Made by a program: the position numbers and the translations under genes. The notes beneath the pieces were generated by a model. The model worked only from the letters and a program-made list of their open reading frames with translations, had not been told where the DNA came from and did no database searches. A stretch of 64,000 nucleotides of DNA from Candidatus Babeliales bacterium. GTDB lineage: Bacteria > Babelota > Babeliae > Babelales > Vermiphilaceae. Position 1 is the first letter of the stretch. The number at the start of each line of letters is the position of its first letter. Shown here piece after piece: positions 1 to 64,000 of this stretch. The DNA lies in assembly GCA_963743635.1 (NCBI GenBank), contig CAVUQO010000003.1, positions 672,001 to 736,000 on the forward strand, read 5' to 3'.

Positions 1-2
1 GA

Positions 3-1319
3 GTGGATTTCTTGGAGTGCTTAATGCGGCACAATCCAGAAGTAGCGTTGAAATTTGCGTCGCGTATTATAGCAAACCCTACAGTATTTGTGGCACGCCA
101 AGAAGGCATTACATTTGTATCGGCTATAATGCGCAAGCATGAAGCAGCGAGGATATCGTTGATGCAGCAATGCGCTGAAACATTATGGGAACATGCTCCA
201 GAATTAATTCTGCCCTGGAGGGATACGCCATACGGCAAAGAAGCAATTGCAAAGATAGTGTCGAGGGGCGTACTGGATAAGAAGAAGCCCTACACTTTTT
301 CAACTATGTTGGTTAAATCAATGGTTTCGAGCAATCCTACACTGACTCAAAAATATTTGGTTATTACCTATAAAGATATGCATTCGGGAAGTAAAACCGA
401 TTTGAAAGATCCCAAGGTCGTAGATATGGTGGATGAAACGATTGCGATTGAACAATCATGGCTGAAAGATCATTACATCTTTGAGCATGGTAGGCGATGG
501 ACATATAAATTACCCGAGATGGTTTATCGTCACTTCTATCAGCTTGCAAACAATATAATCCTTCCTGATGATTTTATGTTTACGCATACCAAGCCGCATA
601 TTTATTCTCACAGGCTTAAGGCTCAAGAATTTGAGCAAGAAAAAGCATTACACACGCAGGTAATCAATGAACGTGAAAATATTCCGGGCGAGGTACGCAA
701 TAGACGATTGTTCATGAATACCGGCTTATTAGGAAACGTCAATTCAGAAGGAAGCAGCTCGCTCTATTATGTGCTGAAAAATTATAATCAGGCAGATGCG
801 CGTATTTCGATGAGATCAATCTTCGAGCAGTTCGGGCTGCAAGCGTTATATGAAAAACATAAAGCGCAGTGTGAAGCATTAGAGCAAGAGGCTCAAGCAT
901 TAAGTAAATGGGGCCAATTATTAGTCATTGGAATACCCAAAGATAAGATAAGCGAATTAGCGACCTATCTTTGTATCAGCGGCCGTCCAAAACCAGCGAT
1001 TAACGTCGGTGGGCAAGAAACCTATGATGCAAAACGCATTCTCGATGCGCGATTGGAAGATCCTGAGTTGGCTAATAACAAAATCAACTGGGTTGCAGCC
1101 ATGACGGACTGTGCGCTCTTAGATCCACGCAGTGGTGTAAAAATAAAAGCAATAGATCGTCCAATAAATCTAGCAGCATTTAAAGCATGGGAAATGAAGT
1201 TCAACGAATTTATGCAATCGATCAGAGCAGAAGCAAAAGAAATAATGGATGCGCATAAAAGAGTAATCGAGAAAAATAGTCAAAATAAATGGGGAAATTG
1301 GAGGTTATGTCATGAATAA
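3..1319 (+). CDS. Hypothetical protein, probably 5'-truncated by the window edge
   Basis: 438-codon open frame from the window start; no motif recognised. Confidence 0.7.
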   Translation: MDFLECLMRHNPEVALKFASRIIANPTVFVARQEGITFVSAIMRKHEAARISLMQQCAETLWEHAPELILPWRDTPYGKEAIAKIVSRGVLDKKKPYTFSTMLVKSMVSSNPTLTQKYLVITYKDMHSGSKTDLKDPKVVDMVDETIAIEQSWLKDHYIFEHGRRWTYKLPEMVYRHFYQLANNIILPDDFMFTHTKPHIYSHRLKAQEFEQEKALHTQVINERENIPGEVRNRRLFMNTGLLGNVNSEGSSSLYYVLKNYNQADARISMRSIFEQFGLQALYEKHKAQCEALEQEAQALSKWGQLLVIGIPKDKISELATYLCISGRPKPAINVGGQETYDAKRILDARLEDPELANNKINWVAAMTDCALLDPRSGVKIKAIDRPINLAAFKAWEMKFNEFMQSIRAEAKEIMDAHKRVIEKNSQNKWGNWRLCHE

Positions 1320-1401
1320 GAAGTTAATAATCAGTTTCGTATTAAGCAGTGCATTATGTGCGTCATATGCAATGAATTTCTTAAAACACCTAAATCAATA
1401 A
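1312..1401 (+). pseudogene. Short ORF or gene remnant consisting almost only of a signal peptide (MNKKLIISFVLSSALCASYAMNFLKHLNQ)
   Basis: GGAGG near 1300; ATG overlaps the end of the upstream ORF; Sec-type n/h/c regions; stop after 29 codons. Confidence 0.4.
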
Positions 1402-1423
1402 CAATGCGAGTATTGGCTCCATG

Positions 1424-1454
1424 AAAAAGCGCCCTTTAAACGGGGCGCTTTTTT
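1424..1454. terminator. Bidirectional intrinsic terminator
   Basis: AAAAAGCGCCC...GGGCGCTTTTTT between convergent genes. Confidence 0.8.
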
Positions 1455-1471
1455 AATGAAAACTAATCTAA

Positions 1472-3301
1472 TTACTTACGCTTTAAGATCGCGAGGAATG
1501 CTTCTTGCGGCACTTCAACGTTACCCACTTGTTTCATGCGCTTTTTACCCTCTTTTTGTTTTTCTAAGAGTTTGCGTTTACGGGAGATATCACCGCCATA
1601 ACATTTTGCGGTTACGTCTTTACGCAATGCAGCAACTGAGCTGCGGGCAATAATTTTTGCGCCAATGGCTGCTTGAATGGCAACTTCGAATAATTGTCGC
1701 GGGATAACTTCTCGCAAGCGTTCCACTAAATCTCGGCCAATATAATATGCCTTATCTTCGTGCACGATGCATGAGAGTGCGTCAACGGCTTTTTTATTGA
1801 GCAAGATATCCATTTTTACTAAATCAGAAGGTTCAAAGCCAGCTTCTTCATAATCGAAGCTTGCGTAGCCCGAACTGCGTGATTTGAGTTCATCATAGAA
1901 ATCGGTTGCCACTTCATTGAGCGGAAGTTTGTATTTTAGAATCACGCGATCTTCATCAATGAACTGCAGATTAATTTGTACGCCGCGTTTCTCTTCGCAG
2001 AGCGTAATCATATTACCCAGATATTCTTTGGGCGTAATGATCGTAGCATTAATAATTGGTTCTTGAATTTCTTCGATGGTGCTTGGATCAGGAAAGTCTG
2101 AAGGACTTTCGATATTAACCACTTCGCCTGAATGTTTCATTTTTACTTTGTAGAGTACGCTTGGTGCGGTTGCAATGATGGTCAGATTATATTCTTGTTC
2201 AAGACGTTGTTTGAATACATCCATATGCAAGAGCCCCAGGAATCCGCAACGAAAACCAAGACCGAGTGCCGGTGAACTTTTCTTTTCAACGGTGACGCTC
2301 GCATCATTAAGCGTTAATTTTTGAATGGCATCAAGGAGCGGATCGAAATCGGTGCTATCAACCGGGAAGATGCCGGCAAATACCATTGGCTTTGCGGGCC
2401 TAAATCCAGGAAAGGGAGTAACCGGTTTTTTGGTGTGGAAAATAGTATCACCAACGCGCGCTTCTTGTACCGTTTTCATACCAGTAATGACGTAACCTAC
2501 TTGGCCTGCATGCAATGCATCCATAGGGGTTAAATCGGGATACATGAGACCAATTTCAAGCACTTCATAGGTATTATCGGTTTGTGCGAGTTTTATTGAG
2601 TCACCTTTTTTGATGGTGCCATTGTGAACCGCAATTAAGCAAATCACGCCGCGATAGTCGTCGAACCATGAATCAAAGAGCAATGCTTTGAGTGGTTCAG
2701 AGATGGAGCCTGTTGGCGCAGGCATGCGGGTAATAATGCCTTCTAAAATATCTTTGATACCGATGCCGGCTTTACCGGAGGCTTTGATGATTTCGTTTTC
2801 TTTGAAATCGAATAATTTTTCAATTTGCAGGGCGATACGTTCTGGCTGCGCATTTGCCATATCAATTTTGTTCATGACCGGAAGAATGGTCAAATCTTGA
2901 TCAAATGCCAGATAAAAGTTTGCCATTGTTTGGGCTTCGACGCCCTGTGCGGCATCTACCAATAAGAGTGCCCCTTGGCAGGCGTAGAGTGAGCGAGAAA
3001 CTTCATAGGTGAAATCCACGTGACCGGGGGTATCGATGAGGTTCAGGAGATATTGGACGCCCTTATATTCATAAAACATTGAGGCGGTTTGGGCTTTAAC
3101 CGTGATGCCTCGCTCTTTTTCCACTTGGAGTTTATCGAGAAACTGTTCATGCTTTACACGGTCCGACAAAGTGCCCGTGAATTCTAAGAGTCGGTCCGCA
3201 AGGGTAGACTTTCCGTGGTCAATGTGAGCAATAATAGAAAAATTACGCACTCGGTCAGGAGTGAAATCCTGCAGCCTAAGCGATTTGAGATCCGTGGACA
3301 T
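1472..3301 (-). CDS. lepA: Elongation factor 4 (LepA/GUF1 family GTPase)
   Basis: RNFSIIAHIDHGKSTLADR, DTPGHVDF, NKID, GFRCGFLGLLHM and C-terminal KCYGGDISRKRKLLEKQKEGKKRMK. ATG at 3301 preferred as start. Confidence 0.97.
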   Translation of the reverse strand: MSTDLKSLRLQDFTPDRVRNFSIIAHIDHGKSTLADRLLEFTGTLSDRVKHEQFLDKLQVEKERGITVKAQTASMFYEYKGVQYLLNLIDTPGHVDFTYEVSRSLYACQGALLLVDAAQGVEAQTMANFYLAFDQDLTILPVMNKIDMANAQPERIALQIEKLFDFKENEIIKASGKAGIGIKDILEGIITRMPAPTGSISEPLKALLFDSWFDDYRGVICLIAVHNGTIKKGDSIKLAQTDNTYEVLEIGLMYPDLTPMDALHAGQVGYVITGMKTVQEARVGDTIFHTKKPVTPFPGFRPAKPMVFAGIFPVDSTDFDPLLDAIQKLTLNDASVTVEKKSSPALGLGFRCGFLGLLHMDVFKQRLEQEYNLTIIATAPSVLYKVKMKHSGEVVNIESPSDFPDPSTIEEIQEPIINATIITPKEYLGNMITLCEEKRGVQINLQFIDEDRVILKYKLPLNEVATDFYDELKSRSSGYASFDYEEAGFEPSDLVKMDILLNKKAVDALSCIVHEDKAYYIGRDLVERLREVIPRQLFEVAIQAAIGAKIIARSSVAALRKDVTAKCYGGDISRKRKLLEKQKEGKKRMKQVGNVEVPQEAFLAILKRK

Positions 3302-3448
3302 GAGTGTATTTATCAATTAAGGGTGATTCGGTAACCAATTTTTATTATAGCATAGTCATGTAAGTATAGATAGCACGGCATTCTTGTCTATTTTATATGA
3401 AAAACTAGCTCTTATAAATGGTGTTGTGATAGCGTACCAGTGTATCAA

Positions 3449-3496
3449 CCCGCCTTCGTATATTCGGGTCTTTTGACTCGAATAGCTACGGCGTGG
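3449..3496. repeat. Palindromic repeat, family 2 (CCGTAGC...CGAAGG type)
   Basis: CCCGCCTTCG-hairpin-GCTACGGCGTGG; related copies near 29843-29893, 52826-52848 and 62226-62254. Confidence 0.45.
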
Positions 3497-3695
3497 TTTT
3501 ACTGGTCGCTTGACTTATATATTGAAAACATTTGGTGTTTGGCGCAGTAGAATAATCAATGACACAAAGAGGTTTACTTCAGTAGCCTTTCTTGTGTTAT
3601 TTGGTTATTCGCGGTATCATAAATAGACATTACAAATGTACATATACCGCATAATTTACGTTAGAAAACGATAGCTCATAGAAAAAGGTGGCACT

Positions 3696-6400
3696 ATGGA
3701 ACCGGAAAATAAGAGCAAGGTAAATAATCTTCGTATTAAGCCTGTGCTCATTGAGGACGAACTCAAGACGTCATTTTTAGATTATGCCATGTCCGTGGTG
3801 GTAAGTCGTGCGATTCCTGATATTCGTGATGGATTAAAGCCGGTTCATCGCCGCGTACTCTATACGATGTATCAGCTTGGCTTTCACTACAATAAGCCAT
3901 ATCACAAATCGGTACGCGTGGTGGGTGATGTGCTTGGTAAGTATCATCCGCATGGTGATCAAGCGGTGTATAATACCATGGTTGGCATGGTGCAAGATTT
4001 CTCCAAACGCTATCCATTGCTTGATGGACAAGGTAACTGGGGTTCGGTTGACGGGGATAATGCAGCAGCAATGCGTTATACTGAAGTCCGCATGGCAAAA
4101 ATTGCTCAGGAAATATTGGCCGATCTTGATAAAGAAACGGTACGATTTGTTCCTAACTTTGATGAATCAACGGTTGAGCCAATGGTATTGCCAAGCAAAT
4201 TCCAAACTTGCTCGTAAATGGTACCACCGGTATTGCCGTTGGTATGGCAACTTCAATTCCGCCCCACAATTTGGGTGAAGTGATTGATGCATGTCTTGCA
4301 TTACTTGCTAATGAACCAGAACTTTCTGATGAAGAACTGTTTGAAAAAATTCCTGCTCCTGATTTTCCAACCGGCGGTATTATTTGCGGCCGTGCTGGCA
4401 TTGTAAAAGCATATAAAACAGGTCGCGGTAATTTAATTTTGCGTGCTGTGGTTGATATTGAAGAGACCAAAAAAGGCAGTTCGATTATTATCACTGAATT
4501 GCCATATATGGTTAATAAAGCAGCACTTGGCAATCAAGATTGCTGATTTGGTGCGTGATAAAGTGATTGAAGGCATCACCAATATTCGTGATGAATCGGA
4601 TAAAAAAGGTATGCGCTTAGTGATTGAAGTTAAGCGTGGTGAAATGCCGCAAGTAATTCTGAATCAACTGTATAAATATACTCCATTGCAAACATCAGTT
4701 TCTATTTTGATGCTTGGGTTGCTTGATAATAGCCCGCTGGTTTTTTCATTGCGTCAATTGTTGCAATCAATTCTTGTATCACCGCCGCGAAGTTGTTTAT
4801 AAACGCACTGTGTATGATTTGACGCAAAGCGCAAGAGCGCGAGCATATTGCTTGACTGGTTTTATTATTGCGCTTAGATAATATTGATGAAGTGGTTGCG
4901 CTCATCAAGAAATCGCAATCTGCAGAAGAAGCAATTACTAAATTAAATAAACGTTTCTTGCTTTCTGCTGAACAAGGCAAAGCAATTTTGGAAATGCGCT
5001 TGCAACGTTTGACCGGTCTTGAACAAGAAAAAATTCATGCCGAAATGGAAGAAATCAAAAAGACGATCGCGCATCTTAGAAGCAATTCTTGAAAATGAAG
5101 AAATCTTAAAAAAGAAATTCATTACCGAATTGTCGCCATTAAAAGAAGAATATGCCGATACGCGCAAATCGCGCATTGAAGGTGCAATTGATATTTTTAC
5201 TGAAGCTGATTTAATTCCTGATGAAGAAGTGGTGGTAACGCTTGACACGAAAGGCTATATCAAACGCGTATCGCTGGAAACCTATGGCGTGCAGCATCGT
5301 GGTGGCAAAGGTAAGATGGGTATGGCGACACTTGAAGAATCTGATGATATGATTGAAGATCTATTTGTTGCGCAAGAACCATGATGAGCTTCTCTTCTTT
5401 ACCAACTTAGGCCGCGTATATAGCATGCAAGTATTTGAAGTTCCTGAAGTTCACGTATTGCAAAAGGACGCGCAATTGTTAATTTGTTGCCGCTTCAACG
5501 CAGGCGAACATGTGGTTAAATTACTCTGCATGCGTGATTTATTGAAGGCAACTTCTATTGTAATGCTTACCAAAAATGGAATTATCAAACGAACTGATGC
5601 GAAGTGAATTTGCAAATATTCGTTCAACCGGTATTCGTGCATTGACGTTGAGTGAAGGTGATGAATTGGTCATTCTGTGCAATGAGTACTGGTAACGAAT
5701 CGGTTATTATTGCAACGGCACATGGTCAAGGAATTCGCTTTAATGAAACTGAAGTGCGTTCATGGGACGTCAGGCTGCGGGTGTGATTGGTATTCGTTTA
5801 AAAAAGGTGATTATGTGGTCGGCATGGAAGTGATTGCTGATCATGGTGATATTCTCTTTGCAACTGAAAATGGTTATGGCAAACGAGTAAAAATTAAAGA
5901 TTTCCGTGTTGCGCATCGTGGTGGCGTTGGTGTTCGTACTATTCCAACCGATAAACGTAACGGTCAAGTGATTGGGCTTGAGCATGTTACTGATAAATCA
6001 AATGTACTCTTGATTGATCAAGCGGGTAAAATTATTCGTCTTACCACCAACAGAAGTTCGCACCATGGGCCGCCAAGCAAAAGGGGTTCGTTTGATCAGA
6101 CTTGATGAAGGTCAAAAACTGGCTTCAGTGGTTGCATTTGAAGAAGAAGAACATGAAGGTGGATCTGGCTCAGGAAATGGTGAAGGCCATATTTCAGGTG
6201 CGGTGAAATTGAAAACAGAACAATCGATTAGTGACATTTTGCAGTTCGACGATGTACAAGCAGCGGCGGCGAACGACGAGTTCGAAGCATTTACAGAACA
6301 TTTGGAACCAGAGGCTGAAAGCCTTGTAGCAAAGGAAGAGCTGCAACTGGAAGTCCTTCGTGAGCCTCAGGATGAGGGTTCGATGCTCGAAGAGTTCTAA
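3696..6400 (+). CDS. gyrA: DNA gyrase subunit A; frame broken by multiple single-base indels, probably sequencing errors
   Basis: [28 protein letters not shown], catalytic [22 protein letters not shown], GyrA-box QHRGGKG and C-terminal beta-pinwheel repeats spread over consecutive frames. Confidence 0.93.
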
Positions 6401-6431
6401 CTAATTATTGAATACATAAAGAATACATAAA

Positions 6432-6466
6432 AAAAGGGGCGTCCGATAAATACGGATGTCTCTTTT
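6432..6466 (+). terminator. Intrinsic terminator after gyrA
   Basis: GGGGCGTCCG...CGGATGTCTC stem followed by TTTT. Confidence 0.6.
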
Positions 6467-6491
6467 GCTTTTGGGGACAATCTTGCTCCTT

Positions 6492-6678
6492 ACCCATTCG
6501 ATACAATTTTTATTTTCGCTTACGAAAACAAAAATCACTCAGGGCGAACGGAGAGGATGTTCTTTGTAGGTAAAAACTAATTTATATATAAAAATTCATA
6601 ATATTTACGGGAAAAAAGTTTATTTCCCGTTCGCCCTGAGTGTTTCGATCCGTCAGGAGCGAAACGTATCGAATGGGT
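6492..6678. repeat. REP/REPIN-like inverted doublet, family 1
   Basis: ACCCATTCGATAC...CACTCAGGGCGAACGG on the left arm and the exact reverse complements CCGTTCGCCCTGAGTG...GTATCGAATGGGT on the right arm, around an AT-rich spacer. Confidence 0.85.
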
Positions 6679-6709
6679 GCGGGATCAAAAAACTGAAAAT
6701 AAAGAAAAC

Positions 6710-7849
6710 ATGACTAATCAACACATAATCCTTCACCTATCACTGATCGACGGCATCGGGCCGGCAACGATTGCACAGTTATGCGCACGCGCAGAAAATC
6801 TTGCAGAGTTATATCATTGCTCAGCGCATGAGATAACCCATCGTTACGGCATAGCGCCGACATATGCGGCAAAAATAGTTGCAGGGCTTGCCGACAGATC
6901 GCTTTTTGAGGCTGAATATGCCCGTATTGAAAAGCATGGCATTTCTTGGGCGGTAATATCAGATGAGAGCTATCCCGACGACTTGCGGACTATTTATGCG
7001 CCGCCTTCGGTGATTTATTGGCGCGGCGCTTTGCCAACCGAGGCTAATCCGAGTATTGCGTTCGTCGGGTCTCGTAAAGCCAATCGCTATGGGGAAAACA
7101 CTATTCGCACGCTTGTGGCGCCGCTGGTGCAGCAAGGTTGGTGTATTGTGAGTGGTGGTGCCTTAGGCGCTGATAGTATGGCTCATGAAGCAGCATTGCA
7201 AGCGCAGGGCCGTACGATAGCAGTATTGGGTTCAGGATTATTGCAACTCTATCCGCGTACCAATATTCGTCTTTTTGAGCGCATTGTAGATGCTGGCGGG
7301 GCACTCGTGAGCAGTTTTCCGCTCATGCAGGGGGCGTTGCCAGGGAATTTTCCGGCACGAAACCGCATCATTGCAGGCATGAGTAAGGGATGCGTTGTGA
7401 TACAAGCAGCGCGCAAAAGTGGAGCTCGCATTACTGCCATATGTGCGCTTGAACAGGGGCGTGAGGTATTTGCGGTACCGGGTATGATCGATGATGAGTT
7501 GGCCGAAGGGTGCAATGCATTGATTCAGGAAGGGGCAAAGCTGGTAATGTCGGTCGACGATATTCTGGCAGAATTTGACCCACAGGTTAAAAAGGCCGGT
7601 ATTCCGGCTGCATTGCAGCAAATGAGTCTCTATGACGTTGAGCCTGAAGAGCCAAAGCTTAAACCTGCGGTGATTCCGGCAACAATAGAGGGCAAAATTA
7701 GCCGAATCTGCAAAAATGGGGTTACCACGGATGAACTACTCCTGGAGACGGAATTAAGCCTACCTGAGCTGACAGCGAAGCTGTTTGATATGCAAATTGA
7801 GGGTCTTATTGAGCAAAATAGCGCGGGGATGTGGCAGGCGACTCGATAA
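6710..7849 (+). CDS. dprA: DNA-processing protein DprA (Smf)
   Basis: IAFVGSRK, IVSGGALGADSMAH, FPARNRIIAG, SGARITA, GREVFAVPG and a C-terminal winged helix. The GTG at 6677 lies inside a repeat, so ATG 6710 is preferred. Confidence 0.95.
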   Translation: MTNQHIILHLSLIDGIGPATIAQLCARAENLAELYHCSAHEITHRYGIAPTYAAKIVAGLADRSLFEAEYARIEKHGISWAVISDESYPDDLRTIYAPPSVIYWRGALPTEANPSIAFVGSRKANRYGENTIRTLVAPLVQQGWCIVSGGALGADSMAHEAALQAQGRTIAVLGSGLLQLYPRTNIRLFERIVDAGGALVSSFPLMQGALPGNFPARNRIIAGMSKGCVVIQAARKSGARITAICALEQGREVFAVPGMIDDELAEGCNALIQEGAKLVMSVDDILAEFDPQVKKAGIPAALQQMSLYDVEPEEPKLKPAVIPATIEGKISRICKNGVTTDELLLETELSLPELTAKLFDMQIEGLIEQNSAGMWQATR

Positions 7850-7962
7850 ATGAGGGGCCAATTACGGAATCTGATTGATTTTTGAGCGTTTTTTTTATAT
7901 CATTTGTATATCCCTATCGAAATAATATCATATGGTTCATAGAAAAATTTTTAGGATGTACT

Positions 7963-8235
7963 ATGCCAGTACCAAAACGGAAGCGCTCCCGGGCGCGTCG
8001 AGATTCGAGATTCGCAAATAAGGGCCTTGAAGTTAAAGCATTTACTTTGTGTCAAAACTGCCAAGAGCCACTTATGACTCACGCTGCATGCATGAACTGC
8101 GGTCACTATAAAGGTGTCAAAGTCATGGTTACTAAGCTTGATCGAGCGGTAAAACGTGGTCAAACTCGTGAAATTCGCGCAGCGCGTGAAAAAACTACAC
8201 AACAAGCGCAGGCTTCAGACGCTTCAGCTGAGTAG
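7963..8235 (+). CDS. rpmF: 50S ribosomal protein L32 (zinc-binding form, extended C-terminus)
   Basis: MPVPKRKRSRARRDSR, CQNC...HAACMNCGHYKG; directly upstream of plsX. Confidence 0.93.
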   Translation: MPVPKRKRSRARRDSRFANKGLEVKAFTLCQNCQEPLMTHAACMNCGHYKGVKVMVTKLDRAVKRGQTREIRAAREKTTQQAQASDASAE

Positions 8236-8258
8236 CGATTTGTAAATAAAGGATACGC

Positions 8259-9314
8259 ATGATAGCTCTAGATGCCATGGGTGGCGATTATGCTCCCGAC
8301 GTTACGGTACACGGAGCTATCAATGCAGCCAAAAAAGGAATAAAAATCGGTTTGTATGGAGATCAACGGCAAATGATTGCCGTACTTGATAGCATCGAAC
8401 CATCCTGGCAAAATCTGCCAATAACCATCATTCACTGTTCAGAAGTAATCGGAATGGGTGAAGAACCGACTCGTAGCGTGCTACGCAAGAAAGATTCTTC
8501 CCTTGTGCGTGCCATGGAAGCAACGGTCCGTGGAGAGGCATCTGCGGTAGTTTCCGCGGGTAATTCAGGCGCTGCGCTCGTAGCGGGCACCCTTATTTTA
8601 GGGCGCGCAGCAGGAATCGTTCGCCCTGCCATTGGCAACTTCTTGCCCGATACTAAAAATGGCACCTCTCTCTTTTGTATGGATCTTGGCGCAAACATTG
8701 ATTGTAAGCCCGAGCATCTTGAACAGTTTGCCTACATGGGGCATGCATATGTCAAAAAAGTAAAAGGTATCGCAGAGCCACGCATAGCACTCCTTTCTAA
8801 TGGAGCCGAAGCGTATAAAGGTCCTGCGCTTATTAAAAAAACCTATGATCTTCTTATGACTTCAGGCTTACGCTTTGTGGGTAATCTTGAATCGCGAGAC
8901 GTCTTTGACGGTCGCGCAGATGTTCTTATCTGCGATGGATTTTCAGGTAATATTCTCATCAAAACAATGCAGGGAACTGCACATGCAATTGGTCAATGGC
9001 TCAAGCAGGAACAAGCGCGTTCGATTATTCATCGTATGTTCTTTGCGCTTGGTGCCGGACTTTTCTCCCGCATTTATCATAAAATGAGCTATGCTCAACG
9101 CAAAGGCGGCTCGCTCCTGCTTGGTCTTAAGTATCCTCTTATTGTTGCTCATGGATGTTCTCGGGCGCAGGCAATTGAGAGTGCGATACATCTTGCTCAC
9201 ACTACCGTTCTTGAAAACTTTATTCCTTCGTTCAATGAAGAAGTTGCGCGCATTATGCTTGAAAAACGCATAATTCCTACTAATACTATAAAATCGATAC
9301 AGCATTTGCAGTAA
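8259..9314 (+). CDS. plsX: Phosphate acyltransferase PlsX
   Basis: MIALDAMGGDYAP, KKDSS, VSAGNSGA, DLGAN, CDGFSGN, HGCS. Confidence 0.95.
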   Translation: MIALDAMGGDYAPDVTVHGAINAAKKGIKIGLYGDQRQMIAVLDSIEPSWQNLPITIIHCSEVIGMGEEPTRSVLRKKDSSLVRAMEATVRGEASAVVSAGNSGAALVAGTLILGRAAGIVRPAIGNFLPDTKNGTSLFCMDLGANIDCKPEHLEQFAYMGHAYVKKVKGIAEPRIALLSNGAEAYKGPALIKKTYDLLMTSGLRFVGNLESRDVFDGRADVLICDGFSGNILIKTMQGTAHAIGQWLKQEQARSIIHRMFFALGAGLFSRIYHKMSYAQRKGGSLLLGLKYPLIVAHGCSRAQAIESAIHLAHTTVLENFIPSFNEEVARIMLEKRIIPTNTIKSIQHLQ

Positions 9315-9352
9315 AGTAAGTGCGATGTTGGTTGTTATAAAAAGGAGGGTTT

Positions 9353-9916
9353 ATGATCAAGTATGCGTCGGCTCTGGCGGTATTATTGCTGCCCGCAGTT
9401 CTTTACGGCATGGATATTAAGAAGTTTCATCGTGCGGTAGCATCAAACAAGATCAAGTATGTTTCAAAAATTTTAACCACCTATAGAGACGCAGGGAATG
9501 CTCAGGGTGAATATGATGAGACAGCCTTGCATATTGCTGCATTATCCTCCACCGCAGACATGATTACACTCTTGCTCAAAGAGGGTGGTGCTTGCATCGA
9601 GGCAAAAAATAAAGCAGCAGAAACCCCTCTTTTTAAAGCAGTTTATGCCGGCAATTGCCATACGCTTAGAGCATTACTTGCGCAGGGAGCTGAGGTTAAT
9701 ATTGTAAATCATGTGGAGAGCGGAGGCGTTTATGAACATACTCCTTTGCATATTGCGGTTTTCTTGGGCCATGTGAATATTGTAAAAATTCTTTTGCAAG
9801 CCGGTGCTGATCCCGCCGCATGTGGCAATATGAACGCAACACCGTTAGACTATGCTCTTGAGCATCACCCAAAGAATAATGTATTGATAGATACGCTGCA
9901 AAATTTTAAACAGTGA
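9353..9916 (+). CDS. Secreted ankyrin-repeat protein
   Basis: Signal peptide; TALHIAA, TPLFKAV, TPLHIAV and TPLDYAL ankyrin repeats; AGGAGG RBS. Confidence 0.9.
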   Translation: MIKYASALAVLLLPAVLYGMDIKKFHRAVASNKIKYVSKILTTYRDAGNAQGEYDETALHIAALSSTADMITLLLKEGGACIEAKNKAAETPLFKAVYAGNCHTLRALLAQGAEVNIVNHVESGGVYEHTPLHIAVFLGHVNIVKILLQAGADPAACGNMNATPLDYALEHHPKNNVLIDTLQNFKQ

Positions 9917-10016
9917 TTATTTTATGCAGGTCGCTTAATGCATTGATAAAGAGCTGTATAAGCTTTATTATTAAGCATGTCTACTCGCATTATTATAGGT
10001 ATGGACTCAGATTTTT

Positions 10017-10613
10017 ATGAAAACATTATCCTTTTATTTTTCGTTACTGCTTTCGCTCCCTCTCCATTGCGTGTATGAGACAAAGTCGATCAAAGAACTT
10101 TATCGGGCGGTGTTAAAAAATAAATTGTCGGTGGTGAGGGGCAAGATTGATAAATATCCATCATTGGGGATTGCGCCTTGGCGCAGTCGTAATAATAATA
10201 CTGCCCTGCATGTAGCTGCACAGTATTCCGATAGTATGATGATGAAAGCTCTGATGCCAAATCTGTGCATTGATAAGGAAGTGAGAAATGATTGGGGAGA
10301 TACGCCATTAATTATTGCTGCCTATTACAACAACACTGAAGCAGTGACTGTCTTGCTTGCAGAGGGTGCTCGGATAGATGCGGCTGATAATGATGGGTGT
10401 ACGCCGCTTTATATAGCGGTCAGTGAAGGGTTTCTGGACGTAGCGCGAATACTGCTCGATGCGGGGGCTAATCCTAACGCGGAAGATGGGGAAGGGCGTG
10501 ATATATTATTGGCTGCAAGCATCGGCTGTGGTGGCCAGGCAATGGTAGAGCTGGTAAAAGCCTATATCTCCGAATCTGACAAGGAAGTAAGTATGTCGAG
10601 CCTGATAGAATAA
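10017..10613 (+). CDS. Secreted ankyrin-repeat protein
   Basis: Signal peptide; TALHVAA, GDTPLIIAA and GCTPLYIAV repeats. Confidence 0.9.
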   Translation: MKTLSFYFSLLLSLPLHCVYETKSIKELYRAVLKNKLSVVRGKIDKYPSLGIAPWRSRNNNTALHVAAQYSDSMMMKALMPNLCIDKEVRNDWGDTPLIIAAYYNNTEAVTVLLAEGARIDAADNDGCTPLYIAVSEGFLDVARILLDAGANPNAEDGEGRDILLAASIGCGGQAMVELVKAYISESDKEVSMSSLIE

Positions 10614-10720
10614 AAAGCCGATGTCTTTAGCCTTTATCTTTTTAAGTATTTGTGCTACTTTTTCCCTAAGATCAATCGATTAATTGGATCACATACTTAT
10701 CACTAGCCTGGAGAATAATC

Positions 10721-11416
10721 ATGGCACTTAATGCATTGAAAAAAATTGATAACGCATTGTTAAGTTTTTTTGAAATTAACGCAACCTCAAAGGCACGGCA
10801 ATATATTCGCGTATTGAGTTATGGTGGTATCTTAGCCATTCTCTTGGCTCTTTTTTATTGGGTATATAGTACCTACTCAACTGGCCGTGAACAAAATGCT
10901 CAACGTGCTTTGGCATCATGCATCGAACTCTATGAACAAGCAGCAGAATCTCAGGCTCAATGGCCTTCCGTTGTAGCAGCATGCGAAGTTGGCTATCAAG
11001 AATATCGACGATCTTCGTTAGCTCCTTACTTTTTATCCTATCAAGCGGAGGCACTCATCAAACAAAGTAAAACAGATGATGCTATTAAGGTTATGACCTT
11101 GATGGTTGGTTCCATGTTCAAAACTTATCCTTTGTATTATATCTACTCAACCAAACTTGCATTGTTGCAAATGGATAGTACAGAAAGCGCGGTGCACGCT
11201 GCAGGGCTTAAACGGCTTGAGGAATTAGCAGCTGATAACAAAAATGAGCAGCGCGACGAAGCACTTTACTATGTAGGTCTCTATAACTGGCAACATAATG
11301 ATATGGCCAAAGCAAAAGAGGCGTGGAAACAATTGGCAAATCTTCCTTCCAAAAATCAAGATCAAGCTTCACCATGGATGCAGCTCGTTGCAGAACGTCT
11401 TCAGTTCTTAGTCTAA
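10721..11416 (+). CDS. Membrane-anchored tetratricopeptide-like protein (YfgM-like)
   Basis: Single N-terminal TM helix followed by Ala/Leu helical repeats (EALYYVG...AKEAWKQL). Confidence 0.6.
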   Translation: MALNALKKIDNALLSFFEINATSKARQYIRVLSYGGILAILLALFYWVYSTYSTGREQNAQRALASCIELYEQAAESQAQWPSVVAACEVGYQEYRRSSLAPYFLSYQAEALIKQSKTDDAIKVMTLMVGSMFKTYPLYYIYSTKLALLQMDSTESAVHAAGLKRLEELAADNKNEQRDEALYYVGLYNWQHNDMAKAKEAWKQLANLPSKNQDQASPWMQLVAERLQFLV

Positions 11417-11436
11417 TAATTTTTAGGTAGTACTTC

Positions 11437-12864
11437 ATGAGTATGAAATCAATTCGGGTGCGTTTTGCACCATCACCCACCGGTCATTTGCATATTGGTG
11501 GTTTGCGCGCAGCGCTTTTTAACTGGCTCTATGCACGCCACAATGGCGGCAAGTTTCTGATCAGAATAGAAGACACTGATCTTGAGCGTTCCAAACCCGA
11601 ATATACTGAATCCATTCTTGCATCATTCGCATGGTGCGACATTCAATCAGATGAGCCAATCGTTATTCAATCGCAGCGTATCGCTGAACACGTTGATATC
11701 ATTGAACAATTAATAAAAAATAAAAAAGCATATTACTGTTATTGTACGCAGGCTGAAGTTACTACACGCCATGGCGTTGAACCTGAAGATCCTTACACCG
11801 CGGTAAAGTATGATGGCAGATGCCGCAATCGCATTCCTACTCCAGATGATGAAAAAAAGCCCTATGCAGTTCGTTTTGCATTGCCGCAGGACCGCACTAC
11901 CATTTCGTTTCATGATTTGATTCGCGGTACTGTTACGTTTGATATGGATCAGTTTGACGATTTTATTATTGCACGCAGTGATGGTACGCCAATGTATAAT
12001 TTCGTGGTGGTTGTTGATGACCATCATATGGAAATTTCACACGTTATTCGTGGTGAAGATCACATTTCAAACACACCAAAACAAATCTTTCTTTATGAGG
12101 CATGCGGTTTTCCCGTGCCACAATTTGCCCATTTGCCGCTTATTCTCGGGCCAGAAGGCAACCGATTAAGTAAGCGTGATGCGGCAACCTCTGTGCTTGA
12201 ATATAGACTCAATGGGTATCTACCAGATGCATTGCTGAACTATTTGGTTCGTCTTGGTTGGGCGCATGGCGATCAGGAAGTTTTCACGCGTGAGGAATTA
12301 ATTTCTTTCTTTACGCTTGAGGCAGTGGGTAAAAAAGGTTCTATTTTTGATCAAGCAAAACTTGATTGGATGAATAGTGTTTATATTCGCGCTAGAACTC
12401 CACAATCACTTCTTTCTTATATCCATGATCATATGGATCCTGCATTTTCTTCTACCTGCCCAAACTGGGATGAGGAAAAGCTCTGTGCTGCGATCGCAGC
12501 ATATCAAGATCGCGTTGCAACCGTACGCGAATTGATCCAGGAAGTGCGTTTGCTGTATGCCGGGCCATTTGAATACAGTGATGAAGATTGTGCCGCATGG
12601 TGTTCAACTACTGAGCAAAAAAGAAGCATTGAGGCATTGCGCGTTGCGTGCGAAGGCATGAGCGAATGGTCAAAAGATGCGGTGTCTCATGAGTTGAAAG
12701 CGCTCGCTAAGCAGCATGATCTTAAATTGGTTGCACTTGCCCAGCCACTCCGGTTAGCATTAATTGGTAAAACAGCAGGGCCTGGAGTTTTTGATATGGC
12801 AGCCTTGGTTGGCCAACAAGAAACAGTACAACGACTTGCACGGCTTTGCTCATATAAATCATAA
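11437..12864 (+). CDS. gltX: Glutamate--tRNA ligase
   Basis: RVRFAPSPTGHLHIGG (HIGH motif), RIEDTD, HVIRGEDH, RLSKR (KMSKS motif). Confidence 0.97.
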   Translation: MSMKSIRVRFAPSPTGHLHIGGLRAALFNWLYARHNGGKFLIRIEDTDLERSKPEYTESILASFAWCDIQSDEPIVIQSQRIAEHVDIIEQLIKNKKAYYCYCTQAEVTTRHGVEPEDPYTAVKYDGRCRNRIPTPDDEKKPYAVRFALPQDRTTISFHDLIRGTVTFDMDQFDDFIIARSDGTPMYNFVVVVDDHHMEISHVIRGEDHISNTPKQIFLYEACGFPVPQFAHLPLILGPEGNRLSKRDAATSVLEYRLNGYLPDALLNYLVRLGWAHGDQEVFTREELISFFTLEAVGKKGSIFDQAKLDWMNSVYIRARTPQSLLSYIHDHMDPAFSSTCPNWDEEKLCAAIAAYQDRVATVRELIQEVRLLYAGPFEYSDEDCAAWCSTTEQKRSIEALRVACEGMSEWSKDAVSHELKALAKQHDLKLVALAQPLRLALIGKTAGPGVFDMAALVGQQETVQRLARLCSYKS

Positions 12865-12883
12865 TTACCTAATTGGGGAACAT

Positions 12884-13861
12884 ATGAAAATTGGCATGCT
12901 TTTTCCGGGATACGGAAGTCAGTTCGTAGGTATGGGGAAGGAATTATATGATGATTCGCGCATTATGCAGGAATATTTTGAAGAAGCCGCAAATTGTTTA
13001 CCAATCAATTTCGTAAAATTATGCTTTGCTTCATCAGAAACTGAAATTGGGCATATGAGTCATGCATATCCCGCTTTGTTTTTGGTGAGCACGTTCTATT
13101 TATTCGATTCTTAAAGAAGAAGGAATCACTCCCGATTTTGTTGCAGGCTATGATACGGGCGTGTATGCCGCATTATTTGCAGGAGGCGGATTGAGCTTGC
13201 CTGATGGTCTTTACTTGCTGAATAAATATGCCCTATTGTATCAAGAAATGCTTGATGCGAGTGCTGTCCGATTTACGGGACTTCGCTTAATTGGATGTAA
13301 TACCGAAGATATTGAAATACTCGTTCGCGAGGCAACGACGCGCAGTAAATATGCACGTATTGGCATTTATGAATCACCACAACAAAATATTGTAACTGGT
13401 CATGAAGAAGCAGTGGGTGAGATTAGCGAATGCATTTTGGCTGGCAGAGAATGTAAAAGTTATGATGTGGGTATTGAGCGTGGATTGCATTCATCATTTA
13501 TGGATCCGGTTGCAGATGCAATTAAAGCCATATTTTGAAAAAGTTGATTTCAAAGATTTATCGATTCCGCTCTACACGAGCAATGATGTGGTGCCGATCA
13601 GTCAGGCGCAGGATCTTAAGGATCATATATTGCGCTATATGAGCGCGCCCGTATTATTAGTGCGCATTATTGAGCATATGGTTGAAACGGTTGACGTCAT
13701 CGTAGAGGTTGGACCCGGATCGGTGTTATCAACGCTAGTTAAAGAACGTTATCCTGATAAACCATGTATTGCGATAAATACATGATGAAGATATTGCAAC
13801 ACTTAAAGAAATGATATCACAAAACGAATCTACTCTAAACGACGAAACGGAGAACCGCTAA
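12884..13861 (+). CDS. fabD: FabD-like (malonyl-CoA:ACP transacylase fold) protein with a degenerate active site; frameshifted in this assembly
   Basis: LFPGYGSQFVGMGKELY, PDFVAGYDTG where GHSxG is expected, GLHSSFM, VEVGPGSVL; directly upstream of acpP; about 3 indels. Confidence 0.8.
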
Positions 13862-13862
13862 T

Positions 13863-14115
13863 ATGGCTTCATTTGATAGAAATGATACCTTACAAAAAAT
13901 TGTTAATCTCATGGTAACAGAACTCAAAATTGATCCAGCATGATGTGAAAGTTAATGTTTCATTCCAAGATCTCGGCGTTGATTCACTTGATATGGTGCA
14001 AATCATTATGAAGTGTGAAGAGCAGTTTGGTATTGAAATTCCTGATGAAATGGCTGAAAAATTTCACACCATTAATGATGTAGTTGAGTACATCAATGAA
14101 CGACGCACTAAGTAA
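13863..14115 (+). CDS. acpP: Acyl carrier protein (one indel near 13940)
   Basis: DLGVDSLDMVQIIMKCEEQFGIEIPDE with the phosphopantetheine Ser; N-terminal MASFDRNDTLQKIVNL lies in the adjacent frame. Confidence 0.9.
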
Positions 14116-14334
14116 CCCTGCGTGACGGCCTGACGGCACTCCTCAGGATGAGCGGATAAAATTTTTTATGATATTTTCTGCTGAATATGTTTATATTCAT
14201 TTCATTCTGAGTAGCGCGCACCTGCGTAGGTCGATGTAAAAAATAAAAAAGGCATTCGCATAAAGCGCATGCCTTTTTTTATAATATATTATTTCATTTC
14301 ATCCTGAGGAGTGCCGTCAGGCCGTCACGAAGGG
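14116..14334. repeat. REP/REPIN-like inverted doublet, family 1, filling the whole acpP-P1 intergenic space
   Basis: 36-bp arms at 14116-14151 and 14299-14334 match at 35/36 positions as inverted repeats; each arm abuts a stop codon. Confidence 0.9.
14245..14280. terminator. Bidirectional intrinsic terminator
   Basis: AAAAAAGGCAT...ATGCCTTTTTTT between convergent acpP and P1. Confidence 0.7.
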
Positions 14335-15911
14335 CTAGTAAGCAAATCCGCCTTTTGCCCAGACTGCCCATAAAGAACGTGTATTTTTAAGCGGCGGTAA
14401 ATCAGAAGGACGGATGCCTTCAAATTCCACCTCTCCCCCAACACCAAAATATGGCTGCACATTATGCATAGGATCCCATGCATAATTGAGATGCGTGAAT
14501 ATTTTGTGCGTCATTTGGCTTGATGTTGCTGCAGACTGCGGATCAATCTCATTACAGGTCACAAACACGGGAGAATTTTGATCGGCAACAAACATTTGCG
14601 CTTCGAATGGATTTCCATGCAGCGTTGCGGTGCTTTGTGTAACTGAGCTCCAGCTGACTGGCATTCCTGCTTCAACGTTTTGAATGCCTTTGAGTCCAAT
14701 GTGAAGCCAGTTGGCAGGAACAATCATCCAATGATATGAGTTCTCTACTTTTGATCCATCCGTTATAACCGATATCAAATCCAAGATGTCGATGTTGATA
14801 GGCAAACATGAACACAATATCAAATTGTAGATTTGCATTCACATTACAATCAAGAGTGGTGGCATTAATAGTTGGTATTGTGGTGCCGTTATAGTTGCCA
14901 TTTTATCAAATCTTTTTGAAAGAATGTAGCGGCTTCCAAAAGAGGCAAGCGTGTTAAAGCATGGATTGCTATCAAAAAGATCAAATGAGCGTCGTTGAGT
15001 GTCGTTGAAGAAATAGGTTCCATTCATATCAACCTATAAGTTTATGCGTTCATCATCATCTCGTTCCCAAATTAAGGTGTGACTCGTAAAGCAAAGCCCG
15101 AGTTCCCAGAAATGGCCGTTACCAAAATGGGAGTGAAGAAATATTCAGGATTTGGTTTGTTGCCGGTTGGTACTGCGGTACGCAAATGAAATCCAACGTG
15201 ACTTTTTTCATGATTTACAATCAGACCGCCGAGCATAAGAATAAGATCGGAGGCGCCGGTTTGATGTCGTGGGCCATTGATAATGCCGATATTTGAGTGC
15301 TTGCACTTGACCATAACTTACGCCCGCGATTGCTTGATTAAAACTATTTGCGGGTGGTTGGACTGCGTCTACATCCATGTAGAGTGGTGGGAATGGTACG
15401 TTGCCCCCATCGCAAATGACTGTTTCATCAAGACATACTTTCCACGTTGTTGAACCAACGGGCAGAATGGCGCGGAAATAAAAATTGTGATAATCCAACG
15501 AACCAGTCAAAGGTGGCGAGTGTATATGAAATGCTAGGGCGTGGTGCGACTACGCTTTCAAATTTTGGTGAAAGCCCAAAATAATCGGCGAGCATATCAT
15601 TTTGACCACGATCTTCAACCAGACTGCCAGACACGGTAAACGCATCATAACCAAAGAAATATTGCGCTATGCGATTGCGTATTGTAGGTTTTTGCATATT
15701 CGGGTGTGATTGAGAAGTTCGTATAAAAACCTTTACGATCATGACGATATAAAAATTGGCGTGATCCAACAAGATCGCGCGCAGCATTGCATGATGATGA
15801 GCGAGGAACCATAATGGTTTTGCCATATAAGGTGAAATCATCGGTGTGCGTAGTATGCGCATAGAGTATGCCAACAATGATACTGGTAACGCGGATGGTG
15901 GTGAATTTCAT
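14335..15911 (-). CDS. P1: putative outer-membrane beta-barrel family paralog (multiple frameshifts)
   Basis: Fragments carry PRSSSCNAARDLVG, MLADYFGL, HKIFTHLNYAW, PYFGVGGEVEF and the terminal WAVWAKGGFAY; AAGGAG RBS. Confidence 0.75.
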
Positions 15912-15934
15912 AAGCTACTCCTTTATTATCCCTC

Positions 15935-15986
15935 ACCCATTCGCTATTTTTCTCTCCCAGATCGAAAAATCCTCAGGGTGAATGGG
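15935..15986. repeat. Degenerate family-1 REP arm
   Basis: ACCCATTCGCTA...CCTCAGGGTGAATGGG resembles the arm at 6492-6551. Confidence 0.6.
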
Positions 15987-16056
15987 GTTAGTATCAGTTG
16001 CATGGAGCATACTACAGCTTTGCATGTATTAGCTAGAGTGTGCGTTCGATTGAGTA

Positions 16057-17883
16057 TTATTCAAAGGAGAATCCGCCTTTTACCCAAACGCCCCATTGGC
16101 TGATTGATGATTCAAGACAATCATCAAGGATGCATGATGAAAGACAGTCTTTTTTATTGTCTGATATGGAAGTGCATTTTCCGATTTCATATTCACCGCC
16201 AATGCCTAAAAAGAAGGTATAAGTATCATTGTAGTGCCAGTTGTAACTTACATGCGTGAATAACTTATCTGATAATCCTTGTGTGCTACTCAGATCGATA
16301 CTATCAAGGCTTAAAAAGGAGAGGGTTCCTGAAGTATATATTTGTTTGTTATTAATTGCATTTGCTGGAAGAGCCTCACCGCCATCGAATGATGCTTCTG
16401 CTAATATCCGATTATCGACTCCCGCAGTTTTGGAATGAACTGAACACCATCAACGCCGATCGGATAATTATTGGTCCCCGATCGAATTGTTGCTTTGCGT
16501 TCTATTGCTGCAAGTCGAACGGTAGCTTCCGGTTCTGGATGGATCTTTCAACGAAGCCAAAAACATATGCATCTCCTTTGAGCGCCCAAGAATTGCCATC
16601 AAGCCCGGGTGGTTGGCAGCGATCTTTCAAGCGTACATTTTCACATCCTCTAAACCAGTAAGTTATATCCAAAATCCCACGTAAAATTACGGGCGTAGCA
16701 TGATACGGCAAATACAGCATCCGCTTGAAAGTTTGATCCTGCAAATACATTGGCGCGTGGTAATATTTGCGATGGGAGAGAGTTCGTTTTGAAATTCAAA
16801 ATCTGACATTGGAATTCCCGGTTAATTGCGGTTGTTCGCGTGGTTACTGGCGAGACGTTGCGCGAGCATGTACTGACTATTTGGTTTATCAAATAAATCA
16901 AAACAGCGTATTTGCGATGTTTTGAACATGTAGGTGAGGTTTGCAAGTGCATGACCAGTCAGTTTTTTAGTTTGCAGATTCATTTTCCCAAAGCAAGACA
17001 TAAATGTTACCATTCGCGCCCAGTTCCCAATGGTGTCCATTGCCTACAATTGGTTGAAATACATATTCGCCATTAACGTGCGTGCCCGTTGGTATTACGA
17101 CACGCAATGCGATTCCCGCATGATACTCATCATCGCTTACTACATAACTTCCGATATTAATTTGAAGGTCTGCAATATGATGTGCCGTGATGCGGCGCGC
17201 AGTCATTGCTGATTTTGCCGCAGTCAAGTGGATTAAAGACTACCGATTGACCAAGATCTGGTGCGAATCCAGCAAAAAAAGTGCTTGCGTTGTTAAGCAA
17301 ATTGCTGCGATCAACTGCTGCCGGGGTCATATAGAGTGCGGTATAGTTATTAACCCCTGGATTGATGACCGTTTCATCAAAATTCAAGTTCCATTTTGTA
17401 TAGACATATGGTGCATGCACTTGCACGAAAACGATTATGACATTTCCATTTAAATGCTAAAAAAAGATCAAGATCAAGAATGAAGTTTTTTATTTTAGGA
17501 TCAACTGAAATGATACTCTGAAAATCAGTTGGTAATCCGAAATAATCGGCGAGCCAATCATGAGTATTACGTTGCGGGACTTGACTTCCTGAAATTCTAA
17601 TAAATTCCTCACAACTATTTTCAGGATGTTGTAAATCGGGCCCAAAGAGAAGTGATCCGATTGCGTCGCCATTGGTTGATTGCGTGTAGCTTGGTGCAAC
17701 AAAAAAACTGCCATGCCATTCTTCGACGCCATGTTTATACGTGTGTTGGTGCCATCCGGCGAATTCTCGAGCGAGATTGATTCCTTGGGAGCGAAAACCA
17801 AAATAAGGGCTGGTAATATTGGCGGCATGGGCACATGTGCCAGTGGTTAATATTATTGCCATCATTATATGATTGTGCTTCAT
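16057..17883 (-). CDS. P2: putative outer-membrane beta-barrel family paralog (multiple frameshifts)
   Basis: RSQGINLAREFAGW, WLADYFGLPTDF, GNGHHWELG, WALKGDAYV and terminal SQWGVWVKGGFSFE (stop at 16057); GGAGG RBS. Confidence 0.78.
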
Positions 17884-17961
17884 CGTCCTTCCTCCTTGGC
17901 GGCGCCTATGCAAATCTCTCCTTGAGCATTCTACTATAGGTGACTATGCAACTACAAGACA

Positions 17962-19926
17962 TTATCGATATGAGAGGCCAATCTTCAGCCAAAGACCCCA
18001 TTGGCTCATTGCGCAGTCGTGGCAACTTTGGATTCCGCAACATTTGTTTTTATAATTTTTCGGTCTTATTTTTGGTTTACATGCATCGTCCTCACAAGAG
18101 CCATGACTTCCAAATTCTAATTCAGCGCCAAAACCGCAATATGGGAACCAGTATGCTTCTTTTTCAATCTGTGTGTAGTTGACGTTCAGAAACAGTTTAT
18201 TTGAAATGCCTCGTGTACCAGCAAAATCGATCTGAGATTCTTTAATGTAGATCGGATCACTTGAACTGAATGCTTGTAATGCACCAGTGTTTGAGCGACT
18301 CAACACGGGAAGAAATATTCCATCATCTTCGGTGAATGCATACGCAGGGCTATCGGCTGCACTATTAGACGGTTGATCGACATTTCCCCTCGATCCACTG
18401 TGAATCGTTGCTTTGCTATCGGTTGCTGCAAGACGCACGGGAAGTCGATCAGTTGCGGGATTTGTGGCTGTAATAGTTCCTTCAAATCCTACTACGAATG
18501 CATCACCTTTGAGTGCCCAGCTATTTTCTGGAAAGATATCAGTACAGCATGGATCGGGACATATGGTTTCGCAACTTCTGCCCCAAAAGTTGTAACCGAT
18601 ATCTGCTTGAAATCCGCCTGATTGATATTCGAACATTAATGCAATATCAGCTTGCACGTTGATAGTTGAAGTTACCCGCATGCAGGTAATATTGGCAACT
18701 GGTGCAAACGCATTTTGGAATTCAACGCCCGCATTTGCATCACTTGGTTCATAGGCATCACTTGGAAGATAGGGATATGTAGGATTTGTTAATGAAGGGG
18801 TAAGACGCAGCGTTCCCAATTTTTCGGCGAGCATGTATCGGCTATTTGGTTTGCCACATAAATCAAAGGCGCGCATTTGGCGTGCTTTAAGCATATGGGT
18901 AATATATGCTTCCATATAAAAGCCATAACTTGTATTGGTTTCTTCATGAGTTATAAAAAGGAAGTGGCCAGTAATTTGTGCACCGACTTCCCAATGTTTG
19001 CCATTACCGATAATTGGTTCAAATACATATTCACCGCGTGGTCGCGTGCCGGTTGGTGCTGCAGCGAGAGCGCCGATGCCCAGATGATACGTTTCTTTTG
19101 CAAGAAAATTCCAACCAAGGATCATTTGTAGTTCACCAAAATTGTTAGTGACCATTGGCCCGCGGTTGCATTCATTATAGAACTTTGAGCATGATAATGC
19201 CTGCCATGCGAGTTGATTATAAGGCTCATTGCAGGGCATTGGTTGCCATGCAGGACCATCGGGTAATTGTGGTGCGTGTCCGGTAATATAGGCGGTGAAA
19301 TCGGTGTTCAACTGATTGCGCGTGATCGATGATTCGCCATTAAATGGATCATTGGGCATGCGATCTGCGCCGTACCATCCTTGAGGATATGGTTCAATAC
19401 CAAAATTTTCGATTATTTCATTGAAATGTAAGCGGCGACGGTTATGCACGAAAGGGCCTTGAAAGCGTAAATAAAGGCCATCATACCAATTATCAAGACC
19501 AACATAGAGTCCAAAATCAAGAATGAAATTTTCACTCGATGGATTGATTTCAAAGCAGCTCTGAAAATCCAGCGGCAAACCAAAATAGGGAGCAAACCAA
19601 TCTTTTGGGCCGCGATATGGATTGGAGATATCATATCCCGTTACATTGATGATCGATTTGCAACTATCGCATACGATATCATCGCCGAACAAACAACGCG
19701 CAATGTTTCCACCATTGAATGACTGCGTATATTCAGTGGTAACATTGAAACTAAAACTAAGTTCATCTTCCGAAGGGCGATTTATTTCACGATTCCAACC
19801 AACCATATGACGCGCAGCGTTTACCGCTTGTGAGCGGAAAGCAATATAAGGAGCTGGTTGTGCGAGGAATATTGGTGTGTGTGCGAGGATGCACCAAGCA
19901 AGAATAGTGCGATAAAGCGGCTGCAT
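17962..19926 (-). CDS. P3: putative outer-membrane beta-barrel family paralog
   Basis: Intact; signal peptide, RSQAVNAARHMVGW, GNGKHWEVG, GYNFWGRSCE, WALKGD, terminal WGLWLKIGLSYR. ATG 19926 follows AAGGAG. Confidence 0.85.
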   Translation of the reverse strand: MQPLYRTILAWCILAHTPIFLAQPAPYIAFRSQAVNAARHMVGWNREINRPSEDELSFSFNVTTEYTQSFNGGNIARCLFGDDIVCDSCKSIINVTGYDISNPYRGPKDWFAPYFGLPLDFQSCFEINPSSENFILDFGLYVGLDNWYDGLYLRFQGPFVHNRRRLHFNEIIENFGIEPYPQGWYGADRMPNDPFNGESSITRNQLNTDFTAYITGHAPQLPDGPAWQPMPCNEPYNQLAWQALSCSKFYNECNRGPMVTNNFGELQMILGWNFLAKETYHLGIGALAAAPTGTRPRGEYVFEPIIGNGKHWEVGAQITGHFLFITHEETNTSYGFYMEAYITHMLKARQMRAFDLCGKPNSRYMLAEKLGTLRLTPSLTNPTYPYLPSDAYEPSDANAGVEFQNAFAPVANITCMRVTSTINVQADIALMFEYQSGGFQADIGYNFWGRSCETICPDPCCTDIFPENSWALKGDAFVVGFEGTITATNPATDRLPVRLAATDSKATIHSGSRGNVDQPSNSAADSPAYAFTEDDGIFLPVLSRSNTGALQAFSSSDPIYIKESQIDFAGTRGISNKLFLNVNYTQIEKEAYWFPYCGFGAELEFGSHGSCEDDACKPKIRPKNYKNKCCGIQSCHDCAMSQWGLWLKIGLSYR

Positions 19927-20101
19927 ATTAATACTCCTTTTTTTGCGTATAGTTGCTTTAGCAGACAGACTACTATAAAGGGTTATCCTTTGGCTAGCCC
20001 TTTGGAATGGTTTGTGAGGCACGAGGAAACGTTTTTCTAGTAAATGTATTTTTCGATTGATATGTTCTTAAAAAATAGTTCCATAAAAAAAGGAGTTTCG
20101 C

Positions 20102-21631
20102 ATGAATAAATATTTCATATCGCTATTATTCATTTGTATGAGTGTACCTTTAAGTATGTATGCTAGTGATGATCATCAAACGGCGAATGTAGGGCTTGAG
20201 ACGTTGTTCGCTACGAAAGAAGTGTTATTGGACTCGGTGCGTAAAAAAGATAGTTGCAAAAAATTCTGCAATTTATGGATTCGCAATTGTTTGCGTGCGG
20301 CTGCGCTGAAAGTAGATGGTAATGTCCTAGTCGGTGGTGATGTAACCGTGAATGGTACCATTACTGCCAAGACCGCACCTGCGTGTATTTTTGAAGGTGG
20401 TAGCAATGGGCAAGTGTTGCTTGGGGTAACGAATGGCATTCCGGTATTTTCAACCCTGACTTCGCCCAATGACTCTGTTACGTTCTCGCCAGGGGCAGGA
20501 TCGTTAGGAATGAAGTTGAATCCATTCTATGGCAATATCGCACGCGTTGATCAAATATATGGTAATGATACCGGCCCTGATGCTGGATCGGTAAATGGCA
20601 AACCGTTTTTAACTCTCGGTGCCGCACTAACTCATGCAGGCGCATATGCCACCCCGACTACCCCGGTGGTCGTCTGGGTGTTTCCCGGTACCTATAATGA
20701 ATCAATTACCATTCCTAATAATGTAAGCCTTGTTGGACTATCCGCTGGGGGTGCTGCAGGGGTTGGCGGTGTTACGATTCAGCAAGTAAATGCTGCTACA
20801 ACGTTAGTAACTATGGGGCAGAATTCGTTCATTGAAAATGTGAATCTACAATTAACGGGTACAGCTTCCCTCACGGGCATTGCGATACCAACGGGGCCTG
20901 CCACTATTAAGTGTATCAAATTAAATGTAAGTAATGGGACACCCACCACTACATACGGAATTTTGGTTTCGGGGGATACCACAATAGATTCATCTATCAT
21001 CAACTCTAATGCATTTGGCATCTACGTTGACGCAGCCGTTTCTGGAACGATAAGCAATAGCATTGTGACGAGCAGTGGAGGTATTGCATTAGAAACCAAC
21101 AATGCAGGAGCATTATTCATTGCAAATGCATCAACTCTTAATGGAGCTACTGCAGATATATCACAAACTTTAGGTACGATAACGCTGGAAGATACTAGGC
21201 TTTTCAATTCAACGGCCAATGGCCTTAACTTTACGAGTACCATTTCACCTTCCACCCTCACGTGGGCCTCGACGGGAACTGTTTTGACAAATGCAAACCC
21301 GAACTATATGGTTCCAGGAACTGGAGCTGTCGCCACGACTACGGCAGCCGGTTTTGGGTATGTTATTCCGCAGCAATTAGTGGTTAGAAATTTGCAGGTA
21401 AAGGCACTGACGGGCCCAGGTGGAGTTACGACTACTTTTACGCTCTATAAAAATGGGGCGGCGATTCTCCCTGTTACACTGAGTGCTTCTATGACGGGTA
21501 CTGGTTCGCAAACTGTAGAAGATCTAACGCATAGCGTAACGTGCGCGCCCGGAGATGTTCTTTCGATGCAAATAGATAATCCTCTAACATCGACGCTTGC
21601 TAATGTAATGGTAGGCGTAGAGGTATATTAA
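20102..21631 (+). CDS. A1: secreted right-handed beta-helix (pectin-lyase-like) protein, putative adhesin
   Basis: Signal peptide; RVDQIYGND...GKPFLTLGAAL and VVVWVFPGTYNESITIPNNVSLVG resemble a beta-helix cap; T/S/G/N-rich coils; beta-sandwich-like C-terminus. Confidence 0.75.
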   Translation: MNKYFISLLFICMSVPLSMYASDDHQTANVGLETLFATKEVLLDSVRKKDSCKKFCNLWIRNCLRAAALKVDGNVLVGGDVTVNGTITAKTAPACIFEGGSNGQVLLGVTNGIPVFSTLTSPNDSVTFSPGAGSLGMKLNPFYGNIARVDQIYGNDTGPDAGSVNGKPFLTLGAALTHAGAYATPTTPVVVWVFPGTYNESITIPNNVSLVGLSAGGAAGVGGVTIQQVNAATTLVTMGQNSFIENVNLQLTGTASLTGIAIPTGPATIKCIKLNVSNGTPTTTYGILVSGDTTIDSSIINSNAFGIYVDAAVSGTISNSIVTSSGGIALETNNAGALFIANASTLNGATADISQTLGTITLEDTRLFNSTANGLNFTSTISPSTLTWASTGTVLTNANPNYMVPGTGAVATTTAAGFGYVIPQQLVVRNLQVKALTGPGGVTTTFTLYKNGAAILPVTLSASMTGTGSQTVEDLTHSVTCAPGDVLSMQIDNPLTSTLANVMVGVEVY

Positions 21632-21656
21632 TAGATAATTAAAAAAAGGAGTTGTA

Positions 21657-23266
21657 ATGAATAAACGTAGTGTATCAGTCTTAATAATGTGTCTAGGCAT
21701 CGCTATATGTTTGCCGTCATCGGCCAATCCAACAGACGATCAAATCGCGCGTGCAATCAGCGGAGAATTACCGTTTGCAGAACACGATGCATCGGATGTA
21801 GTCCGTAAAAAGAAGAAACGTTGGAAGAAATTGTGCGATGTAATTGTTAGTAAATGCTTAAGGGCAGGCGCGCTTAAAGTAGATGGTAATCTCGTGATTG
21901 ATGGTAACTTAACAGTAAATGATCTTTTGATTAATCACGCAGTAGCGTGCACTATCACGGGTGGTCTTGATGGGCAAGCATTGATAGGGTCAACTGGTTC
22001 AAATCCGGTTTTTAATTTCATAACTTCAGATTCTCATCACTCGGTTACTTTTTCTCCGGGTTCTGGATCGTTGGGTCTTGAAGCGGTAGCATTTTTTGGA
22101 AACGTAGCGCGCGTCGATCAAATATATGGTAACGATGCTACGGGTCTTGTGGGTGGAGCGCCATTTGCAACGATTACTGCAGCATTGGCTGCTGCGGGAA
22201 CCTATACTACGATATATGGTGATCCGGTAGTAGTATGGGTATTTCCCGGGGTGTATAGTGATACTGCATATTCTCCCGAAACGTTTCCCCTTAATATTTC
22301 CAATAACGTAAGTCTTGTAGGCATAGCAGCGGGTGCTCGCCCTGATGTTGGTGGGGTTACGATTCAGCAGCTCAGCGCTGCGGGGACGTCAACGTTAATC
22401 ACCATGGGGGTGGATACATTACTTGCAAATGTATCTTTACAACTGAGTACCACGAACAATGTTGCCCTTACGGGAATTTCTATTGCCACCGGACCTGCAA
22501 CAATTGATTCTATAGATTTAAATGTGAGTGCAGAATCAGGATCGGCAAATGCATATGGCATTCATGGTACCGGCGCAGCAACCATAGAGGATTCTGTAAT
22601 TACGGTTTCATCAACGGGAACTCAGGCGACGGCGGGTATTTTAGTTGATACTGCCAACGCCATCATGATGAGCAATAGCACTATAATGGTAACGAATACT
22701 GGGGGGGGAGCGCTGTAGGTGCAGAAACCAATAATGCCAGTGCATCATTCATTGCAAACGCATCAAGTGTGAGTGGTACTACTTCAGACATTTCACAACT
22801 TGCAGGGTCCATAATGCTTGCAGGCACAACGCTGGCGCACTCAACGGCAAATAATGGTTCATTTGCTAGTGCCTTTTCTCCTACCTTGCTTGTTTGGAAT
22901 TCACACACTGGGACCGGCACTGTACTTACTGGCACCAATTATATGGTGCCGGGAACTGCTGCGGTGAGCGCCTCCAATCCAGCTAATTTTGGGTATATTA
23001 TACCGCAGCAATCAATTGTAAGGAATTTACATGTGTATGCAGAAGAAGCTCCTGGTACAGGAAGAACTACTACCTTTACCTTATATAAAAATGGATCTGT
23101 AACTTCATTGACAACGTCTCTGAGTGGCACGGTGACTGCTAATAATGATCCTACTCATAGCGTATTATGCGAGGCTGGCGATGTACTTTCAATGCAGCTG
23201 ATTAATCCTTCATCGGGCACAGGATCTTCTTTGGGTAATATTTCGGTAAATGTAGAATTATATTAG
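21657..23266 (+). CDS. A2: paralog of A1, split by a frameshift at a G8 tract (22701-22708)
   Basis: Same motifs as A1 and A3; homology continues as AVGAETNNASASFIANAS in the next frame; G9 would restore the frame. Confidence 0.75.
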
Positions 23267-23328
23267 CGCTTAGTACATATAGTATATGTTTGATATGTGC
23301 GAAAAAGTGGTTTAAAAAGGAGCGTATT

Positions 23329-25212
23329 ATGAAAAAATACATGATATCACTATTATTATATTGCGTTGGGGTGAGCATGTGTACGCTGGGTGCTTCTCAT
23401 GCTTTCCAGGATGAACTACGTAATGTAAGTTTGGAAGATCTAGCTACGATCGGTAATCATCTTTCTGATCAGGATTATAGCATTTTAATTAAAAATGCTG
23501 ATATTGACTGTGTGTATATTCCAGATTCTTTAAAAGATGCGATTAAAGTTCTCATGCATCGGTATACTGATTTTGAAACGCATATCGATATATCTCCATT
23601 GTTGCTTAATGATACAATACACATTGCGGCGGAGGAAGACATATTGGTATGTATGCAAAAAGTGGTTGATATCTTGGATGTCGCAGAAATTGAAAAAACA
23701 GATCCTGCATTAAAAATAATAGGCGAATATATGCGAGATCTTGCATCGGGCGAGGCATTTATTTTTTCAGAGCAACAAGATGAGCATGAGGAAAATGTGC
23801 GTAAAAAAAAGTGCAAAACCTATTGCAATCTTTTGGTGCGCAATTGCTTACGCGCAGGAGCGGTGACGGTCAGCGGTAATGCGGTTATTGATGGTACGCT
23901 CACGGTGGATGGCACGGTCATTAATAATAATAGTAGCGCGGCCTTTAAATTTCCCGATGGTACGAATGGTCAACTGTTGATTGGGTCTACGGGGGGAATA
24001 GCTCAGTTTGCAAGCGCTACTTCATCAGATGGTTCTATTATTTTGATCCCTGGTCCTGGCACATTAGAACTTGAAGCTGTTCCTGTGTTTGGGAATGTAG
24101 CTCGCGTTGATCAGATATTTGGTAATGATAGCACTGGCAAGGTGAGCGGTGCGCCCTTCCTCACGATTGGTGCAGCGTTGAATGCTGCAGCTGCATATGC
24201 TTCGGGACCGGTGGTAGTCTGGGTGTTTCCAGGAATATATAATGAAGCGATTATCATTCCCGATAATGTCAGTGTTGTGGGTGTTTCTATGGGTGGCTCT
24301 GTGAATGTTGGCGGCATTACGATTCAGCAAACGAGTGGTGCTACAACGTTAGTAACTATGGGACAAAATACAGCGCTTGAAAATATTACCCTACAATTAA
24401 CCGGAAACAGTACATCTACTTTCACGGGCATTGATATTCCTACGGGGCCTGCGACGATCAATCGCACAAGATTAGAGGTTAATAATACTACGGGAACAGC
24501 ATATGGCATTTTGGCTTCTGGTGATACTGCCGTAAATGTGGATGCATCGAATATCACAACTATCTCAGGAGGAACCTCCCGAGGTGTTTACGTTAATGGT
24601 GCTGCCAACGTCATCATGAGTAAGAGCACGATAACAACATCGGGTTATAATGCGATTGGTGTAGAAACAGTCAATGAATATGGATTATTCACTGCAAATG
24701 CATCGATTATTAGTGGGACAACAGCAGATATTTCAGAAAGTGCCGGGGATATTATCCTTGCAGGCACAACGTTGGCAAACTCAACAGCAAATTACCTTGG
24801 ATTCACTACTACAATCTCACCAGCAATAATATCTTTTGCAACTCTGAGTAACACATTAACTGGCGGCGTCCCCAATTCGGGTGCAGTGTTTCCAGGGACA
24901 GCGGCAGTCGTTATATACAACGGCTCTCATCATGATCGCAATATTGGCTATACTCCCCCTCAGAAATTGACGGTTAAAAATATGTATGTGGCAACTACAG
25001 CACCTGTTGTGAGTAACCTATTTAATGTTAATCTGTATTATAACAACTTTGGCAGGCTGGCATCACCCACCTTTGATACATATACTACTGCGGTGAATGT
25101 TACTGATGCTAGTGGAATGAGCACTTCGAGTGATCTGATTATTGTGCAAATAGACTGGGACCTTGAGTCTACTCAAATTACTGATCTCATGATAAGCGCG
25201 GTTCTATATTAA
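23329..25212 (+). CDS. A3: paralog of A1 with a longer acidic N-terminal region
   Basis: AAGGAG RBS, MKKYMISLL signal peptide, VRKKKCKTYCNLLVRNCLRA, RVDQIFGND, VVVWVFPG. Confidence 0.75.
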   Translation: MKKYMISLLLYCVGVSMCTLGASHAFQDELRNVSLEDLATIGNHLSDQDYSILIKNADIDCVYIPDSLKDAIKVLMHRYTDFETHIDISPLLLNDTIHIAAEEDILVCMQKVVDILDVAEIEKTDPALKIIGEYMRDLASGEAFIFSEQQDEHEENVRKKKCKTYCNLLVRNCLRAGAVTVSGNAVIDGTLTVDGTVINNNSSAAFKFPDGTNGQLLIGSTGGIAQFASATSSDGSIILIPGPGTLELEAVPVFGNVARVDQIFGNDSTGKVSGAPFLTIGAALNAAAAYASGPVVVWVFPGIYNEAIIIPDNVSVVGVSMGGSVNVGGITIQQTSGATTLVTMGQNTALENITLQLTGNSTSTFTGIDIPTGPATINRTRLEVNNTTGTAYGILASGDTAVNVDASNITTISGGTSRGVYVNGAANVIMSKSTITTSGYNAIGVETVNEYGLFTANASIISGTTADISESAGDIILAGTTLANSTANYLGFTTTISPAIISFATLSNTLTGGVPNSGAVFPGTAAVVIYNGSHHDRNIGYTPPQKLTVKNMYVATTAPVVSNLFNVNLYYNNFGRLASPTFDTYTTAVNVTDASGMSTSSDLIIVQIDWDLESTQITDLMISAVLY

Positions 25213-25228
25213 GCATATGGGCCCGACT

Positions 25229-25265
25229 AAAGAAAGAACCTCCGAATTTCATCGGAGGTTCTTTT
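25229..25265. terminator. Bidirectional terminator between A3 and P4
   Basis: AAAGAACCTCCGA-ATTTCA-TCGGAGGTTCTTT. Confidence 0.8.
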
Positions 25266-25293
25266 ATTTATGTGAGGTACGTAAGTACCGACT

Positions 25294-25338
25294 GCTCATC
25301 CTGCGTAATGCGGTGCGTATGTAACGACGATGGAAGGG
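25294..25338. repeat. Single degenerate family-1 REP arm abutting the P4 stop codon
   Basis: GCTCATCCTG...GGAAGGG immediately before TCA at 25339. Confidence 0.55.
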
Positions 25339-27291
25339 TCAGTTATATGAAGTACCTGCCTTCAACCATAAGCCCCATTGTGTGAGCGCACAGCTGGTGC
25401 AGCATGAACCGCAATTGGTGGAACAATTTGATGATGAGCATGATGTATCACAACAGTCACCATACGGTTGCGGCACGAAGCATACTTTGCTGGTGTTGCC
25501 AAATTCTACTTCGGCACCAAAGCCAAAATATGGCGTCCAATTTGTTTCTTCGCGATCATTCCATCCCCAATTTAGATGAGTAAATATTTTATTGGAGATG
25601 CCGCGCGCGCCTTGAAGATTGAAGTTAGATTCTCGAATTAGAATCGGTGCGCTTGAGGTATACAGTTGATTTGCAGGATATTCACTGATTGCTTGGTCAA
25701 CGTAGCGGGTTACTTCGATACCAGTAGCCGTACCGAAGGTGGCAGTTGCAGCAATTGAACTATCGGCGTACATGTTAGAAGGATCTTGTGGTGTAACGGG
25801 CGTGTAGTCGACGCCATTACGTAAGTTTGAGCCTTGATGAATGGTGGCAGTGCTATCAGTTGCAGCGACGGGGACTGGTTGCACTGCATAAGGATACATT
25901 GCATCATCTGCTACAAAGCCGTAGACACGGTTATCGCCTTTGAGGGCCCAGCAACCATATGGTTTTGATGTGCATTCATTGATGCAGATCTTTTCGCACG
26001 ATTTGCCCCAGAAGTTGTATCCAATATCCCATGCGAAATTATCCCTTTGATATTGAAAGCTAAATGCCATATCAGCTTGCGCACCAACACTGACACGTAC
26101 ATCACGTTGCGTTAAATTAGCAACGGGTGCAAATTCATTGGCAAATGCAATACCTGCATTGGATTCGCCATCAAGTACTGGGTTAGAGTTTTCATTTGAT
26201 GCAAGGCGTTGTGCAATCATGTATCGGCTACTTGTACCATTACATGCCAAATCAAAACAGCGTCTTTGATTGGTGCTAAACAAATGCATGATATTGATTT
26301 CAGCAAAGAATCCAAAGCGTGATTCATCAGTATCAGAACGCCACCACATATGATGTGCAGTTATTTGTCCGCCAAGTTCCCAAAATTTGCCATTACCTAT
26401 AATTGGTTCAAAAAGATAATCGCCTTTGCACCCATAACCAGGTCGTGTGCCAGTTGGAGCCGCAGTGTAGATACCAAGCCCAAGGTGGTAATCTCCTTCA
26501 TCATCGTTCAAAAAATTCCAGCCTAGCACGAAGCGCACTTCACCAAAACCGTTCAATGTCACTTGACTTTGATCGCATTGAGCTACAATTTGACTGCACA
26601 TGAGTGATTCCCAACATACATTATCAGGAAGTGATGGTACGCAGCCACTGCTATAATTTAAAAACTGGCTGTTGAGATCGGTAACAGTAACCGAACTTGT
26701 TTCGCTGTCATTACTGATTGTGTCTGGTCCAAAATAACCTTGGAAATAACCGACGGTGCCATTTGAGATGATGCTTTCTTTAGCATTGAGAGTCCAAGCC
26801 GTGTGTACGTATGGCGCATGAAGTCTGAAATATAATCCTTCAACCCATTGGTCAAGGCCGGTATAAAAACTAAAATCTAAAAGATAATTGGTGATGTGGG
26901 GATTAAAGCTGACAGAACTTTTAAAATCGCGTGGTAATCCAAAATAATCAGCAAGCCAATCTGAGGGTCCTCGATCATTGCGTTGCGATCCCGAAACGAT
27001 AATTGATGGTCCGCAATCACTGCATACCAAATCATTGCCAAAGAGAGCTCCAGTCAGATGATCATCTCGGAAAGTACGCGTATAAGCAAAGGTAAGATTC
27101 ATGCTTGCGTAAAATTCATCACCCAATTTTCGATTGATACCCCAATTAGGATTGTTCCAACCAACCATTTGGCGTGCAGTATCCAAACTTTGTGATCGCG
27201 GAATAATTTTGGTTACGGTACCTGCATGGGTGAAATGTACGATACTAGTGCAAGCGATTAACAGCATTAATTTTTTGGTGAATTTCTTCAT
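25339..27291 (-). CDS. P4: Cys-rich putative outer-membrane beta-barrel paralog
   Basis: Intact; all family motifs; Cys-rich penultimate loop; ends WGLWLKAGTSYN. Confidence 0.85.
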   Translation of the reverse strand: MKKFTKKLMLLIACTSIVHFTHAGTVTKIIPRSQSLDTARQMVGWNNPNWGINRKLGDEFYASMNLTFAYTRTFRDDHLTGALFGNDLVCSDCGPSIIVSGSQRNDRGPSDWLADYFGLPRDFKSSVSFNPHITNYLLDFSFYTGLDQWVEGLYFRLHAPYVHTAWTLNAKESIISNGTVGYFQGYFGPDTISNDSETSSVTVTDLNSQFLNYSSGCVPSLPDNVCWESLMCSQIVAQCDQSQVTLNGFGEVRFVLGWNFLNDDEGDYHLGLGIYTAAPTGTRPGYGCKGDYLFEPIIGNGKFWELGGQITAHHMWWRSDTDESRFGFFAEINIMHLFSTNQRRCFDLACNGTSSRYMIAQRLASNENSNPVLDGESNAGIAFANEFAPVANLTQRDVRVSVGAQADMAFSFQYQRDNFAWDIGYNFWGKSCEKICINECTSKPYGCWALKGDNRVYGFVADDAMYPYAVQPVPVAATDSTATIHQGSNLRNGVDYTPVTPQDPSNMYADSSIAATATFGTATGIEVTRYVDQAISEYPANQLYTSSAPILIRESNFNLQGARGISNKIFTHLNWGWNDREETNWTPYFGFGAEVEFGNTSKVCFVPQPYGDCCDTSCSSSNCSTNCGSCCTSCALTQWGLWLKAGTSYN

Positions 27292-27375
27292 GCCCAACTC
27301 CTTATATTTTTACTCTTATTTTTTTACACATTAAGATATACCTTTTTTTGAAGGTTTATTCTACGACGGAAGGAA

Positions 27376-29358
27376 TCAGTTGTATGATGTGCCAATCTTG
27401 AACCAGACACCCCATTGATTTGGCGCGCAATTCGGGCAGCATTCACCACTATTGCTGCAATTATTGATGGTGCGTGAGCAGCTCACTATAGTACAACCTG
27501 TTTGGAAACAATTGTTTGGGCAGCAGGGACCTTTTGCAGAACTGAGTTCAACTTCAGCACCTACGCCAAGATAGGGAACCCAGTTACGATTTTCATTTTC
27601 AGTCCACGCCCAATTAAAATGGGTAAATAATTTGTGTGAAAAACCAGTAGTGCCACCCAGATTGAAATCGCATTCCTGAATGAAAATTGGTGGATTTGAG
27701 GCATATATGGCAATTGAGCTTTCTGGAAGTATGGCAACATTATTGTCGGCAAGAGATACAATGTTATCAGCATAAAAATTAGTAACTTGCATCGGTTGTA
27801 TGGGAGTGTAATCAACTGAATGAGTTAAATTTGAACCAGCATGAATTGTCGCTTGACTATCGCTGACTGCGAGTTTAATGGCGAGTGATTGCATCGGTCC
27901 ATTATTAACAAAACCATAAACGCGTTCATCACCTTTTAATGCCCAGGTTCCCATTGATGAAGAAGAGCTGTTATTAATGCATAATTTCTCGCAACTTCTT
28001 CCCCAGAAATTATATCCAAGATCCCATTGGAAGCCATTCATGTTATAAGATAAACAGAAGGCAACATCACCTTGAGCAGAAATAGTAGAAGTGACACTCC
28101 GGCGTGTTAGATTTGCAACGGGAGCATAATTATTAGCAAATTCTAAACCAAGTGTGTCGACTGCAGATTCAAGCATAGGATATGTAGTGCCATTTGAAGA
28201 GAGTTCTTGCGCTAACATATAGCGGCTATTGATACCCGCTGAGCAAAGATCAAAACAGCGTGTTTGGCATGCTGCAAAAAGATGGGTGATATTTGCTTCA
28301 AGGTAAAATCCGAAACTTTTTTCTTCATCATCACTTCTCCACCAAATCTGATGAGCAGTTATTTGACCACCAAGTTCCCAATGTTTGCCATTACCCACAA
28401 TCGGCTCAAAAGCATAGAGTCCTGTTTTTCCTTCCCCGATACGACTACCCGTTGGGGCTGCCGCATAGATTCCAGCACCAAGATGGTAATCAGCTGCTGC
28501 ATTATCGAGGAAATTATACCCAAGTACAAAGCGTAGTTCAGCAAATCCGTTGAGTACAAGATTGTCGCATGCACAGCTATTATCAAATCTACTGCAACAC
28601 AATGGCTGCCAGGTAATCGTTCCAAGATCTGAACACGGTCCATATGTTTCGCAAGAGGCCTCTCCATATAATGCATAATTATTATTGATGCGTGGTACTG
28701 TATTGCCATTACCATATTCTAAAAATGTTCTTGTAAGATTGGCTACAGGAACATCATTGCTTGAAAAATAGCCTTGAAAGTAACCAAGAGATCCTGTTGA
28801 AGTTATGTTTTCTGTTGCATTAAGGCTCCAACGAGTATTTACATAAGGTCCATAAATTTTGAAATATAATCCATTAAGCCATCGATCGAGACCGAGATAA
28901 AGGCTGAAATCCAAAATAAAATTTTGAATACGAGGAACAAGCAAAACCGTGCTTTGATAATCACGGGGTAAACCAAAATAATCAGCGAGCCAATCATGTG
29001 GCCCCCTGTCTGATGCGGCTGAACCGGAAATATAGAGCCCTTGCGTAACAATATTCACGCCAGCCTCAATAGCGGTAGTATTACATATGCATGAGGTATC
29101 GTCGCCGAAAAGACTATATGCAAGATTTGCTGGTTTGAATGTTCGTGTGTATTCGAAGGTGAGATTGAAGCTGGTATACAAGCTATCTTGTGGATAACGA
29201 TTGATACCCCATTCAGGATTATTCCAGCCAACCATTTGGCGCGCTGCATTAAAACTTTGTGAGCGAGGAATTATTTTATTGGTGGTGCCTGCATTACAAA
29301 GATGCGCCATGCTCATAAGCATTGTAAGACAAAGTAATATGCGGTTGCATTGAGTCAT
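27376..29358 (-). CDS. P5: Cys-rich putative outer-membrane beta-barrel paralog
   Basis: Intact; family motifs; ends WGVWFKIGTSYN. Confidence 0.85.
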   Translation of the reverse strand: MTQCNRILLCLTMLMSMAHLCNAGTTNKIIPRSQSFNAARQMVGWNNPEWGINRYPQDSLYTSFNLTFEYTRTFKPANLAYSLFGDDTSCICNTTAIEAGVNIVTQGLYISGSAASDRGPHDWLADYFGLPRDYQSTVLLVPRIQNFILDFSLYLGLDRWLNGLYFKIYGPYVNTRWSLNATENITSTGSLGYFQGYFSSNDVPVANLTRTFLEYGNGNTVPRINNNYALYGEASCETYGPCSDLGTITWQPLCCSRFDNSCACDNLVLNGFAELRFVLGYNFLDNAAADYHLGAGIYAAAPTGSRIGEGKTGLYAFEPIVGNGKHWELGGQITAHQIWWRSDDEEKSFGFYLEANITHLFAACQTRCFDLCSAGINSRYMLAQELSSNGTTYPMLESAVDTLGLEFANNYAPVANLTRRSVTSTISAQGDVAFCLSYNMNGFQWDLGYNFWGRSCEKLCINNSSSSSMGTWALKGDERVYGFVNNGPMQSLAIKLAVSDSQATIHAGSNLTHSVDYTPIQPMQVTNFYADNIVSLADNNVAILPESSIAIYASNPPIFIQECDFNLGGTTGFSHKLFTHFNWAWTENENRNWVPYLGVGAEVELSSAKGPCCPNNCFQTGCTIVSCSRTINNCSNSGECCPNCAPNQWGVWFKIGTSYN

Positions 29359-29408
29359 AAGAATAACTCCCTATTAACGTCGATGGTGTGATGTTCTTTC
29401 ATGAGGCT

Positions 29409-29445
29409 ATCTTAGAAACTTTTTAATTTCGTTTGCTAGAGTTTT
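29409..29445 (-). promoter_or_regulatory. Shared paralog promoter motif upstream of P5
   Basis: AAAACTC-TAGCAA-N18-TAAGAT. Confidence 0.45.
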
Positions 29446-29508
29446 ATAAATCTTATGATTTGGGTTATATAAGCTGAGCACTTCGTTACTGGGATATTGT
29501 AAATCATC

Positions 29509-29757
29509 TTACTCCGCATCCTTCGTCACATTTTTCATGTCACGCAAGACGTGAACATGAAAAATACTCAGGACGATCGGAGGAGAGGGTGGTTTTTTAG
29601 ATGAAAGCACCTCATTACTATAGGTATAAATTTATTATATATTTCCTTATAACAGAGTATTACTTCCACAATACATCAAATTTTTTCTCCGATCGTCCTG
29701 GGTGTTCTGAGAGCGAATGTAATGAGCACGAGGAACGTGACGAAGGATGCGGAGTAA
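29509..29757. repeat. REP/REPIN-like inverted doublet, family 1
   Basis: Perfect 21-bp outer inverted repeat TTACTCCGCATCCTTCGTCAC, inner ACTCAGGACGATCGGAG / CTCCGATCGTCCTGGGT, AT-rich spacer. Confidence 0.85.
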
Positions 29758-29780
29758 AATGGCGTGCGATATTTCTAAAT

Positions 29781-29814
29781 AAAAAAGCCCCCGACTTTCA
29801 TCGAGGGCTTTTTT
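29781..29814 (-). terminator. Terminator of P6
   Basis: AAAAAAGCCCCCGA-CTTTCA-TCGAGGGCTTTTTT. Confidence 0.75.
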
Positions 29815-29893
29815 ATTTATGTGCGGTACATTATGTACCGACTGCGTCCGGCATAGTTTGCCGAGCCCGAAGGCCCGGATAAACGACGACGGA

Positions 29894-32026
29894 TCAATTG
29901 TATGATGTACCAATCTTGAACCAGATGCCCCATTGGCTGAGTGCGCAATCTATACAATTGGTTGGAGCTGGAGCACGTCGTGGAAGGCCAACGCATGGTG
30001 TAGTATCGCATGCTTGAGTTGGATAGCTATTGGAACTTGTTGCGCACGGGTTACAAGTAGAAGGGCATGGATTGCAGGTTGAGCTGCAGCTACTGCTTGA
30101 TTCCGTTTTGCATTTGATTGGATAGCAACCGCTTTCAGTTGCGCCAAATTCAATTTCACCGCCCAAGGTTACATATGGAGTCCAAGTTTCATTAGAGCAC
30201 CATTTCCAAGTGAAGTTCGTGAATGCCTTGTTAGAGGTACCGCGAGTTCCGGTGAGATCGAAATCACTTTCTTGGATGAAAATAGGTGGGTTAGAATCGT
30301 ACATTACGGCAGAACCTGCAGCAGGAGGAGTAGATGGTAGCGTCCACACAGCATTCTGATTGTTAGTCTTATCAAGCGAAGCATTATCTGCAAATGCGTT
30401 TACAGCATCTACTGGATTTACTGGAGTGTAATCAATGTTGTTGTACATATTTGAACCACTATAGATGGTAGCGCGGCTATCAGTTGCAGGAATCTTGAGT
30501 GCTACAATATCCGCTGGCGGCCTTGTAACTGAAGGAGGCACGAGTGCAAAGCCATAGACTCGTTGGTCACCCTTGAGTGCCCAATTGCCGACACTGCTTT
30601 CTTGCACTGGGCAACAGCGCTGAATGCAAAGATCTTCACACGTTCTTCCCCAGAAGTTGTAACCAATATCCCATTGGAAACCTTCTGATTGGTACGTAGC
30701 GGTCACGGCGATATCACCTTGTACCGCGATAGTGCTGTACACTGCGCGTTGAGTAATGTTTGCAACTGGTGCATACACATTACCAAATTCTAAGCCAGAC
30801 GGGTTATATTCAGTACTAATTGCTGGAGAGCTGTTGCGGTTTGATTCGAGATACTGAGCTAACATATAGCGGCTATTGCTGCCTGCTGAATCAAGATCAA
30901 AGCAACGGATTTGGCTTGCGGCAAAAAGGTGAGTTGCATTTGCTTCAAGATAAATGCCACCACTCTTAGAATCATCTTGGCTATTCCAGAAGATATAGTG
31001 AGCAGTTACTTGAGCACCAAGTTCCCAGTGCTTACCGTTACCAATGATTGGTTCAAATAAGTAGCGCCCTTGATCGCCATCGCAGCCATCTTGTTTTCCG
31101 ATGCTCGTGCCTGTTGGCGCCGCTGCATAGATACCAAGACCAACATGATATTGTTCTTCTTCATCATTCAAGAAGTTCCAACCAAGCACTGCACGAAGTT
31201 CACCAAAACCATTGCGCGTTAATGAACCGTCTTCACAATCATTCGAAATTCTGCTATTGCAGAGTGATTGCCAAGTGATGTTGCCGAGTGATGTACAACC
31301 ACACGGGCCCTCAACATCGGGTGTGCAAATGGTATTGAGACAAGCATACTCAGCAGTTGAATCAAAATCATTATTGATTGTTGGAACACAACCATTGGCA
31401 TAGTTCAAGAAGCCCTTATTCATGTTTGTGATAGGCACTGCGTTGCTTGAGAAGTAGCCTTGGAAGTATGCACCATTCGCTGCAGTTCCTGGAGATGTAA
31501 CGGTTTCTCTTGCATTCAAGTTCCATTTAGTATGTACAAATGGGCCATGAATTCTGAAATATAAACCATCAATCCAAGAATCAAGACCAGCATAGAAACT
31601 GAAATCGATGAGGAAGTTACTGATTGTCGGTTTAAAAGTTACAGTACTTTGGAAATCACGTGGTAATCCAAAATAATCACCCAACCATTCGTTCCATGCT
31701 CTATCAGGAACAGCAGAACCACTGATCTTGATAGCTAGATCATCACATTCACCGCAGACTACCGCATCACCAAAGAGACTTTGTGTCAGGCGATTGTCTC
31801 TAAATGTTTTGGTATAGGCAAACGTTGCATTGAAGCTGGCATAGTAATCATCTTGAGGATAACGGTTGATGCCCCAGTTTGGATTGTTCCAGCCAACCAT
31901 TTGGCGAGCAGCGTCGAAACTTTGTGAACGGGGAACGATTTTAGTTGTAGTGCCTGCAATACCAAAGAGGTTGCCCGCGCTGATAAGCGCAGTCAGGCAG
32001 ATTAATTGTTTTTTTAGTTGATTCAT
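29894..32026 (-). CDS. P6: Cys-rich putative outer-membrane beta-barrel paralog
   Basis: Intact, 710 aa; STCNPCPSTCNPC repeat; ends WGIWFKIGTSYN. Confidence 0.85.
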   Translation of the reverse strand: MNQLKKQLICLTALISAGNLFGIAGTTTKIVPRSQSFDAARQMVGWNNPNWGINRYPQDDYYASFNATFAYTKTFRDNRLTQSLFGDAVVCGECDDLAIKISGSAVPDRAWNEWLGDYFGLPRDFQSTVTFKPTISNFLIDFSFYAGLDSWIDGLYFRIHGPFVHTKWNLNARETVTSPGTAANGAYFQGYFSSNAVPITNMNKGFLNYANGCVPTINNDFDSTAEYACLNTICTPDVEGPCGCTSLGNITWQSLCNSRISNDCEDGSLTRNGFGELRAVLGWNFLNDEEEQYHVGLGIYAAAPTGTSIGKQDGCDGDQGRYLFEPIIGNGKHWELGAQVTAHYIFWNSQDDSKSGGIYLEANATHLFAASQIRCFDLDSAGSNSRYMLAQYLESNRNSSPAISTEYNPSGLEFGNVYAPVANITQRAVYSTIAVQGDIAVTATYQSEGFQWDIGYNFWGRTCEDLCIQRCCPVQESSVGNWALKGDQRVYGFALVPPSVTRPPADIVALKIPATDSRATIYSGSNMYNNIDYTPVNPVDAVNAFADNASLDKTNNQNAVWTLPSTPPAAGSAVMYDSNPPIFIQESDFDLTGTRGTSNKAFTNFTWKWCSNETWTPYVTLGGEIEFGATESGCYPIKCKTESSSSCSSTCNPCPSTCNPCATSSNSYPTQACDTTPCVGLPRRAPAPTNCIDCALSQWGIWFKIGTSYN

Positions 32027-32211
32027 AAGAATAACTCCTTTTTATAAAGATATACGTTAAGGGAAATGGTTAACCGCATTAATGTTGGCGATATAATTTC
32101 CACTTTTAAATCAATACAATCTCCTTTCCATTGGTTTGTCTTAGCCTCGTTTTAAATTTTTCACTCTCTACTTTCTTACCAAGTAATGATTTTTTTTTCT
32201 AGAGTTTTTTT
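32027..32211 (-). promoter_or_regulatory. Promoter motif plus conserved double-SD leader of P6
   Basis: TAGAAA-N17-TAAGAA with an A9 tract; GAAAGGAG upstream SD; GGAAAT...ATTTCC stem; AAGGAGTTATTCTTATG start. Confidence 0.6.
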
Positions 32212-32344
32212 ATTCTAGTTCGCTAAAAGCGATAAATAACAGATTGTTGGCGTGCTCGAAATGGAATAATTTTACACAGTTTGCCGAATGAGAGCGCCGG
32301 ATCGTCGCTCATGTACCATCGAAGAGCCCCCGATTTTCACCCTC

Positions 32345-32381
32345 AAAAAAAGGGCCTCCGGTTTTAATCGGAGGCCCTCTT
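32345..32381 (-). terminator. Terminator of P7
   Basis: AGGGCCTCCG...CGGAGGCCCT stem with an A-tract (U-tract on the minus strand). Confidence 0.75.
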
Positions 32382-32431
32382 AGTACTTAGTTTGTTTGCT
32401 GAGATATGTTAGTTACAACACATCCAGATTA

Positions 32432-34513
32432 TTAATTGTAAGATGTACCAACCTTAAACCAGATTCCCCACTGTGTGAGAGCAACGTTTGAGCAACATTG
32501 TTGCAAGCGTTCACAGCTTGGAGTTGGTTCGTAATTGTAGGATGGTGTAAAGCAACCGGTATTGCAGCTGCTTGTACTACAACCAGTATTGCATGGATTG
32601 CAAGTGCTCGTGCTGCAACTGTTGTTGTTACAACAATCCGGGCTACCATTTGAACCAAATTCAACTTCACCGCCTAAGCTAACATATGGAGTCCATTTGC
32701 TGTCGCAGCAATCAGGCCATGCCCAATTAATGTTCGTGAAGAACTTATTGGAGATACCGCGAGTGCCGGTCATGTTGAAATCACTTTCAGTAATGAGCAC
32801 AGTAGGGTTTGAAGTATATATGGTTGCCGCAGTGTTTGTAAATGTAGCAACAACAAGTGGGTGGCTGGCGCCGGTAGTCGTATAATCGAATGCAGCAACA
32901 TTATTATCAACGCCTTGGTTGACCGTATTGCCTAAACTAGCAACGTTGTTTGAGCCACCATGGATAGTTGCGCCGCTATCAGTTGCAGCAAGTGGAACAG
33001 GAACACCAGGATTCACAGGATCTGTGGCAGGATTCAGACCATAATCAAAGCCGTATACATACGCAGTACCTTTAAGCGCCCATGTGCCCGGTATTACTGG
33101 ACAACAATCGGTGCTTATTTTGATGTGTTCGCAGCTTCTGCCCCAGAAGTTATACCCAACATCCCATTGGAATCCGCCTGAACGGTAAGCAAGGCTGATA
33201 GCCAAGTCGCCTTGAGCACCAATAGTTGAAGTGATTTCACGGCGAGTCAAGTTAGCAACTGGTGCGTATTCGTTTGCAAATTGCAAGAATGTAGGATCTA
33301 CACTTGGATTAAGAACTGGTTGAGGAAGAGGAACCGTTGGTGCTTGCGTAGCGAGTAAGTACTCTTCAGCAAAAGATTCCAATCGCTGTGCAATCATATA
33401 ACGGCTGCTGCTGCCTGCTGAACACAAGTCAAAGCAACGATCTTGGTTTGCACCAAAAAGATGGGTGACGTTTGCTTCAAAGTAGATGCCGAATGTTCTA
33501 TCTTCATCTTCACTCTTCCACCAAATATGATGGCCGGTGATTTGAGCACCAAGTTCCCAATGTTTACCGTTACCGATAATTGGTTCAAACAAGTATCTGC
33601 TGGTACCAACGCGGGTGCCGGTTGGAGCTGCTACGTAAACGCCAATGCCTAAATGGCAATCGCGATCTTCGCGTTCGCTAAAGAAGTTACGACCAAGGAT
33701 GAAACGTAATTCACCAAATCCATTGCGCGTAAATGCATTTGCATCGCAATCACAGCTATTGATCATTCTGCTGCAGCAGAGTGATTGCCATGTAATGTCA
33801 TTATCGAGATATGGATTATAGTCTGAATTGGTAATGTCTGGTGTGCATCCATTTGCCCAAGACAAGAAGTTGGTAGTGCCATTTCCCGCTGGAACTACTG
33901 TACCAGAGAAATAACCTGCTGGGTACAGTGCATTAATAGACGCTAGGTCTTGAGTTTGTGATGTTGAAGCCGGATAGCCGACACATTCAGTCGCATTCAA
34001 ATTCCAGTTGGTATGCACAAATGGCCCATGGATTCTGAAGTATAAACCATCAATCCATGCATCAAGACCTGCATAGATACTGAAATCTAAGAGGAAGTTG
34101 CTGATGCGAGGATTAAAGTTCACGGTGCTTTGGAAATCCATTGGTAAACCAAAGTTTTCCGCTAACCAATCAGTTGGTGCTCTATCAGGAACCAATGAAC
34201 CGCTGACTTTGAAACCAAGATCATTGTCACAGCCACTGCATATTAAATCATCACCAAAGAGGCATTTGGTAAGATGATTATCTCTGAAGGTGCGTGTGTA
34301 TGCAAACGTAAGATTGAAGCTTGTGTAGTATTGATCATCGGCAGCTTCACGATTTATGCCCCACACTGGATTGTTCCAGCCAACCATTGTACGGGCAGCA
34401 TCAAAACTTTGTGATCGGGCAACAATGTTTGTTGTTGTATTTGACGCAGCAACAAGGTGCGCTGCGTGTACTAATGCCACAAGGCACAGTAACTGTTTTT
34501 TTAGTTGATTCAT
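32432..34513 (-). CDS. P7: Cys-rich putative outer-membrane beta-barrel paralog
   Basis: Intact, 693 aa; CNTGCSTSSCNTGC tract; ends WGIWFKVGTSYN. Confidence 0.85.
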   Translation of the reverse strand: MNQLKKQLLCLVALVHAAHLVAASNTTTNIVARSQSFDAARTMVGWNNPVWGINREAADDQYYTSFNLTFAYTRTFRDNHLTKCLFGDDLICSGCDNDLGFKVSGSLVPDRAPTDWLAENFGLPMDFQSTVNFNPRISNFLLDFSIYAGLDAWIDGLYFRIHGPFVHTNWNLNATECVGYPASTSQTQDLASINALYPAGYFSGTVVPAGNGTTNFLSWANGCTPDITNSDYNPYLDNDITWQSLCCSRMINSCDCDANAFTRNGFGELRFILGRNFFSEREDRDCHLGIGVYVAAPTGTRVGTSRYLFEPIIGNGKHWELGAQITGHHIWWKSEDEDRTFGIYFEANVTHLFGANQDRCFDLCSAGSSSRYMIAQRLESFAEEYLLATQAPTVPLPQPVLNPSVDPTFLQFANEYAPVANLTRREITSTIGAQGDLAISLAYRSGGFQWDVGYNFWGRSCEHIKISTDCCPVIPGTWALKGTAYVYGFDYGLNPATDPVNPGVPVPLAATDSGATIHGGSNNVASLGNTVNQGVDNNVAAFDYTTTGASHPLVVATFTNTAATIYTSNPTVLITESDFNMTGTRGISNKFFTNINWAWPDCCDSKWTPYVSLGGEVEFGSNGSPDCCNNNSCSTSTCNPCNTGCSTSSCNTGCFTPSYNYEPTPSCERLQQCCSNVALTQWGIWFKVGTSYN

Positions 34514-34758
34514 AAGAATAACTCCTTTTTATAAGAACATACGTTAAGGGAAATGGGTGACAGCAGTAAAATTGATGCGATAATTTCCACTTTTAAATCA
34601 ATACAATCTCCTTTCATTAGTTGATCTGCCTGTCTTCATTTCTCTTCGACATGACGCCGCGTCTTAACGCGTCTCGCGCGCAGACGGGTGGGCACTGTTT
34701 TATTTTTTCACTCTATACCTTCTTATCAAGTAATTAATTTTTTTTCCAGAGTTTTTTT
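34514..34758 (-). promoter_or_regulatory. Promoter motif plus conserved double-SD leader of P7
   Basis: TGGAAA-N17-TAAGAA with an A8 tract; leader closely similar to the P6 leader. Confidence 0.6.
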
Positions 34759-34887
34759 ATTCTAGTTTGCGAAAAGCCGTGTCTACGAGCTTGTTGACGT
34801 AAAAAAAATAGAGCATTTTGTCCCCATTTTTTCAATTTCATGGATGCTTGAAAATGGTCATAGAGCTTCGTATGGAATAATTTTGTT

Positions 34888-34923
34888 AAAAAAAGAGCCC
34901 CTCAATTTTGTCGAGGGGCTCTT
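34888..34923 (-). terminator. Terminator of P8
   Basis: AAGAGCCCCTC...GAGGGGCTCTT with an A-tract. Confidence 0.75.
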
Positions 34924-34947
34924 GCGTACTATCAAACGCTTTGTGCA

Positions 34948-37044
34948 TCAGTTATAAGATGTACCGATTTTAAACCATACACCCCATTGGGTGAGCGCAA
35001 CGTTGGTGCAGCATGGTTTGAGTGTGTCGCAGACATTTGCTGCAGGATTGGGTTGTAGTTATAGTTGCAAGGACTGCATACAGTTTCGCAGCTTGTGTTA
35101 CAACCGGTATTGCAACTTGTAGTGCAGCCAGTGTTGCAACTTGTGTTACAATCATTGTTGCAGCTTCCATTGCTTCCACCGCCAAATTCAACTTCAGCAC
35201 CGATACCAACATACGGAGTCCATTTGCTATCCTTCATATCAGGCCATGCATAATTGAAATGCATGAACAGCTTATTCGAGATACCACGAGTACCGAGTAA
35301 ATCGAAATCATTTTCCTGATGAGGACTGGTTCATTTGAGGTGTAGACTGGAGGTATGGTTGACGGGGTAGCAGGGTCTGGGTTTGGGAGTATGTCTAGCA
35401 GCAAGAAAATGAGGGGTTACTGCTTTTACGCTATTATCAGCATAAAAGTTGACGGGCCCCGTTGGATTTGGACCAGTATAAACCACATCATTTGCCATAT
35501 TAGAGCCTTGATGAATGTTTGCTTGGCTATCAGTAGCAGCGAGGCTCATTGCGAGGCTATTGTAGAGCGAGAGAGACTTGTAAATCCATACACGCGTTGA
35601 TCGCCCTTAAGTGCCCATTGGCCGAGCGCAGGATCGCAGCAATCATTATTTAAGCGCAATTCTTCGCAGCTTCTGCCCCAAAAGTTATAACCCAAATCGA
35701 ATTGGAAATTACCTGATTGGTATGCAAAGCTGATCGCTAAATCGCCTTGAGCGGCAATGGTAGAGATAACATTGTGCGGGTAATATTGGCAACCGGTGCA
35801 TACACGTTAGCAAATTCTAGACCGGCAGTATCAACACGTGTTGAAAGTGATGGATAACTATTGCGGTTAGTATCGAGTTGTTCTGCTAACATATAGCGGC
35901 TATTGTTTCCAGCTGAGCAAAGATCAAAGCAACGGATTTGGTTTGCACCAAAAAGATGCGTCACATTTGCTTCAAGATACATGCCAAGACTACTTGTTCA
36001 TCTTCTTCGTTTCTCCAGCCGATATAGTGCGCCGTTACTTGACCACCAAGTTCCCAGTGCTTACCGTTACCATACGATTGGCTCAAAAAGATAACGTCCT
36101 TTGCTATTGCAATCATCTTGGCTGCCAACGCGTGTGCCAGTCGGTGCACCAACGTAAAGGCCAAGGCCTGCATGGTAATCGCCTGCATCATCATTTACGA
36201 AATTATAACCGAGTATGAAGCGAAGTTCGCCAAAGCCATTGCGAGAAAGGCCTTGTCCATCGCATCCGCATTCAGGGCTGATCTTGCTGCAGCAAAGTGA
36301 TTGCCAGGTGATATCACCGAGTGGCGAGCAGGGGGTAGAGGTAAATTCATGAGTTCCTGCGAGGCAGTACTCTTCACCATACAAATCATAATCATTATTA
36401 ATTGTTGGCACTGCACCATTTGCATAGCTCAAGAAGCTTTGGTTAAGTTGCGATGCTGGCACTACGTTGCTTGAGAAATAGCCTTGGAAGTAACCCGTAG
36501 TTCCAGTCGTAATATTACATTCTTGTGCATTCAAATTCCACTGAGTATGCACGAATGGCCCATAGATCTTGAAGTACATGCCTTCATGCCATGAATCAAG
36601 CCCTGCATAGAAACTGAAATCTAAAATATAGTTGCTGATGCTTGGTTTAAATGAAACGGTACTTTGAAAGTCGCGCGGTAATCCGAAATAATCAGCCAAC
36701 CAATCATTTGCACCACGATTTGCTACTGCAGAACCACTGATATGGATTGATGAGCCTTCATCGCAGGTGCCGCATATGAGATCATCACCAAAGAGCGATC
36801 GTGCCAGGCGATTGTCTCTGAATGTGCGTGAATATTCAAACGTTATATTGAAACTGCCGTAATCATCGTCTTGCGGTTTACGGTTGATGCCCCAGAATGG
36901 ATTATCCCATCCGACAATCTGACGTGCTGCGTTAAAACTTTGTGATCGCGGGACGATCTTTGACGTGGTTGCAGTATTACCAGTGAGGTTCACTGCACTT
37001 ACTAATGCGGTAATGCATAGTAATTGTTTGTTTAGTTGCTTCAT
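34948..37044 (-). CDS. P8: Cys-rich putative beta-barrel paralog, near-identical to P9 (several frameshifts)
   Basis: The first ~190 aa are identical to P9; family motifs continue across frames to KIGTSYN, stop at 34948. Confidence 0.8.
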
Positions 37045-37097
37045 TCGAACAACTCCTAGAATTGAGGATGGATGATATGTTTTTTATTGACTACATC

Positions 37098-37137
37098 ATC
37101 CTAGAACAAGTAAGTTTTTTTTTCTAGAGTTTTTTTT
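37098..37137 (-). promoter_or_regulatory. Shared paralog promoter motif upstream of P8
   Basis: AAAAAAACTC-TAGAAA-N17-TAGGAT with an A9 tract. Confidence 0.6.
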
Positions 37138-37166
37138 ATTTTGTCTAAAATATGCGAGGAAATAGT

Positions 37167-37195
37167 AAAGCCCCCAACTTTCGTCGGGGGCTTTT
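37167..37195 (-). terminator. Terminator of P9
   Basis: AAAGCCCCC...GGGGGCTTTT. Confidence 0.7.
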
Positions 37196-37219
37196 GCGTA
37201 CCATCAAACGCTTTGTGCA

Positions 37220-39320
37220 TTAATTATAAGAAGTACCGATCTTGAACCATACGCCCCATTGGGTGAGCGCAACGTTGGTGCAGCATGGTTTGAGTGTTGA
37301 GCAAACGTTTGCTGCAGGATTCGGGTTGTAATTATAGTTGCAAGGACTGCATACAGTTTCGCAGCTTGTGCTACAACCAGTATTGCAACTTGTGCTACAA
37401 TCATTATTGCAGCTTTCATTGCTTCCACCGCCAAATTCAACTTCAGCACCGATGCCAACATACGGAGTCCATTTGCTATCCTTCATATCAGGCCGTGCAT
37501 AATTGAAATGCATGAACAACTTATTTGAGATACCGCGTGTGCCGAGTAAATCAAAATCATTTTCACTGATTAGCACAGGTTGATTAGAGGTATAGATGGC
37601 TGGAGGAAAGACGTCCGAGTTTGTAGGGTTTGGGAGAATATATGTTGGATTATTTTTAAGTGATTGACTATTGTCTGCATAAAAGTTCACTGGCGCTGTA
37701 GGGTTTGTGCCGGTATAGGCAACATTATGCGCCATATTTGAACCAGTATGTATCGTTGCTTGACTGTCAGTTGCCGGAAGGCTCATGGCAAGAGCAGTAT
37801 CAACAAGAACTTTGTTGGTAAAACCATAGACGCGTTGATCGCCCTTAAGTGCCCATTGGCCGATCGCTGGTGCGCAGCAATCATTGTTCAAGCGCAACTG
37901 TTCGCAGCTTCTGCCCCAGAAGTTATAGCCAAGATCGAATTGGAAATTACCTGATTGGTATGCGAAGCTGAATCGCTAAATCGCCTTGTGCGCCAATGGT
38001 AGAGGTAACATTGTGGCGGGTGATATTTGCAACCGGTGCATACACATTGGCAAATTCTAATCCAAGAGAATCATAAAGCTGCCCACCGCCAGTGCCAAGC
38101 GTAGTATCATTTAATCCTGGATAGCTATTGCGGTTGTCATGCAGCTTTTCAGCTAACATATAGCGGCTATTATTACCTGCTGAGCAAAGATCAAAGCAAC
38201 GGATTTGGTGTGCACCAAAAAGATGCGTCACATTTGCTTCAAGATACATGCCGAAGCTTCTATCATCTTCTTCATTTCTCCAGCCGATATAATGCGCCGT
38301 TACTTGCCCACCAAGTTCCCAGTGTTTACCGTTACCTACGATTGGCTCAAAAAGATAGCGTCCACTGCTATTGCAATCATCTTGACTGCCAACGCGTGTG
38401 CCAGTCGGTGCACCAACGTAAAGGCCAAGGCCTGCATGGTAATCGCCTGCATCATCGTTTACGAAATTGTAACCGAGTACGAAGCGAAGTTCGCCAAAGC
38501 CATTACGAGAAAGGCCTTGTCCATCACAGCCGCATTCAGGACTAATTTTGCTGCAGCAGAGTGATTGCCAGGTGATATCACCAAGTGGTGAGCAAGTTCC
38601 GTTTTCAGTCCGCGGACCAAATGGGAAAGTTCCTGCGAGACAATACTCTTCACCATACAAATCATAATCATTGTTGATTTCAGGCACCGCGCCATTTGCA
38701 TAGCTCAAGAAGCTTTGGTTAAGTTGCGAAGCTGGCACCACGGCGCTTGAGAAATAGCCTTGGAAGTAACCAGTAGTTCCAGTCGTAATATTGCATTCTT
38801 GTGCATTCAAATTCCACTGAGTATGCACGAATGGTCCATAGATCTTGAAGTACATGCCTTCATGCCATGAATCAAGCCCTGCATAGAAACTGAAATCGAG
38901 AATGTAGTTACTAATACTTGGCTTAAATGAAACGGTACTTTGAAAGTCGCGCGGTAATCCGAAATAATCAGCTAACCAATCATTTGCACCACGATTTGCT
39001 ACTGCAGAACCGCTGATATGGATTGATGAGCCTTCATCGCAGGTGCCGCATATGAGATCATCGCCAAAGAGCGATCGTGCCAGACGATTGTCTCTGAATG
39101 TGCGTGAATATTCAAACGTTATATTGAAACTGCCGTAATCATCGTCTTGCGGTTTACGGTTGATGCCCCAGAACGGATTATCCCATCCGACAATCTGACG
39201 TGCTGCGTTAAAACTTTGTGATCGTGGGACGATTTTTGACGTGGTTGCAGTATTACCAGTGAGGTTCACTGCACTTACTAATGCGGTAATGCATAGTAAT
39301 TGTTTGTTTAGTTGCTTCAT
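37220..39320 (-). CDS. P9: Cys-rich putative beta-barrel paralog (one frameshift near 37970)
   Basis: Two ORFs join at GDLAI|SFAYQSG; AAGGAG RBS before ATG 39320. Confidence 0.83.
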
Positions 39321-39528
39321 CAGACAACTCCTTTTATTGATGGTTGACAATATGCTTTTGATAGTACGTGATGATCATATACAGGTTTCGAATTTTATTG
39401 CTACATTTTTTTTGAATTACTCAGTCTCGCTATGCTCTCTCCTCGGGCGAATTGGGAAATAATACTTTTTTGAAGAGCAATGCTCTTTATCTTTGCTTAG
39501 ATTCTGGCGAGGTTAAATATATATCAGT

Positions 39529-39562
39529 AAAAGAAACCTCCGACTTTCATCGGAGGTTTCTT
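39529..39562 (-). terminator. Terminator of P10
   Basis: AAGAAACCTCCGA-CTTTCA-TCGGAGGTTTCTT. Confidence 0.75.
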
Positions 39563-39612
39563 AGTACTTAGTTTTGCTTGCGTTTGCGTTCAATTATAGA
39601 GAACAAACACTA

Positions 39613-41670
39613 TTAATTATAAGATGTACCAATCTTAAACCATACGCCCCATTGGCTGAGTGCGATGTTTGAGCAGCAGGTGCTGATAACTGGGCATGGC
39701 GTTGTGTTGCATGCTGGTGCAGGTGTGCAGCTGGTTTCGCAGCCGGTATTGCAACCAGTGTTGCAACTGGTGCTGCAGCCATTATCGTATCCACAGCCAT
39801 TATTGCATTTTTTTCCGCCGCCACATTCTGCTTCAAAACCGATACCAACGTATGGAGTCCACTTGCTGTCTTTCACTTCTGGCCATGCATAGTTAAAGTG
39901 GGTAAAGACTTTGTTTGAGATACCGCGAGTACCTGCAAGATCAAAATCATTTTCTTGAATTAGCACTGGTTGTTCAGAAGTGTAGATACCAACTGTTCCG
40001 AGTGGGTATGTGGTGATAGTAGAAAGGGTACCAACGTGAGCAAGAGACAAGCTATTATCAGCATACAAGTTTTTTGGCTGAGTTGGTACTTGGCCAGCAT
40101 AGCTCACATTGTTTGCCAGATTTGAACCGGTGTGGATGTTTGCTTGGCTATCAGTTGCAGGTATGCTGATAGCGAGTGATGTTCCGTGTGCACCACCATT
40201 GGTAGCGAAACCATACACGCGTTGGTCACCTTTAAGTGCCCATTGACCTTGTATGCCTAAGCAGCAATTATCCTCAATGCGCAGTTTTTCGCAGCTGCGG
40301 CCCCAGAAGTTGTAACCAAGATCCCATTGGAAGTTACCCGATTGGTATGCAAAGCTGATCGCTAAATCACCTTGAGCACCAATTGATGAAACTACATTGC
40401 GGCGAGAGATATTTGCAACGGGTGCATATTCCTTTGCAAATTCTAGACCAAGGCTATCAATGGTTGCGGCGTGGGTTGGGAAAGTAGCCGCGTTAAGTCC
40501 TGGATAGCTATTGCGATTTGAATCAAGGCGTTCAGCTAACATGTAGCGGCTATTATTGCCCGCTGAGCAAAGATCTAAGCAGCGAATTTGGCACGCGTCG
40601 AAAAGATGCGTTACGTTCGCTTCAAGATACATTGTAAAGCTCTTGTCATTCGCATCATTTCTCCACCAGACTTGGTGAGCAGTTATTTGACCGCCAAATT
40701 CCCAGTGTTTACCGTTACCAACGATTGGTTGGAATAAGTAACGTCCTTCGCCATTGCAATCATCGCTACCAACGCGTGAACCGGTTGGTGCTGCCGCGTA
40801 TGCGCCAATACCAATATGGTAATCGCCTGCTTCATCATTTATGAAATTGTAGCCGAGTACGAAACGAAGTTCGCCAAAGCCATTGCGAGACATGCCTTGT
40901 CCTTCACAGCAAGATTCAGGGCTGATTTTGCTGCAGCAGAGTGATTGCCACGTGATATCACCAAGTGGTGAGCAGGCTGGGTGGAGTGTGTAACATGTAT
41001 CTTCACCATACAAATCATAATCATTGTTGATGTACGGCGTGCAACCATTTGCATAGCTCAAGAAGCTGCTGTTAAGCTGTGATGCAGGAACGGTGTTGCT
41101 TGAGAAATACCCTTGGAAGTAACCAGTAGTTCCTTGCGTGATTGGACATTCTTCAGCATTCAAATTCCATTTAGTGTGTACAAAAGGTCCGTAGATCTTG
41201 AAGTACATACCATCAACCCATGCATCGAGGCCAGCGTAGTAGCTGAAATCGAGAATGTAGTTAGTGATTGTAGGTTTGAATGAAACGGTACTTTGGAAAT
41301 CACGTGGAAGTCCAAAATAATCCGCTAACCAATCATTTTCTCCACGATTTGCTACTGCAGAACCGCTAATTTGGAGTGATGAACGATCATCGCATTCATT
41401 GCAATTTAAATCATCACCAAAGAGTGCGTATGCAATACGGTTAGCTCTGAATGTGCTTGAATATTCGAATGCGATATTAAAGCTTGAATAGAATTCACCT
41501 TCTGGTTTACGGTTAATACCCCACTCCATATTATCCCATCCGACGATTTGACGTGCAGCGTTAAAACTTTGCGATCGGGGAACAATATTAGTTACGGTTC
41601 GCTCACCAAAAAGGTGAGTTGCGCTTACTAAAGCAGTAAGGCACAATAATTGTTTTTTTAGTTGATTCAT
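39613..41670 (-). CDS. P10: Cys-rich putative outer-membrane beta-barrel paralog
   Basis: Intact; start MNQLKKQLLC after AAGGAG; CSTSCNTGCNTGCETSC tract. Confidence 0.85.
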   Translation of the reverse strand: MNQLKKQLLCLTALVSATHLFGERTVTNIVPRSQSFNAARQIVGWDNMEWGINRKPEGEFYSSFNIAFEYSSTFRANRIAYALFGDDLNCNECDDRSSLQISGSAVANRGENDWLADYFGLPRDFQSTVSFKPTITNYILDFSYYAGLDAWVDGMYFKIYGPFVHTKWNLNAEECPITQGTTGYFQGYFSSNTVPASQLNSSFLSYANGCTPYINNDYDLYGEDTCYTLHPACSPLGDITWQSLCCSKISPESCCEGQGMSRNGFGELRFVLGYNFINDEAGDYHIGIGAYAAAPTGSRVGSDDCNGEGRYLFQPIVGNGKHWEFGGQITAHQVWWRNDANDKSFTMYLEANVTHLFDACQIRCLDLCSAGNNSRYMLAERLDSNRNSYPGLNAATFPTHAATIDSLGLEFAKEYAPVANISRRNVVSSIGAQGDLAISFAYQSGNFQWDLGYNFWGRSCEKLRIEDNCCLGIQGQWALKGDQRVYGFATNGGAHGTSLAISIPATDSQANIHTGSNLANNVSYAGQVPTQPKNLYADNSLSLAHVGTLSTITTYPLGTVGIYTSEQPVLIQENDFDLAGTRGISNKVFTHFNYAWPEVKDSKWTPYVGIGFEAECGGGKKCNNGCGYDNGCSTSCNTGCNTGCETSCTPAPACNTTPCPVISTCCSNIALSQWGVWFKIGTSYN

Positions 41671-41851
41671 AAGAATAACTCCTTTTTGCAAGAACATATT
41701 TTCAGGGAAATGGACCCTCGCGTTATCGTGTGCGAGCAATTTCCACGGTTAAATGAATACAATCTCCTTTCTTTGGTTAATTTTGGTCATGATTAATTTT
41801 TGTTCACTGTATACCTTCTTAACAAGTTATGAATTTTTTTTCTAGAGTTTT
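41671..41851 (-). promoter_or_regulatory. Promoter motif plus conserved double-SD leader of P10
   Basis: TAGAAA-N17-TAAGAA with an A8 tract; GAAAGGAG; GGAAAT..CTCGC..GCGAG..ATTTCC stem. Confidence 0.6.
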
Positions 41852-41958
41852 GTAAAAGAATATTGATTGGGTCGTTCAATTGGATGAAATATTGAAATAT
41901 ATTTTTGCGTATGATAGAAGGCTGTGAGTGCCGTTGCACAGAACATAAAGAGCCCGCG

Positions 41959-42254
41959 CCCTTCGATACGCGCGTGCCATGCTACCTAAGGATGAGATGA
42001 ATATTATGATAACGCGAACTCGATCTAAGGAATTCACATTAAGTCATGCTTTTTATAATAGAAATAGCCATTGGAATATTAGCTTTCGCGTTAGGCAATC
42101 ATGCCTTTAAATGAAACTAATCCGCACTATAATTAAAGGGCCCCCGATTTTCATCGGAGGCTCTTTTTAGTACTTCGTTTTGGTTGCTTTCTTATAATTA
42201 ATTATAAGATGTAACCGCTCATCCCGAGTAGCGCGGGACGTGCGTACCGAGGGG
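41959..42254. repeat. Degenerate family-1 REP doublet enclosing the P11 terminator
   Basis: CCCTTCGATACG...GGATGAG (41959-41996) and CCGCTCATCCCGAG...CGTACCGAGGGG (42215-42254); the latter abuts the P11 stop. Confidence 0.7.
42135..42168 (-). terminator. Terminator of P11
   Basis: AAAGGGCCCCCGA-TTTTCA-TCGGAGGCTCTTT. Confidence 0.65.
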
Positions 42255-44249
42255 TCAATTGTATGATGTACCAACTTTGAACCATACACCCCATTGGCTG
42301 AGGGCTACGTTCGAGCAACAGTTGTTGCTTGAGCAAGTGTTGATTGAGCAATTGTTGTTGTAATAGCCAGTATTGCAACCGGTATTGCACGTTGTGTTGC
42401 AACCAGTGTTGCAGCTTGCTTCACAACAATCATTGTCGCGGCTTGAACCAAATTCAACTTCAGCACCTACGCCAACATAGGGAGTCCATTTACAATCTTT
42501 ATCACGATCAGCCCATGCCCAGTTCAAGTGAGTGAAGATTTTATTTGAGATACCACGGGTACCAGTCAAATTGAAATCACATTCACTAATCATCACCGGC
42601 TTTTCAGAGGTGTAGATTTGGGTGCTGTTTAATGGAAGATTAGTGATGGTACTAGTATCAGTATTTATGAAACCACCAAATGCAGCTGTTGGATTATCCC
42701 CATAGAAGTTGGTTGGGTTAGAATCGATGGTGTAGTTAGCGCCATTGCAAAGGTTTGAACCAGTATGGATATTTGCTTGGCTGTTAGTTGCAGGAATGCT
42801 CACTGCAAGACTGCCATCAAAACCATACACTCGTTGGTCGCCCTTTAGAGCCCATTTGCCAATCGGTTGTGCACAACAATCATCTTGGATGCACAAGTTT
42901 TCACAGCTTCTGCCCCAGAAGTTGTAACCAAGATCCCATTGGAAGTTGCCTGAGCGGTATGCAAGGGTGAACGCAAGGTCCCCTTGTGCGCCGATTGTTG
43001 AGCGTACTTCTCTGCGAGTAATGTTTGCAACGGGAGAGTATTGGTTGCCAAATTGAAGACCAAGGCTATCAGTAGTAGTGTTTAAAAGAGGTGTGCTATT
43101 GGTGTTTGAATTCAATAATTCTGCTAACATATAGCGGCTATTGCTGCCTGCTGAACACAGATCAAAGCAACGTGTTTGGTTTGCACCAAAAAGATGCGTT
43201 ATGTCTGCTTCAAGATACCAGCCAAAGCTCTTATCTCCATCTTCACTTTCCCACCAGCGATGATGCGCCGTTACTTGTGCGCCAAGTTCCCAATGCTTAC
43301 CGTTACCCACGATAGGTTGGAATAAATAGCGTCCTTCGCCATTGCAATCATCAGTGCCTACGCGCGTACCAGTTGGTGCAGCAACGTAGATACCGATACC
43401 AACGTGATATTTGCCATCTTCATCATTCAAGAAGTTGTAACCAAGGATAAAGCGAAGTTCGGCAAAACCATTTGCGCTTGCGCCGCCGCATTCGCAATCA
43501 TTGCTGATTTTGCTGCAGCAGAGTGAGTTCCAAGTAATGCTACCCAGTGGAGAACAATCTTCGTCGTCTAGGCAGTAAGTTTGAAGACCATAAGTGTTAT
43601 CATTATTAATTGATGGAACGCAACCGTTAGTATAATTCAAGAATTTGGTATTCAGGTTTGCAACCGGAACTGTGTTGCTTGAGAAGTAACCTTGGAAATA
43701 TCCCATTGATCCTGCATTGCTTACACATTCTTCTGCATTTAAATTCCAGCGTGTGTGTACATAAGGACCATAGATCTTGAAGTAAAGACCATCAACCCAG
43801 TTATCAAGGCCAGCATAGAAACTAAAATCTAAAATGTAGTTGGTGATGCTTGGTTTGAAAGTGACAGTACTTTGAAAATCCATTGGGAGTCCGAAATAAT
43901 CAGCCAACCATGCATTGTTTGGTCTGCTTGGTACTGCAGAACCGCTGATTTGAATTGCCGATGCATCATCGCATACGCCGCAAATTAAATCATTACCGAA
44001 GAATGCATAGGCCAGGCTATTATCTCTGAAGGTGCGTGAATATTCAAATGCGAGATTGAGGCTTGCATACCATTTATCTTCAGGTTTGCGATTGATACCC
44101 CAGTTCACGTCATCCCAACCAACTATTTGGCGAGCTGCGTTAAAACTTTGCGAGCGAGGAACGATATTTGTGGTCGTGCCATTACCCATGAGGGTTACTG
44201 TGCTGATGAGCGCAGTGAGGCACATTAATTTTTTACTGAGATGATTCAT
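42255..44249 (-). CDS. P11: Cys-rich putative outer-membrane beta-barrel paralog
   Basis: Intact, 664 aa; CNTGCNTTCNTGCNTG tract; ends WGVWFKVGTSYN. Confidence 0.85.
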   Translation of the reverse strand: MNHLSKKLMCLTALISTVTLMGNGTTTNIVPRSQSFNAARQIVGWDDVNWGINRKPEDKWYASLNLAFEYSRTFRDNSLAYAFFGNDLICGVCDDASAIQISGSAVPSRPNNAWLADYFGLPMDFQSTVTFKPSITNYILDFSFYAGLDNWVDGLYFKIYGPYVHTRWNLNAEECVSNAGSMGYFQGYFSSNTVPVANLNTKFLNYTNGCVPSINNDNTYGLQTYCLDDEDCSPLGSITWNSLCCSKISNDCECGGASANGFAELRFILGYNFLNDEDGKYHVGIGIYVAAPTGTRVGTDDCNGEGRYLFQPIVGNGKHWELGAQVTAHHRWWESEDGDKSFGWYLEADITHLFGANQTRCFDLCSAGSNSRYMLAELLNSNTNSTPLLNTTTDSLGLQFGNQYSPVANITRREVRSTIGAQGDLAFTLAYRSGNFQWDLGYNFWGRSCENLCIQDDCCAQPIGKWALKGDQRVYGFDGSLAVSIPATNSQANIHTGSNLCNGANYTIDSNPTNFYGDNPTAAFGGFINTDTSTITNLPLNSTQIYTSEKPVMISECDFNLTGTRGISNKIFTHLNWAWADRDKDCKWTPYVGVGAEVEFGSSRDNDCCEASCNTGCNTTCNTGCNTGYYNNNCSINTCSSNNCCSNVALSQWGVWFKVGTSYN

Positions 44250-44426
44250 AAGAATAACTCCTTTTAGTATGAAAACATGTTAGGGAATTGGTAACAGATG
44301 TTACGCAGTTGAAATTGAGTACGTGTTACTCGATAGGGTCTCCTTTCTTTTTTTTTAATAATTTTTTATTACAAATGTCATTGACCCATACACTACTATC
44401 TTTGAATTTTTTTTTCTAGAGTTTTT
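44250..44426 (-). promoter_or_regulatory. Promoter motif plus diverged double-SD leader of P11
   Basis: TAGAAA-N17-TAGTGT with an A9 tract; GAAAGGAG upstream SD; two small hairpins. Confidence 0.55.
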
Positions 44427-44588
44427 AAAATTTTCTTGATCTGATCGCTCATCCGAGAGGTGAAAGTGTTGTAAGTAAGGGAATAATCGGCTCAGGCGAA
44501 TTTTTATTTTTGCTATGATTGATCTACTGCGGCGGTTGGAGGAGTCGATTTTTTTGATTTTTGATCATGAATGAAGTTTGAAGAGAAT

Positions 44589-44627
44589 AAAAAAGAAGGC
44601 CTCTTGCAATTACAAGAGGCCTTCTTT
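44589..44627 (-). terminator. Terminator of P12
   Basis: AAAGAAGGCCTCTTG...CAAGAGGCCTTCTTT. Confidence 0.8.
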
Positions 44628-44650
44628 AAATATGATATTGATCGGACAAG

Positions 44651-46495
44651 TTAGTTGAACGTGAATCCACCTTTAACCCATACTCCCCAGAAACAAGTGC
44701 TGCATTCAACGCATTCGCCGCAACATGCAGATCCAGTGGGTGGTACTTGTGGAACGATTGGATTTCTATTTTCGCAACCTTTCTTGCCAAATTCTACTTC
44801 GCCACCGACGCCAAGATAGGGAGTCCAATCTTCACATTCGAGCCATGAATAGCTGACGTGTGTGAAAAATTTATTTGATAATCCTTTGGTGCCACTCAAA
44901 TCAAGATCGCATTCCTTGATAAAGATTGGTTGGATTGAAGTGCTGGTTTGATTATACGGATATATATCGGGAGGCGTCATATTTGCTGCATATAATGGAT
45001 TATTTGCGCCCATATCTGCATAGTCACCGGTTGCCTTTAATGCGTTATCTACCATTGAGTTTAAACCATCGAGCGATCCATTGGTTCCTTCATGGATAGT
45101 GGCATAGCGTTCGGTAGCAGAGAGCGCAATGGGCCCTGTGGCATAACTATCATCAAAGCCAAACACGAATGCATCACCCTTGAGCGCCCACGTTCTGCCA
45201 TTCAGATTATCAGGTGCGCAGCCTTCACGCAGTGAGATTTTTTCGCACGTGACTCCCCAAAAATCGTATCCGATATCAAAAGAGAAATTATTCGAAATGC
45301 AAGTGATGGCAACGAGTGCATCAGCTTGAACGCCGACCGCTACGGAAACATCTGCTTGGGTAATGTTCGCAACCGGAGAATATTGTTGTTTGAATTGATA
45401 CATTGCTGGTGTTGAGTATCCGGTAACAGGATCTTCACCGCCTAAATTATTAAACACGGGCACTGCTAATTTTTCAGCAAGCATGTAGCGGCTGTTCGGT
45501 TGTCCGCACAAATCAAAACAGCGTGTTTGATGCGCATTAAACATATGAGTAATGTTAGCAACAATTTGTATTGATGCATGGCTATGATCATCCATGCTAT
45601 GCCAGAATGTATATGCGCCGGTTAGGTTGCCACCAACTTCCCAATGTTTTCCGTTACCTACAATTGGTTTGAAAAGGTAGCTTGCATTAGGTCGTGTGCC
45701 GGTTGGGGCTGCAATACGCAGGCCAATTGAGCAGTGGTATTCATCAGAATTGGTAACTGAATAACCAAGAATTCCTTGTATTTCAGCAACGCCGGTTTCG
45801 GTTTGAGGTCCACAGTCAGTTGGGAAGCGTGAGCAGGCAAGCTCATCAAATTGCACATTGTTGTTGAGTGCTGGTTTGTTGCCTTTCATATAAGAAGTAA
45901 CGCTTTGAAGCATATTGTTGGGCGTCACTACTGATGGAGTGAAATAACCTGCAGGATAGAATCCATCATTGCTTCCACTATTGCGTACAATTTCCTTAAA
46001 CCGCAGATCCCAGCGTGTGTGGACGACCGGTATATGGAATCTAAAGAAAAGCCCGGGAACGAATTCATCAAAGCCAAAGAAGAAATTGAAATCAAGAATA
46101 TAATTATCAATAAAAGGATCAAATTGGAGTGTGCTTTGAAAATCGGTAGGAAGACCAAAATAGTCAGCGAGCCAATCACGCGACCCACGATTTTCGACGC
46201 TGCTGCCGGATACATTGATGAAACCACCGCAATCATTAAATCCGACTAAACTATTTTGAAATAGGCATTGTGTTATATCATTTGGTCTGAACGAGCGACT
46301 ATATTCGAAGGTTACGTTTGCGCTGCCATAAAGTTTGTCTTGATCTGGTATAAATATGTATTGTTGCCATCCGACATATTCACGTGCAGCGTTTTCGCTT
46401 TGTGATCGGATGGAATAGTATGTTACGGCATGAGCAGTCTGGAAACCGATCATAAGCAATGAAATACTAATAAGGGTGCGTGCTTGATGTGTCAT
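44651..46495 (-). CDS. P12: putative outer-membrane beta-barrel family paralog
   Basis: Intact, 614 aa; RSQSENAAREYVGW, WLADYFGLPTDF, GNGKHWEVG; ends WGVWVKGGFTFN. Confidence 0.85.
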   Translation of the reverse strand: MTHQARTLISISLLMIGFQTAHAVTYYSIRSQSENAAREYVGWQQYIFIPDQDKLYGSANVTFEYSRSFRPNDITQCLFQNSLVGFNDCGGFINVSGSSVENRGSRDWLADYFGLPTDFQSTLQFDPFIDNYILDFNFFFGFDEFVPGLFFRFHIPVVHTRWDLRFKEIVRNSGSNDGFYPAGYFTPSVVTPNNMLQSVTSYMKGNKPALNNNVQFDELACSRFPTDCGPQTETGVAEIQGILGYSVTNSDEYHCSIGLRIAAPTGTRPNASYLFKPIVGNGKHWEVGGNLTGAYTFWHSMDDHSHASIQIVANITHMFNAHQTRCFDLCGQPNSRYMLAEKLAVPVFNNLGGEDPVTGYSTPAMYQFKQQYSPVANITQADVSVAVGVQADALVAITCISNNFSFDIGYDFWGVTCEKISLREGCAPDNLNGRTWALKGDAFVFGFDDSYATGPIALSATERYATIHEGTNGSLDGLNSMVDNALKATGDYADMGANNPLYAANMTPPDIYPYNQTSTSIQPIFIKECDLDLSGTKGLSNKFFTHVSYSWLECEDWTPYLGVGGEVEFGKKGCENRNPIVPQVPPTGSACCGECVECSTCFWGVWVKGGFTFN

Positions 46496-46632
46496 GAAAT
46501 AACTCCCGTTTTATTTAAAATGACTGGTGTCTGTAATCGACGTAATGTGTGAGCCATAGTATACTAGTAGCTACTTTTGGTTGTAAAGCAAAAAAAATGT
46601 ACACAATGCTATAGAGGCATGAATGAACGCGT

Positions 46633-47451
46633 ATGAGTAATCTTGCATGGTACACTCTCATGAGTATACAAATCATTGCTGAAAGTTTGCCCATTAGCAG
46701 TTCAGGGCATGTAGCATTAGTCGCTATGATAGCTGGTTTTTCAGCACAAGACTTAGTGTCAGTAGTGCATATGAATGGATCATGGTTATCGCAACAACTC
46801 ATGGCGCGCAGTATCGATTATTTTTTGCACGGACCAACGTGTATCATTGTAGCATTATTTTTTTATGATCGATGGATGGCATTGCTCAAGGCATGGCGCA
46901 AAACATGGCCGACCATCAGCACACTCATTTTTTATGTTGCCATTGCGGATATTATTACAGGATTATTTTTTGTGGGCTTCCGGTGTCTGCCGGTTTCATC
47001 TTTTCCGCTCGGATTGGGATTTTTAATCACGGCACTTATGTTGAGTTCGCTTTTCTATTGTAAGAGAGATGGAGAATCACTTACGATATCTAAAATGTTA
47101 GTACTTGGTATCGTGCAAGGGTTTGCATTGTTGCCGGGTATTTCTCGATTTGCCTCTACCTACACCGCTGCGCGATGGCTTGCGTTATCCCCACGGCATG
47201 CACTCGAAACCGCATGGATGATTCAGATGCCTTTGATGGTGGTGAGCTTCCTGTATAGTCTTATTGTATTTTGGCAAATCGGCATTCCTGATCAACTATT
47301 GAATATGGAAAGTGCATTCGTTATGATGGGTGCAAGTATTGGTGGGTGGTACGCGCTGCGGTTTGCAGCGTATGTAAGCTCCCGTAAAAAAATGTGGTGG
47401 TTTGCATGCTATATGATAGTCCCTCTGATACTGTGGGTACTATTCAAATAA
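46633..47451 (+). CDS. uppP: Undecaprenyl-diphosphate phosphatase (BacA/UppP)
   Basis: ESLPISSSGH and QGFALLPGISR motifs; polytopic membrane protein. Confidence 0.9.
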   Translation: MSNLAWYTLMSIQIIAESLPISSSGHVALVAMIAGFSAQDLVSVVHMNGSWLSQQLMARSIDYFLHGPTCIIVALFFYDRWMALLKAWRKTWPTISTLIFYVAIADIITGLFFVGFRCLPVSSFPLGLGFLITALMLSSLFYCKRDGESLTISKMLVLGIVQGFALLPGISRFASTYTAARWLALSPRHALETAWMIQMPLMVVSFLYSLIVFWQIGIPDQLLNMESAFVMMGASIGGWYALRFAAYVSSRKKMWWFACYMIVPLILWVLFK

Positions 47452-47474
47452 AGCAGGTTATGGAGATACGAAAG

Positions 47475-49861
47475 ATGAAGCCAGAATATCCAAAGAAACG
47501 TTACGTAATGTCCCATTTTTTCATGCGAGAGATACTGATTCTCGTTCTTGGCGCAGTATCTCTTTTTTTATTGTGCTCTCTGATCACGCATCGCGCGACT
47601 GATAGTAGTTGGTTCTATTACAATAGTGCGCAGCATTCGGTTCGCAATCTCTGCGGAGTAGTGGGTGCTAATTGTGCTGCAGTATTGATTTATTTATTTG
47701 GGGCATCTGCATTGTGGATAGTTGGTCTTATGTTTTTTGCCTGTTTTTTATTGGTGCACCAACGCTCCATTGAGGATGAATGGGAGCGATTGGCTGCATT
47801 TGGTTTATTGATTACCGTGAGTAGTTCGCTATCACATGCATATTATTTTGATTTTTTGGGCAGTGCCGTGCCTGGTGGTTTTATTGGATTGCATACCTAT
47901 ACTTTTTTGTATACATGGCTTGATGGCTTTGGGGCTGCGCTCTTTTTATATACGATGCTTGCCATCAGTATTATTCTGCTTGGGCGATTTTCTTTTGCAC
48001 AAGTAAGTTCTGCAACGCAGGCAGTTGGAACCTTTGTAATGAGTAAAGATCGTTGTTGGATTCCGTTATATCGCGGAGCAACGAGCGCTGTCTATTATGG
48101 CGCAAAGCCATTGCGTATGATTGGGGCATATAGTTATAGATTTTTAAATGGTTCATTGCTTGGTGAACCTGCACAAGCGGCAGTAAATGAAGAATATCGA
48201 GCATTTGAAGAATTGTTATATAGCGCAAAGCGTCAGGAGCAGGAATCGGGAGCAGCGTCACATGCGATGCATAATCGCATGGCGCACCAGAACTGAGATG
48301 ACTTCAGCCTCAGCAAGAAATGCCTGCGGCTGAACATATTGCAATGCAAGATCATGCACCGCAATCAGAATCATCACCAACGCCAATCCGTCATGAGCAT
48401 ACAGTCTATGAGGAGTTGGATATCCCTCTGAATCATGAGCAACAATTATCAAAAGAAAAGGCAATATCGTTTACCAGCGCTTGACATTTTTATCGGTGTA
48501 CAAGATGAGCGGGACGATGAGCGGTTGATGCAAGATTTACAAAAATCAGCACTGATATTAGAAGAAAAATTGGAACGGTTTGGTGTCGCAGGCAAAGTGC
48601 AATCGATTAAACGTGGGCCCGTGGTTACATTATTTGAATATCAGCCAGATATTGACTCTAAAATCAGTAAAATCATTGCGCTTGAAGATGATTTGGCTAT
48701 GGCATTGCAGGCATTAAGCATTCGTATTATTGCTCCAATTCCGGGAAGATCAGTAGTCGGATTTGAAGTGGCTAATAGAGAGCGTAAAAATGTATCATTT
48801 GCTGATGTAGTTCATTCACAAGCATTTACGCAATGCAGTGATTCACTGCCATTAGTGCTTGGGTAAAGATACGATTGGCAACAATGTTGTGGTTGATCTT
48901 GCACGTATGCCGCATCTTTTAATTGCCGGGTCAACCGGTTCAGGAAAATCGGTTGCACTCAATGGGATGTTGGTTAGCTTGTTATGCAAGAAAACGCCGG
49001 ACGAATTGCGGATGGTACTCATTGATCCTAAACGATTAGAGTTTGCATCATATGCAGATATTCCCCATTTATTGGTGCCGATTGTTACAGATCCACGAAA
49101 AGTGCACTCCCATTTTAAAATGGGTGGTCAGACAAATGGAAGAGCGCTATGAGCGCATGGCCGCATGTGGAGTGCGCAATATTCAAGATTATAACGAACG
49201 TATGCAGCGGCATCCTGAATATGAAAAAATTCCCTTTATTGTCGTAGTCATTGATGAGCTTGCTGATTTGATGATGACGTCTGGACGAGAAGTGGAAGAT
49301 CTTATTACGCGTATTGCACAAATGGCGCGTGCGGCAGGGATTCATTTAATTGTTGCAACGCAACGTCCATCGGTTGACGTTATTACTGGACTTATTAAAG
49401 TGAATTTTCCGAGCAGAATTTCATTTAGAGTTACTTCAAAAATTGATTCGCGTACTATTCTTGATGCAAATGGCGCAGATAAATTATTGGGGCGTGGAGA
49501 CATGCTTTTCCTTGGTTCAAGCGATGCATTGTTGCGCCGCATACATGGTGCCTATGTGTCAGATAAAGAGATAGAACATTTAGTTGCGTATGTGCGTGCA
49601 GAGCGTCCTGTGCGGTATCTTGATCTGCAAGAAATTATTGCGCAGAGTGATGAAGCAACACTGAATGATGCGGATGATGAATTGTTAGGACAAGTAATTG
49701 CATTCCTCGATGAAGTGGACGAAGTTTCCATTTCGCTCATTCAGAGGCGCTTTCGCATTGGTTACAATCGTTCAGCGCGTATCATTGATCTGCTTGAATC
49801 GCGCGGTATGATTTCATCACCAGATGGAGGAAAAACACGCAAAGTAATTCGGGTAAATTAA
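47475..49861 (+). CDS. ftsK: DNA translocase FtsK (frameshifted in this assembly)
   Basis: N-terminal TM domain, [51 protein letters not shown], gamma domain [16 protein letters not shown]. Confidence 0.93.
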
Positions 49862-49990
49862 TCTTAAAACAACGTGCAGAAGGGCTTTCTGCATTTTGTT
49901 GCTTGACAAATGGAGAAAAAATAGTCATTTTTTCTCCATCGGTAATAATTATACATCTACAGGTATCATAGACGAAAAACGGAGATGTCA

Positions 49991-51388
49991 ATGCGTTTTG
50001 ATGAGCATTTCTTACATGGAGCATTAGCGGATGCAGTCCTTATTGATAATCACTTTCCCCAAGATGTGCTGTTTGCAATAGACACGCGCAATCTTGAGGC
50101 GGGTGATATTTTTATTGCATTAAGCGGTTCAACAACAGATGGTCATTGCTTTATAGAAGATGCTTTAAAAAAAGGTGCGGCAGGAATAATGCTTGCCCTT
50201 GATAAACAAACATTGCTGAAAAGCATTGACGAATCATTACTTAAAAAAAAATTAATCATTGCAGTTCCCGATACATTACAAGCGTTAATTCGTCTTGCTA
50301 TGGCGTGGCGCGATCAATACATTATTCCCGTGATCGGTATTACTGGCTCGGTTGGTAAGACATCAACCAAAGAGATGCTCATTAATATTTGTAAAGCAGC
50401 TGGCATAGAGTATCTTGCATCGCGTGGCAATGAAAATACTAAGATTGGTTTATCATTAAATATCTTGCGCATGCGTAAAAAGCATCAAGTGGCTATTTTT
50501 GAAATGGGAATTAGTAAGCGGGGCGAAATGGCAGAACTTGCACGCATACTGCGTCCTACCAGCGCTGTGATTACCACCATTGGCCATTGCCATATGGAAG
50601 GCCTTGGCTCCTTGGCAGATATCGTTGTTGAGAAGAGATCTATTTTTAAATATTTCAACGAAGAAAGTATTGGTATCATTAATGGTGATATTCCGATGCT
50701 TGCAGATGTTGGCTATGTGCATCCTGTTATTAAGTTCGGTTCAAAAACAACGAATCAAATTCAAGCCAGAAAAATCACCGTTAAAGATGGTAAATTGTCA
50801 TGTGTGATCAGACTCTACAAAGAGCGATATCCCGTGATGTTGCCCTATGCGAATGAGGGAATGATCACCAATGCACTTGCTGCGGCAGCCACCGCACATT
50901 TGATTGGTATTTCTGCAGCGCATATTATTAAGGGCATTCAGGAGCCACTCTTTATTCCCGGTAGATTCGAACAGCGTCCATTGCTCAATAAAAAGGGCAT
51001 TATTATTCATGATGCCTATAATGCAAATCCAGAAAGCATGAAAGCATCATTGCTGGCTTTTGAGACTATGCGCACTAAAGGGCGCAAGGTTGCGATTCTT
51101 GGCGATATGTTAGAATTAGGGGCAAATAGCCCGTTTTGGCATCGCCAGTTAGGGCGATTTATTCGCAAGGTCCCGTCACTTAATCATATTATTTTAGTTG
51201 GTTCTTTGGTACAATGGACTCATAAAACATTGCCAGTAGGGGTTACCGCTGAAATAGTGCCTGATTGGCAAGCGGCGGTAGATGCCCTGAATAAACAGTT
51301 AGATCAAGACATGCTTGTACTCGTTAAAGGATCACGCGGGATGAAACTTAATAATCTTGTGGATACCCTAACAAAGCAGGCAGCCTAA
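49991..51388 (+). CDS. murF: UDP-N-acetylmuramoyl-tripeptide--D-Ala-D-Ala ligase
   Basis: GITGSVGKTSTKEM, FEMG, DAYNANPESM, LGDMLELG, LVKGSRGM. Confidence 0.95.
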   Translation: MRFDEHFLHGALADAVLIDNHFPQDVLFAIDTRNLEAGDIFIALSGSTTDGHCFIEDALKKGAAGIMLALDKQTLLKSIDESLLKKKLIIAVPDTLQALIRLAMAWRDQYIIPVIGITGSVGKTSTKEMLINICKAAGIEYLASRGNENTKIGLSLNILRMRKKHQVAIFEMGISKRGEMAELARILRPTSAVITTIGHCHMEGLGSLADIVVEKRSIFKYFNEESIGIINGDIPMLADVGYVHPVIKFGSKTTNQIQARKITVKDGKLSCVIRLYKERYPVMLPYANEGMITNALAAAATAHLIGISAAHIIKGIQEPLFIPGRFEQRPLLNKKGIIIHDAYNANPESMKASLLAFETMRTKGRKVAILGDMLELGANSPFWHRQLGRFIRKVPSLNHIILVGSLVQWTHKTLPVGVTAEIVPDWQAAVDALNKQLDQDMLVLVKGSRGMKLNNLVDTLTKQAA

Positions 51389-51394
51389 GGGTAT

Positions 51395-52315
51395 ATGGAA
51401 CAATCAGAATCTTTGGTATATCACAAGCCGGTACTTATGAGCGAGGTACTCGAATATCTCGCAATAAAGCCGGGTAAAACCTATGTGGACGTCACATTTG
51501 GAACGGGCGGTCATACGCGTGCTATTCTTGAAAAGGAACCGACCTGCTCCGTCATAGCGATTGACTGGGATGCGGACGAGCTGGAACGCTATGGTGGACC
51601 CCTTAAAGAAGAGTTTGGGGATCGGTTAACGTTAGTCTGGGGCAATTTTGCACTCCTTTATAAGTTATTGAAGAAAGCGGGTGCGCCAACAGTTGACGGT
51701 ATTTTAGCAGATTTTGGAACTTCCCAAATTCAAATCGCTGAACGTCATGGCGTATCATTTTCTCGGGATACCCCCCTTGATATGCGGTTATCGCCGGCAC
51801 ACTTTCAGGAAACAGCGGCGGACGTTGTAAACAAGATGCCGGAGAAAGACTTCAGGGAGCTTTTTTGGGAGCTTGGGGAAGAGCAATATGCACGTCCGAT
51901 AGCGCGCGCGATTGTGGCAGCTCGTGAAAAAAAACGAATAGAAACAACCGGACAATTAGTTGAAATTATCAAAAAAGCGATGCCAATAGCGGTCAAGAAA
52001 CGAAACACCCATCCTGCGACTAAAGTGTTTCAGGCCTTGCGGGTTTACGTGAATAAAGAGCTTGAAAATATGCAGTCATTTTTGGTGGCAGCCATCCGGG
52101 CTTTAAAACCGCAGGCTCGATTGGTATGCATTAGTTTCCATTCTCTTGAAGATCGCCAGGTTAAGCAGTTTTTTAAAGATCAGGAACGCTTGCTGACGCT
52201 TGATATTATTACTCCTAAGGTAGTTCGGGCGACCCCAGAAGAAGTTGCCCTGAATCCTTCCTCACGTTCAGCTTGCTTGCGAGTAGCGCAGAAAAAATAT
52301 AAAAGGGATCTATAA
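51395..52315 (+). CDS. rsmH: 16S rRNA m4C1402 methyltransferase
   Basis: HKPVL, DVTFGTGGH, PLDMR, HPATKVFQALR, ISFHSLEDR, NPSSRSA. Confidence 0.96.
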   Translation: MEQSESLVYHKPVLMSEVLEYLAIKPGKTYVDVTFGTGGHTRAILEKEPTCSVIAIDWDADELERYGGPLKEEFGDRLTLVWGNFALLYKLLKKAGAPTVDGILADFGTSQIQIAERHGVSFSRDTPLDMRLSPAHFQETAADVVNKMPEKDFRELFWELGEEQYARPIARAIVAAREKKRIETTGQLVEIIKKAMPIAVKKRNTHPATKVFQALRVYVNKELENMQSFLVAAIRALKPQARLVCISFHSLEDRQVKQFFKDQERLLTLDIITPKVVRATPEEVALNPSSRSACLRVAQKKYKRDL

Positions 52316-52320
52316 TTTGT

Positions 52321-52348
52321 TTGACAAAGACCCCTTATGCGATACACT
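52321..52348 (+). promoter_or_regulatory. Sigma70-type promoter of spoVG
   Basis: TTGACA-N16-TACACT. Confidence 0.55.
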
Positions 52349-52415
52349 AAAGGCATATGTTTCGGTAATGCCGATTTAAAGGAGAGATTACTCATATATC
52401 TCTTAAGGATGTGCG

Positions 52416-52706
52416 ATGGAGATTACAGAAGTAAAAGTTTATGCAGCAAAAGATAGTGGCCGTTTAAAAGCATACGCTACTATAGTCTTTGACAATAGCT
52501 TTATAATTAGAGATCTAAAGGTGATTGAAGGTGACAAAGGATTCTTTGTATCGATGCCATCACGTCGAAGAAAAGATGGCACGTTTAGAGATATCGTGCA
52601 TCCATTGAATTCTGAGACTCGAAAAAAGATCGAAGATAGAGTTGTTCAAGAATTCAAGAGCGTACAAGCTCGCGGGTTTGACACTCAGACCGAGTACGAC
52701 GAGTAA
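52416..52706 (+). CDS. spoVG: SpoVG family nucleic-acid-binding protein
   Basis: MEITEVKV, LKAYATIVFD, FVSMPSRR, FRDIVHPLN. Confidence 0.95.
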   Translation: MEITEVKVYAAKDSGRLKAYATIVFDNSFIIRDLKVIEGDKGFFVSMPSRRRKDGTFRDIVHPLNSETRKKIEDRVVQEFKSVQARGFDTQTEYDE

Positions 52707-52749
52707 TTCACCAGAATAATTTCGTCAGTTAAATTAGATAAAATTTTAG

Positions 52750-52821
52750 TGGGGCGTGGCCAAGTGGTAAGGCACCAGGTTTTGGTCCTGGCATTCGGAG
52801 GTTCGAATCCTTCCGCCCCAG
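52750..52821 (+). tRNA. tRNA-Gln (anticodon TTG); CCA not encoded
   Basis: Acceptor stem TGGGGCG/CGCCCCA, D-arm GCCAAGTGGTAAGGC, anticodon arm CCAGG-TTTTGGT-CCTGG, T-loop GTTCGAATC. Confidence 0.95.
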
Positions 52822-53193
52822 CATTCCTGCGTCAAGGCTACGGCTGGGCGCGATCAGATCTGCCTGAAATTACGGCTGATCTATATAGGGAGGGTTCCTG
52901 AGGCAATTTTACATTTTGTTGTTAACGCTCTGTTAGCAACGTTTCACGAAAAACAGTCTGTTTATAATCCGTGAATATGCACCTCTTACAGTGCATGTCT
53001 TTGTGGCACGTCGTTTATAATGGTTTTTTGTTAATTATATGCTATAATAACGAATATATTTCCCCCTAACGTTTCAATCCAATCGAGCTTATTTTTTAAA
53101 AAGTGTTGTTGTTCAATATAAAGTATTACCTACTTTTTCTCATTGGCGCGCCATTTTTTAGGAGAAGCCCATTTTCTTATCTAAGGAGCAACG

Positions 53194-54780
53194 ATGAATT
53201 GCTTATTAAACCTTGTGCTCTTCTGCGCACTGAGCGTCAGCTCTTTGTTCGGTTCGGCCACTATTGACAGCGCATTAGTCGATGCGCAAACCTGTTATGA
53301 TTTGGATCTAGTACCATCAGGAAAAAATAGTCTCAGTCTATTTTTTGATAAAACGGTTACCAAACGAGGCGCCATTCAGCTTAATACTTTTTTACTCAAC
53401 CCAACGGATGATCAGGCTACGTTGCTCAAGCGTCAACGCCATGTGCGTTTTTTAGTTGATCATGCTGATTTGTCGACTTCTTTACAGAACGAGCTTGTAG
53501 GCCTTGCGGCTTATGAACCGACTGCACAAGAATATGTCAGCAATCAATTGGGAGAACAGTCATTAGATCGAGTCTATTTCACCTGGTCGAAACTCAAGCA
53601 GTTCAATACCAATCCATATGCACTTGATTTTGCCTACGGTATGCACATTACTGCTATGTTGGCGCCTTTTGTAGAGCACGTGCTGATACATCTTGGCATT
53701 GATATATTGGCCAATGGTAGTCATGTAGGATGCAGTCATGCGCATCATAATCATGCCGCCAGCAAAGCAACCTATTATGGCTTGCAAGCATTCCACTGGG
53801 GCTTACATGCACCAGGACTATATGACATGGCATGCGACATTAAAGATCGCGCGTTGATGATAAAATATGTCCAAGCGCAAACGATTCGCATTGCAGAGTA
53901 TGTTCACCGTGCTGAAAATGTTTACAAGCTATTGAAAAAATCTGATGCGGATGCGAATGATTTTTCGCCATATGCAGAGTTGGATTATTTCTTTGGAAAT
54001 CCAGCGGCTTGTTCCGATTCGTTCAAGAAGCTTATGGAACTTTTAAAAACGTCAACGTTTCAAGGTGAGGCTTCTGTCTGGAGTCATGTAGGAAATGTCC
54101 TTGCCGCATACAAACTGTATGGCAGTGTGCAAGATGAATTTGAGCGACTCGCCAAGGCAATAAGCGAGATTGATGTGTATTTGAGTGCGGCTACGTTTGT
54201 CAGGGAACAAACGTCAGAGCAGCCGTGGTGTTTTGCAACCTTTAGTGCCGACACAAAACCAAAGCTTGAGATAGAAAATGTGCGTCATCTTTTCATAGTA
54301 GACAGTAAGCCCTTAGATTATTCCTCAGATAAATCATTGCGAACACTGGTAACGGGCGATAATGGCTCTGGTAAATCCACCTATCTGATGAGTATTGGTC
54401 AGGCAATTATACTTGCGCAAACCTTTGGTATTGTGCCGGCAAAACGCTGTGAAATCACGCCGTTTTCTCATATCCATACGTTCCGATATATTCACGATAA
54501 TATGTCTGAAGGCACTTCACGCTTTTATGCAGAATGTGCACGCGTCGATACCATTATCGAGACCATAAGCAGCGATGCAAAACCTGCATGCGTTATCTTT
54601 GATGAACCATTTTCGCATACCAATGCTGAAAAAGGTACTACTTGTTTACAAAAATCGCTTGCTGATATTAGTGTGCTTGATAATGCAATTAGCCTCGTGG
54701 CAACTCATTATCATGATTTTGGCACTGTAGTAGAGGATGCATGGAACGTGAAAGAACTTCCTGTGCGTGTATCGGCGTAG
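53194..54780 (+). CDS. MutS-related ATPase (domains III/V only) with an N-terminal signal peptide
   Basis: TKRGAIQL...NPTDD...KRQ, Walker A TGDNGSGKST, LAQTFGIVPA, SRFYAE, Walker B IFDEPFSHTN, ATH; no mismatch-recognition domain. Confidence 0.85.
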   Translation: MNCLLNLVLFCALSVSSLFGSATIDSALVDAQTCYDLDLVPSGKNSLSLFFDKTVTKRGAIQLNTFLLNPTDDQATLLKRQRHVRFLVDHADLSTSLQNELVGLAAYEPTAQEYVSNQLGEQSLDRVYFTWSKLKQFNTNPYALDFAYGMHITAMLAPFVEHVLIHLGIDILANGSHVGCSHAHHNHAASKATYYGLQAFHWGLHAPGLYDMACDIKDRALMIKYVQAQTIRIAEYVHRAENVYKLLKKSDADANDFSPYAELDYFFGNPAACSDSFKKLMELLKTSTFQGEASVWSHVGNVLAAYKLYGSVQDEFERLAKAISEIDVYLSAATFVREQTSEQPWCFATFSADTKPKLEIENVRHLFIVDSKPLDYSSDKSLRTLVTGDNGSGKSTYLMSIGQAIILAQTFGIVPAKRCEITPFSHIHTFRYIHDNMSEGTSRFYAECARVDTIIETISSDAKPACVIFDEPFSHTNAEKGTTCLQKSLADISVLDNAISLVATHYHDFGTVVEDAWNVKELPVRVSA

Positions 54781-54810
54781 AAGATCACTATTGATCTTGT
54801 AATAATGTAG

Positions 54811-54856
54811 AAAAACGAGCTGAAATGGTGAGAGCTTCACCGCTTCAGCTCGTTTT
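54811..54856. terminator. Bidirectional terminator
   Basis: AAAACGAGCTGAA...TTCAGCTCGTTTT between convergent genes. Confidence 0.75.
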
Positions 54857-54882
54857 GTTTTTCGCATTTATATTTTTTAAAA

Positions 54883-55275
54883 TTATTTAAGTTCTGGTAT
54901 GTCAAAAGCATTCATTAAGGCTTTTGTGCTGGATTTTGTTAATGCGCCCCCAACAAAGGTAACGCCCGCATATGCAGCAGCGAGAGCTATTGCAGGAATG
55001 GCTGGGTTAGTTTTGATAATCATATTTTTTATTTCTGGAGTGATACTTTCATCGCATCTAACTTTGTCGAGGTTGCTATATAACATGTGCAGGAAACATG
55101 CAGCATACACAGCAATTGGAGTCGTAACGCATCCAGTAAGAAGGTATGCATTGTGATTGGTGATTTGCAAGGGAGTGGCTGCCAATTTGCCGTACCATGT
55201 TTCGGGCTGAGCAGATATCGTTGACGATACGGTTATCGCGGTGATGATCAGTAATGAGAGAACTATTTTCTTCAT
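54883..55275 (-). CDS. Hypothetical secreted or membrane protein
   Basis: MKKIVLSLLII signal peptide plus two hydrophobic segments. Confidence 0.7.
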   Translation of the reverse strand: MKKIVLSLLIITAITVSSTISAQPETWYGKLAATPLQITNHNAYLLTGCVTTPIAVYAACFLHMLYSNLDKVRCDESITPEIKNMIIKTNPAIPAIALAAAYAGVTFVGGALTKSSTKALMNAFDIPELK

Positions 55276-55685
55276 AGAATCTTTCGGAATTAATGGTTTT
55301 AAAATTTGCCCATTCATTATACTGTTTAGTACTATGTGCTGCAAATATCAACGATAAATATCAACTATTTTAACCTGAAGTGCTGGCTAGAATAGCCGAT
55401 CAGCAGATTGAGAGAGGCTGTTAGTCGCTTGACAAAAAAGACCCATTCGTGTTCAATAGTATCTAAATCACATCTTTTTATCGATGCGGGGTAACCTATC
55501 ATGAACATCTAAAGCACATTCTTTTTTGTAGACATGCGTTTTTTGGGCGTTGTGTACGAATATGTGTTGAGATATTCTCAGGTTATTACTCTTCTTTTCC
55601 CATCAGATATTATCACCAATTTTTGTTACATTGCGTCCGCTGCTCAGGTAGATCTGGGTAGTTTTATGTACTAAGGAATATTATT

Positions 55686-56432
55686 ATGTTGTTACTTTCT
55701 ATAAAAAAAGTGAGCAAAGTGTACCCCGTGCAGGGCGGCTCACGTGTAGCTTTGAATCAGGTCTCTCTTGATATTCAGGCGGGTGAAGTTTTGAGTTTGC
55801 TCGGTGTGAATGGCGCCGGCAAGACGACGCTCTCTTCAATCGTGGCAACGTTGCATCCGCCAACGTCAGGCGACGTTGAATATCGTGGCGAATCAATTTA
55901 TCGCGATATCCCTGAATTTCGCCGCAAGATTGGCTATTGTCCACAACAACCCAATCTCAATCCAATGTTAACGCTTGAGGAAAATTTGGTATTTGCGGGC
56001 CGTTATTATGGCCTTGCGGAAGACGAGATTGCAGCGCGTGTGAAAAAGCTTGTCGAGCAATTTGAGTTGGGCAAATATCTGGGCGAGAAGGCGTCAGTGC
56101 TTTCTGGTGGGTATAAGCAACGCTTTATGATTGCGCGCAGCTTGATACACAATCCTGAGTTTATCATTCTTGATGAACCAACGGTTGGACTTGATCCGCA
56201 TATCAGACGTCAATTATGGGATGTGATTCGCGATCTGAAGAAAGATGGCATTACCGTCTTGCTCACAACGCACTATCTTGATGAAGCTGAAAAGCTTTCG
56301 GATCGCGTCTGTATTCTTGATAAGGGTCAGATTTTGCTGATCGATACGCCGGACAAATTGATGGCTGATTTCAAGCAAAACAATCTTGAAGATGTATTTA
56401 TTGAGCTGCTCAACGCAGGGCAACAGTCATAA
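55686..56432 (+). CDS. ABC exporter ATP-binding subunit (DrrA/NodI-like)
   Basis: GVNGAGKTT, LSGGYKQR, ILDEPTVGLDP, TTHYLDEAE. Confidence 0.95.
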   Translation: MLLLSIKKVSKVYPVQGGSRVALNQVSLDIQAGEVLSLLGVNGAGKTTLSSIVATLHPPTSGDVEYRGESIYRDIPEFRRKIGYCPQQPNLNPMLTLEENLVFAGRYYGLAEDEIAARVKKLVEQFELGKYLGEKASVLSGGYKQRFMIARSLIHNPEFIILDEPTVGLDPHIRRQLWDVIRDLKKDGITVLLTTHYLDEAEKLSDRVCILDKGQILLIDTPDKLMADFKQNNLEDVFIELLNAGQQS

Positions 56433-56448
56433 CGAGCGAAAGAATTAT

Positions 56449-57231
56449 ATGAATACACAACGTTATTTAGATACCTGTAAAAATCTGGTTTGGGCCGATT
56501 TGTGTATCTTAAAACAAAATCTCTTGGATAAAGTTATTGATATTGGTATTTGGGTTGTGCTCACGATTTTCGTGACGGGCTACATTATGCCATTTTTTGG
56601 ACTCGCTAATTTTGGTCCATTTCAGTTTGGCGGTGTAATCGCCGCCATTGGTCTTTTTGAGTTATATTCAAGCGTGGTTGATTTGGTGGCCGATCTTGAA
56701 GGTGATCGGATGATCAATTATAATTTGACTCTTCCGATACCATCAGTGTTGGCGCTTATAAGTAAATCATTCTATTACTTTTTGCTTTACGCGACGCTGA
56801 CAACGCTGATGCTTCCTATTGGCGGTGCGTGTCTCTGGACTCAATTAGATCTCATGCACGTTTCTTATTTCAAGCTTGCACTCGCAATACTTTTTCAAAG
56901 TATGTTCTATGGATGTTTTGTACTTTGGGCTGGAAGCGTGGTTGCAAACATGAGCAAGTTAGGAACCGTCTGGTGCCGTTTTATATTCCCAATGTGGTTT
57001 ATGGGCGGGTTCCAATTTTCTTGGTTGTCGCTTTATAACGTAGTGCCCGTCATTGCCTATATTAATGCGATCAATCCAATGATCTACGTGACTGAAAGTA
57101 CGCGTGCTGCATTGCTTGGGCAAGAAGGATATGCAAACTTCTGGGTGTGTCTCGTCGCGATAACCGGATTTTCAGCATTGAGTTTAACGCTCGGGATCCG
57201 TAATTTAAAAAAGCGTCTCGATTTTGTATAA
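56449..57231 (+). CDS. ABC-2 type transporter permease
   Basis: About six TM segments, INPMIYVTESTR motif, adjacent to the ATPase. Confidence 0.88.
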   Translation: MNTQRYLDTCKNLVWADLCILKQNLLDKVIDIGIWVVLTIFVTGYIMPFFGLANFGPFQFGGVIAAIGLFELYSSVVDLVADLEGDRMINYNLTLPIPSVLALISKSFYYFLLYATLTTLMLPIGGACLWTQLDLMHVSYFKLALAILFQSMFYGCFVLWAGSVVANMSKLGTVWCRFIFPMWFMGGFQFSWLSLYNVVPVIAYINAINPMIYVTESTRAALLGQEGYANFWVCLVAITGFSALSLTLGIRNLKKRLDFV

Positions 57232-57238
57232 AAAACGT

Positions 57239-57267
57239 GAGGGAGCGTAACTGCTCCCTCTTTTTTT
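57239..57267 (+). terminator. Intrinsic terminator
   Basis: GAGGGAGC...GCTCCCTC followed by T7. Confidence 0.8.
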
Positions 57268-57293
57268 GTGTGCATCATTCTGGATGCAATAAT

Positions 57294-57866
57294 TTATTCT
57301 TCTAGCGAAGGAACATTTGGATACTCAAGATCCGTGCGATATTCTTTGATTATTTTTTTGCAGTTGGCTGCTTGGCACAGGCAAGTAAAATTCCAGGTGT
57401 CTGGCCAAGGGAAGTTGGGTATGAATGCATCGTAAGAGGTTGTGAGTTCGGTTCCTTTTTCTACATCACGATTGGTGATGATTTGCAATGTAGTGCTCAT
57501 ATCACAATTAGGATCGCATGAGTGATTACAAAAAGCCCACTTGCCGCGAACCTTGCCCCATGTAGGCGTGCCATCAGGGGCGACTTCCATGAGGGCAATA
57601 TGAATCTGATCAGGATTATCCGCTATATATGGTTTATCAGTTTTTTCTAAGTCAGCGGTTGCTACGATTGTTCCCTTTTTTAAATCGCGTGCGGCTCTCA
57701 AGCATAAGCCAAAGTGATTGTGGTCAACGTATGAGGGATATTGTGGTTGAATCTTTGCGTATCGGTCCATATTAATCGCCGTGGTTAAGGGTTCATTGTT
57801 GTCGTTTGTTTCGGCAAGTATGCAAGGTGTAATGAGTAAGGTTAAAAGATAGCTGAGCTTATTCAT
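57294..57866 (-). CDS. SET-domain protein-lysine methyltransferase with a post-SET motif and a signal peptide
   Basis: GLCLRAARDLKKG, FCNHSCDPNC, RDVEKGTELTTSY, CLCQAANC. Confidence 0.9.
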   Translation of the reverse strand: MNKLSYLLTLLITPCILAETNDNNEPLTTAINMDRYAKIQPQYPSYVDHNHFGLCLRAARDLKKGTIVATADLEKTDKPYIADNPDQIHIALMEVAPDGTPTWGKVRGKWAFCNHSCDPNCDMSTTLQIITNRDVEKGTELTTSYDAFIPNFPWPDTWNFTCLCQAANCKKIIKEYRTDLEYPNVPSLEE

Positions 57867-58035
57867 GAAAAATCCTTTCAAGTAGGTTGTAAATGCGACA
57901 TAAAGAATATCAGAATTTGTTTTTTGAGCAATGTGCGTTATGTGGGCTTTATTATTTGCATCTTAACCTTATCTATATCTTTGATTATACTGGTTATTCG
58001 TACCTATCTTTGCACGTAACAAACAAAGGATCTCA

Positions 58036-58647
58036 GTGCCCATGAAAAACATTCTTTTACTCGGTTCAAAATCATATTCTCGAAAATTGCTGCTCGATTA
58101 TGCACGCATCCCATATCAAGTGATTGAACAGGAGGCGGATGAATCGCAATGCGATTGGGGCTTGCCGATGCCGCAGGTAGTTGCCAATATTGCCTTATAC
58201 AAAATGAATCACGTCATTATGCCAGGCGGCAAAGAGGGCGATGTAGCCTACGTGTTAACGGCTGACACGTTATCGCAAGAGCGTGATGGTACTATTGGCG
58301 GCAAGCCAGAAAATCTGCAGGATGCCATTGAAAAGATACGGCGCGCGCGTGGGGGAATGCGTACGGGAACGGCGTTTTGCGTCGATAAACGAGAATGGAG
58401 AGGCGGAGAATGGCAGGTCACACAGCGCATTCAGCAGTACGTGGAAGCCGCATATATCTTTGATATCCCAGAAGCGTGGATCGATCGTTACATAGCAAAT
58501 ACGATTGCACTGAGCGCCTCCCAGGCCATAGCGATAGAAGAATATGGTGCGCAGTTTCTCAGGGAAGTTCAGGGATCATATACGGCGATCGTTGGTTTGC
58601 CTCTTTTTGAGGTGCGTGAAGCGCTTGAAGAGCTTGGATTTTTTTAG
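58036..58647 (+). CDS. maf: Maf family nucleoside triphosphate pyrophosphatase
   Basis: LLLGSKSYSRKLLL, DE, LTADT, GKP, GSYTAIVGLP. Confidence 0.9.
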   Translation: MPMKNILLLGSKSYSRKLLLDYARIPYQVIEQEADESQCDWGLPMPQVVANIALYKMNHVIMPGGKEGDVAYVLTADTLSQERDGTIGGKPENLQDAIEKIRRARGGMRTGTAFCVDKREWRGGEWQVTQRIQQYVEAAYIFDIPEAWIDRYIANTIALSASQAIAIEEYGAQFLREVQGSYTAIVGLPLFEVREALEELGFF

Positions 58648-58670
58648 GATTTATTAAATAAGGGTATCCC

Positions 58671-59390
58671 ATGGTTAGTGTAAGAATATTGTATGTGTAT
58701 TTGTTGAGTGTTTCATTTACGGGAGCGCAACTTTACGCATTTCCTCAGGCAGTGACGAAATTAGCAGCATTGCGCGCAAGAGCGCAGAATCTTAAGCATT
58801 TGGTTGCTCAGGAATATGAAAAAGAGGGGATTATCAGAAAAGTGACAATTGGTGTTGTTGACCTTCCACCAGAGCATGCTGAGGATGGGGGTTTCTGTGT
58901 GGATGGGGGTTTCTGTGTGGCGCTTCCGTATACCAGATATCGGCACATTTGTTTAAATAGTGCAATTCAAAATTTCAAGGAACCTGCGCAAAATTGGACG
59001 ATACTACACGAGTTGTCACATGCATATGACCCTTTTGTGGTAAAAAAATATTTGGGATTCAAGGGCATTCAGACGCAGTACCCTCATTTAAAGCAGTATG
59101 TGGATGCATATGCTGCTAAGATGTTATTGTCCGGCAAAATGGTTACTGACGAAGAAATTGCTGGCATAGAGCCCGCAGAGTGGCATGCAGATTGGAATGC
59201 GATACGGTTGATTAAAAAACATATGCCGGATGACATTGAAGGTTTAATTATACATTGGAACATGCAAGCTGTATTTGGAATAATTGACGCACCAGGATAT
59301 CCACCACGTGAAATGCGAGTGGAATGGCTTAGGGAGGACCAGGCTCCCATAATAGCCAAGTATATGGAAACTATAAAAGACCTCCGATAA
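58671..59390 (+). CDS. Secreted HEXXH zinc metallopeptidase-like protein
   Basis: Signal peptide; ILHELSH and a downstream EWHADW motif. Confidence 0.7.
   Translation: MVSVRILYVYLLSVSFTGAQLYAFPQAVTKLAALRARAQNLKHLVAQEYEKEGIIRKVTIGVVDLPPEHAEDGGFCVDGGFCVALPYTRYRHICLNSAIQNFKEPAQNWTILHELSHAYDPFVVKKYLGFKGIQTQYPHLKQYVDAYAAKMLLSGKMVTDEEIAGIEPAEWHADWNAIRLIKKHMPDDIEGLIIHWNMQAVFGIIDAPGYPPREMRVEWLREDQAPIIAKYMETIKDLR
58883..58918 (+). repeat. Exact in-frame 18-bp tandem duplication (DGGFCV x2)
   Basis: GGATGGGGGTTTCTGTGT repeated twice. Confidence 0.9.
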
Positions 59391-59491
59391 CCTCAAAGCA
59401 TCAGGCGCCATAGTTTTCGAGCCTTCGGGCTGGCATCTTTAAATTGGGCTTTTAGGCCCTAAGTATAGCCAAAACAGCCATGTTTTACCCT

Positions 59492-59522
59492 GGGCACCCC
59501 CTTTTGCGGGTGCCCTTTTTTT
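59492..59522 (+). terminator. Intrinsic terminator
   Basis: GGGCACCC...GGGTGCCC followed by a T-tract. Confidence 0.7.
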
Positions 59523-59624
59523 ATGCTATAATAAATACATATAGAAAATATAGCTCCAGATTGAGGGCCCCAAAGTAGGGGCATAAGGGCTTTATTGTTA
59601 ATGATCCAAAATGGAGGATTTATT

Positions 59625-59906
59625 ATGAAGAACCTTTTAAGAAACGCGTTAGTTATGTGCGCATTGATGACAGGAATTGCATCAACTCTTGAAGCAAGAC
59701 CGCATAGACACCGTGGGCATCGCGCTCCTCGTGTAAGTGTGCAGTTTGTAACAAGACCAGCATACTATGCACCAGTGCCATACTATAGACCGGTACAATA
59801 CTTTGCTCCAGTACCATGTGTTGTTCCCGTGCAGCGTGTTGTGCGCGTACATCGTCAACCGAGCTTTCGACCACAATTCGGATTCAATTTCGGTTTCGGA
59901 TTTTAA
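59625..59906 (+). CDS. Small secreted Arg/His/Pro/Tyr-rich protein ending FGFNFGFGF
   Basis: GGAGG RBS, signal peptide ending LEA, upstream extended -10 TGCTATAAT. Confidence 0.8.
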   Translation: MKNLLRNALVMCALMTGIASTLEARPHRHRGHRAPRVSVQFVTRPAYYAPVPYYRPVQYFAPVPCVVPVQRVVRVHRQPSFRPQFGFNFGFGF

Positions 59907-59930
59907 GAATAACTTATGATTGAGATACTC

Positions 59931-60620
59931 ATGAACACTATAAACCATAAGTTTTTATTCATATTCGTACGGGCGCTTTTTATAGGCGCCCTTTGCACCA
60001 CTATTGCCCAAGCAGCTCCCACCAAAGATCAAAAAAAATTGTTGGAAAGGGCGCATGAACTTGTTGCGATTCTTGGTCAAGAGACTAGTGATCACGATGC
60101 TAAGATTGAATTTATAAAGTTTGAGATTGTCGATAAATCAGAATGCATAGATAAATCGGGCGCAACAGCGAGTGCATTTGTGGATGTTCATATTAAGATG
60201 AATCATCCAAATAAAGGCGCCAAGCGTTGTTGGCTTAAATTGAATTTCGATTCTTTACACAAAATAAGTCCCGCATTGCAAACGTTTATCATCTTTCATG
60301 AATTAGCCCATGTATATGACAAGTCTTTGTCGGATGCTGGACTAAGCGGAGAAGAGGATGCGCCAGTTGATTGTTATCCCGCGCTTAAAGAAGCTATAGA
60401 ATATTGTCGGACAAAATGGAAATCTGAGTCTTTAGTAATGAGTTCGAGTGAATGGCATGCAGATTGGCAAGCAGCCCAATGGATGAAAAAATATGCCGCA
60501 GAGCACGTAACAGCGTTGCACCGCCATCATCAAGAAAAGAAACTGATTCAAGATAGGGTAGGGATAAGCTCATTCGAATATGCACCTGCTGAGATAGTAT
60601 TAAAGTGGCTGTCGGAATAA
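59931..60620 (+). CDS. Secreted HEXXH metallopeptidase-like protein, paralog of 58671-59390
   Basis: Signal peptide ending AQA; IFHELAHVYD and EWHADW. Start could be 59916. Confidence 0.7.
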   Translation: MNTINHKFLFIFVRALFIGALCTTIAQAAPTKDQKKLLERAHELVAILGQETSDHDAKIEFIKFEIVDKSECIDKSGATASAFVDVHIKMNHPNKGAKRCWLKLNFDSLHKISPALQTFIIFHELAHVYDKSLSDAGLSGEEDAPVDCYPALKEAIEYCRTKWKSESLVMSSSEWHADWQAAQWMKKYAAEHVTALHRHHQEKKLIQDRVGISSFEYAPAEIVLKWLSE

Positions 60621-60651
60621 TGGAAAGCTAATCTCATAATACATAGAAATT

Positions 60652-60684
60652 AAAAAAGGGCCCCGATTTGTTCGGGGCCCTTTT
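60652..60684. terminator. Bidirectional terminator
   Basis: AAAAAAGGGCCCCGA...TCGGGGCCCTTTT. Confidence 0.8.
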
Positions 60685-60687
60685 GCT

Positions 60688-61146
60688 TTAGTTCATTCTT
60701 GCTTTTTTATTTGGTTTCCAGCGCTTGAGCAGTTCCTCAAAAAGGAGTTGCTGTGCGTTAGCGTTTGGGTTTTTGGACATTTTGGTGGTTGCTTTTTCTA
60801 GGCTTGAACGAACGGTTGCAGTATCGCATACGGTTGAATCGATATGCTCCAATGCGGGCATAAGATTCTTTTCCTGTGCTTTGAGCATCGCTTGTTCATT
60901 AATCGTTTCAATCAAGAGTCCTTCTAGCAGACTAAAGAAATCCACAATCGAATCTTGCATCTCTTCGGCGATATGCATTTCGCCATCGGCGTAGTGCATA
61001 CGTTCGCGCAGACCCGCAGCAAGTGCTTTGCCCACGAGCTGCTTGAGCTCTTGGGAGCCATGCTCCACAATCCACTGTAAAAGGTGTAATAGTTCGTATG
61101 ATATAACGAACTGATTGTTTGTTGGTGTCATCATGTCGTCCTTCAT
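60688..61146 (-). CDS. Hypothetical cytoplasmic helical protein
   Basis: 152-codon ORF with an AAGGGA-like RBS, co-oriented with htpX. Confidence 0.7.
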   Translation of the reverse strand: MKDDMMTPTNNQFVISYELLHLLQWIVEHGSQELKQLVGKALAAGLRERMHYADGEMHIAEEMQDSIVDFFSLLEGLLIETINEQAMLKAQEKNLMPALEHIDSTVCDTATVRSSLEKATTKMSKNPNANAQQLLFEELLKRWKPNKKARMN

Positions 61147-61236
61147 AGCGTGTCCCTTCCGTTCATAGTGAACCCTACATCAATGCCCGTCCCATTTGGG
61201 GCATCATTATGTAGCCTTACACGTTTTGCATTCAAA

Positions 61237-62106
61237 TTAAAATAGTTTTCCATGCATTTTCTCAAGACGTTCAATTCGTTGTTTCATAGGCGGGTGTGTT
61301 GAAAATAGGGATATGAGAAAACCATCGTTAGTAAAAGGATTCGCAATAAATAAATGTGCAGTACTTGCTTGCGATGCATTTTTTTGATCTAAGTGCGCAT
61401 AGGGCATATGCTGGTGTAATTTTTTAAGTGCTGATGCTAATGCTAGTGGGTCGTGGCAACATTTGGCTCCAGTTTCATCGGCAAGGAATTCACGTGATCG
61501 CGAGATAGCAAGTTGAATTAATGACGCGGCAATCGGAACTAAGAATGAAATAAGCATCATGACGATTGGGCTCGTTGAACCATTTCTACGATCTCGATTT
61601 CCGCCAAAAATTGCTGACCAGTAAAGCCAATTTGCCAGATAACCAATTGTAGCGGCGAGCGTTGCAGCGATGCTTGAAACCAGTATGTCGCGATTGAGGA
61701 CGTGTCCTAATTCGTGTGCCAGTACGCCTCGTAATTCATCTTTATCGAGTAAGTTTAAGATACCCGTTGTGACGGCAACAGAGGCATGCTGAGGATTGCG
61801 CCCCGTTGCGAATGCGTTTGCCATCGGTGTATTAATGATCCACAGTTTTGGCATTGGCAGATGCATGGTGTGCGTTAATTCTTCAACGATTTCATAGATC
61901 CATTCATATTTCGTGCGATCGAGCGGTTGTGCGCCATACATGCGTAGTACAATTTTATCGGAGTAAAAGTATGCGATACCGTTCATAGCGATAGCAAGTA
62001 CAAGCGCAAGAATGATGCTTTGTTCGCCACCAAAAATATTTCCCAAGAATAAGAGAATGCCACTGAGTGATCCAAGAAGGAGTGCTGTTTTAATTTGATT
62101 CCACAT
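61237..62106 (-). CDS. htpX: Zinc metalloprotease HtpX (M48 family)
   Basis: NAFATGRNP, GVLAHELGH, AISRSREFLAD, LFSTHPP. Confidence 0.96.
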   Translation of the reverse strand: MWNQIKTALLLGSLSGILLFLGNIFGGEQSIILALVLAIAMNGIAYFYSDKIVLRMYGAQPLDRTKYEWIYEIVEELTHTMHLPMPKLWIINTPMANAFATGRNPQHASVAVTTGILNLLDKDELRGVLAHELGHVLNRDILVSSIAATLAATIGYLANWLYWSAIFGGNRDRRNGSTSPIVMMLISFLVPIAASLIQLAISRSREFLADETGAKCCHDPLALASALKKLHQHMPYAHLDQKNASQASTAHLFIANPFTNDGFLISLFSTHPPMKQRIERLEKMHGKLF

Positions 62107-62139
62107 AGTCTGTACCTTTTTGCTAATTTTTTATTATGC

Positions 62140-62258
62140 CCCGTTTGTCCTGCGTGCCCTGCATGGTTCGATACGCTCTGCTACTCACCACGAACGGGAT
62201 AATATTTTCTTCCGTTCATCCTGCGTGCCCTGCATAGCCTTGGCGACGCATGGGAGGG
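62140..62258. repeat. Composite REP cluster (family 1 and 2 arms) abutting the hspR-like stop codon
   Basis: TGGTTCGATAC...CTCACCACGAACGG; CCGTTCATCCTG...GGAGGG; internal direct repeat TCCTGCGTGCCCTGCAT. Confidence 0.7.
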
Positions 62259-62750
62259 TTATTCCTCATCGTATTCAATATCCCAATTATCGGCATCGAT
62301 AACTTCAGGATCTTCTTGTTTTGGATGCGGAATAATACTGCTGAGTTGATCACTTGAAGGATGTGATGCACCTTTGAGGACCATCAACTTTTTCATTGCT
62401 TCTCGCGCATCTTCTTTTGATAATTCGGTTTGCTGATCAAGTTGATCACTTGTTTCATCAAAAATCTTATTCATATCCTTTTGCATCTTTTTGATCTGCT
62501 TTTTCAGCTTTAAAATCATCTCGACGCCAGCCAGATTTATGCCCAAATTGTGCGTTAAATGGATGATTTCTTCAAGGCGATTCACATCTTCTTCAGAGAA
62601 GAGACGGGTATTGCCATCTGAACGTTTGGGCGATATCAGTCCTTCTTTCTCATAGAGGCGAATGGTTTGTTGGTGAACGGAGAACATTTGAGCTACCGCA
62701 GATATCGAAAAAAAGCCCTTTTTTCTTTGCATAACAGCCATACTATACAT
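62259..62750 (-). CDS. hspR: MerR-family regulator, HspR-like
   Basis: FSISAVAQMFSVHQQTIRLYEKEGLISPKRSDGNTRLFS...LGINLAGVEMIL; upstream of htpX. Confidence 0.8.
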   Translation of the reverse strand: MYSMAVMQRKKGFFSISAVAQMFSVHQQTIRLYEKEGLISPKRSDGNTRLFSEEDVNRLEEIIHLTHNLGINLAGVEMILKLKKQIKKMQKDMNKIFDETSDQLDQQTELSKEDAREAMKKLMVLKGASHPSSDQLSSIIPHPKQEDPEVIDADNWDIEYDEE

Positions 62751-63011
62751 TTCCGGTTAATAACATTATTCATACTCTCTACCTTATACATTCTAGCATA
62801 ATATGGAATACAAATCATGCTAAATTGTTGAATATGCCCTTCTTGAGTACGCTTTTGGGTTGCGCATAGGGTAAATGTTACTATATGTAAAGTTATAGGG
62901 GCAAAAAACTCATTTTGCAGGTATAGGTTGACAAAATAGCCCTTTTTTTCAGAGTATAAAGGTGCTGAAAGTATTTTGGATACTAACTATACCCACTCAA
63001 AGGAGAGTCTT

Positions 63012-64000
63012 ATGAAAACAGCAAAATACCCTCATAATCGTGTTCTTTTTACACTAGTCGCACTCCTGAGTGTCGTGAATGGTTCCCTTCAGGGGTTTCT
63101 TGGGCCTCGCACCCTCATTTTGCCTCGATCGCAGAGTGTTAATGCGGCACGGGATCTGGTTGGCTGGCAACAGCAATTGCATAGGCACGATGAGACGGGT
63201 AATTATTGGCTCTTGGCCTTTACCCCTGAATATACCCATACCTTCGCCCAAAATCATCTGACGGACCAGGTCTTTGGTGCTAGTTGTTTTAAGGTGACCG
63301 GCAGTGCCGTTGAGGATCGCCAATCTACCGATCTGCTCGCAGATTATTTTGAGCTGCCGCGCGATTATCAGGGAAGGCTTTCTATATCGCCGCTGATTTC
63401 ACAGTTTATTGCGGATTTTAACTTCTATGTGGGACTTGATCGTATATGCCCAGGGCTCTTTTTTATTATCCATTTTCCAGTTGTTAGCAGCAAATGGGAT
63501 ATTCGTTTAGAGGAATGTGTTATTGATCCGGGAACTGATTTTCATCCTGCGGGTTATTTCAGTGATGAACGCATTGATCGTAAAGATTTGTTATTTGATA
63601 TGCGTGAGTATTTGAGAGGGCATCGTACGATTGGTGATGTCAAAGAGCCGTTGTGTTATCAAAAAGTTATAGGATTAACAGGGCGTAACGTAGCGAATAG
63701 ACTTTCAGATGTGCAGGGGGCTCTTGGCTATGATTTGGTATCTCGTGATAGAGGACATTTTGGTATTGAACTGCGCGCGTCTGCGCCCGCTGGTAATCGT
63801 CCGCAGCAACGTTATTTATTTGATGCAGTTGTTGGTAATGGACATCACTGGGAGTTGGGAGGAGGTTTAACGAGCCATTGCCGTATCTGGGAAAATGATA
63901 GGCACCAATTTTTGGTATATCTGGATGCCAATATCACGCATTTATTTTCGAGTGATTCTCAACGTTCATTTAATTTGATCGGGCGATGTGCAGGGAGTCG
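63012..64000 (+). CDS. P13: further member of the beta-barrel family, runs off the window (absent from the ORF track)
   Basis: AAGGAG RBS; MKTAKYPHNRVLFTLVALLSVV...PRSQSVNAARDLVGW, LLADYFELPRDY, DFNFYVGL, GNGHHWELGGG. Confidence 0.85.
   Translation, partial: MKTAKYPHNRVLFTLVALLSVVNGSLQGFLGPRTLILPRSQSVNAARDLVGWQQQLHRHDETGNYWLLAFTPEYTHTFAQNHLTDQVFGASCFKVTGSAVEDRQSTDLLADYFELPRDYQGRLSISPLISQFIADFNFYVGLDRICPGLFFIIHFPVVSSKWDIRLEECVIDPGTDFHPAGYFSDERIDRKDLLFDMREYLRGHRTIGDVKEPLCYQKVIGLTGRNVANRLSDVQGALGYDLVSRDRGHFGIELRASAPAGNRPQQRYLFDAVVGNGHHWELGGGLTSHCRIWENDRHQFLVYLDANITHLFSSDSQRSFNLIGRCAGS

What the first reader, a model, noticed from the sequence alone, without database searches (positions are those of the whole stretch)
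14335..46495. Tandem array of 12 paralogous, Cys-rich putative outer-membrane beta-barrels: a candidate variable surface-coat locus
Seen: twelve co-oriented ~1.6-2.1 kb genes share the ordered motifs RSQSxNAARxxVGW, LADYFGLPxDF, DFxxYxGL, GNGKHWExG, CFDL..NSRYMLA, APVANIT, GYNFWGRSCE, WALKGD, SNKxFxH, PYxGxGxEVEF and terminal WGxWxKxGxx(Y/F)x. All have Sec signal peptides. The central copies P4-P11 are closest to each other (WGINR, GTSYN ends), while P1, P2 and P12 end in KGGF, which fits birth-and-death expansion from the middle. Established: alternating aromatic/hydrophobic strands with an aromatic last strand typify BAM substrates, and expanded porin-like families occur in intracellular bacteria (chlamydial MOMP-like proteins, Anaplasmataceae Msp2/OMP-1). 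Inference: this is the major surface protein family of a protist parasite. I cannot assign it to a named family.
Basis: partly seen in the sequence, partly recalled or inferred. Interest (0 to 1): 0.9.

Follow-up and report, generated by a model that had tools for sequence, protein, structure and literature searches.

The report
Capped outer-membrane barrel array in Babelota
Twelve tandem genes of a protist-parasitic bacterium encode plugged outer-membrane channel-type proteins with a large, variable, cysteine-rich outer cap, members of a family found throughout this little-known phylum that probably makes up much of its cell surface.

Summary
The array is real: twelve minus-strand paralogues. 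Eight are intact ORFs. Four are frameshifted, mostly by assembly errors, and three opposite-strand genes interrupt the array. [quoted passage not shown] Its best matches are COG4313 channel Pput2725 (Z 22.6) and FapF (Z 22.5), and it shares their PTG motif. It is not MOMP, FadL or a TonB-dependent receptor. About 350-400 residues of loops form an extracellular cap; the largest contiguous part has no PDB match. The cap holds 89% of the cysteines and most of the variation. The family occurs in 201 of 201 Babelota genomes, usually as a tandem array beside the same cell-wall genes, with genome-specific expansions (13 copies in one relative). Cysteine richness is lineage-specific, mostly low where LPS genes remain. 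Best reading: a repertoire of separately transcribed surface proteins; the rival is lipid uptake. Abundance and function are untested. It is not first seen here: Pagnier 2015 listed seven Babela members, annotated as beta-propellers, and this scan noted the family on other DNA (e1-5157602).

The parts
14335..15911 (-). P1, family copy, broken as assembled (about 9 frameshifts, one possible in-frame stop); pseudogene or assembly error not settled
   Evidence: no reads laid here
16057..17883 (-). P2, family copy, about 11 frameshifts, no in-frame stop, 74% identical over full length to an intact 607-aa relative (P0175); probably intact in the organism
17962..19926 (-). P3, intact copy (654 aa from the ATG with a ribosome-binding site; ORF extends to GTG at 20022)
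20102..21631 (+). inserted secreted protein 1, weak beta-helix match; shares an RKK..C motif with the next two
   Evidence: (PF13229 E 0.007, below cut-off)
21657..23266 (+). inserted secreted protein 2, in two ORFs (21657-22718, 22769-23266)
   Evidence: (DUF1565 E 1.9e-6)
23290..25212 (+). inserted secreted protein 3, weak pectinesterase-type beta-helix match
   Evidence: (PF01095 E 0.009, below cut-off)
25339..27291 (-). P4, intact copy
27376..29358 (-). P5, intact copy
29894..32026 (-). P6, intact copy
32432..34513 (-). P7, intact copy
34948..37044 (-). P8, recent duplicate of P9 (85% nucleotide identity); 7 frameshifts, no in-frame stop; short-read contigs show indels against the window here
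37220..39320 (-). P9, one frameshift near 37967, otherwise full length
39613..41670 (-). P10, intact copy
42255..44249 (-). P11, intact copy
44651..46495 (-). P12, intact copy, 614 aa, the one modelled: signal about 1-23, N-terminal plug segment about 24-55 (helix 36-40), 12 strands, six outer loops
29430..44424 (-). six copies of an A-rich upstream element, one before each of P5, P6, P7, P8, P10, P11 (at 29444, 32207, 34754, 37132, 41850, 44424) and nowhere else in the genome; terminator-like hairpins follow most copies
11437..12864 (+). gltX, conserved left flank (followed by a broken acyl-transferase, fabD-like)
46633..52315 (+). bacA/uppP, ftsK (frameshifted in the assembly), a Mur ligase and rsmH, conserved right flank
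62976..64000 (+). start of a further family copy outside the array (592 aa, runs past the window end; a second copy follows)

Best explanation
Each gene encodes a Sec-exported, BAM-inserted outer-membrane protein. It is a 12-stranded barrel of COG4313/FapF type, with an N-terminal segment in the plug position and six outer loops (about 400 of about 665 residues) that fold into a surface cap. Shown by computation: fold, topology, cysteine placement, variation concentrated in the cap, phylum-wide presence, a conserved locus and repeated genome-specific duplication. Inferred: the pore is mostly closed, and the proteins serve mainly as abundant surface proteins that cover and stabilise an LPS-less outer membrane and contact the protist host. 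The intact, separately transcribed paralogues would give a repertoire used in different hosts or stages, in the manner of the Ehrlichia p28-omp locus. Confidence in the fold is about 0.95; the value below is for the functional reading.
For: AF2 pLDDT 92.7, pTM 0.91, 12 long amphipathic strands. Top structural matches Pput2725 (Z 22.6, rmsd 2.9, 259 of 267 residues) and FapF (Z 22.5, rmsd 2.8, 256 of 276) among 48,161 chains. Present in 201 of 201 phylum genomes. Beside bacA/ftsK/mur/rsmH in 12 of 13 relatives fetched and beside gltX in 7 of 13 (regions were picked for their tandem hits). Copies cluster largely by genome; P4-P11 form one clade, support 100 (FastTree only). Non-synonymous divergence is 0.15-0.20 in strands against 0.30-0.46 in loops L5/L6, and indels lie almost only in loops (4 pairs). 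185 of 207 Cys of the 8 intact copies lie in outer loops. Own upstream element and terminators. LpxC not found in G000 or in 0 of 36 same-family genomes. VKOR and secreted thioredoxin-like proteins are present in G000. About 2.5% of the genome encodes this family (rough sum).
Against: There are no expression or abundance data; no RNA run was listed. Codon bias is nearly absent (S 0.06): only P7, P6, P11 and P10 rank 19, 31, 60 and 64 of 662, while P3, P4 and P12 are average. No loop shows pN above pS, so there is no sign of positive selection, though synonymous sites are saturated. The PTG region is among the most conserved parts, which suits a retained transport function. A Pal-like lipoprotein exists in G000 and an OmpA-type domain in 99 of 101 genomes, so the membrane does not lack a tether. 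Other outer-membrane proteins exist, including a Legionella-MOMP-family one. Plug position and disulfides were not measured on coordinates, which I could not access.
Confidence: 0.5

Rival explanations
1. They are uptake channels for hydrophobic host molecules (fatty acids, sphingolipids, sterols), like SphA and TcpY. The cap captures the ligand, the PTG region is the lateral exit, and paralogues differ in substrate.
For: Closest fold is the COG4313 channel. P264 150/150, T265 129/150 and G266 147/150 lie at the base of loop beta5-beta6, where Pput2725 has its proposed lateral gate (PMC4493636). No FadL over cut-off in 0 of 101 genomes. TM6 genomes lack lipid biosynthesis (PMC4776705 abstract). 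plsX and a fabD-like gene lie near the left flank.
Against: The family is equally present in lineages without LpxC, where such channels are less needed. Ordinary ~300-aa PF13557 proteins occur separately in some Babelota. Rapid genome-specific copy turnover and variable loops are not typical of nutrient channels (own knowledge). FapF keeps PTG although it is not needed for its export (PMC5557850), so the motif does not show import.
Confidence: 0.25
2. They build a disulfide-cross-linked coat like chlamydial MOMP in the outer-membrane complex (first reader; earlier finding e1-5157602).
For: 2.9-4.7% Cys. Odd Cys counts in the outer loops of 5 of 8 copies leave possible free thiols. Family f8 members carry 15-17 Cys in an N-terminal, periplasm-side extension. 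Cys content is 0.13-0.76% in 5 of 6 LpxC-positive genomes and 1.6-5.0% in 7 of 8 LpxC-negative ones (kin are not independent).
Against: MOMP is a 10-stranded trimer that cross-links through periplasmic and intramembrane Cys (PMC13254160). Here only 5 of 207 Cys are periplasmic and 8 transmembrane. One LpxC-negative genome has 0.32% Cys and one LpxC-positive genome 4.4%. DsbB over cut-off in 0 of 101, DsbA-type in 2 of 101, VKOR in 27 of 101, and only 2 of 13 in the very Cys-rich f8.
Confidence: 0.12
3. They are FapF- or autotransporter-like secretion pores for neighbouring adhesin-like proteins (beta-helix, collagen-like).
For: FapF ties for best fold match. A conserved Lys in the last strand (K608, 144/150) and plug Gly42 (141/150) recall FapF K401 and G101 (matched by spacing only). 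Three beta-helix-like genes sit inside this array.
Against: Genes with that motif lie inside the array in only G000 and G027 of 14 genomes examined. The plug Glu is present in only 62 of 150. The modelled N-terminus leaves no room for FapF's coiled coil. No C39 peptidase appears among the window proteins scanned. A large folded cap would obstruct export (inference).
Confidence: 0.08
4. The array is an antigenic-variation system with silent pseudogene cassettes recombining into an expression site, as for Anaplasma msp2 (recalled).
For: Four copies look broken; P8, P9 and a distant copy share exact runs of up to 89 nt.
Against: The breaks are frameshifts without in-frame stops (P1 possibly excepted), and short-read contigs show indels against the window in P8 and in single-copy ftsK. 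Intact copies share at most 36 identical nt and have saturated synonymous sites. All copies are full length with their own signals.
Confidence: 0.05

Closest known systems
COG4313 / SphA / PF13557 outer-membrane channels (Pput2725, PDB 4RL8)
   Same: 12-stranded barrel, N-terminal segment before strand 1, PTG at the base of loop beta5-beta6; Z 22.6, 259 of 267 residues aligned
   Different: 500-710 aa instead of 270-320; folded extracellular cap; Cys-rich loops; tandem arrays; 11% identity; PF13557 mostly below cut-off
FapF amyloid secretion pore (PDB 5O65)
   Same: 12 strands, helical plug segment, PTG, Lys in the last strand; Z 22.5; top Foldseek hit, E 9e-9
   Different: no periplasmic coiled coil, no fap-like operon, large cap; trimer not tested
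Babela massiliensis 'family 6' (Pagnier et al. 2015, PMC4378268)
   Same: same family: seven secreted proteins whose supplement rows show the RSQ..ARELVGW, FGL and PTG..FEP.GNG.HWE motifs (read by eye)
   Different: called 'beta-barrel, LDL-receptor-like' in the text and 'beta-propeller' in the supplement; not placed in the outer membrane or linked to COG4313; Cys cluster N-terminal there, in loop L6 here
Chlamydial MOMP and MOMP-like expansions (PMC13254160; 37 copies in Simkania per PMC6490308)
   Same: non-permeable barrel with folded variable cap in an intracellular bacterium; expanded family; cysteines
   Different: 10 strands, shared trimer cap, periplasmic and intramembrane Cys; no sequence match
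Ehrlichia p28-omp locus (PMC7971322)
   Same: tandem intact paralogues (22) of an outer-membrane barrel, expressed differently by host
   Different: unrelated, much smaller proteins; host-dependent expression is shown there and only inferred here

Membership tests
COG4313/PF13557 (SphA, Pput2725) | 12-stranded outer-membrane barrel | tested here: met
   (predicted model)
COG4313/PF13557 (SphA, Pput2725) | N-terminal segment occluding the lumen | tested here: inconclusive
   model residues from 36 align to 4RL8 residue 2 and helix 36-40 precedes strand 1; coordinates could not be inspected
COG4313/PF13557 (SphA, Pput2725) | PTG motif at the base of loop beta5-beta6 | tested here: met
   P 150/150, T 129/150, G 147/150; a looser pattern matched 24 of 58 in the divergent subfamily A3 within a fixed residue window
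COG4313/PF13557 (SphA, Pput2725) | PF13557 score over the curated cut-off | tested here: inconclusive
   0 of 8 array copies over 22 bits, best 20.3; four long-ORF relatives reach it on the PTG stretch only; profile-profile probability 0.4% and 1.5% against a 16-sequence set
COG4313/PF13557 (SphA, Pput2725) | mature length 270-320 aa with short loops | tested here: not met
   614-710 aa, about 400 residues in outer loops
COG4313/PF13557 (SphA, Pput2725) | uptake of hydrophobic molecules | not testable with these tools
   needs a transport assay
FapF | periplasmic N-terminal coiled coil | tested here: not met
   about 30 residues between signal peptide and strand 1
FapF | fap operon with amyloid subunits and C39 peptidase | tested here: not met
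   none among 34 window proteins scanned; neighbourhoods of 13 relatives show housekeeping flanks (not scanned against Pfam)
FapF | trimer | not tested
   three copies exceed the complex-prediction size limit
Chlamydial MOMP | 10-stranded barrel | tested here: not met
   12 strands against PMC13254160
Chlamydial MOMP | periplasmic or intramembrane cysteines for inter-molecular cross-links | tested here: not met
   5 periplasmic and 8 transmembrane of 207 Cys in the 8 intact copies; family f8 differs
FadL / TonB-dependent receptors | 14- or 22-stranded barrel | tested here: not met
   12 strands; FadL Z 12.8-13.8, FecA Z 8.5
Beta-propeller / LDL-receptor-like (2015 annotation) | beta-propeller fold | tested here: not met
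   the model is a long-stranded barrel whose best matches are outer-membrane barrels; modelled on P12, not on a Babela protein

The most novel reading that the evidence does not exclude
An ancestral COG4313-type channel was turned, at the base of Babelota, into the phylum's signature surface protein with a cap of an unsolved fold. In lineages that lost LPS it was lengthened, loaded with disulfides and multiplied at one cell-envelope locus into an accordion-like array that replaces LPS as the protective outer layer and sets which protists can be infected.
Probability: 0.25. Interest if true: 0.85.

Novelty: new variant of a known kind. Interest (0 to 1): 0.6.

Why it matters
Babelota are widespread obligate parasites of protists. 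Their outer membrane is described as degenerate and their host range is undefined (PMC4776705, PMC12172432). This family is present in every genome sampled and varies by lineage, so it is the obvious candidate for the main surface and host-contact protein. Named genomes of described members carry it (Babela massiliensis; Vermiphilus pyriformis, locus L053), so the question can be tested directly. The work also corrects the published beta-propeller annotation and shows a COG4313/FapF-type barrel carrying a cap larger than the barrel itself.

Tried and rejected
Sequence searches of PDB: one chance hit with A1, none with A2. NCBIfam: none. Plasmids: none. Rfam: only a tRNA in the window. The cap segment (residues 326-535, pLDDT 93.1) gave no match with Z 2 or more among 48,161 chains and no Foldseek hit at E 0.001; this does not prove a new fold, and the segment includes two barrel strands and lacks loops L1, L2 and L6. 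Profile-profile comparison with ordinary PF13557 proteins was not significant. No RNA holder was listed; this says nothing about expression. The codon-bias test was nearly uninformative. Promoter and terminator scans gave chance-level counts, 48 vs 47.7 and 16 vs 17.5, so only the long hairpins and the six-copy upstream element are relied on. The IQ-TREE run did not finish; the tree is FastTree only and omits P1 and P2. The metagenome scan with P3 found only three distant loci. 'The membrane lacks any tether' was dropped. A fixed partnership with the beta-helix genes was rejected. No complex prediction was run. Restriction to Babelota was not tested properly: only the best hits were listed, some records carry other submitter labels, and Atlas neighbours of about 410 aa are commonest in Bdellovibrionota. 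Literature searches listed no paper linking this family to COG4313/FapF; subscription papers and bioRxiv supplements were not searchable.
Full report
Observation. The window lies in G000:C3:672001-736000, a 1.45-Mb, 85%-complete genome. Named homologues are Ca. Dependentiae/Babeliales, including Vermiphilus pyriformis, so this is phylum Babelota. Twelve minus-strand paralogues lie between 14335 and 46495. Eight are single ORFs of 614-710 aa, 40-68% identical to each other. Three plus-strand genes with weak beta-helix matches interrupt the array between P3 and P4. Seven more family loci lie elsewhere in the genome.

The broken copies. P1, P2, P8 and P9 carry about 9, 11, 7 and 1 frameshifts. 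P2, P8 and P9 have no in-frame stop and are 74-79% identical to intact relatives over their full length; P1 has one possible stop at only 35% identity. Contigs from 4 runs of 2 studies were laid on 30000-49950. In runs X1 and X2 they show six indels against the window in P8 and six in the single-copy ftsK region, at or near full depth; 3 more rows were not shown. ftsK is itself frameshifted in the assembly. The breaks are therefore most likely long-read errors. Caveats: contigs of near-identical paralogues can map onto P8, one run may be the source sample, the P9 break was not among the rows shown, and P1/P2 were not covered.

Fold. With a 150-sequence alignment, AlphaFold2 gave P12 a mean pLDDT of 92.7 and pTM 0.91, with twelve long strands and a short helix at 36-40. 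The strands alternate hydrophobic and polar residues. Among 48,161 chains the best matches were Pput2725 (COG4313; Z 22.6, rmsd 2.9, 259 of 267 aligned, 11% identity) and FapF (Z 22.5, rmsd 2.8), then KdgM 19.8 and autotransporter barrels about 18. FadL scored 12.8-13.8 and FecA 8.5. Foldseek ranked FapF first, E 9e-9. The PTG motif that both solved proteins have at the base of loop beta5-beta6 (PMC5557850, passages; PMC4493636, parts 1-3 of 5) lies at the same place here: P 150/150, T 129/150, G 147/150. Weak PF13557 hits fall on this stretch, and the nearest named Atlas clusters carry PF13557 on 12-21% of members. Sequence-level membership is not reached: 0 of 8 copies pass the cut-off, and profile comparisons gave 0.4% and 1.5%. 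The proteins are best called distant structural relatives, not ordinary members.

The cap. Outer loops make up about 400 residues per copy and hold 185 of 207 cysteines in the 8 intact copies; 5 are periplasmic and 8 transmembrane. In the 150-sequence set the outer share is 75%. The segment 326-535 folds confidently alone (pLDDT 93.1) and matches nothing in the PDB. In 4 paralogue pairs non-synonymous divergence is 0.15-0.20 in strands, 0.30-0.40 in L5 and 0.36-0.46 in L6; indels lie almost only in loops; synonymous sites are saturated and pN never exceeds pS. Loop L3 with PTG is among the most conserved parts.

Distribution and history. The profile matches 201 of 201 phylum genomes and 2,330 representatives at E 0.001. 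Of 13 relatives whose tandem regions I fetched, 12 have copies beside bacA/ftsK/mur/rsmH, 7 beside gltX, and 6 between both in one stretch, as here. Array sizes run from 2-3 to 13, so twelve is at the top of the range but not unique. In an 88-row FastTree most copies group by genome: P3-P11 form a clade (99), P4-P11 another (100), and the youngest are P8, P9, a distant copy, P10 and P11. Concerted evolution could give a similar tree, but intact copies share at most 36 identical bases. Most copies have a terminator-like hairpin and a strong ribosome-binding site, and an A-rich element occurs 6 times in the genome, each upstream of an array copy. This points to separate transcription units.

Cysteines and LPS. 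Cysteine richness is an add-on. It sits in loop L6 in this family, in an N-terminal extension in family f8, and is low or nearly absent in f2, f5, f10 and f18, where L6 is 7-8 residues. LpxC was found in 12 of 101 genomes, only in f6, f10 and f12. Family Cys content is 0.13-0.76% in 5 of 6 LpxC-positive genomes (one has 4.4%) and 1.6-5.0% in 7 of 8 LpxC-negative ones (one has 0.32%) (only copies in fetched loci, kin not independent). This agrees with reports that Babeliales mostly lack LPS genes (PMC4776705, passages; PMC6561590, passages). G000 has VKOR and secreted thioredoxin-like proteins, but the phylum shows no DsbB over cut-off (0 of 101) and VKOR in only 27 of 101. A preprint found no outer-membrane tether in ten Dependentiae genomes (10.1101/2021.05.31.446380, one passage). 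However, an OmpA-type domain occurs in 99 of 101 genomes, and in G000 it is a Pal-like lipoprotein, so I do not argue that this family replaces a tether.

Mechanism. Most likely (0.5) these are plugged barrels that display a variable cap, abundant on the surface, with paralogues used differently by host or stage. The analogy is the 22-gene Ehrlichia p28-omp locus (PMC7971322, passages) and, in architecture only, chlamydial MOMP (PMC13254160, passages; PMC6490308, passages). Rivals: uptake of host lipids (0.25; conserved PTG, no FadL in 101 genomes), a disulfide-cross-linked coat (0.12), FapF-like secretion (0.08) and recombinational antigenic variation (0.05). The first two readings are not exclusive. 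Abundance, oligomer state, disulfides and ligand are all unmeasured; codon bias gave only a weak hint for four central copies.

Prior knowledge. Pagnier et al. 2015 (PMC4378268; passages; supplement rows) describe seven large secreted Babela proteins with a Cys-rich N-terminus and a beta-barrel, likened to LDL receptors and annotated as beta-propellers in the supplement. The printed sequences show this family's motifs (judged by eye). This scan also recorded the family in another genome (e1-5157602), with a MOMP-like reading. PMC12172432 and PMC6744442 were seen as passages and do not discuss it. My searches listed no paper assigning the COG4313/FapF fold or the conserved locus. The label msp2 and the general traits of nutrient channels are recalled.

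Verdict. A real, phylum-wide, poorly described outer-membrane protein family: a new variant of the COG4313/FapF-type barrel with a large unmatched cap. The twelve-gene array is a large example of a common arrangement. Interest 0.6.

Noticed in passing
L134:1-645 (G000:C3:106853-107497): Pal-like lipoprotein (lipobox, OmpA-type domain); the domain is found in 99 of 101 Babelota genomes although a preprint reported no outer-membrane tether in this phylum.
   Followed up: partly
window 20102-25212; G000:C3:173334-175544; G000:C2:185973-188174: Five secreted proteins share an RKK..C..CNL motif before a beta-rich region; three lie in the array and one 5.4 kb from a distant family copy; short proteins with the motif lie in the G027 array.
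   Followed up: partly
L004:10705-13320: BamA with five POTRA domains lies 3 kb from the most divergent family copy; a second Omp85 protein and TamB are elsewhere in G000, and in L001 an Omp85 gene directly neighbours a family member.
   Followed up: partly
window 47394-49861 and 12764-13785: ftsK and the fabD-like gene are frameshifted in the assembly; short-read contigs show indels against the window in ftsK, so gene-loss calls in this genome are unreliable.
   Followed up: yes
phylum-wide: LpxC is confined to three of 14 families sampled (12 of 101 genomes), a clean split of LPS-bearing and LPS-less Babelota.
   Followed up: partly
G000:C2:193449-193817; L135, L136, L137: VKOR and three thioredoxin-like proteins, at least two with likely signal peptides, may form the disulfide pathway; DsbB was not found over cut-off in 101 genomes.
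   Followed up: partly
L038:632-1933: A 433-aa opposite-strand ORF lies inside the 13-copy array of G198; its start looked reverse-transcriptase-like by eye, not verified.
   Followed up: no
L122:1-1041; L126:1-1971: G000 also encodes a Cys-containing Legionella-MOMP-family protein and an autotransporter.
   Followed up: no
window 32030-32130, 34515-34615, 41672-41772: P6, P7 and P10 share a conserved 5' leader with a possible hairpin ahead of the ribosome-binding site; no Rfam match.
   Followed up: no
window 57294-57881; 52750-52821: A SET-domain protein and a tRNA gene lie downstream of the array.
   Followed up: no

Follow-up and report, generated by a model that had tools for sequence, protein, structure and literature searches.

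A tandem triplet of predicted trimeric fibre proteins within a cysteine-rich barrel array of Candidatus Dependentiae

Introduction

We know of no established mechanism for host attachment or entry in Dependentiae (TM6), whose hosts are protists. A literature search, largely of sources outside subscription journals, found no paper tying the phylum to fibres, collagen-like proteins, tail fibres or adhesins, and the accessible parts of the Chromulinavorax and Babela genome papers name no adhesin. Three tandem genes in a 64,000-nucleotide stretch of a Candidatus Babeliales genome (the window) bear on this question. Their products, here A, B and C, look exported and are encoded inside an array of barrel genes on the opposite strand. 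A first-pass annotation, made from the sequence alone, took them for surface fibres or glycan-binding proteins, possibly displayed by or assembled with the barrels. We asked what kind of protein A, B and C are and whether they belong with the barrels. We favour, at a probability of roughly 0.55, the reading that they are Sec-exported homotrimeric fibres and form part of a mosaic adhesin family in Candidatus Dependentiae.

Results

Locus layout and the three paralogs

The three proteins proved to be paralogs. Relative to A, the N-terminal part of B is 49% identical, its C-terminal part 58% and C 46%, and the similarity of A to C (blastp, 3e-109) is well above chance. The motifs listed in the first-pass annotation, GN..(V/I).G..TV, G..GQ.L(L/I)G.T and GN(V/I)ARVDQI(Y/F)GND...G.PF.T(I/L).AAL, were all present in the A/B/C alignment. 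The description of three paralogs therefore holds for their kinship but not for B as a single ORF, since a frameshift divides it into two ORFs in the assembly. In a tree, A, C and their close relatives formed one clade (support 100/100) and, judged from sequence, the triplet arose by tandem expansion specific to this lineage. The genes do lie inside an opposite-strand barrel array, as had been noted, because the flanking minus-strand genes are paralogs modelled as beta-barrels.

A and B are separated by 25 bp and B and C by 23–62 bp, and a terminator scan found at neither junction anything comparable to the hairpin after C. Because the only such terminator follows C and the gaps are short, A-B-C looks like one operon. 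A promoter scan performed no better on the sequence than on shuffles (13 found, 14.7 expected).

Table 1. Features of the fibre locus, in window coordinates
Feature	Position	Strand	Basis or remark
Barrel paralog 1	17962..20022	-	Divergent from A; likely start 19926
Paralog A	20102..21631	+	509-aa ORF; signal peptide, acidic linker, fibre-like segment to residue 142, beta-helix, head
Predicted Sec signal peptide of A (MNKYFISLLFICMSVPLSMYA), residues 1–21	20102..20164	+	Read by eye from sequence
N-terminal module of A: RKK..CKK.CNL..RNC, GNVLVGGDVTVNG, GSNGQVLLGVT	20240..20527	+	Alignment
Right-handed parallel beta-helix of A, residues 143–381, with GNIARVDQIYGND...PF.T..AAL cap	20528..21244	+	AlphaFold, structure and sequence matches
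TNF/C1q-like jelly-roll head of A, residues 384–509, predicted trimeric	21251..21631	+	AlphaFold, Foldseek, trimer model
Paralog B	21657..23266 (ORFs 21657–22718 and 22769–23266)	+	353 + 165 aa in present assembly
G8 homopolymer at break in B	22701..22708	+	G9 or G6 restores frame
Paralog C	23329..25212	+	Likely start the MKKYMISLL methionine at 23329; ORF callable from 23290 (640 aa)
Hairpin terminator, 14-bp stem	25232..25265	+	Strong; 3' of C, between convergent C and barrel genes
Barrel paralog 2	25339..27297	-	Convergent with C
Barrel paralog 3	27376..29358	-	Modelled copy: outer-membrane beta-barrel plus extra domains, 4.1% Cys

N-terminal region

All three translations begin with signal-peptide-like N-termini. 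In the AlphaFold monomer of A, residues 1–142 have pLDDT below 50. This region carries a basic/Cys motif whose cysteines in A are C52, C56 and C63; the CxxxCxxxxxxC spacing is kept in the nearest family members, and the alignment shows the first cysteine missing in B. C has an additional helical domain of ~130 aa (“CVYIP”) between signal peptide and basic/Cys motif. We detected no outer-membrane barrel, lipobox or known anchor in A, B or C, and the best ESM Atlas score for the N-terminal module, 0.86, was below the threshold for a lead and gave no usable match. The genome encodes two secretins; it gave no match to the DsbA Pfam model, though at 85% completeness a DsbA gene could be missed.

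The beta-helix core

The AlphaFold model of A (mean pLDDT 76.5) is confident over residues 143–509. Residues 143–381, mostly with pLDDT above 90, form a beta-helix with an N-terminal cap helix. The T/S/G/N-rich segments previously called coils are real, but in the model they are the rungs of this helix. Foldseek, suggested in the first-pass annotation for comparison with tailspikes and giant-virus fibres, put phage proteins on top in the PDB: the K2-2 tailspike 8iq5 (3e-8), the phage 7-7-1 tail fibre 9rkv and the Fri1 tailspike 6c72, which are the Klebsiella K2-2 TSP, an Agrobacterium phage fibre and Acinetobacter phage gp49, respectively. Giant-virus proteins were also matched. Structural alignment with VIA-align gave Z scores of 20.8–17 to more than 50 beta-helix entries, with pectin methylesterases, tailspikes and alginate epimerases tied at Z ~20 over 204–220 residues.

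In sequence-based searches, the family profile matched two phage entries of the PDB, “Tail Spike protein, gp124” (8fqc) at 4e-10 and tail fibre 9rkv at 4e-6, the latter over query positions 83–214. The cap motif, described as the start of right-handed beta-helices, does align to both pectinesterase and phage tailspike caps. B scored 27.9 bits with DUF1565 (PF07602; 1.9e-6), above the cut-off of 20.3, and several homologs bear a precomputed PF07602 annotation; A and C had no DUF1565 match and only weak Pfam matches to Beta_helix or Pectinesterase. NCBIfam likewise yielded LIC10774, NosD and para_beta_helix, none of them strong. PHROGs returned nothing for A, B or a 726-aa paralog, and one weak tail-protein match for C.

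A predicted trimeric tip

The C-terminal domain had been described as variable. It is instead a conserved jelly-roll, most divergent in C. The absence of an autotransporter barrel was borne out, as there is no such Pfam match and the modelled C-terminus is a small beta-sandwich/jelly-roll of 126 residues. With neither a C-terminal barrel translocator nor a YadA anchor by Pfam or in the model, A, B and C do not class as type V or trimeric autotransporters. Foldseek matched the tip of A to 4-1BBL chains (6cpr_C, 5.7e-4, TMt 0.46) and, in BFVD, to C1q and collagen-repeat proteins with rmsd 1.9–2.9 Å over 127–133 columns; among these, Klosneuvirus collagen-repeat proteins and a phage C1q-domain protein superposed at ~2 Å. 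The nearest ESM Atlas clusters were mostly viral. Pfam C1q, TNF and BclA_C gave no match in A, B or C at E values up to 1. By its modelled structure, the tip falls within the trimerising TNF/C1q-like jelly-roll superfamily.

Homotrimer modelling had been put forward as a check. Three copies of the tip alone (residues 378–509 of A) were predicted to form a trimer with an ipSAE of 0.94, well over the best of three controls (0.00). At least 89% of contacts agreed between runs, and partner pLDDT was at least 90. Of proteins whose solved structure is a pair of one chain, 20 of 30 reach the ipSAE mark used; of those with a single chain in the solved structure, 1 of 23 does. The pass may owe something to likeness to solved TNF/C1q trimers. 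On these models, A, B and C are probably homotrimeric.

Relatives in the phylum and in viruses

The N-terminal module occurs in nine copies in the window's own genome and in 17 of 200 other sampled genomes of the phylum. Its passengers there are collagen repeats (7e-25), collagen plus YadA_head (9e-7), a weak H_lectin match, or a beta-helix. Because one module is shared by such different passengers, we place A, B and C in a mosaic family of trimeric fibres. Distribution is uneven: just 9 of the 200 genomes yielded the beta-helix core, so these fibres are not a core requirement of the lifestyle.

Beyond the phylum, there are likenesses in giant viruses. A structure search matched A to Clandestinovirus A0A8F8KSL3 (E 8e-24, TMq 0.61, 26% identity over 453 columns spanning helix and tip) and to Edafosvirus A0A3G4ZVB5 (3e-18). 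Among 20 loci on viral contigs, several from giant-virus MAGs had 27–33% identity over most of residues 131–509. Viral and bacterial copies fell on opposite sides of the tree (support 91/91).

The cysteine-rich barrels

The barrel family here comprises eight full copies and some broken ones, 36–64% identical. The modelled copy (pLDDT 85.3, pTM 0.85) is a closed barrel, and Foldseek matched it to FapF (3e-9, TMt 0.63–0.69), FadL, CymA and a COG4313 channel. By sequence, Pfam gave only a faint Phenol_MetA_deg match, and a PDB profile search with the barrel alignment returned noise alone (E ~0.4). Cysteine content is 2.9–4.7%, against 1.43% in long ORFs genome-wide.

We compared the placement of the two families across genomes, the synteny test that had been proposed. 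They are linked in the closest relatives, where barrels flank the fibre genes (L016–L018, 3 of 63 loci), and in one other genus (G030, LepA 81% identical), where three BclA-like collagen fibres with the same N-terminal module sit at the equivalent place in the barrel array. They are unlinked in ten other genomes that have both (G001/G111, G002/G098, G003/G128, G094, G124, G093, G075, G082, G117 and G176); in G093, a short-type barrel relative lies 9 kb from a fibre gene. The claim that fibres are displayed by or assembled with barrels thus comes down to co-location in the closest relatives and G030.

A poly-G run in paralog B

The frame of B breaks in a run of eight G, the sole G/C run of at least 7 in the window and one of seven of at least 8 in 1.45 Mb. 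Run lengths were compared on contigs rather than reads. Otherwise identical records carry an intact B, either with G6 (535 aa) or with G9 (536 aa). Of runs X1 to X4, two have contigs that span the stretch of G: X1, possibly the source sample, and X2, which is independent. Both have G9 and no other difference over 5.5 kb. Because both have G9, the G8 of the present assembly may be a homopolymer assembly error.

Discussion

The description as surface fibres or glycan-binding proteins fits the tailspike-like beta-helix, the predicted trimeric TNF/C1q-like head, the homology of the cap to tailspikes and the relatives in giant-virus MAGs. In the fibre reading, each chain would be built from a family-specific N-terminal base module (basic/Cys motif plus GN..I.G.LTV.G), a short fibre segment, a tailspike-type beta-helix and a trimer-making TNF/C1q-like tip. 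The base module would hold the fibre at the cell envelope with helix and tip pointing outward, and these outer parts may bind glycans of the protist host or its phagosome, perhaps cutting them too, and so promote attachment and uptake. Giant-virus fibrils, phage tailspikes and Bdellovibrio MAT fibres act in this manner. The triplet would provide three different tips.

An alternative is that A, B and C are not adhesins but secreted or periplasmic polysaccharide-active enzymes (depolymerases, lyases, esterases or epimerases) acting on host or bacterial glycans. The helix aligns as well (Z ~20) with pectin methylesterases, alginate lyases and epimerases and pectate lyases as with tailspikes, its cap aligns to Pectinesterase A (1e-5), and two adjacent rungs each keep an acidic residue (D352 in 27 of 28 sequences, E331 in 22 of 28). 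These ties to enzymes make an enzymatic role possible as well, and the two readings overlap, because many tailspikes both bind and cleave. However, membership of the pectin methylesterases (CE8, PF01095) finds little in its favour: C scored 15.2 bits where the cut-off is 27, matching profile positions 11–99 only, and the pectinesterase PDB alignments are likewise confined to the cap (chain residues 12–77). The predicted trimeric TNF-like tip is an adhesin feature, as is the homology of the fibre segment to a tail fibre of a phage, and elsewhere the same N-terminal module bears collagen and YadA-head passengers. We therefore consider a purely enzymatic identity unlikely. That A, B and C derive from a prophage or phage-tail-like particle, as tailspikes left behind in the chromosome, is highly improbable. 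Their nearest solved relatives are indeed phage tailspikes and tail fibres, and the ESM Atlas neighbours of the tip are largely viral; but no phage gene family appeared among the window ORFs scanned, the neighbours being barrels and housekeeping genes, the proteins have signal-peptide-like N-termini and a bacterial module common to other Dependentiae proteins, and the tree sets viral copies apart from bacterial ones.

Two further proposals concern how the fibres, as we prefer to read A, B and C, are held and controlled. Fibres and cysteine-rich barrels could be parts of one surface system in which the barrels export the fibre base or keep it in place, for instance through disulfides between the N-terminal cysteines of the fibres and barrel loops. 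The triplet nested in the array here and in L016–L018, the collagen-fibre triplet with the same module in the same slot of G030, the high cysteine content of the barrels and the cysteine spacing kept in the nearest fibres all favour this. Against it, the families lie apart in ten other genomes possessing both, barrels are widespread (more than 1314 homologs found) and fibres patchy, and B lacks the first cysteine. Furthermore, the barrel array is found near lepA in G030, G111 and G124 (20–30 kb from it) as well as in the window, so the shared position may simply be inherited. On this evidence a two-part system seems improbable. That B is switched on and off by slippage of its poly-G run has somewhat more to recommend it, although we lean against it. 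The frame breaks exactly in a rare run, otherwise identical records differ in its length, A and C have no such run, and other long G/C runs lie within or adjoin genes with signal-peptide-like starts. But the X1 and X2 contigs agree with each other, the G6 and G9 alleles are both in frame, unlike on/off switching, and ftsK in the window is frameshifted too. A bolder picture, which we regard as speculative and quite unlikely in full, combines these elements. Dependentiae would own a host-recognition fibre family whose phylum-specific base is cysteine-stapled into a Cys-rich barrel lattice, giving an envelope that resembles the chlamydial outer-membrane complex by convergence. Phage- and giant-virus-type tips (beta-helix plus TNF-like, collagen plus C1q-like, YadA-head, lectin) would be swapped as cassettes at a fixed slot in the barrel array and would set which protists can be entered, with the poly-G of B adding on/off or length variation.

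If A, B and C are fibres, they are the bacterium's best candidates for host attachment, concrete and expressible: exported, probably trimeric proteins in which a shared bacterial base carries binding parts of phage and giant-virus type. Mosaic trimeric fibres, an idea demonstrated in predatory Bdellovibrio, would then apply also to intracellular parasites of an unrelated phylum. The family further points to a design of protein common to Dependentiae and giant viruses with similar hosts. The link between fibres and barrel array bears on how the envelope is constructed in this phylum.

Among known systems, phage tailspikes and tail fibres (8iq5, 9rkv, 8fqc, 6c72) share with A, B and C the beta-helix, the trimeric design (predicted here) and, at the sequence level, the cap RVD...G.D..G....PF.TI.AA...A..GD.V.V.PGTY. 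In contrast to them, A, B and C are chromosomal with no virion genes nearby, a signal peptide and bacterial N-terminal module replace the virion-binding domain, and the tip is a TNF/C1q-like jelly-roll. Fibre-type proteins of giant viruses have helix and tip in common with A; taken as a group, they are without the Dependentiae N-terminal module. Giant viruses and Dependentiae infect the same type of host, amoebae and other protists. Bacillus BclA fibres, which have a C1q-like head, resemble the G030 triplet in their collagen repeats (BclA_C match weak, 4e-5, under the cut-off) and A, B and C in a trimeric, here modelled, form with a jelly-roll tip, but BclA has collagen where A, B and C have a beta-helix.

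The polymorphic membrane proteins of chlamydiae are multi-copy beta-helix autotransporters of obligate intracellular bacteria with a Cys-rich outer membrane, and some pmp genes are known to phase-vary at poly-G runs. A, B and C share the multi-copy beta-helix design, the obligate intracellular setting and the Cys-rich outer membrane; they differ in having no autotransporter barrel and in their predicted trimeric architecture. A chlamydial origin of the genome was considered and set aside. Of the chlamydial markers, FHIPEP had no match in the genome, nor did Chlam_OMP6, for which the control was also silent; the labels of barrel homologs, and of related loci recovered with a 17-row family alignment, indicate Candidatus Dependentiae as the most likely affiliation.

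By architecture, the family appears closest in design to the MAT (mosaic adhesive trimer) fibres of Bdellovibrio bacteriovorus. As the accessible part of their description has it, these carry a signal peptide and then a conserved, beta-rich N-terminal domain of ~130 aa, which is thought to be surface-located with an unknown partner (PMC10769870). The likeness is architectural only; MAT tips were absent from the matches of our family profile in the PDB. MAT fibres are much longer (~1000 aa, against ~500–640 aa here), the body here is a DUF1565-type beta-helix, and no S74 chaperone domain was seen in A, B or C, unlike in MAT. The host of Bdellovibrio is a bacterium, whereas that of Dependentiae is a protist. 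Both families appear to combine a signal peptide and a family-specific N-terminal domain with a trimeric fibre and swappable TNF-like or tailspike-like tips, and both occur in multiple copies in a bacterium that invades cells.

Three tandem fibre-type paralogs

As the first-pass annotation had proposed, A, B and C are three tandem paralogs on the strand opposite to the flanking Cys-rich barrel genes. In the alignment, identity to A was 49% for the N-terminal part of B, 58% for its C-terminal part and 46% for C; A matched C at 3e-109 in Blastp, and every motif listed in that annotation was present in the alignment. Because the intergenic gaps are short (25 bp for A/B, 23–62 bp for B/C) and the only strong terminator-like hairpin follows C, A-B-C look like a single operon, divergent from one barrel gene and convergent with another. 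The genome is a 1.45-Mb assembly in three contigs (GC 0.42, completeness 85%), of which the window covers C3:672001-736000. The stretch occurs in sequencing runs from soil and peat metagenomes, and of four related genome loci two come from Candidatus Dependentiae.

Features of the region (window coordinates unless a contig or locus is named)
Feature	Position	Strand	Description
A	20102-21631	+	509 aa
B	21657-22718 plus 22769-23266	+	353+165 aa
G8 run in B	22701-22708		
C	23290-25212, likely start 23329	+	640 aa
Terminator-like hairpin	25232-25265		14-bp stem, just 3' of C
Barrel gene, divergent	17962-20022	-	
Barrel gene, convergent	25339-27297	-	
Barrel gene, modelled	27376-29358	-	
Decayed, split or truncated barrel copies	14675-17874; 36067-39350		
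Truncated barrel duplicate	36067-37044		
Barrel copy in two pieces	37220-37897 plus 37947-39350		
Barrel copy in four frames	C3:814550-816617		
Two diverged barrel paralogs	63036-64000 and on (C3:735036-738594)	+	30% identity
ftsK	47394-49861		four ORFs
mutS-like ORF	52316-54780		528 aa
Stretches with no ORF of at least 200 aa	3317-6676; 12865-14334		
Other G/C runs of 8-10	C2:477672; C3:139712; C3:283573; C3:503294		
Second surface-protein region	C3:150001-186000 (L014, L015)		
Mini-fibre triplet of genome G030	L111 13680-16156		

Fold and predicted trimer

Family-level matches were weak in NCBIfam, and in Pfam A weakly matched Beta_helix and C Pectinesterase; DUF1565 exceeded its cut-off in B only (27.9 vs 20.3 bits). 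In an AlphaFold model of A built on a 39-sequence alignment (mean pLDDT 76.5), residues 143–509 were confident and residues 1–142 fell below a pLDDT of 50; residues 143–381 formed a right-handed beta-helix and residues 384–509 a beta-sandwich. Foldseek against the PDB placed phage tailspikes and fibres (8iq5, 9rkv, 6c72) on top and pectin methylesterases next, and the C-terminal domain by itself matched the TNF-family ligand 4-1BBL. By VIA-align, methylesterases, tailspikes, alginate epimerases and lyases were tied (Z 17–21 over ~200–250 residues). These models leave no doubt about the beta-helix fold but do not settle the activity. D352 (27/28) and E331 (22/28), on adjacent rungs, are the only conserved acidic residues in the helix body and may mark a catalytic or ligand site.

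The best viral model in BFVD was a Clandestinovirus protein (8e-24, 26% identity over 453 columns), and an Edafosvirus protein, also from a giant virus, scored 3e-18. For the tip domain, matches with an rmsd of ~2 Å were collagen-repeat proteins of Klosneuvirus and a C1q-domain protein of a phage. Searched against PDB sequences, the family profile matched 8fqc, the phage 'Tail Spike protein gp124', at 4e-10 and the 7-7-1 tail fibre at 4e-6 over query positions 83–214, a stretch that takes in the fibre segment; at 1e-5 it also matched the Pectinesterase A cap.

Three copies of A residues 378–509 gave an ipSAE of 0.94 (0.93, 0.94 and 0.94 in three runs), with at least 89% of contacts in common and a partner pLDDT of at least 90; the best of three controls gave 0.00. 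In the model, then, the jelly-roll tip trimerises. Among proteins solved as pairs of one chain the mark used was attained in 20 of 30 cases, against 1 of 23 for those solved as single chains; likeness to solved complexes may yield such a pass. Since TNF and C1q trimers are well known, the predicted trimer shows likeness to them and is not proof of assembly.

A probable common base with different passengers

The N-terminal module of these proteins consists, in order, of a signal peptide, an acidic stretch, a basic/Cys motif and ...CNL.V...L..GSL.VS.NA.I.GNLTV.GTI; C and some relatives carry an extra helical domain with an (F/C)VYIP motif between signal peptide and acidic stretch. This part reappears at the start of very different ORFs, from ~190 to 3071 aa long. 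Its profile was found at nine places in the window's own genome and in 17 of the 200 other genomes sampled from the phylum, representing six families and often in multiple copies (E up to 1e-5). The passengers included Collagen repeats (7e-25), Collagen plus YadA_head (9e-7), H_lectin (1e-4, weak and under the cut-off) and beta-helix. All of these are parts of trimeric adhesins, which agrees with the trimer model and fits the module as the probable common base of the fibres; comparison of the ORFs shows what we take to be one base module with swapped adhesin passengers.

A second fibre cluster in the same genome (C3:150–186 kb) contains two members of the family among glycosyltransferases and Ig-like proteins, one of 726 aa and one of 1539 aa, the longer repeating the fibre segment three or four times. 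The glycosyltransferases of this surface-protein region are of GT2 type and the Ig-like proteins, several in number, of Big_13 type; distant barrel relatives lie at each end, and a 978-aa protein begins with a thioredoxin domain.

The helix-plus-tip core was patchy, occurring at 1e-10 in 9 of the 200 other genomes from the phylum (one copy apiece), in 59 metagenome loci and on 20 viral contigs, which include several giant-virus MAGs. We built a tree of 28 sequences, leaving out three exact duplicates, a 1546-aa protein with a long insert and every row that covered less than 300 of the 379 query residues. A 91/91 branch parted IMG/VR viral rows from Dependentiae rows, and A, C and their closest metagenome relatives formed a 100/100 clade. 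These groupings indicate that the triplet is a local expansion, and nothing in this tree points to a recent exchange with viruses.

Broken reading frames

The genome has only seven G/C runs of at least 8, and B loses frame at one of them, a G8 run present in neither A nor C. Two otherwise identical public proteins are intact B of 535 and 536 aa, their sole difference (GG versus GGG) corresponding to G6 and G9. Contigs from two sequencing runs, X1 (possibly the source sample) and X2 (another study), each have one G more than the window and are otherwise identical over 19900–25400. B is therefore intact in the contigs and records checked besides the window. The G8 either reflects an assembly error at the homopolymer or represents a minority allele; contigs alone do not separate the two. 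Four further G/C runs lie between or within genes whose products have signal-peptide-like starts, and are possible further slippage sites.

In ftsK, a single TGA interrupts the frame behind the membrane domain, and the motor domain contains two frameshifts, one of them at a GGG; taken alone, the gene may be a pseudogene or reflect assembly indels. The mutS-like ORF matched only MutS domains III and V, and the sequence upstream has no open frame that would encode domains I and II. Together these genes point either to assembly indels or to decay of the genome. The long ORF-poor stretches and the broken genes suggest that the region has a low coding density or is decaying.

The barrel array and its possible link to the fibres

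The minus strand carries eight full-length barrel paralogs (614–710 aa, mutual identity 36–64%) together with split, truncated and degraded copies, over ~14.7 to 46.5 kb of the window. No Pfam family matched them except for one faint Phenol_MetA_deg hit; they have more than 1314 homologs, the named ones all from Candidatus Dependentiae. Their Cys content is 2.9–4.7%, versus 1.43% in long ORFs genome-wide. One paralog gave a confident AlphaFold model (pLDDT 85.3, pTM 0.85) matching outer-membrane barrels, FapF (3e-9, TMt 0.63–0.69) and then FadL, CymA and a COG4313 channel, so the earlier designation of a barrel array was correct. Decayed and split copies, and a truncated one 95.7% identical to its neighbour, show recent duplication and decay in the array. 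Another copy and two diverged paralogs lie further along the contig.

Do fibres and barrels form a two-part system? We regard this as a minority reading. Barrels adjoin fibre genes in only three of 63 related loci (L016–L018), the closest relatives at 43–53% identity, where the genes are arranged as in the window; L019 had a weak 23% match. The array lies elsewhere in five of six other genomes with the helix core (in G093 a short-type barrel relative is 9 kb from the fibre gene), and four of five genomes with several N-module genes lack barrel linkage, which speaks against such a system. In its favour, genome G030 has three tandem N-module genes (263–283 aa) inside its barrel array on the opposite strand, with short collagen repeats and weak BclA_C matches; the same slot is thus filled by fibres with different passengers in two genera, which is suggestive. 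In G030, G111 and G124, as in the window, the array and lepA share a contig region, the barrels being 20–30 kb from lepA in those three genomes, and a shared slot can also be an inherited position. G111 and G124 lack the fibres-in-array layout, though about as distant as G030 (LepA identity to the window's genome 80%, 80% and 81%, respectively). The G030 genes encode BclA-like mini-fibres, each with the N-module, a short collagen stretch and a C1q-like head; the middle gene contains a G7 run.

Proposed function and comparison with known fibres

We favour a fibre-adhesin role for A, B and C, with a probability of about 0.55 for this reading as a whole; fold and trimer are much more certain than surface location and host role. 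The proteins have signal-peptide-like starts, and their chains would be exported by Sec and trimerise afterwards. The genome has two secretin genes, and secretins could provide a route for folded proteins. The N-module would anchor the fibre at the envelope, possibly by its three cysteines and basic cluster, and helix and tip would bind, and perhaps cleave, host glycans.

We found no report of Dependentiae fibres of this kind in the literature searched, which included portions of the Chromulinavorax and Babela papers. The closest described design is the Bdellovibrio MAT fibre family (PMC10769870), in which a signal peptide is followed by an invariant N-domain that presumably attaches to a still unknown element of the surface, and a trimeric fibre bears swappable tips, TNF-like domains among them. 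Mosaic trimeric fibres, tailspikes and collagen/C1q fibres are an already known kind; new here are the base module and the phylum.

Follow-up and report, generated by a model that had tools for sequence, protein, structure and literature searches.

CxxxC repeat tracts in a predicted outer loop of tandem barrel proteins of Dependentiae: a candidate disulfide-forming surface module

Several members of a tandem array of barrel genes in this Candidatus Babeliales genome encode tracts of chained CxxxC units in the last long loop (L6) of the protein. The 4-residue units are of the type C-[N/D/S/T]-T-[S/G], and their DNA consists of imperfect tandem repeats of 12, 24 or 36 nt. We consider the chances about even that these tracts constitute a repeat-generated, disulfide-forming surface-loop module, which forms the variable core of L6 in 12-stranded barrels specific to the Dependentiae. 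Judging by sequence, the tandem paralogs are an unannotated family of the Dependentiae (Babeliales). The family was matched in 40 of the 41 related genomes searched (24/24 of the same family and 15/16 of the other families of the order), as a rule by several tandem copies per genome, and its 1246 homologs are all unnamed or "hypothetical", those from named sources belonging to Dependentiae/Babeliales.

The tracts were located by a six-frame regular-expression search of the window, i.e. the whole 64-kb stretch of DNA that was analysed (Table 1). All tracts quoted in an earlier note on this DNA were recovered where it had placed them, on the minus strand, and in each case the tract is found between EVEFG and the terminal QWGxWxK strand. 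As that note had stated, the tract of P9 is two 4-residue units shorter than that of P8, which corresponds to a single 24-nt gap within the tract in the DNA alignment, and the P1 remnant (14335-14838) lacks a tract, its L6 (EGIRPSDLPPLKNTRS) being free of cysteine. The cysteine tract of P6 reads STCNPCPSTCNPC. When all genome ORFs with a length of 150 aa or more were scanned, four chains of at least three CxxxC units were observed, against a mean of 0.18 and a maximum of 1 in 50 within-protein shuffles, and all four fall in outer-membrane barrel genes. Together with the composition of the homologs described below, this control supports the cysteine-dense loop as a non-random, family-wide feature. 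The paralogs as a whole contain 3.5-4.7% Cys; for the proteome, the median is 1.28% and the 95th percentile 3.46%.

Table 1. Paralogs, cysteine tracts and hairpins in the 64-kb window
Feature	Position	Strand	Remarks
P1 + P2	14335..17913	minus	two fragmented paralog remnants
P3	17962..20022	minus	divergent paralog, 686 aa; L6 18001-18105, 6 Cys, no chain
P4	25339..27297	minus	652 aa; L6 25378-25494, 9 Cys, without long CxxxC chain
P5	27376..29358	minus	660 aa; L6 27415-27537, 9 Cys
P6	29894..32026	minus	710 aa; L6 29933-30139, 69 aa, 11 Cys, includes CSSTCNPCPSTCNPC
P7	32432..34513	minus	693 aa; L6 32471-32650, 60 aa, 11 Cys
P8	34951..37044	minus	stops and frameshifts break the gene in this assembly
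P8 tract	35076-35162	minus	7 chained CxxxC units, CNNDCNTSCNTGCTTSCNTGCNTSCETVC then SPC
P9	37220..39350	minus	split in this assembly: ORFs 37947-39350 and 37220-37897
P9 tract	37349-37411	minus	5 chained CxxxC units, CNNDCSTSCNTGCSTSCETVC then SPC
P10	39613..41739	minus	called protein P0001, 685 aa; the one modelled; L6 39652-39816
P10 tract	39727-39777	minus	4 chained CxxxC units, CSTSCNTGCNTGCETSC
P11	42255..44249	minus	664 aa, 31 Cys; L6 42294-42443
P11 tract	42375-42425	minus	4 chained CxxxC units, CEASCNTGCNTTCNTGC
P12	44651..46495	minus	divergent paralog, 614 aa; short L6 44693-44782, 6 Cys, no chain
Terminator-like hairpin	34893..34923	minus	13 pairs, directly past P8 stop
Similar hairpin	37167-37194		behind P9
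Similar hairpin	42140-42161		behind P11
Similar hairpin	44592-44627		behind P12

P10 is predicted to fold into a 12-stranded barrel, and the model can be superposed on solved barrels of the COG4313/FapF type. The AF2 model (pLDDT 86.6, pTM 0.85) matches COG4313 best (4rl8_C; Z 22.2, rmsd 2.9 Å, 261 of 268 residues), followed by FapF (5o65_B, Z 21.6) and then by autotransporter, KdgM and NanC barrels; the Foldseek E-value for COG4313/FapF-type barrels is 3e-8. With regard to a possible N-terminal plug of the barrel lumen, as in barrels of this type, a short helix spans residues 38-42 of the model, and the structural alignments begin at residues 37-44. Matches to PF13557 (Phenol_MetA_deg) were weak, as two of eight proteins scored 20.3 and 16.2 bits, below the gathering cut-off of 22 bits, and the other six gave no hit; 21% of the members of the nearest named ESM Atlas cluster carry this domain. 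A profile search of PDB sequences with the barrel family returned nothing. The Dependentiae proteins share the 12-stranded fold of COG4313 (PDB 4rl8) and FapF (PDB 5o65/5o67/5o68), and the alignments cover almost all of the target chain, but they are about 2.5 times longer and have six large loops that contain nearly all of their 20-36 cysteines; moreover, they are found in tandem paralog arrays instead of in the context of amyloid-secretion or phenol-pathway genes.

In the 12-strand parse of the secondary structure of the P10 model, five short connections (2-8 aa) alternate with six long ones (29-122 aa). L6 (residues 618-672) is the last of the long connections, and strand parity, combined with the general rule for outer-membrane barrels, indicates that it should face outward. 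Residues 622-653 and 658-662 of this loop have a pLDDT below 50. In the mature proteins of 71 aligned homologs, 84% of the cysteines lie in L1-L6, the loops predicted to face outward, about 6% in the predicted periplasmic turns and 8% in strands. Most strands contain 0-0.8% Cys, the highest values being those of b3 (2.8%) and b7 (4.3%), while L6 contains 19.6%, with a median of 9 Cys per 46 aa. The cysteines in L6 also follow a spacing rule. In 85 of the 120 parsed homologs, CxxxC occurs 213 times versus 70 expected, a threefold enrichment, CxxC 129 times versus 90, and CxC only 7 times versus 113, a sixteenfold depletion. Between the cysteines stand N, T, S, G and D, the commonest triplets being NTG, NTS, DTS and NTD, and the 12 residues that are most frequent in L6 do not include histidine.

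The length of the loop changes in whole repeat units among paralogs, as the earlier note had proposed. Tandem Repeats Finder gives 24 nt as the best period, with 3.6 copies in P8 (35081-35166) and 2.6 in P9 (scores 88-89), while rows with a 12-nt period score 36-51. A third copy (G000:C3:814547) falls short of P9 by 36 nt and of P8 by 60 nt; an apparent 36-nt variant turned out to be this paralog and not an allele. Such in-frame size variation of tandem repeats is a general class among bacterial surface proteins, and the Dependentiae tracts resemble it in that a surface-exposed (here predicted) segment changes by whole units and differs among paralogs. They depart from it in that the units within the window are imperfect (65-84% matches) and that no length polymorphism was seen among the public contigs of four runs; the data thus give no sign of a fast-switching locus. 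The near-perfect short repeats of a hypermutable simple-sequence contingency locus are likewise absent from the tracts in the window. The variants in tract length that the earlier note had suggested looking for were not found in these public contigs, a type of data in which rare variants are dropped. Contigs of runs X2 and X3 span the P10 tract with no indel listed inside it, and contigs of runs X1 and X2, these runs coming from two studies, span the P11 tract unchanged. Nothing indicates a fast, ongoing change of tract length in this organism.

The CxxxC module is limited neither to L6 nor to the 12-stranded family. In a relative (G023), L1 of a paralog contains a 36-nt period in 2.8 copies with 96% matches, in addition to an L6 tract. 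An unrelated barrel family (P0121), whose model is 10-stranded (pLDDT 80) and matches OpcA (Z 21.9) and OmpT/Pla (Z 18-19), has such tracts at differing loops in its different members, and in a profile comparison of the two barrel families the tract itself was the only match.

We propose that units are gained and lost through tandem duplication, through slippage or when paralogs undergo unequal exchange, and that selection would keep the cysteines and their i/i+4 spacing. Once the protein has been exported and the barrel assembled, L6 would be exposed on the cell surface, where its cysteines may oxidise into a compact disulfide-bonded cap with bonds within L6 and to the cysteine-bearing loops L1, L2 and L5, and possibly with some bonds to neighbouring molecules. 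While the infectious particle is extracellular, this cap could lend stiffness and protection to its surface; inside the host, reduction could open the bonds. Support of this kind may be needed because genes for LPS synthesis are missing from the published genomes of Babeliales, according to the passages of PMC4776705 and PMC6561590 that deal with them. In the genome studied here, LpxC was not found; two Omp85 genes are present. With respect to the disulfide machinery, the expanded set of Dsb genes envisaged earlier did not materialise: no match to DsbA (PF01323, PF13462) or DsbB (PF02600) was obtained in this genome, estimated to be 85% complete, which encodes one VKOR (a DsbB substitute; 81 bits), one DsbD-like protein and four thioredoxin-like proteins with a signal peptide and a CxxC motif. 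VKOR occurs in only 18 of 41 relatives, versus 40 of 41 for the barrel family. The missing DsbA and DsbB and the patchy VKOR weigh against the proposed disulfide formation, as do the cysteines in the predicted periplasmic turns and the low pLDDT of L6.

Alternatively, the tracts might mainly link neighbouring barrels to each other, or to other cysteine-rich surface proteins, by disulfides into an intermolecular coat, which appears possible but not probable. The number of cysteines per mature protein shows no bias towards even values (38 even versus 33 odd among the 71 homologs), which fits poorly with a purely intramolecular, fully paired fold and implies that many proteins should hold an unpaired cysteine, although this parity test is crude. 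A coat would also be consistent with the recurrence of the tracts in two barrel families, with the other cysteine-rich exported proteins that the genome encodes, and with an extracellular particle being part of the lifestyle, as set out in a section of PMC6561590. A preprint (10.1101/2021.05.31.446380) reports, in the part concerned, that none of four outer-membrane tethering systems occurs in ten Dependentiae genomes. Against this, the genome contains one OmpA-type peptidoglycan-binding domain, and the same section of PMC6561590 describes the phylum as having peptidoglycan synthesis.

The earlier note had likened such a coat to that of chlamydiae. The likeness holds in that the cysteine-dense loop is real and that, as with chlamydial MOMP/COMC, a cysteine-rich, abundant-looking barrel is found in a bacterium that is obligately intracellular but passes through an extracellular stage; excerpts from the literature on environmental chlamydiae report paralog expansions there too. 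It does not hold for the topology. Passages of a 2026 structure paper (PMC13254160) describe MOMP as a barrel of 10 strands that has few cysteines, place its cross-linking cysteines in periplasmic or transmembrane regions and the COMC network in the periplasm, so that the analogy is not a structural one. The Dependentiae barrel has 12 predicted strands, CxxxC tandem tracts and cysteines mostly in the predicted outer loops, which does not match a MOMP-type architecture. Membership of the chlamydial MOMP family was not supported either, as eight proteins gave no Pfam hit to it at E-values up to 0.1, and four proteins gave no NCBIfam hit. A cross-linked coat in these bacteria might therefore occupy the face of the membrane opposite to that of the chlamydial network. 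In its boldest form, this idea would be an outward, covalently disulfide-linked shell of CxxxC "ladder" loops that repeat expansion added to several unrelated outer-membrane barrel families, a shell that replaces LPS and the classical outer-membrane tethers in the extracellular particle and that is unlocked by reduction at host entry. We regard this as rather unlikely; if true, the chlamydial strategy would have been invented a second time, with its topology inverted.

It is unlikely that the tracts are merely a tolerated low-complexity expansion, i.e. the product of slippage in a loop that accepts insertions, where the cysteines simply come along and tract length has no specific role. Outer-membrane barrel loops generally do accept insertions, the number of units ranges from 0 to 7 among the paralogs (P1, P3 and P12 have no chains), and the tract is disordered in the P10 model. 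However, the spacing rule persists in diverged sequences whose DNA repeats no longer resemble each other, and the tract arose independently in an unrelated barrel family, both of which argue for selection at the level of the protein.

A metal-binding loop, in which thiolate clusters on the cell surface would hold Zn, Cu or Fe, had also been put forward and is now disfavoured; we consider it quite improbable. The high cysteine density of L6 would suit it, as would the small cysteine-packed proteins encoded in the genome, such as the 171-aa protein at G000:C2:502198-502713, which has 26 Cys. Metallothioneins, in which CxC and CxxC motifs predominate, are nevertheless a poor model for a loop that nearly lacks CxC, has no histidine among its 12 commonest residues and separates its cysteines by N, T, S, G and D, and an oxidising extracellular location would favour disulfides over thiolates. 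It is hardly credible that the tract, rich in Cys, Thr and Ser, is joined by enzymatic thioether cross-links as in ranthipeptides/SCIFF. Its CxxxC spacing with T and S resembles that of SCIFF precursor peptides, but the genome gave no match to a SPASM domain, and a 700-aa Sec-exported barrel precursor is unlike the substrates of the known maturases and would not fit them.

To return to the proposed disulfide-bonded module, short cysteine-containing repeats that are rich in S, T, P and G and work by dense disulfide bonding are also known from the high-sulfur keratin-associated proteins and similar cysteine-repeat cross-linkers. These are, however, eukaryotic intracellular matrix proteins without known homology to the Dependentiae barrel family. 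The Dependentiae parasitise protists, are widespread but almost uncultured, and have a poorly understood envelope. A large unannotated barrel family with predicted outer loops that are about one-fifth Cys and obey a strict spacing rule, together with the recurrence of the loop module in a second barrel family, is a testable candidate for hardening or shielding of the surface, and its tracts would exemplify how repeat expansion creates a structural motif under selection. No description of the barrel family or the tract was found in the literature searched, and the passages of PMC6561590 and PMC4776705 on cysteine, disulfide, porin and outer membrane mention neither. The tracts may point to a disulfide-rich cell surface that is so far undescribed.

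Two further observations concern the array itself. The total number of terminator-like hairpin sites is not above that in shuffles; only the position of the listed hairpins behind stop codons is suggestive of terminators. Compared with P9, with the third copy and with public contigs, P8 shows six indels. In the case of P9, the public contigs have one base fewer at 37970, so that both of its ORFs would share one frame.

The minus strand of the window carries a tandem array of paralogs (P1-P12) of 610-710 aa, each with a signal peptide and a C-terminus that reads QWGxWxKxGTSYN. A six-frame regular-expression search of the window for cysteines at four-residue spacing located tracts, that is, chains of CxxxC units before the terminal strand, and the observation made in the earlier note is confirmed: P8, P9, P10 and P11 have their chains where it placed them, and P1 lacks one. 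It had also stated that P8 and P9 differ by two four-residue units; their DNA alignment contains one gap, of 24 nt, and this gap lies inside the tract. Tandem Repeats Finder gave its top score to a 24-nt period, with 3.6 copies in P8 and 2.6 in P9 (72% and 84% matches), and scored the 12-nt rows lower. Given a single 24-nt gap and a best period of 24 nt, the unit that changed corresponds to eight residues, i.e., two CxxxC steps. The interpretation that accompanied this observation, discussed below, is partly supported.

Cysteine tracts before the terminal strand in the paralog array
Feature	Position in window	Strand	Content
P1 remnant, fragmented	14335-14838	minus	loop without cysteine
P6 tract		minus	CSSTCNPCPSTCNPC
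P8 tract	35076-35162	minus	7 units (regex)
P9 tract	37349-37411	minus	5 units (regex)
P10 tract	39727-39777	minus	4 units (regex)
P11 tract	42375-42425	minus	4 units (regex)

Chains of this kind are not expected by chance. Among ORFs of at least 150 aa in the 1.45-Mb genome, four chains of at least three units were observed, all four in barrel genes, versus a mean of 0.18 and a maximum of 1 in 50 within-protein shuffles. The cysteine content of the paralogs is 3.5-4.7%; across the proteome, the median is 1.28% and the 95th percentile 3.46%. A scan for promoters and terminators gave an overall count that was not above that of shuffles.

The array proteins belong to a family that is widespread in the phylum. 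They have no match above the cut-off in Pfam or NCBIfam, the sole Pfam matches being weak ones to PF13557, below the cut-off, in two of eight proteins; a profile search of PDB sequences gave no match, and the ESM Atlas returned unnamed clusters only. A protein database search yielded 1246 homologs, all unnamed or 'hypothetical', and the organism, where the source states one, belongs to the Dependentiae/Babeliales. By whole-genome search, 40 of the 41 related genomes, the one under study among them, have the family (24/24 of the same taxonomic family and 15/16 of other families of the order), usually as tandem arrays. In the genome under study, the window contains about twelve copies or remnants; a fragmented P8/P9-like copy lies outside it on contig C3 (C3:814547-816632; hereafter the third copy), and there are more past the window's end. 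Two further divergent members lie on the plus strand at 62976-63998 of the window and beyond (C3:735051-738528). Full-text literature searches on outer membrane proteins, porins and cysteine-rich proteins of Dependentiae or Babela found no paper that describes the family; portions of PMC6561590 and PMC4776705 do not mention cysteine, disulfide or porin for envelope proteins.

The AlphaFold model of P10, based on 71 homologs (pLDDT 86.6, pTM 0.85), has 12-stranded barrels as its top structural matches (Foldseek, VIA-align): the COG4313 channel 4rl8 (Z 22.2, rmsd 2.9 Å, 261/268 residues) and FapF (Z 21.6), followed by autotransporter beta-domains, KdgM and NanC. Its secondary structure was parsed as 12 strands joined by five short connections (2-8 aa) and six long ones, L1-L6, of 52, 81, 29, 44, 122 and 55 aa, respectively. 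As a general rule, an outer-membrane barrel has its N- and C-termini and its short turns in the periplasm and exposes its long loops to the outside. Because this rule puts long loops outside, we infer from strand parity that the tract lies in L6, the last outward loop, between the EVEFG motif and the terminal strand. Within L6 the confidence of the model is below pLDDT 50. When the mature cysteines of 71 homologs were mapped, 84% fell in L1-L6, with strands accounting for 8% and turns for 6%; L6 itself consists of 19.6% cysteine, with a median of 9 Cys in 46 aa.

The spacing of these cysteines follows a rule across the family. In the L6 loops of the 85 of 120 homologs handled by the motif parser, CxxxC was observed 213 times versus 70 expected from within-loop shuffles, and CxxC 129 times versus 90, whereas CC (88 versus 139) and especially CxC (7 versus 113) are depleted. 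The most frequent triplets between cysteines are NTG, NTS, DTS and NTD. The rule is kept where the DNA repeats have long diverged, which suggests that selection acts on the protein pattern, beyond mere inheritance of the repeats.

There is about an even chance, in our view, that the tract is a repeat-generated, outward-facing loop module that forms disulfides. If the bonds are made mainly within the molecule, L6 would constitute a knotted cap; alternatively, bonds mainly between molecules would make the barrels a coat. Cysteine totals bear on this choice: 38 of the 71 homologs have an even number and 33 an odd one and, because there is no even-number bias, this admittedly crude test leans towards some cysteines being unpaired or intermolecular. 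Genome-wide, the predicted exported ORFs (312/1263) comprise 126 with even and 154 with odd totals, and contain 1.40% cysteine versus 1.49% in the rest, but the signal-peptide filter behind these figures is crude and too unspecific for them to be used. That the loop binds metal, the other option raised in the earlier note, is disfavoured since CxC is nearly absent from L6 and the positions between its cysteines are occupied by N/T/S/G/D. The only point in favour of thioether cross-links installed by a maturase is a resemblance of the CxxxC spacing to SCIFF precursor peptides, and no SPASM domain was found in the genome.

Intracellular bacteria are already known to have cysteine-rich envelope barrels, the kind to which the proposed disulfide-forming loop module would belong. 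The proposed parallel with the chlamydial envelope holds for lifestyle and cysteine richness and fails for architecture: according to portions of a 2026 structure paper (PMC13254160), MOMP is a 10-stranded barrel that has its cross-linking cysteines in the periplasm or within the membrane, and the chlamydial disulfide network is periplasmic, whereas outward loops are predicted here. New here are the family and the loop module, neither of them described in the literature searched, and a predicted topology opposite to the chlamydial case. Regarding the envelope itself, LpxC was not found in this genome, estimated to be only 85% complete; the genome encodes one OmpA-type domain and carries two Omp85 genes. 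LPS genes are absent from Babeliales according to portions of PMC6561590 and PMC4776705, and ten Dependentiae genomes have no homologues of four tethering systems according to part of a preprint (10.1101/2021.05.31.446380).

The expanded set of Dsb genes that the earlier note proposed to look for was not found: neither DsbA (two models) nor DsbB was found at this level of completeness. Present instead are a VKOR (130 aa, with CxxC, 81 bits), a DsbD-like membrane protein that contains a thioredoxin domain, and four thioredoxin-like proteins that have a signal peptide and a CPPC, CGAC or CAAC motif; a fifth thioredoxin-like protein lacks CxxC. VKOR was rejected as an obligatory partner of the barrels since only 18/41 relatives have it, versus 40/41 for the barrel family. 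One of the four thioredoxin-like proteins, a 978-aa repeat protein (C3:182467-185403), has an N-terminal thioredoxin domain (CAAC), followed by long internal repeats that are rich in alanine and lysine and contain CCC motifs. Adjoining the third copy is a thioredoxin-like protein (C3:816763-817383) that has a signal peptide and a Gly/Tyr-rich tail and lacks CxxC.

Tract length, proposed to change by slippage, does vary among paralogs and relatives; within the population, no such change was seen in the contigs of four runs. These four belong to a set of eight public runs, from two studies of peat and soil metagenomes, in which the region is present as contigs, and rare variants could be missed in contigs. 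The P10 and P11 tracts are spanned, with no indel listed inside either, and the long P8 tract is covered over at least 35098-35146, again with no indel listed. A joint in contigs of runs X1, X2 and X4, equivalent to a P9 tract shortened by 36 nt, was rejected as a length allele because exactly that sequence is present in the third copy, whose tract in L6 falls short of that of P9 by 36 nt and of that of P8 by 60 nt. The contig letters equal P9 at 10/33 sites and the third copy at 20/33, which means that paralogs or other strains are the source of some contigs. Six indels in P8 and the extra base at 37970 that splits P9 are absent from contigs of the two studies, and the P8 indels are also absent from P9 and the third copy; these breaks may stem from misassembly of a duplicated region or be strain-specific. 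Downstream, an FtsK-like gene (47394-49861, plus strand) is broken into three ORFs (47394-48296, 48435-48866 and 49043-49861), which, together with the broken P1, P2, P8 and P9, suggests assembly indel errors or widespread pseudogenisation.

The tract recurs elsewhere. A relative's paralog (L010:1495-3510) bears, besides its L6 tract, one in L1 in which CGTSCGTSCGTY is repeated, encoded by 2.8 copies of a 36-nt unit with 96% matches; of all the tracts, this array gives the best indication that tandem expansion was recent. An unrelated protein of the genome under study (C3:267073-268146, minus strand; locus L022:1074-2147) carries CEDTCSTDCNDTCSDTCSDTC. No Pfam domain was found in its 39 homologs, and its model is a 10-stranded barrel (pLDDT 80, pTM 0.77) that matches OpcA (Z 21.9) and OmpT/Pla (Z 18-19), with the tract in a loop predicted by parity to face outward. 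Among its homologs, cysteine tracts occur at differing loops or are absent, and in a profile comparison the tract is the only match between the 10- and 12-stranded families. A degenerate DNA pattern (5 Cys, 12-nt spacing) gave 143 matches in 29/41 genomes versus 30 for the reversed control; being noisy from out-of-frame GCT/TGC runs, it served only to find examples, and yielded further in-frame tracts in several relatives. Another genome of the order has a very long stretch of 12-nt units that encode C-E-[D/Y]-S (G038:C26:1179-1565).

Other cysteine-rich proteins were also encountered. A 171-aa protein with 26 cysteines (C2:502198-502713) has a hydrophobic N-terminus, followed by heptad-like repeats of the form CxxCxxxC, and no Pfam match; we take it to resemble four-helix-bundle cysteine-rich proteins of the copper-storage type. 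A small secreted cysteine-rich peptide of 74 aa (C3:450505-450729, locus L024) combines a signal peptide with a CQKPCEKPCGTPCGQKPCCGK tract at the C-terminus. A family of signal-peptide proteins of 490-1014 aa with 22-48 cysteines (C2:149918-157176 and C2:435292-436770) shows repeated KAYVCN blades and ends in VTVTQSC or VTVTNYC. Beside the array, on the plus strand of the window (23290-25212), lies a 640-aa signal-peptide protein with a weak pectinesterase-type match below the cut-off, possibly a beta-helix surface protein.
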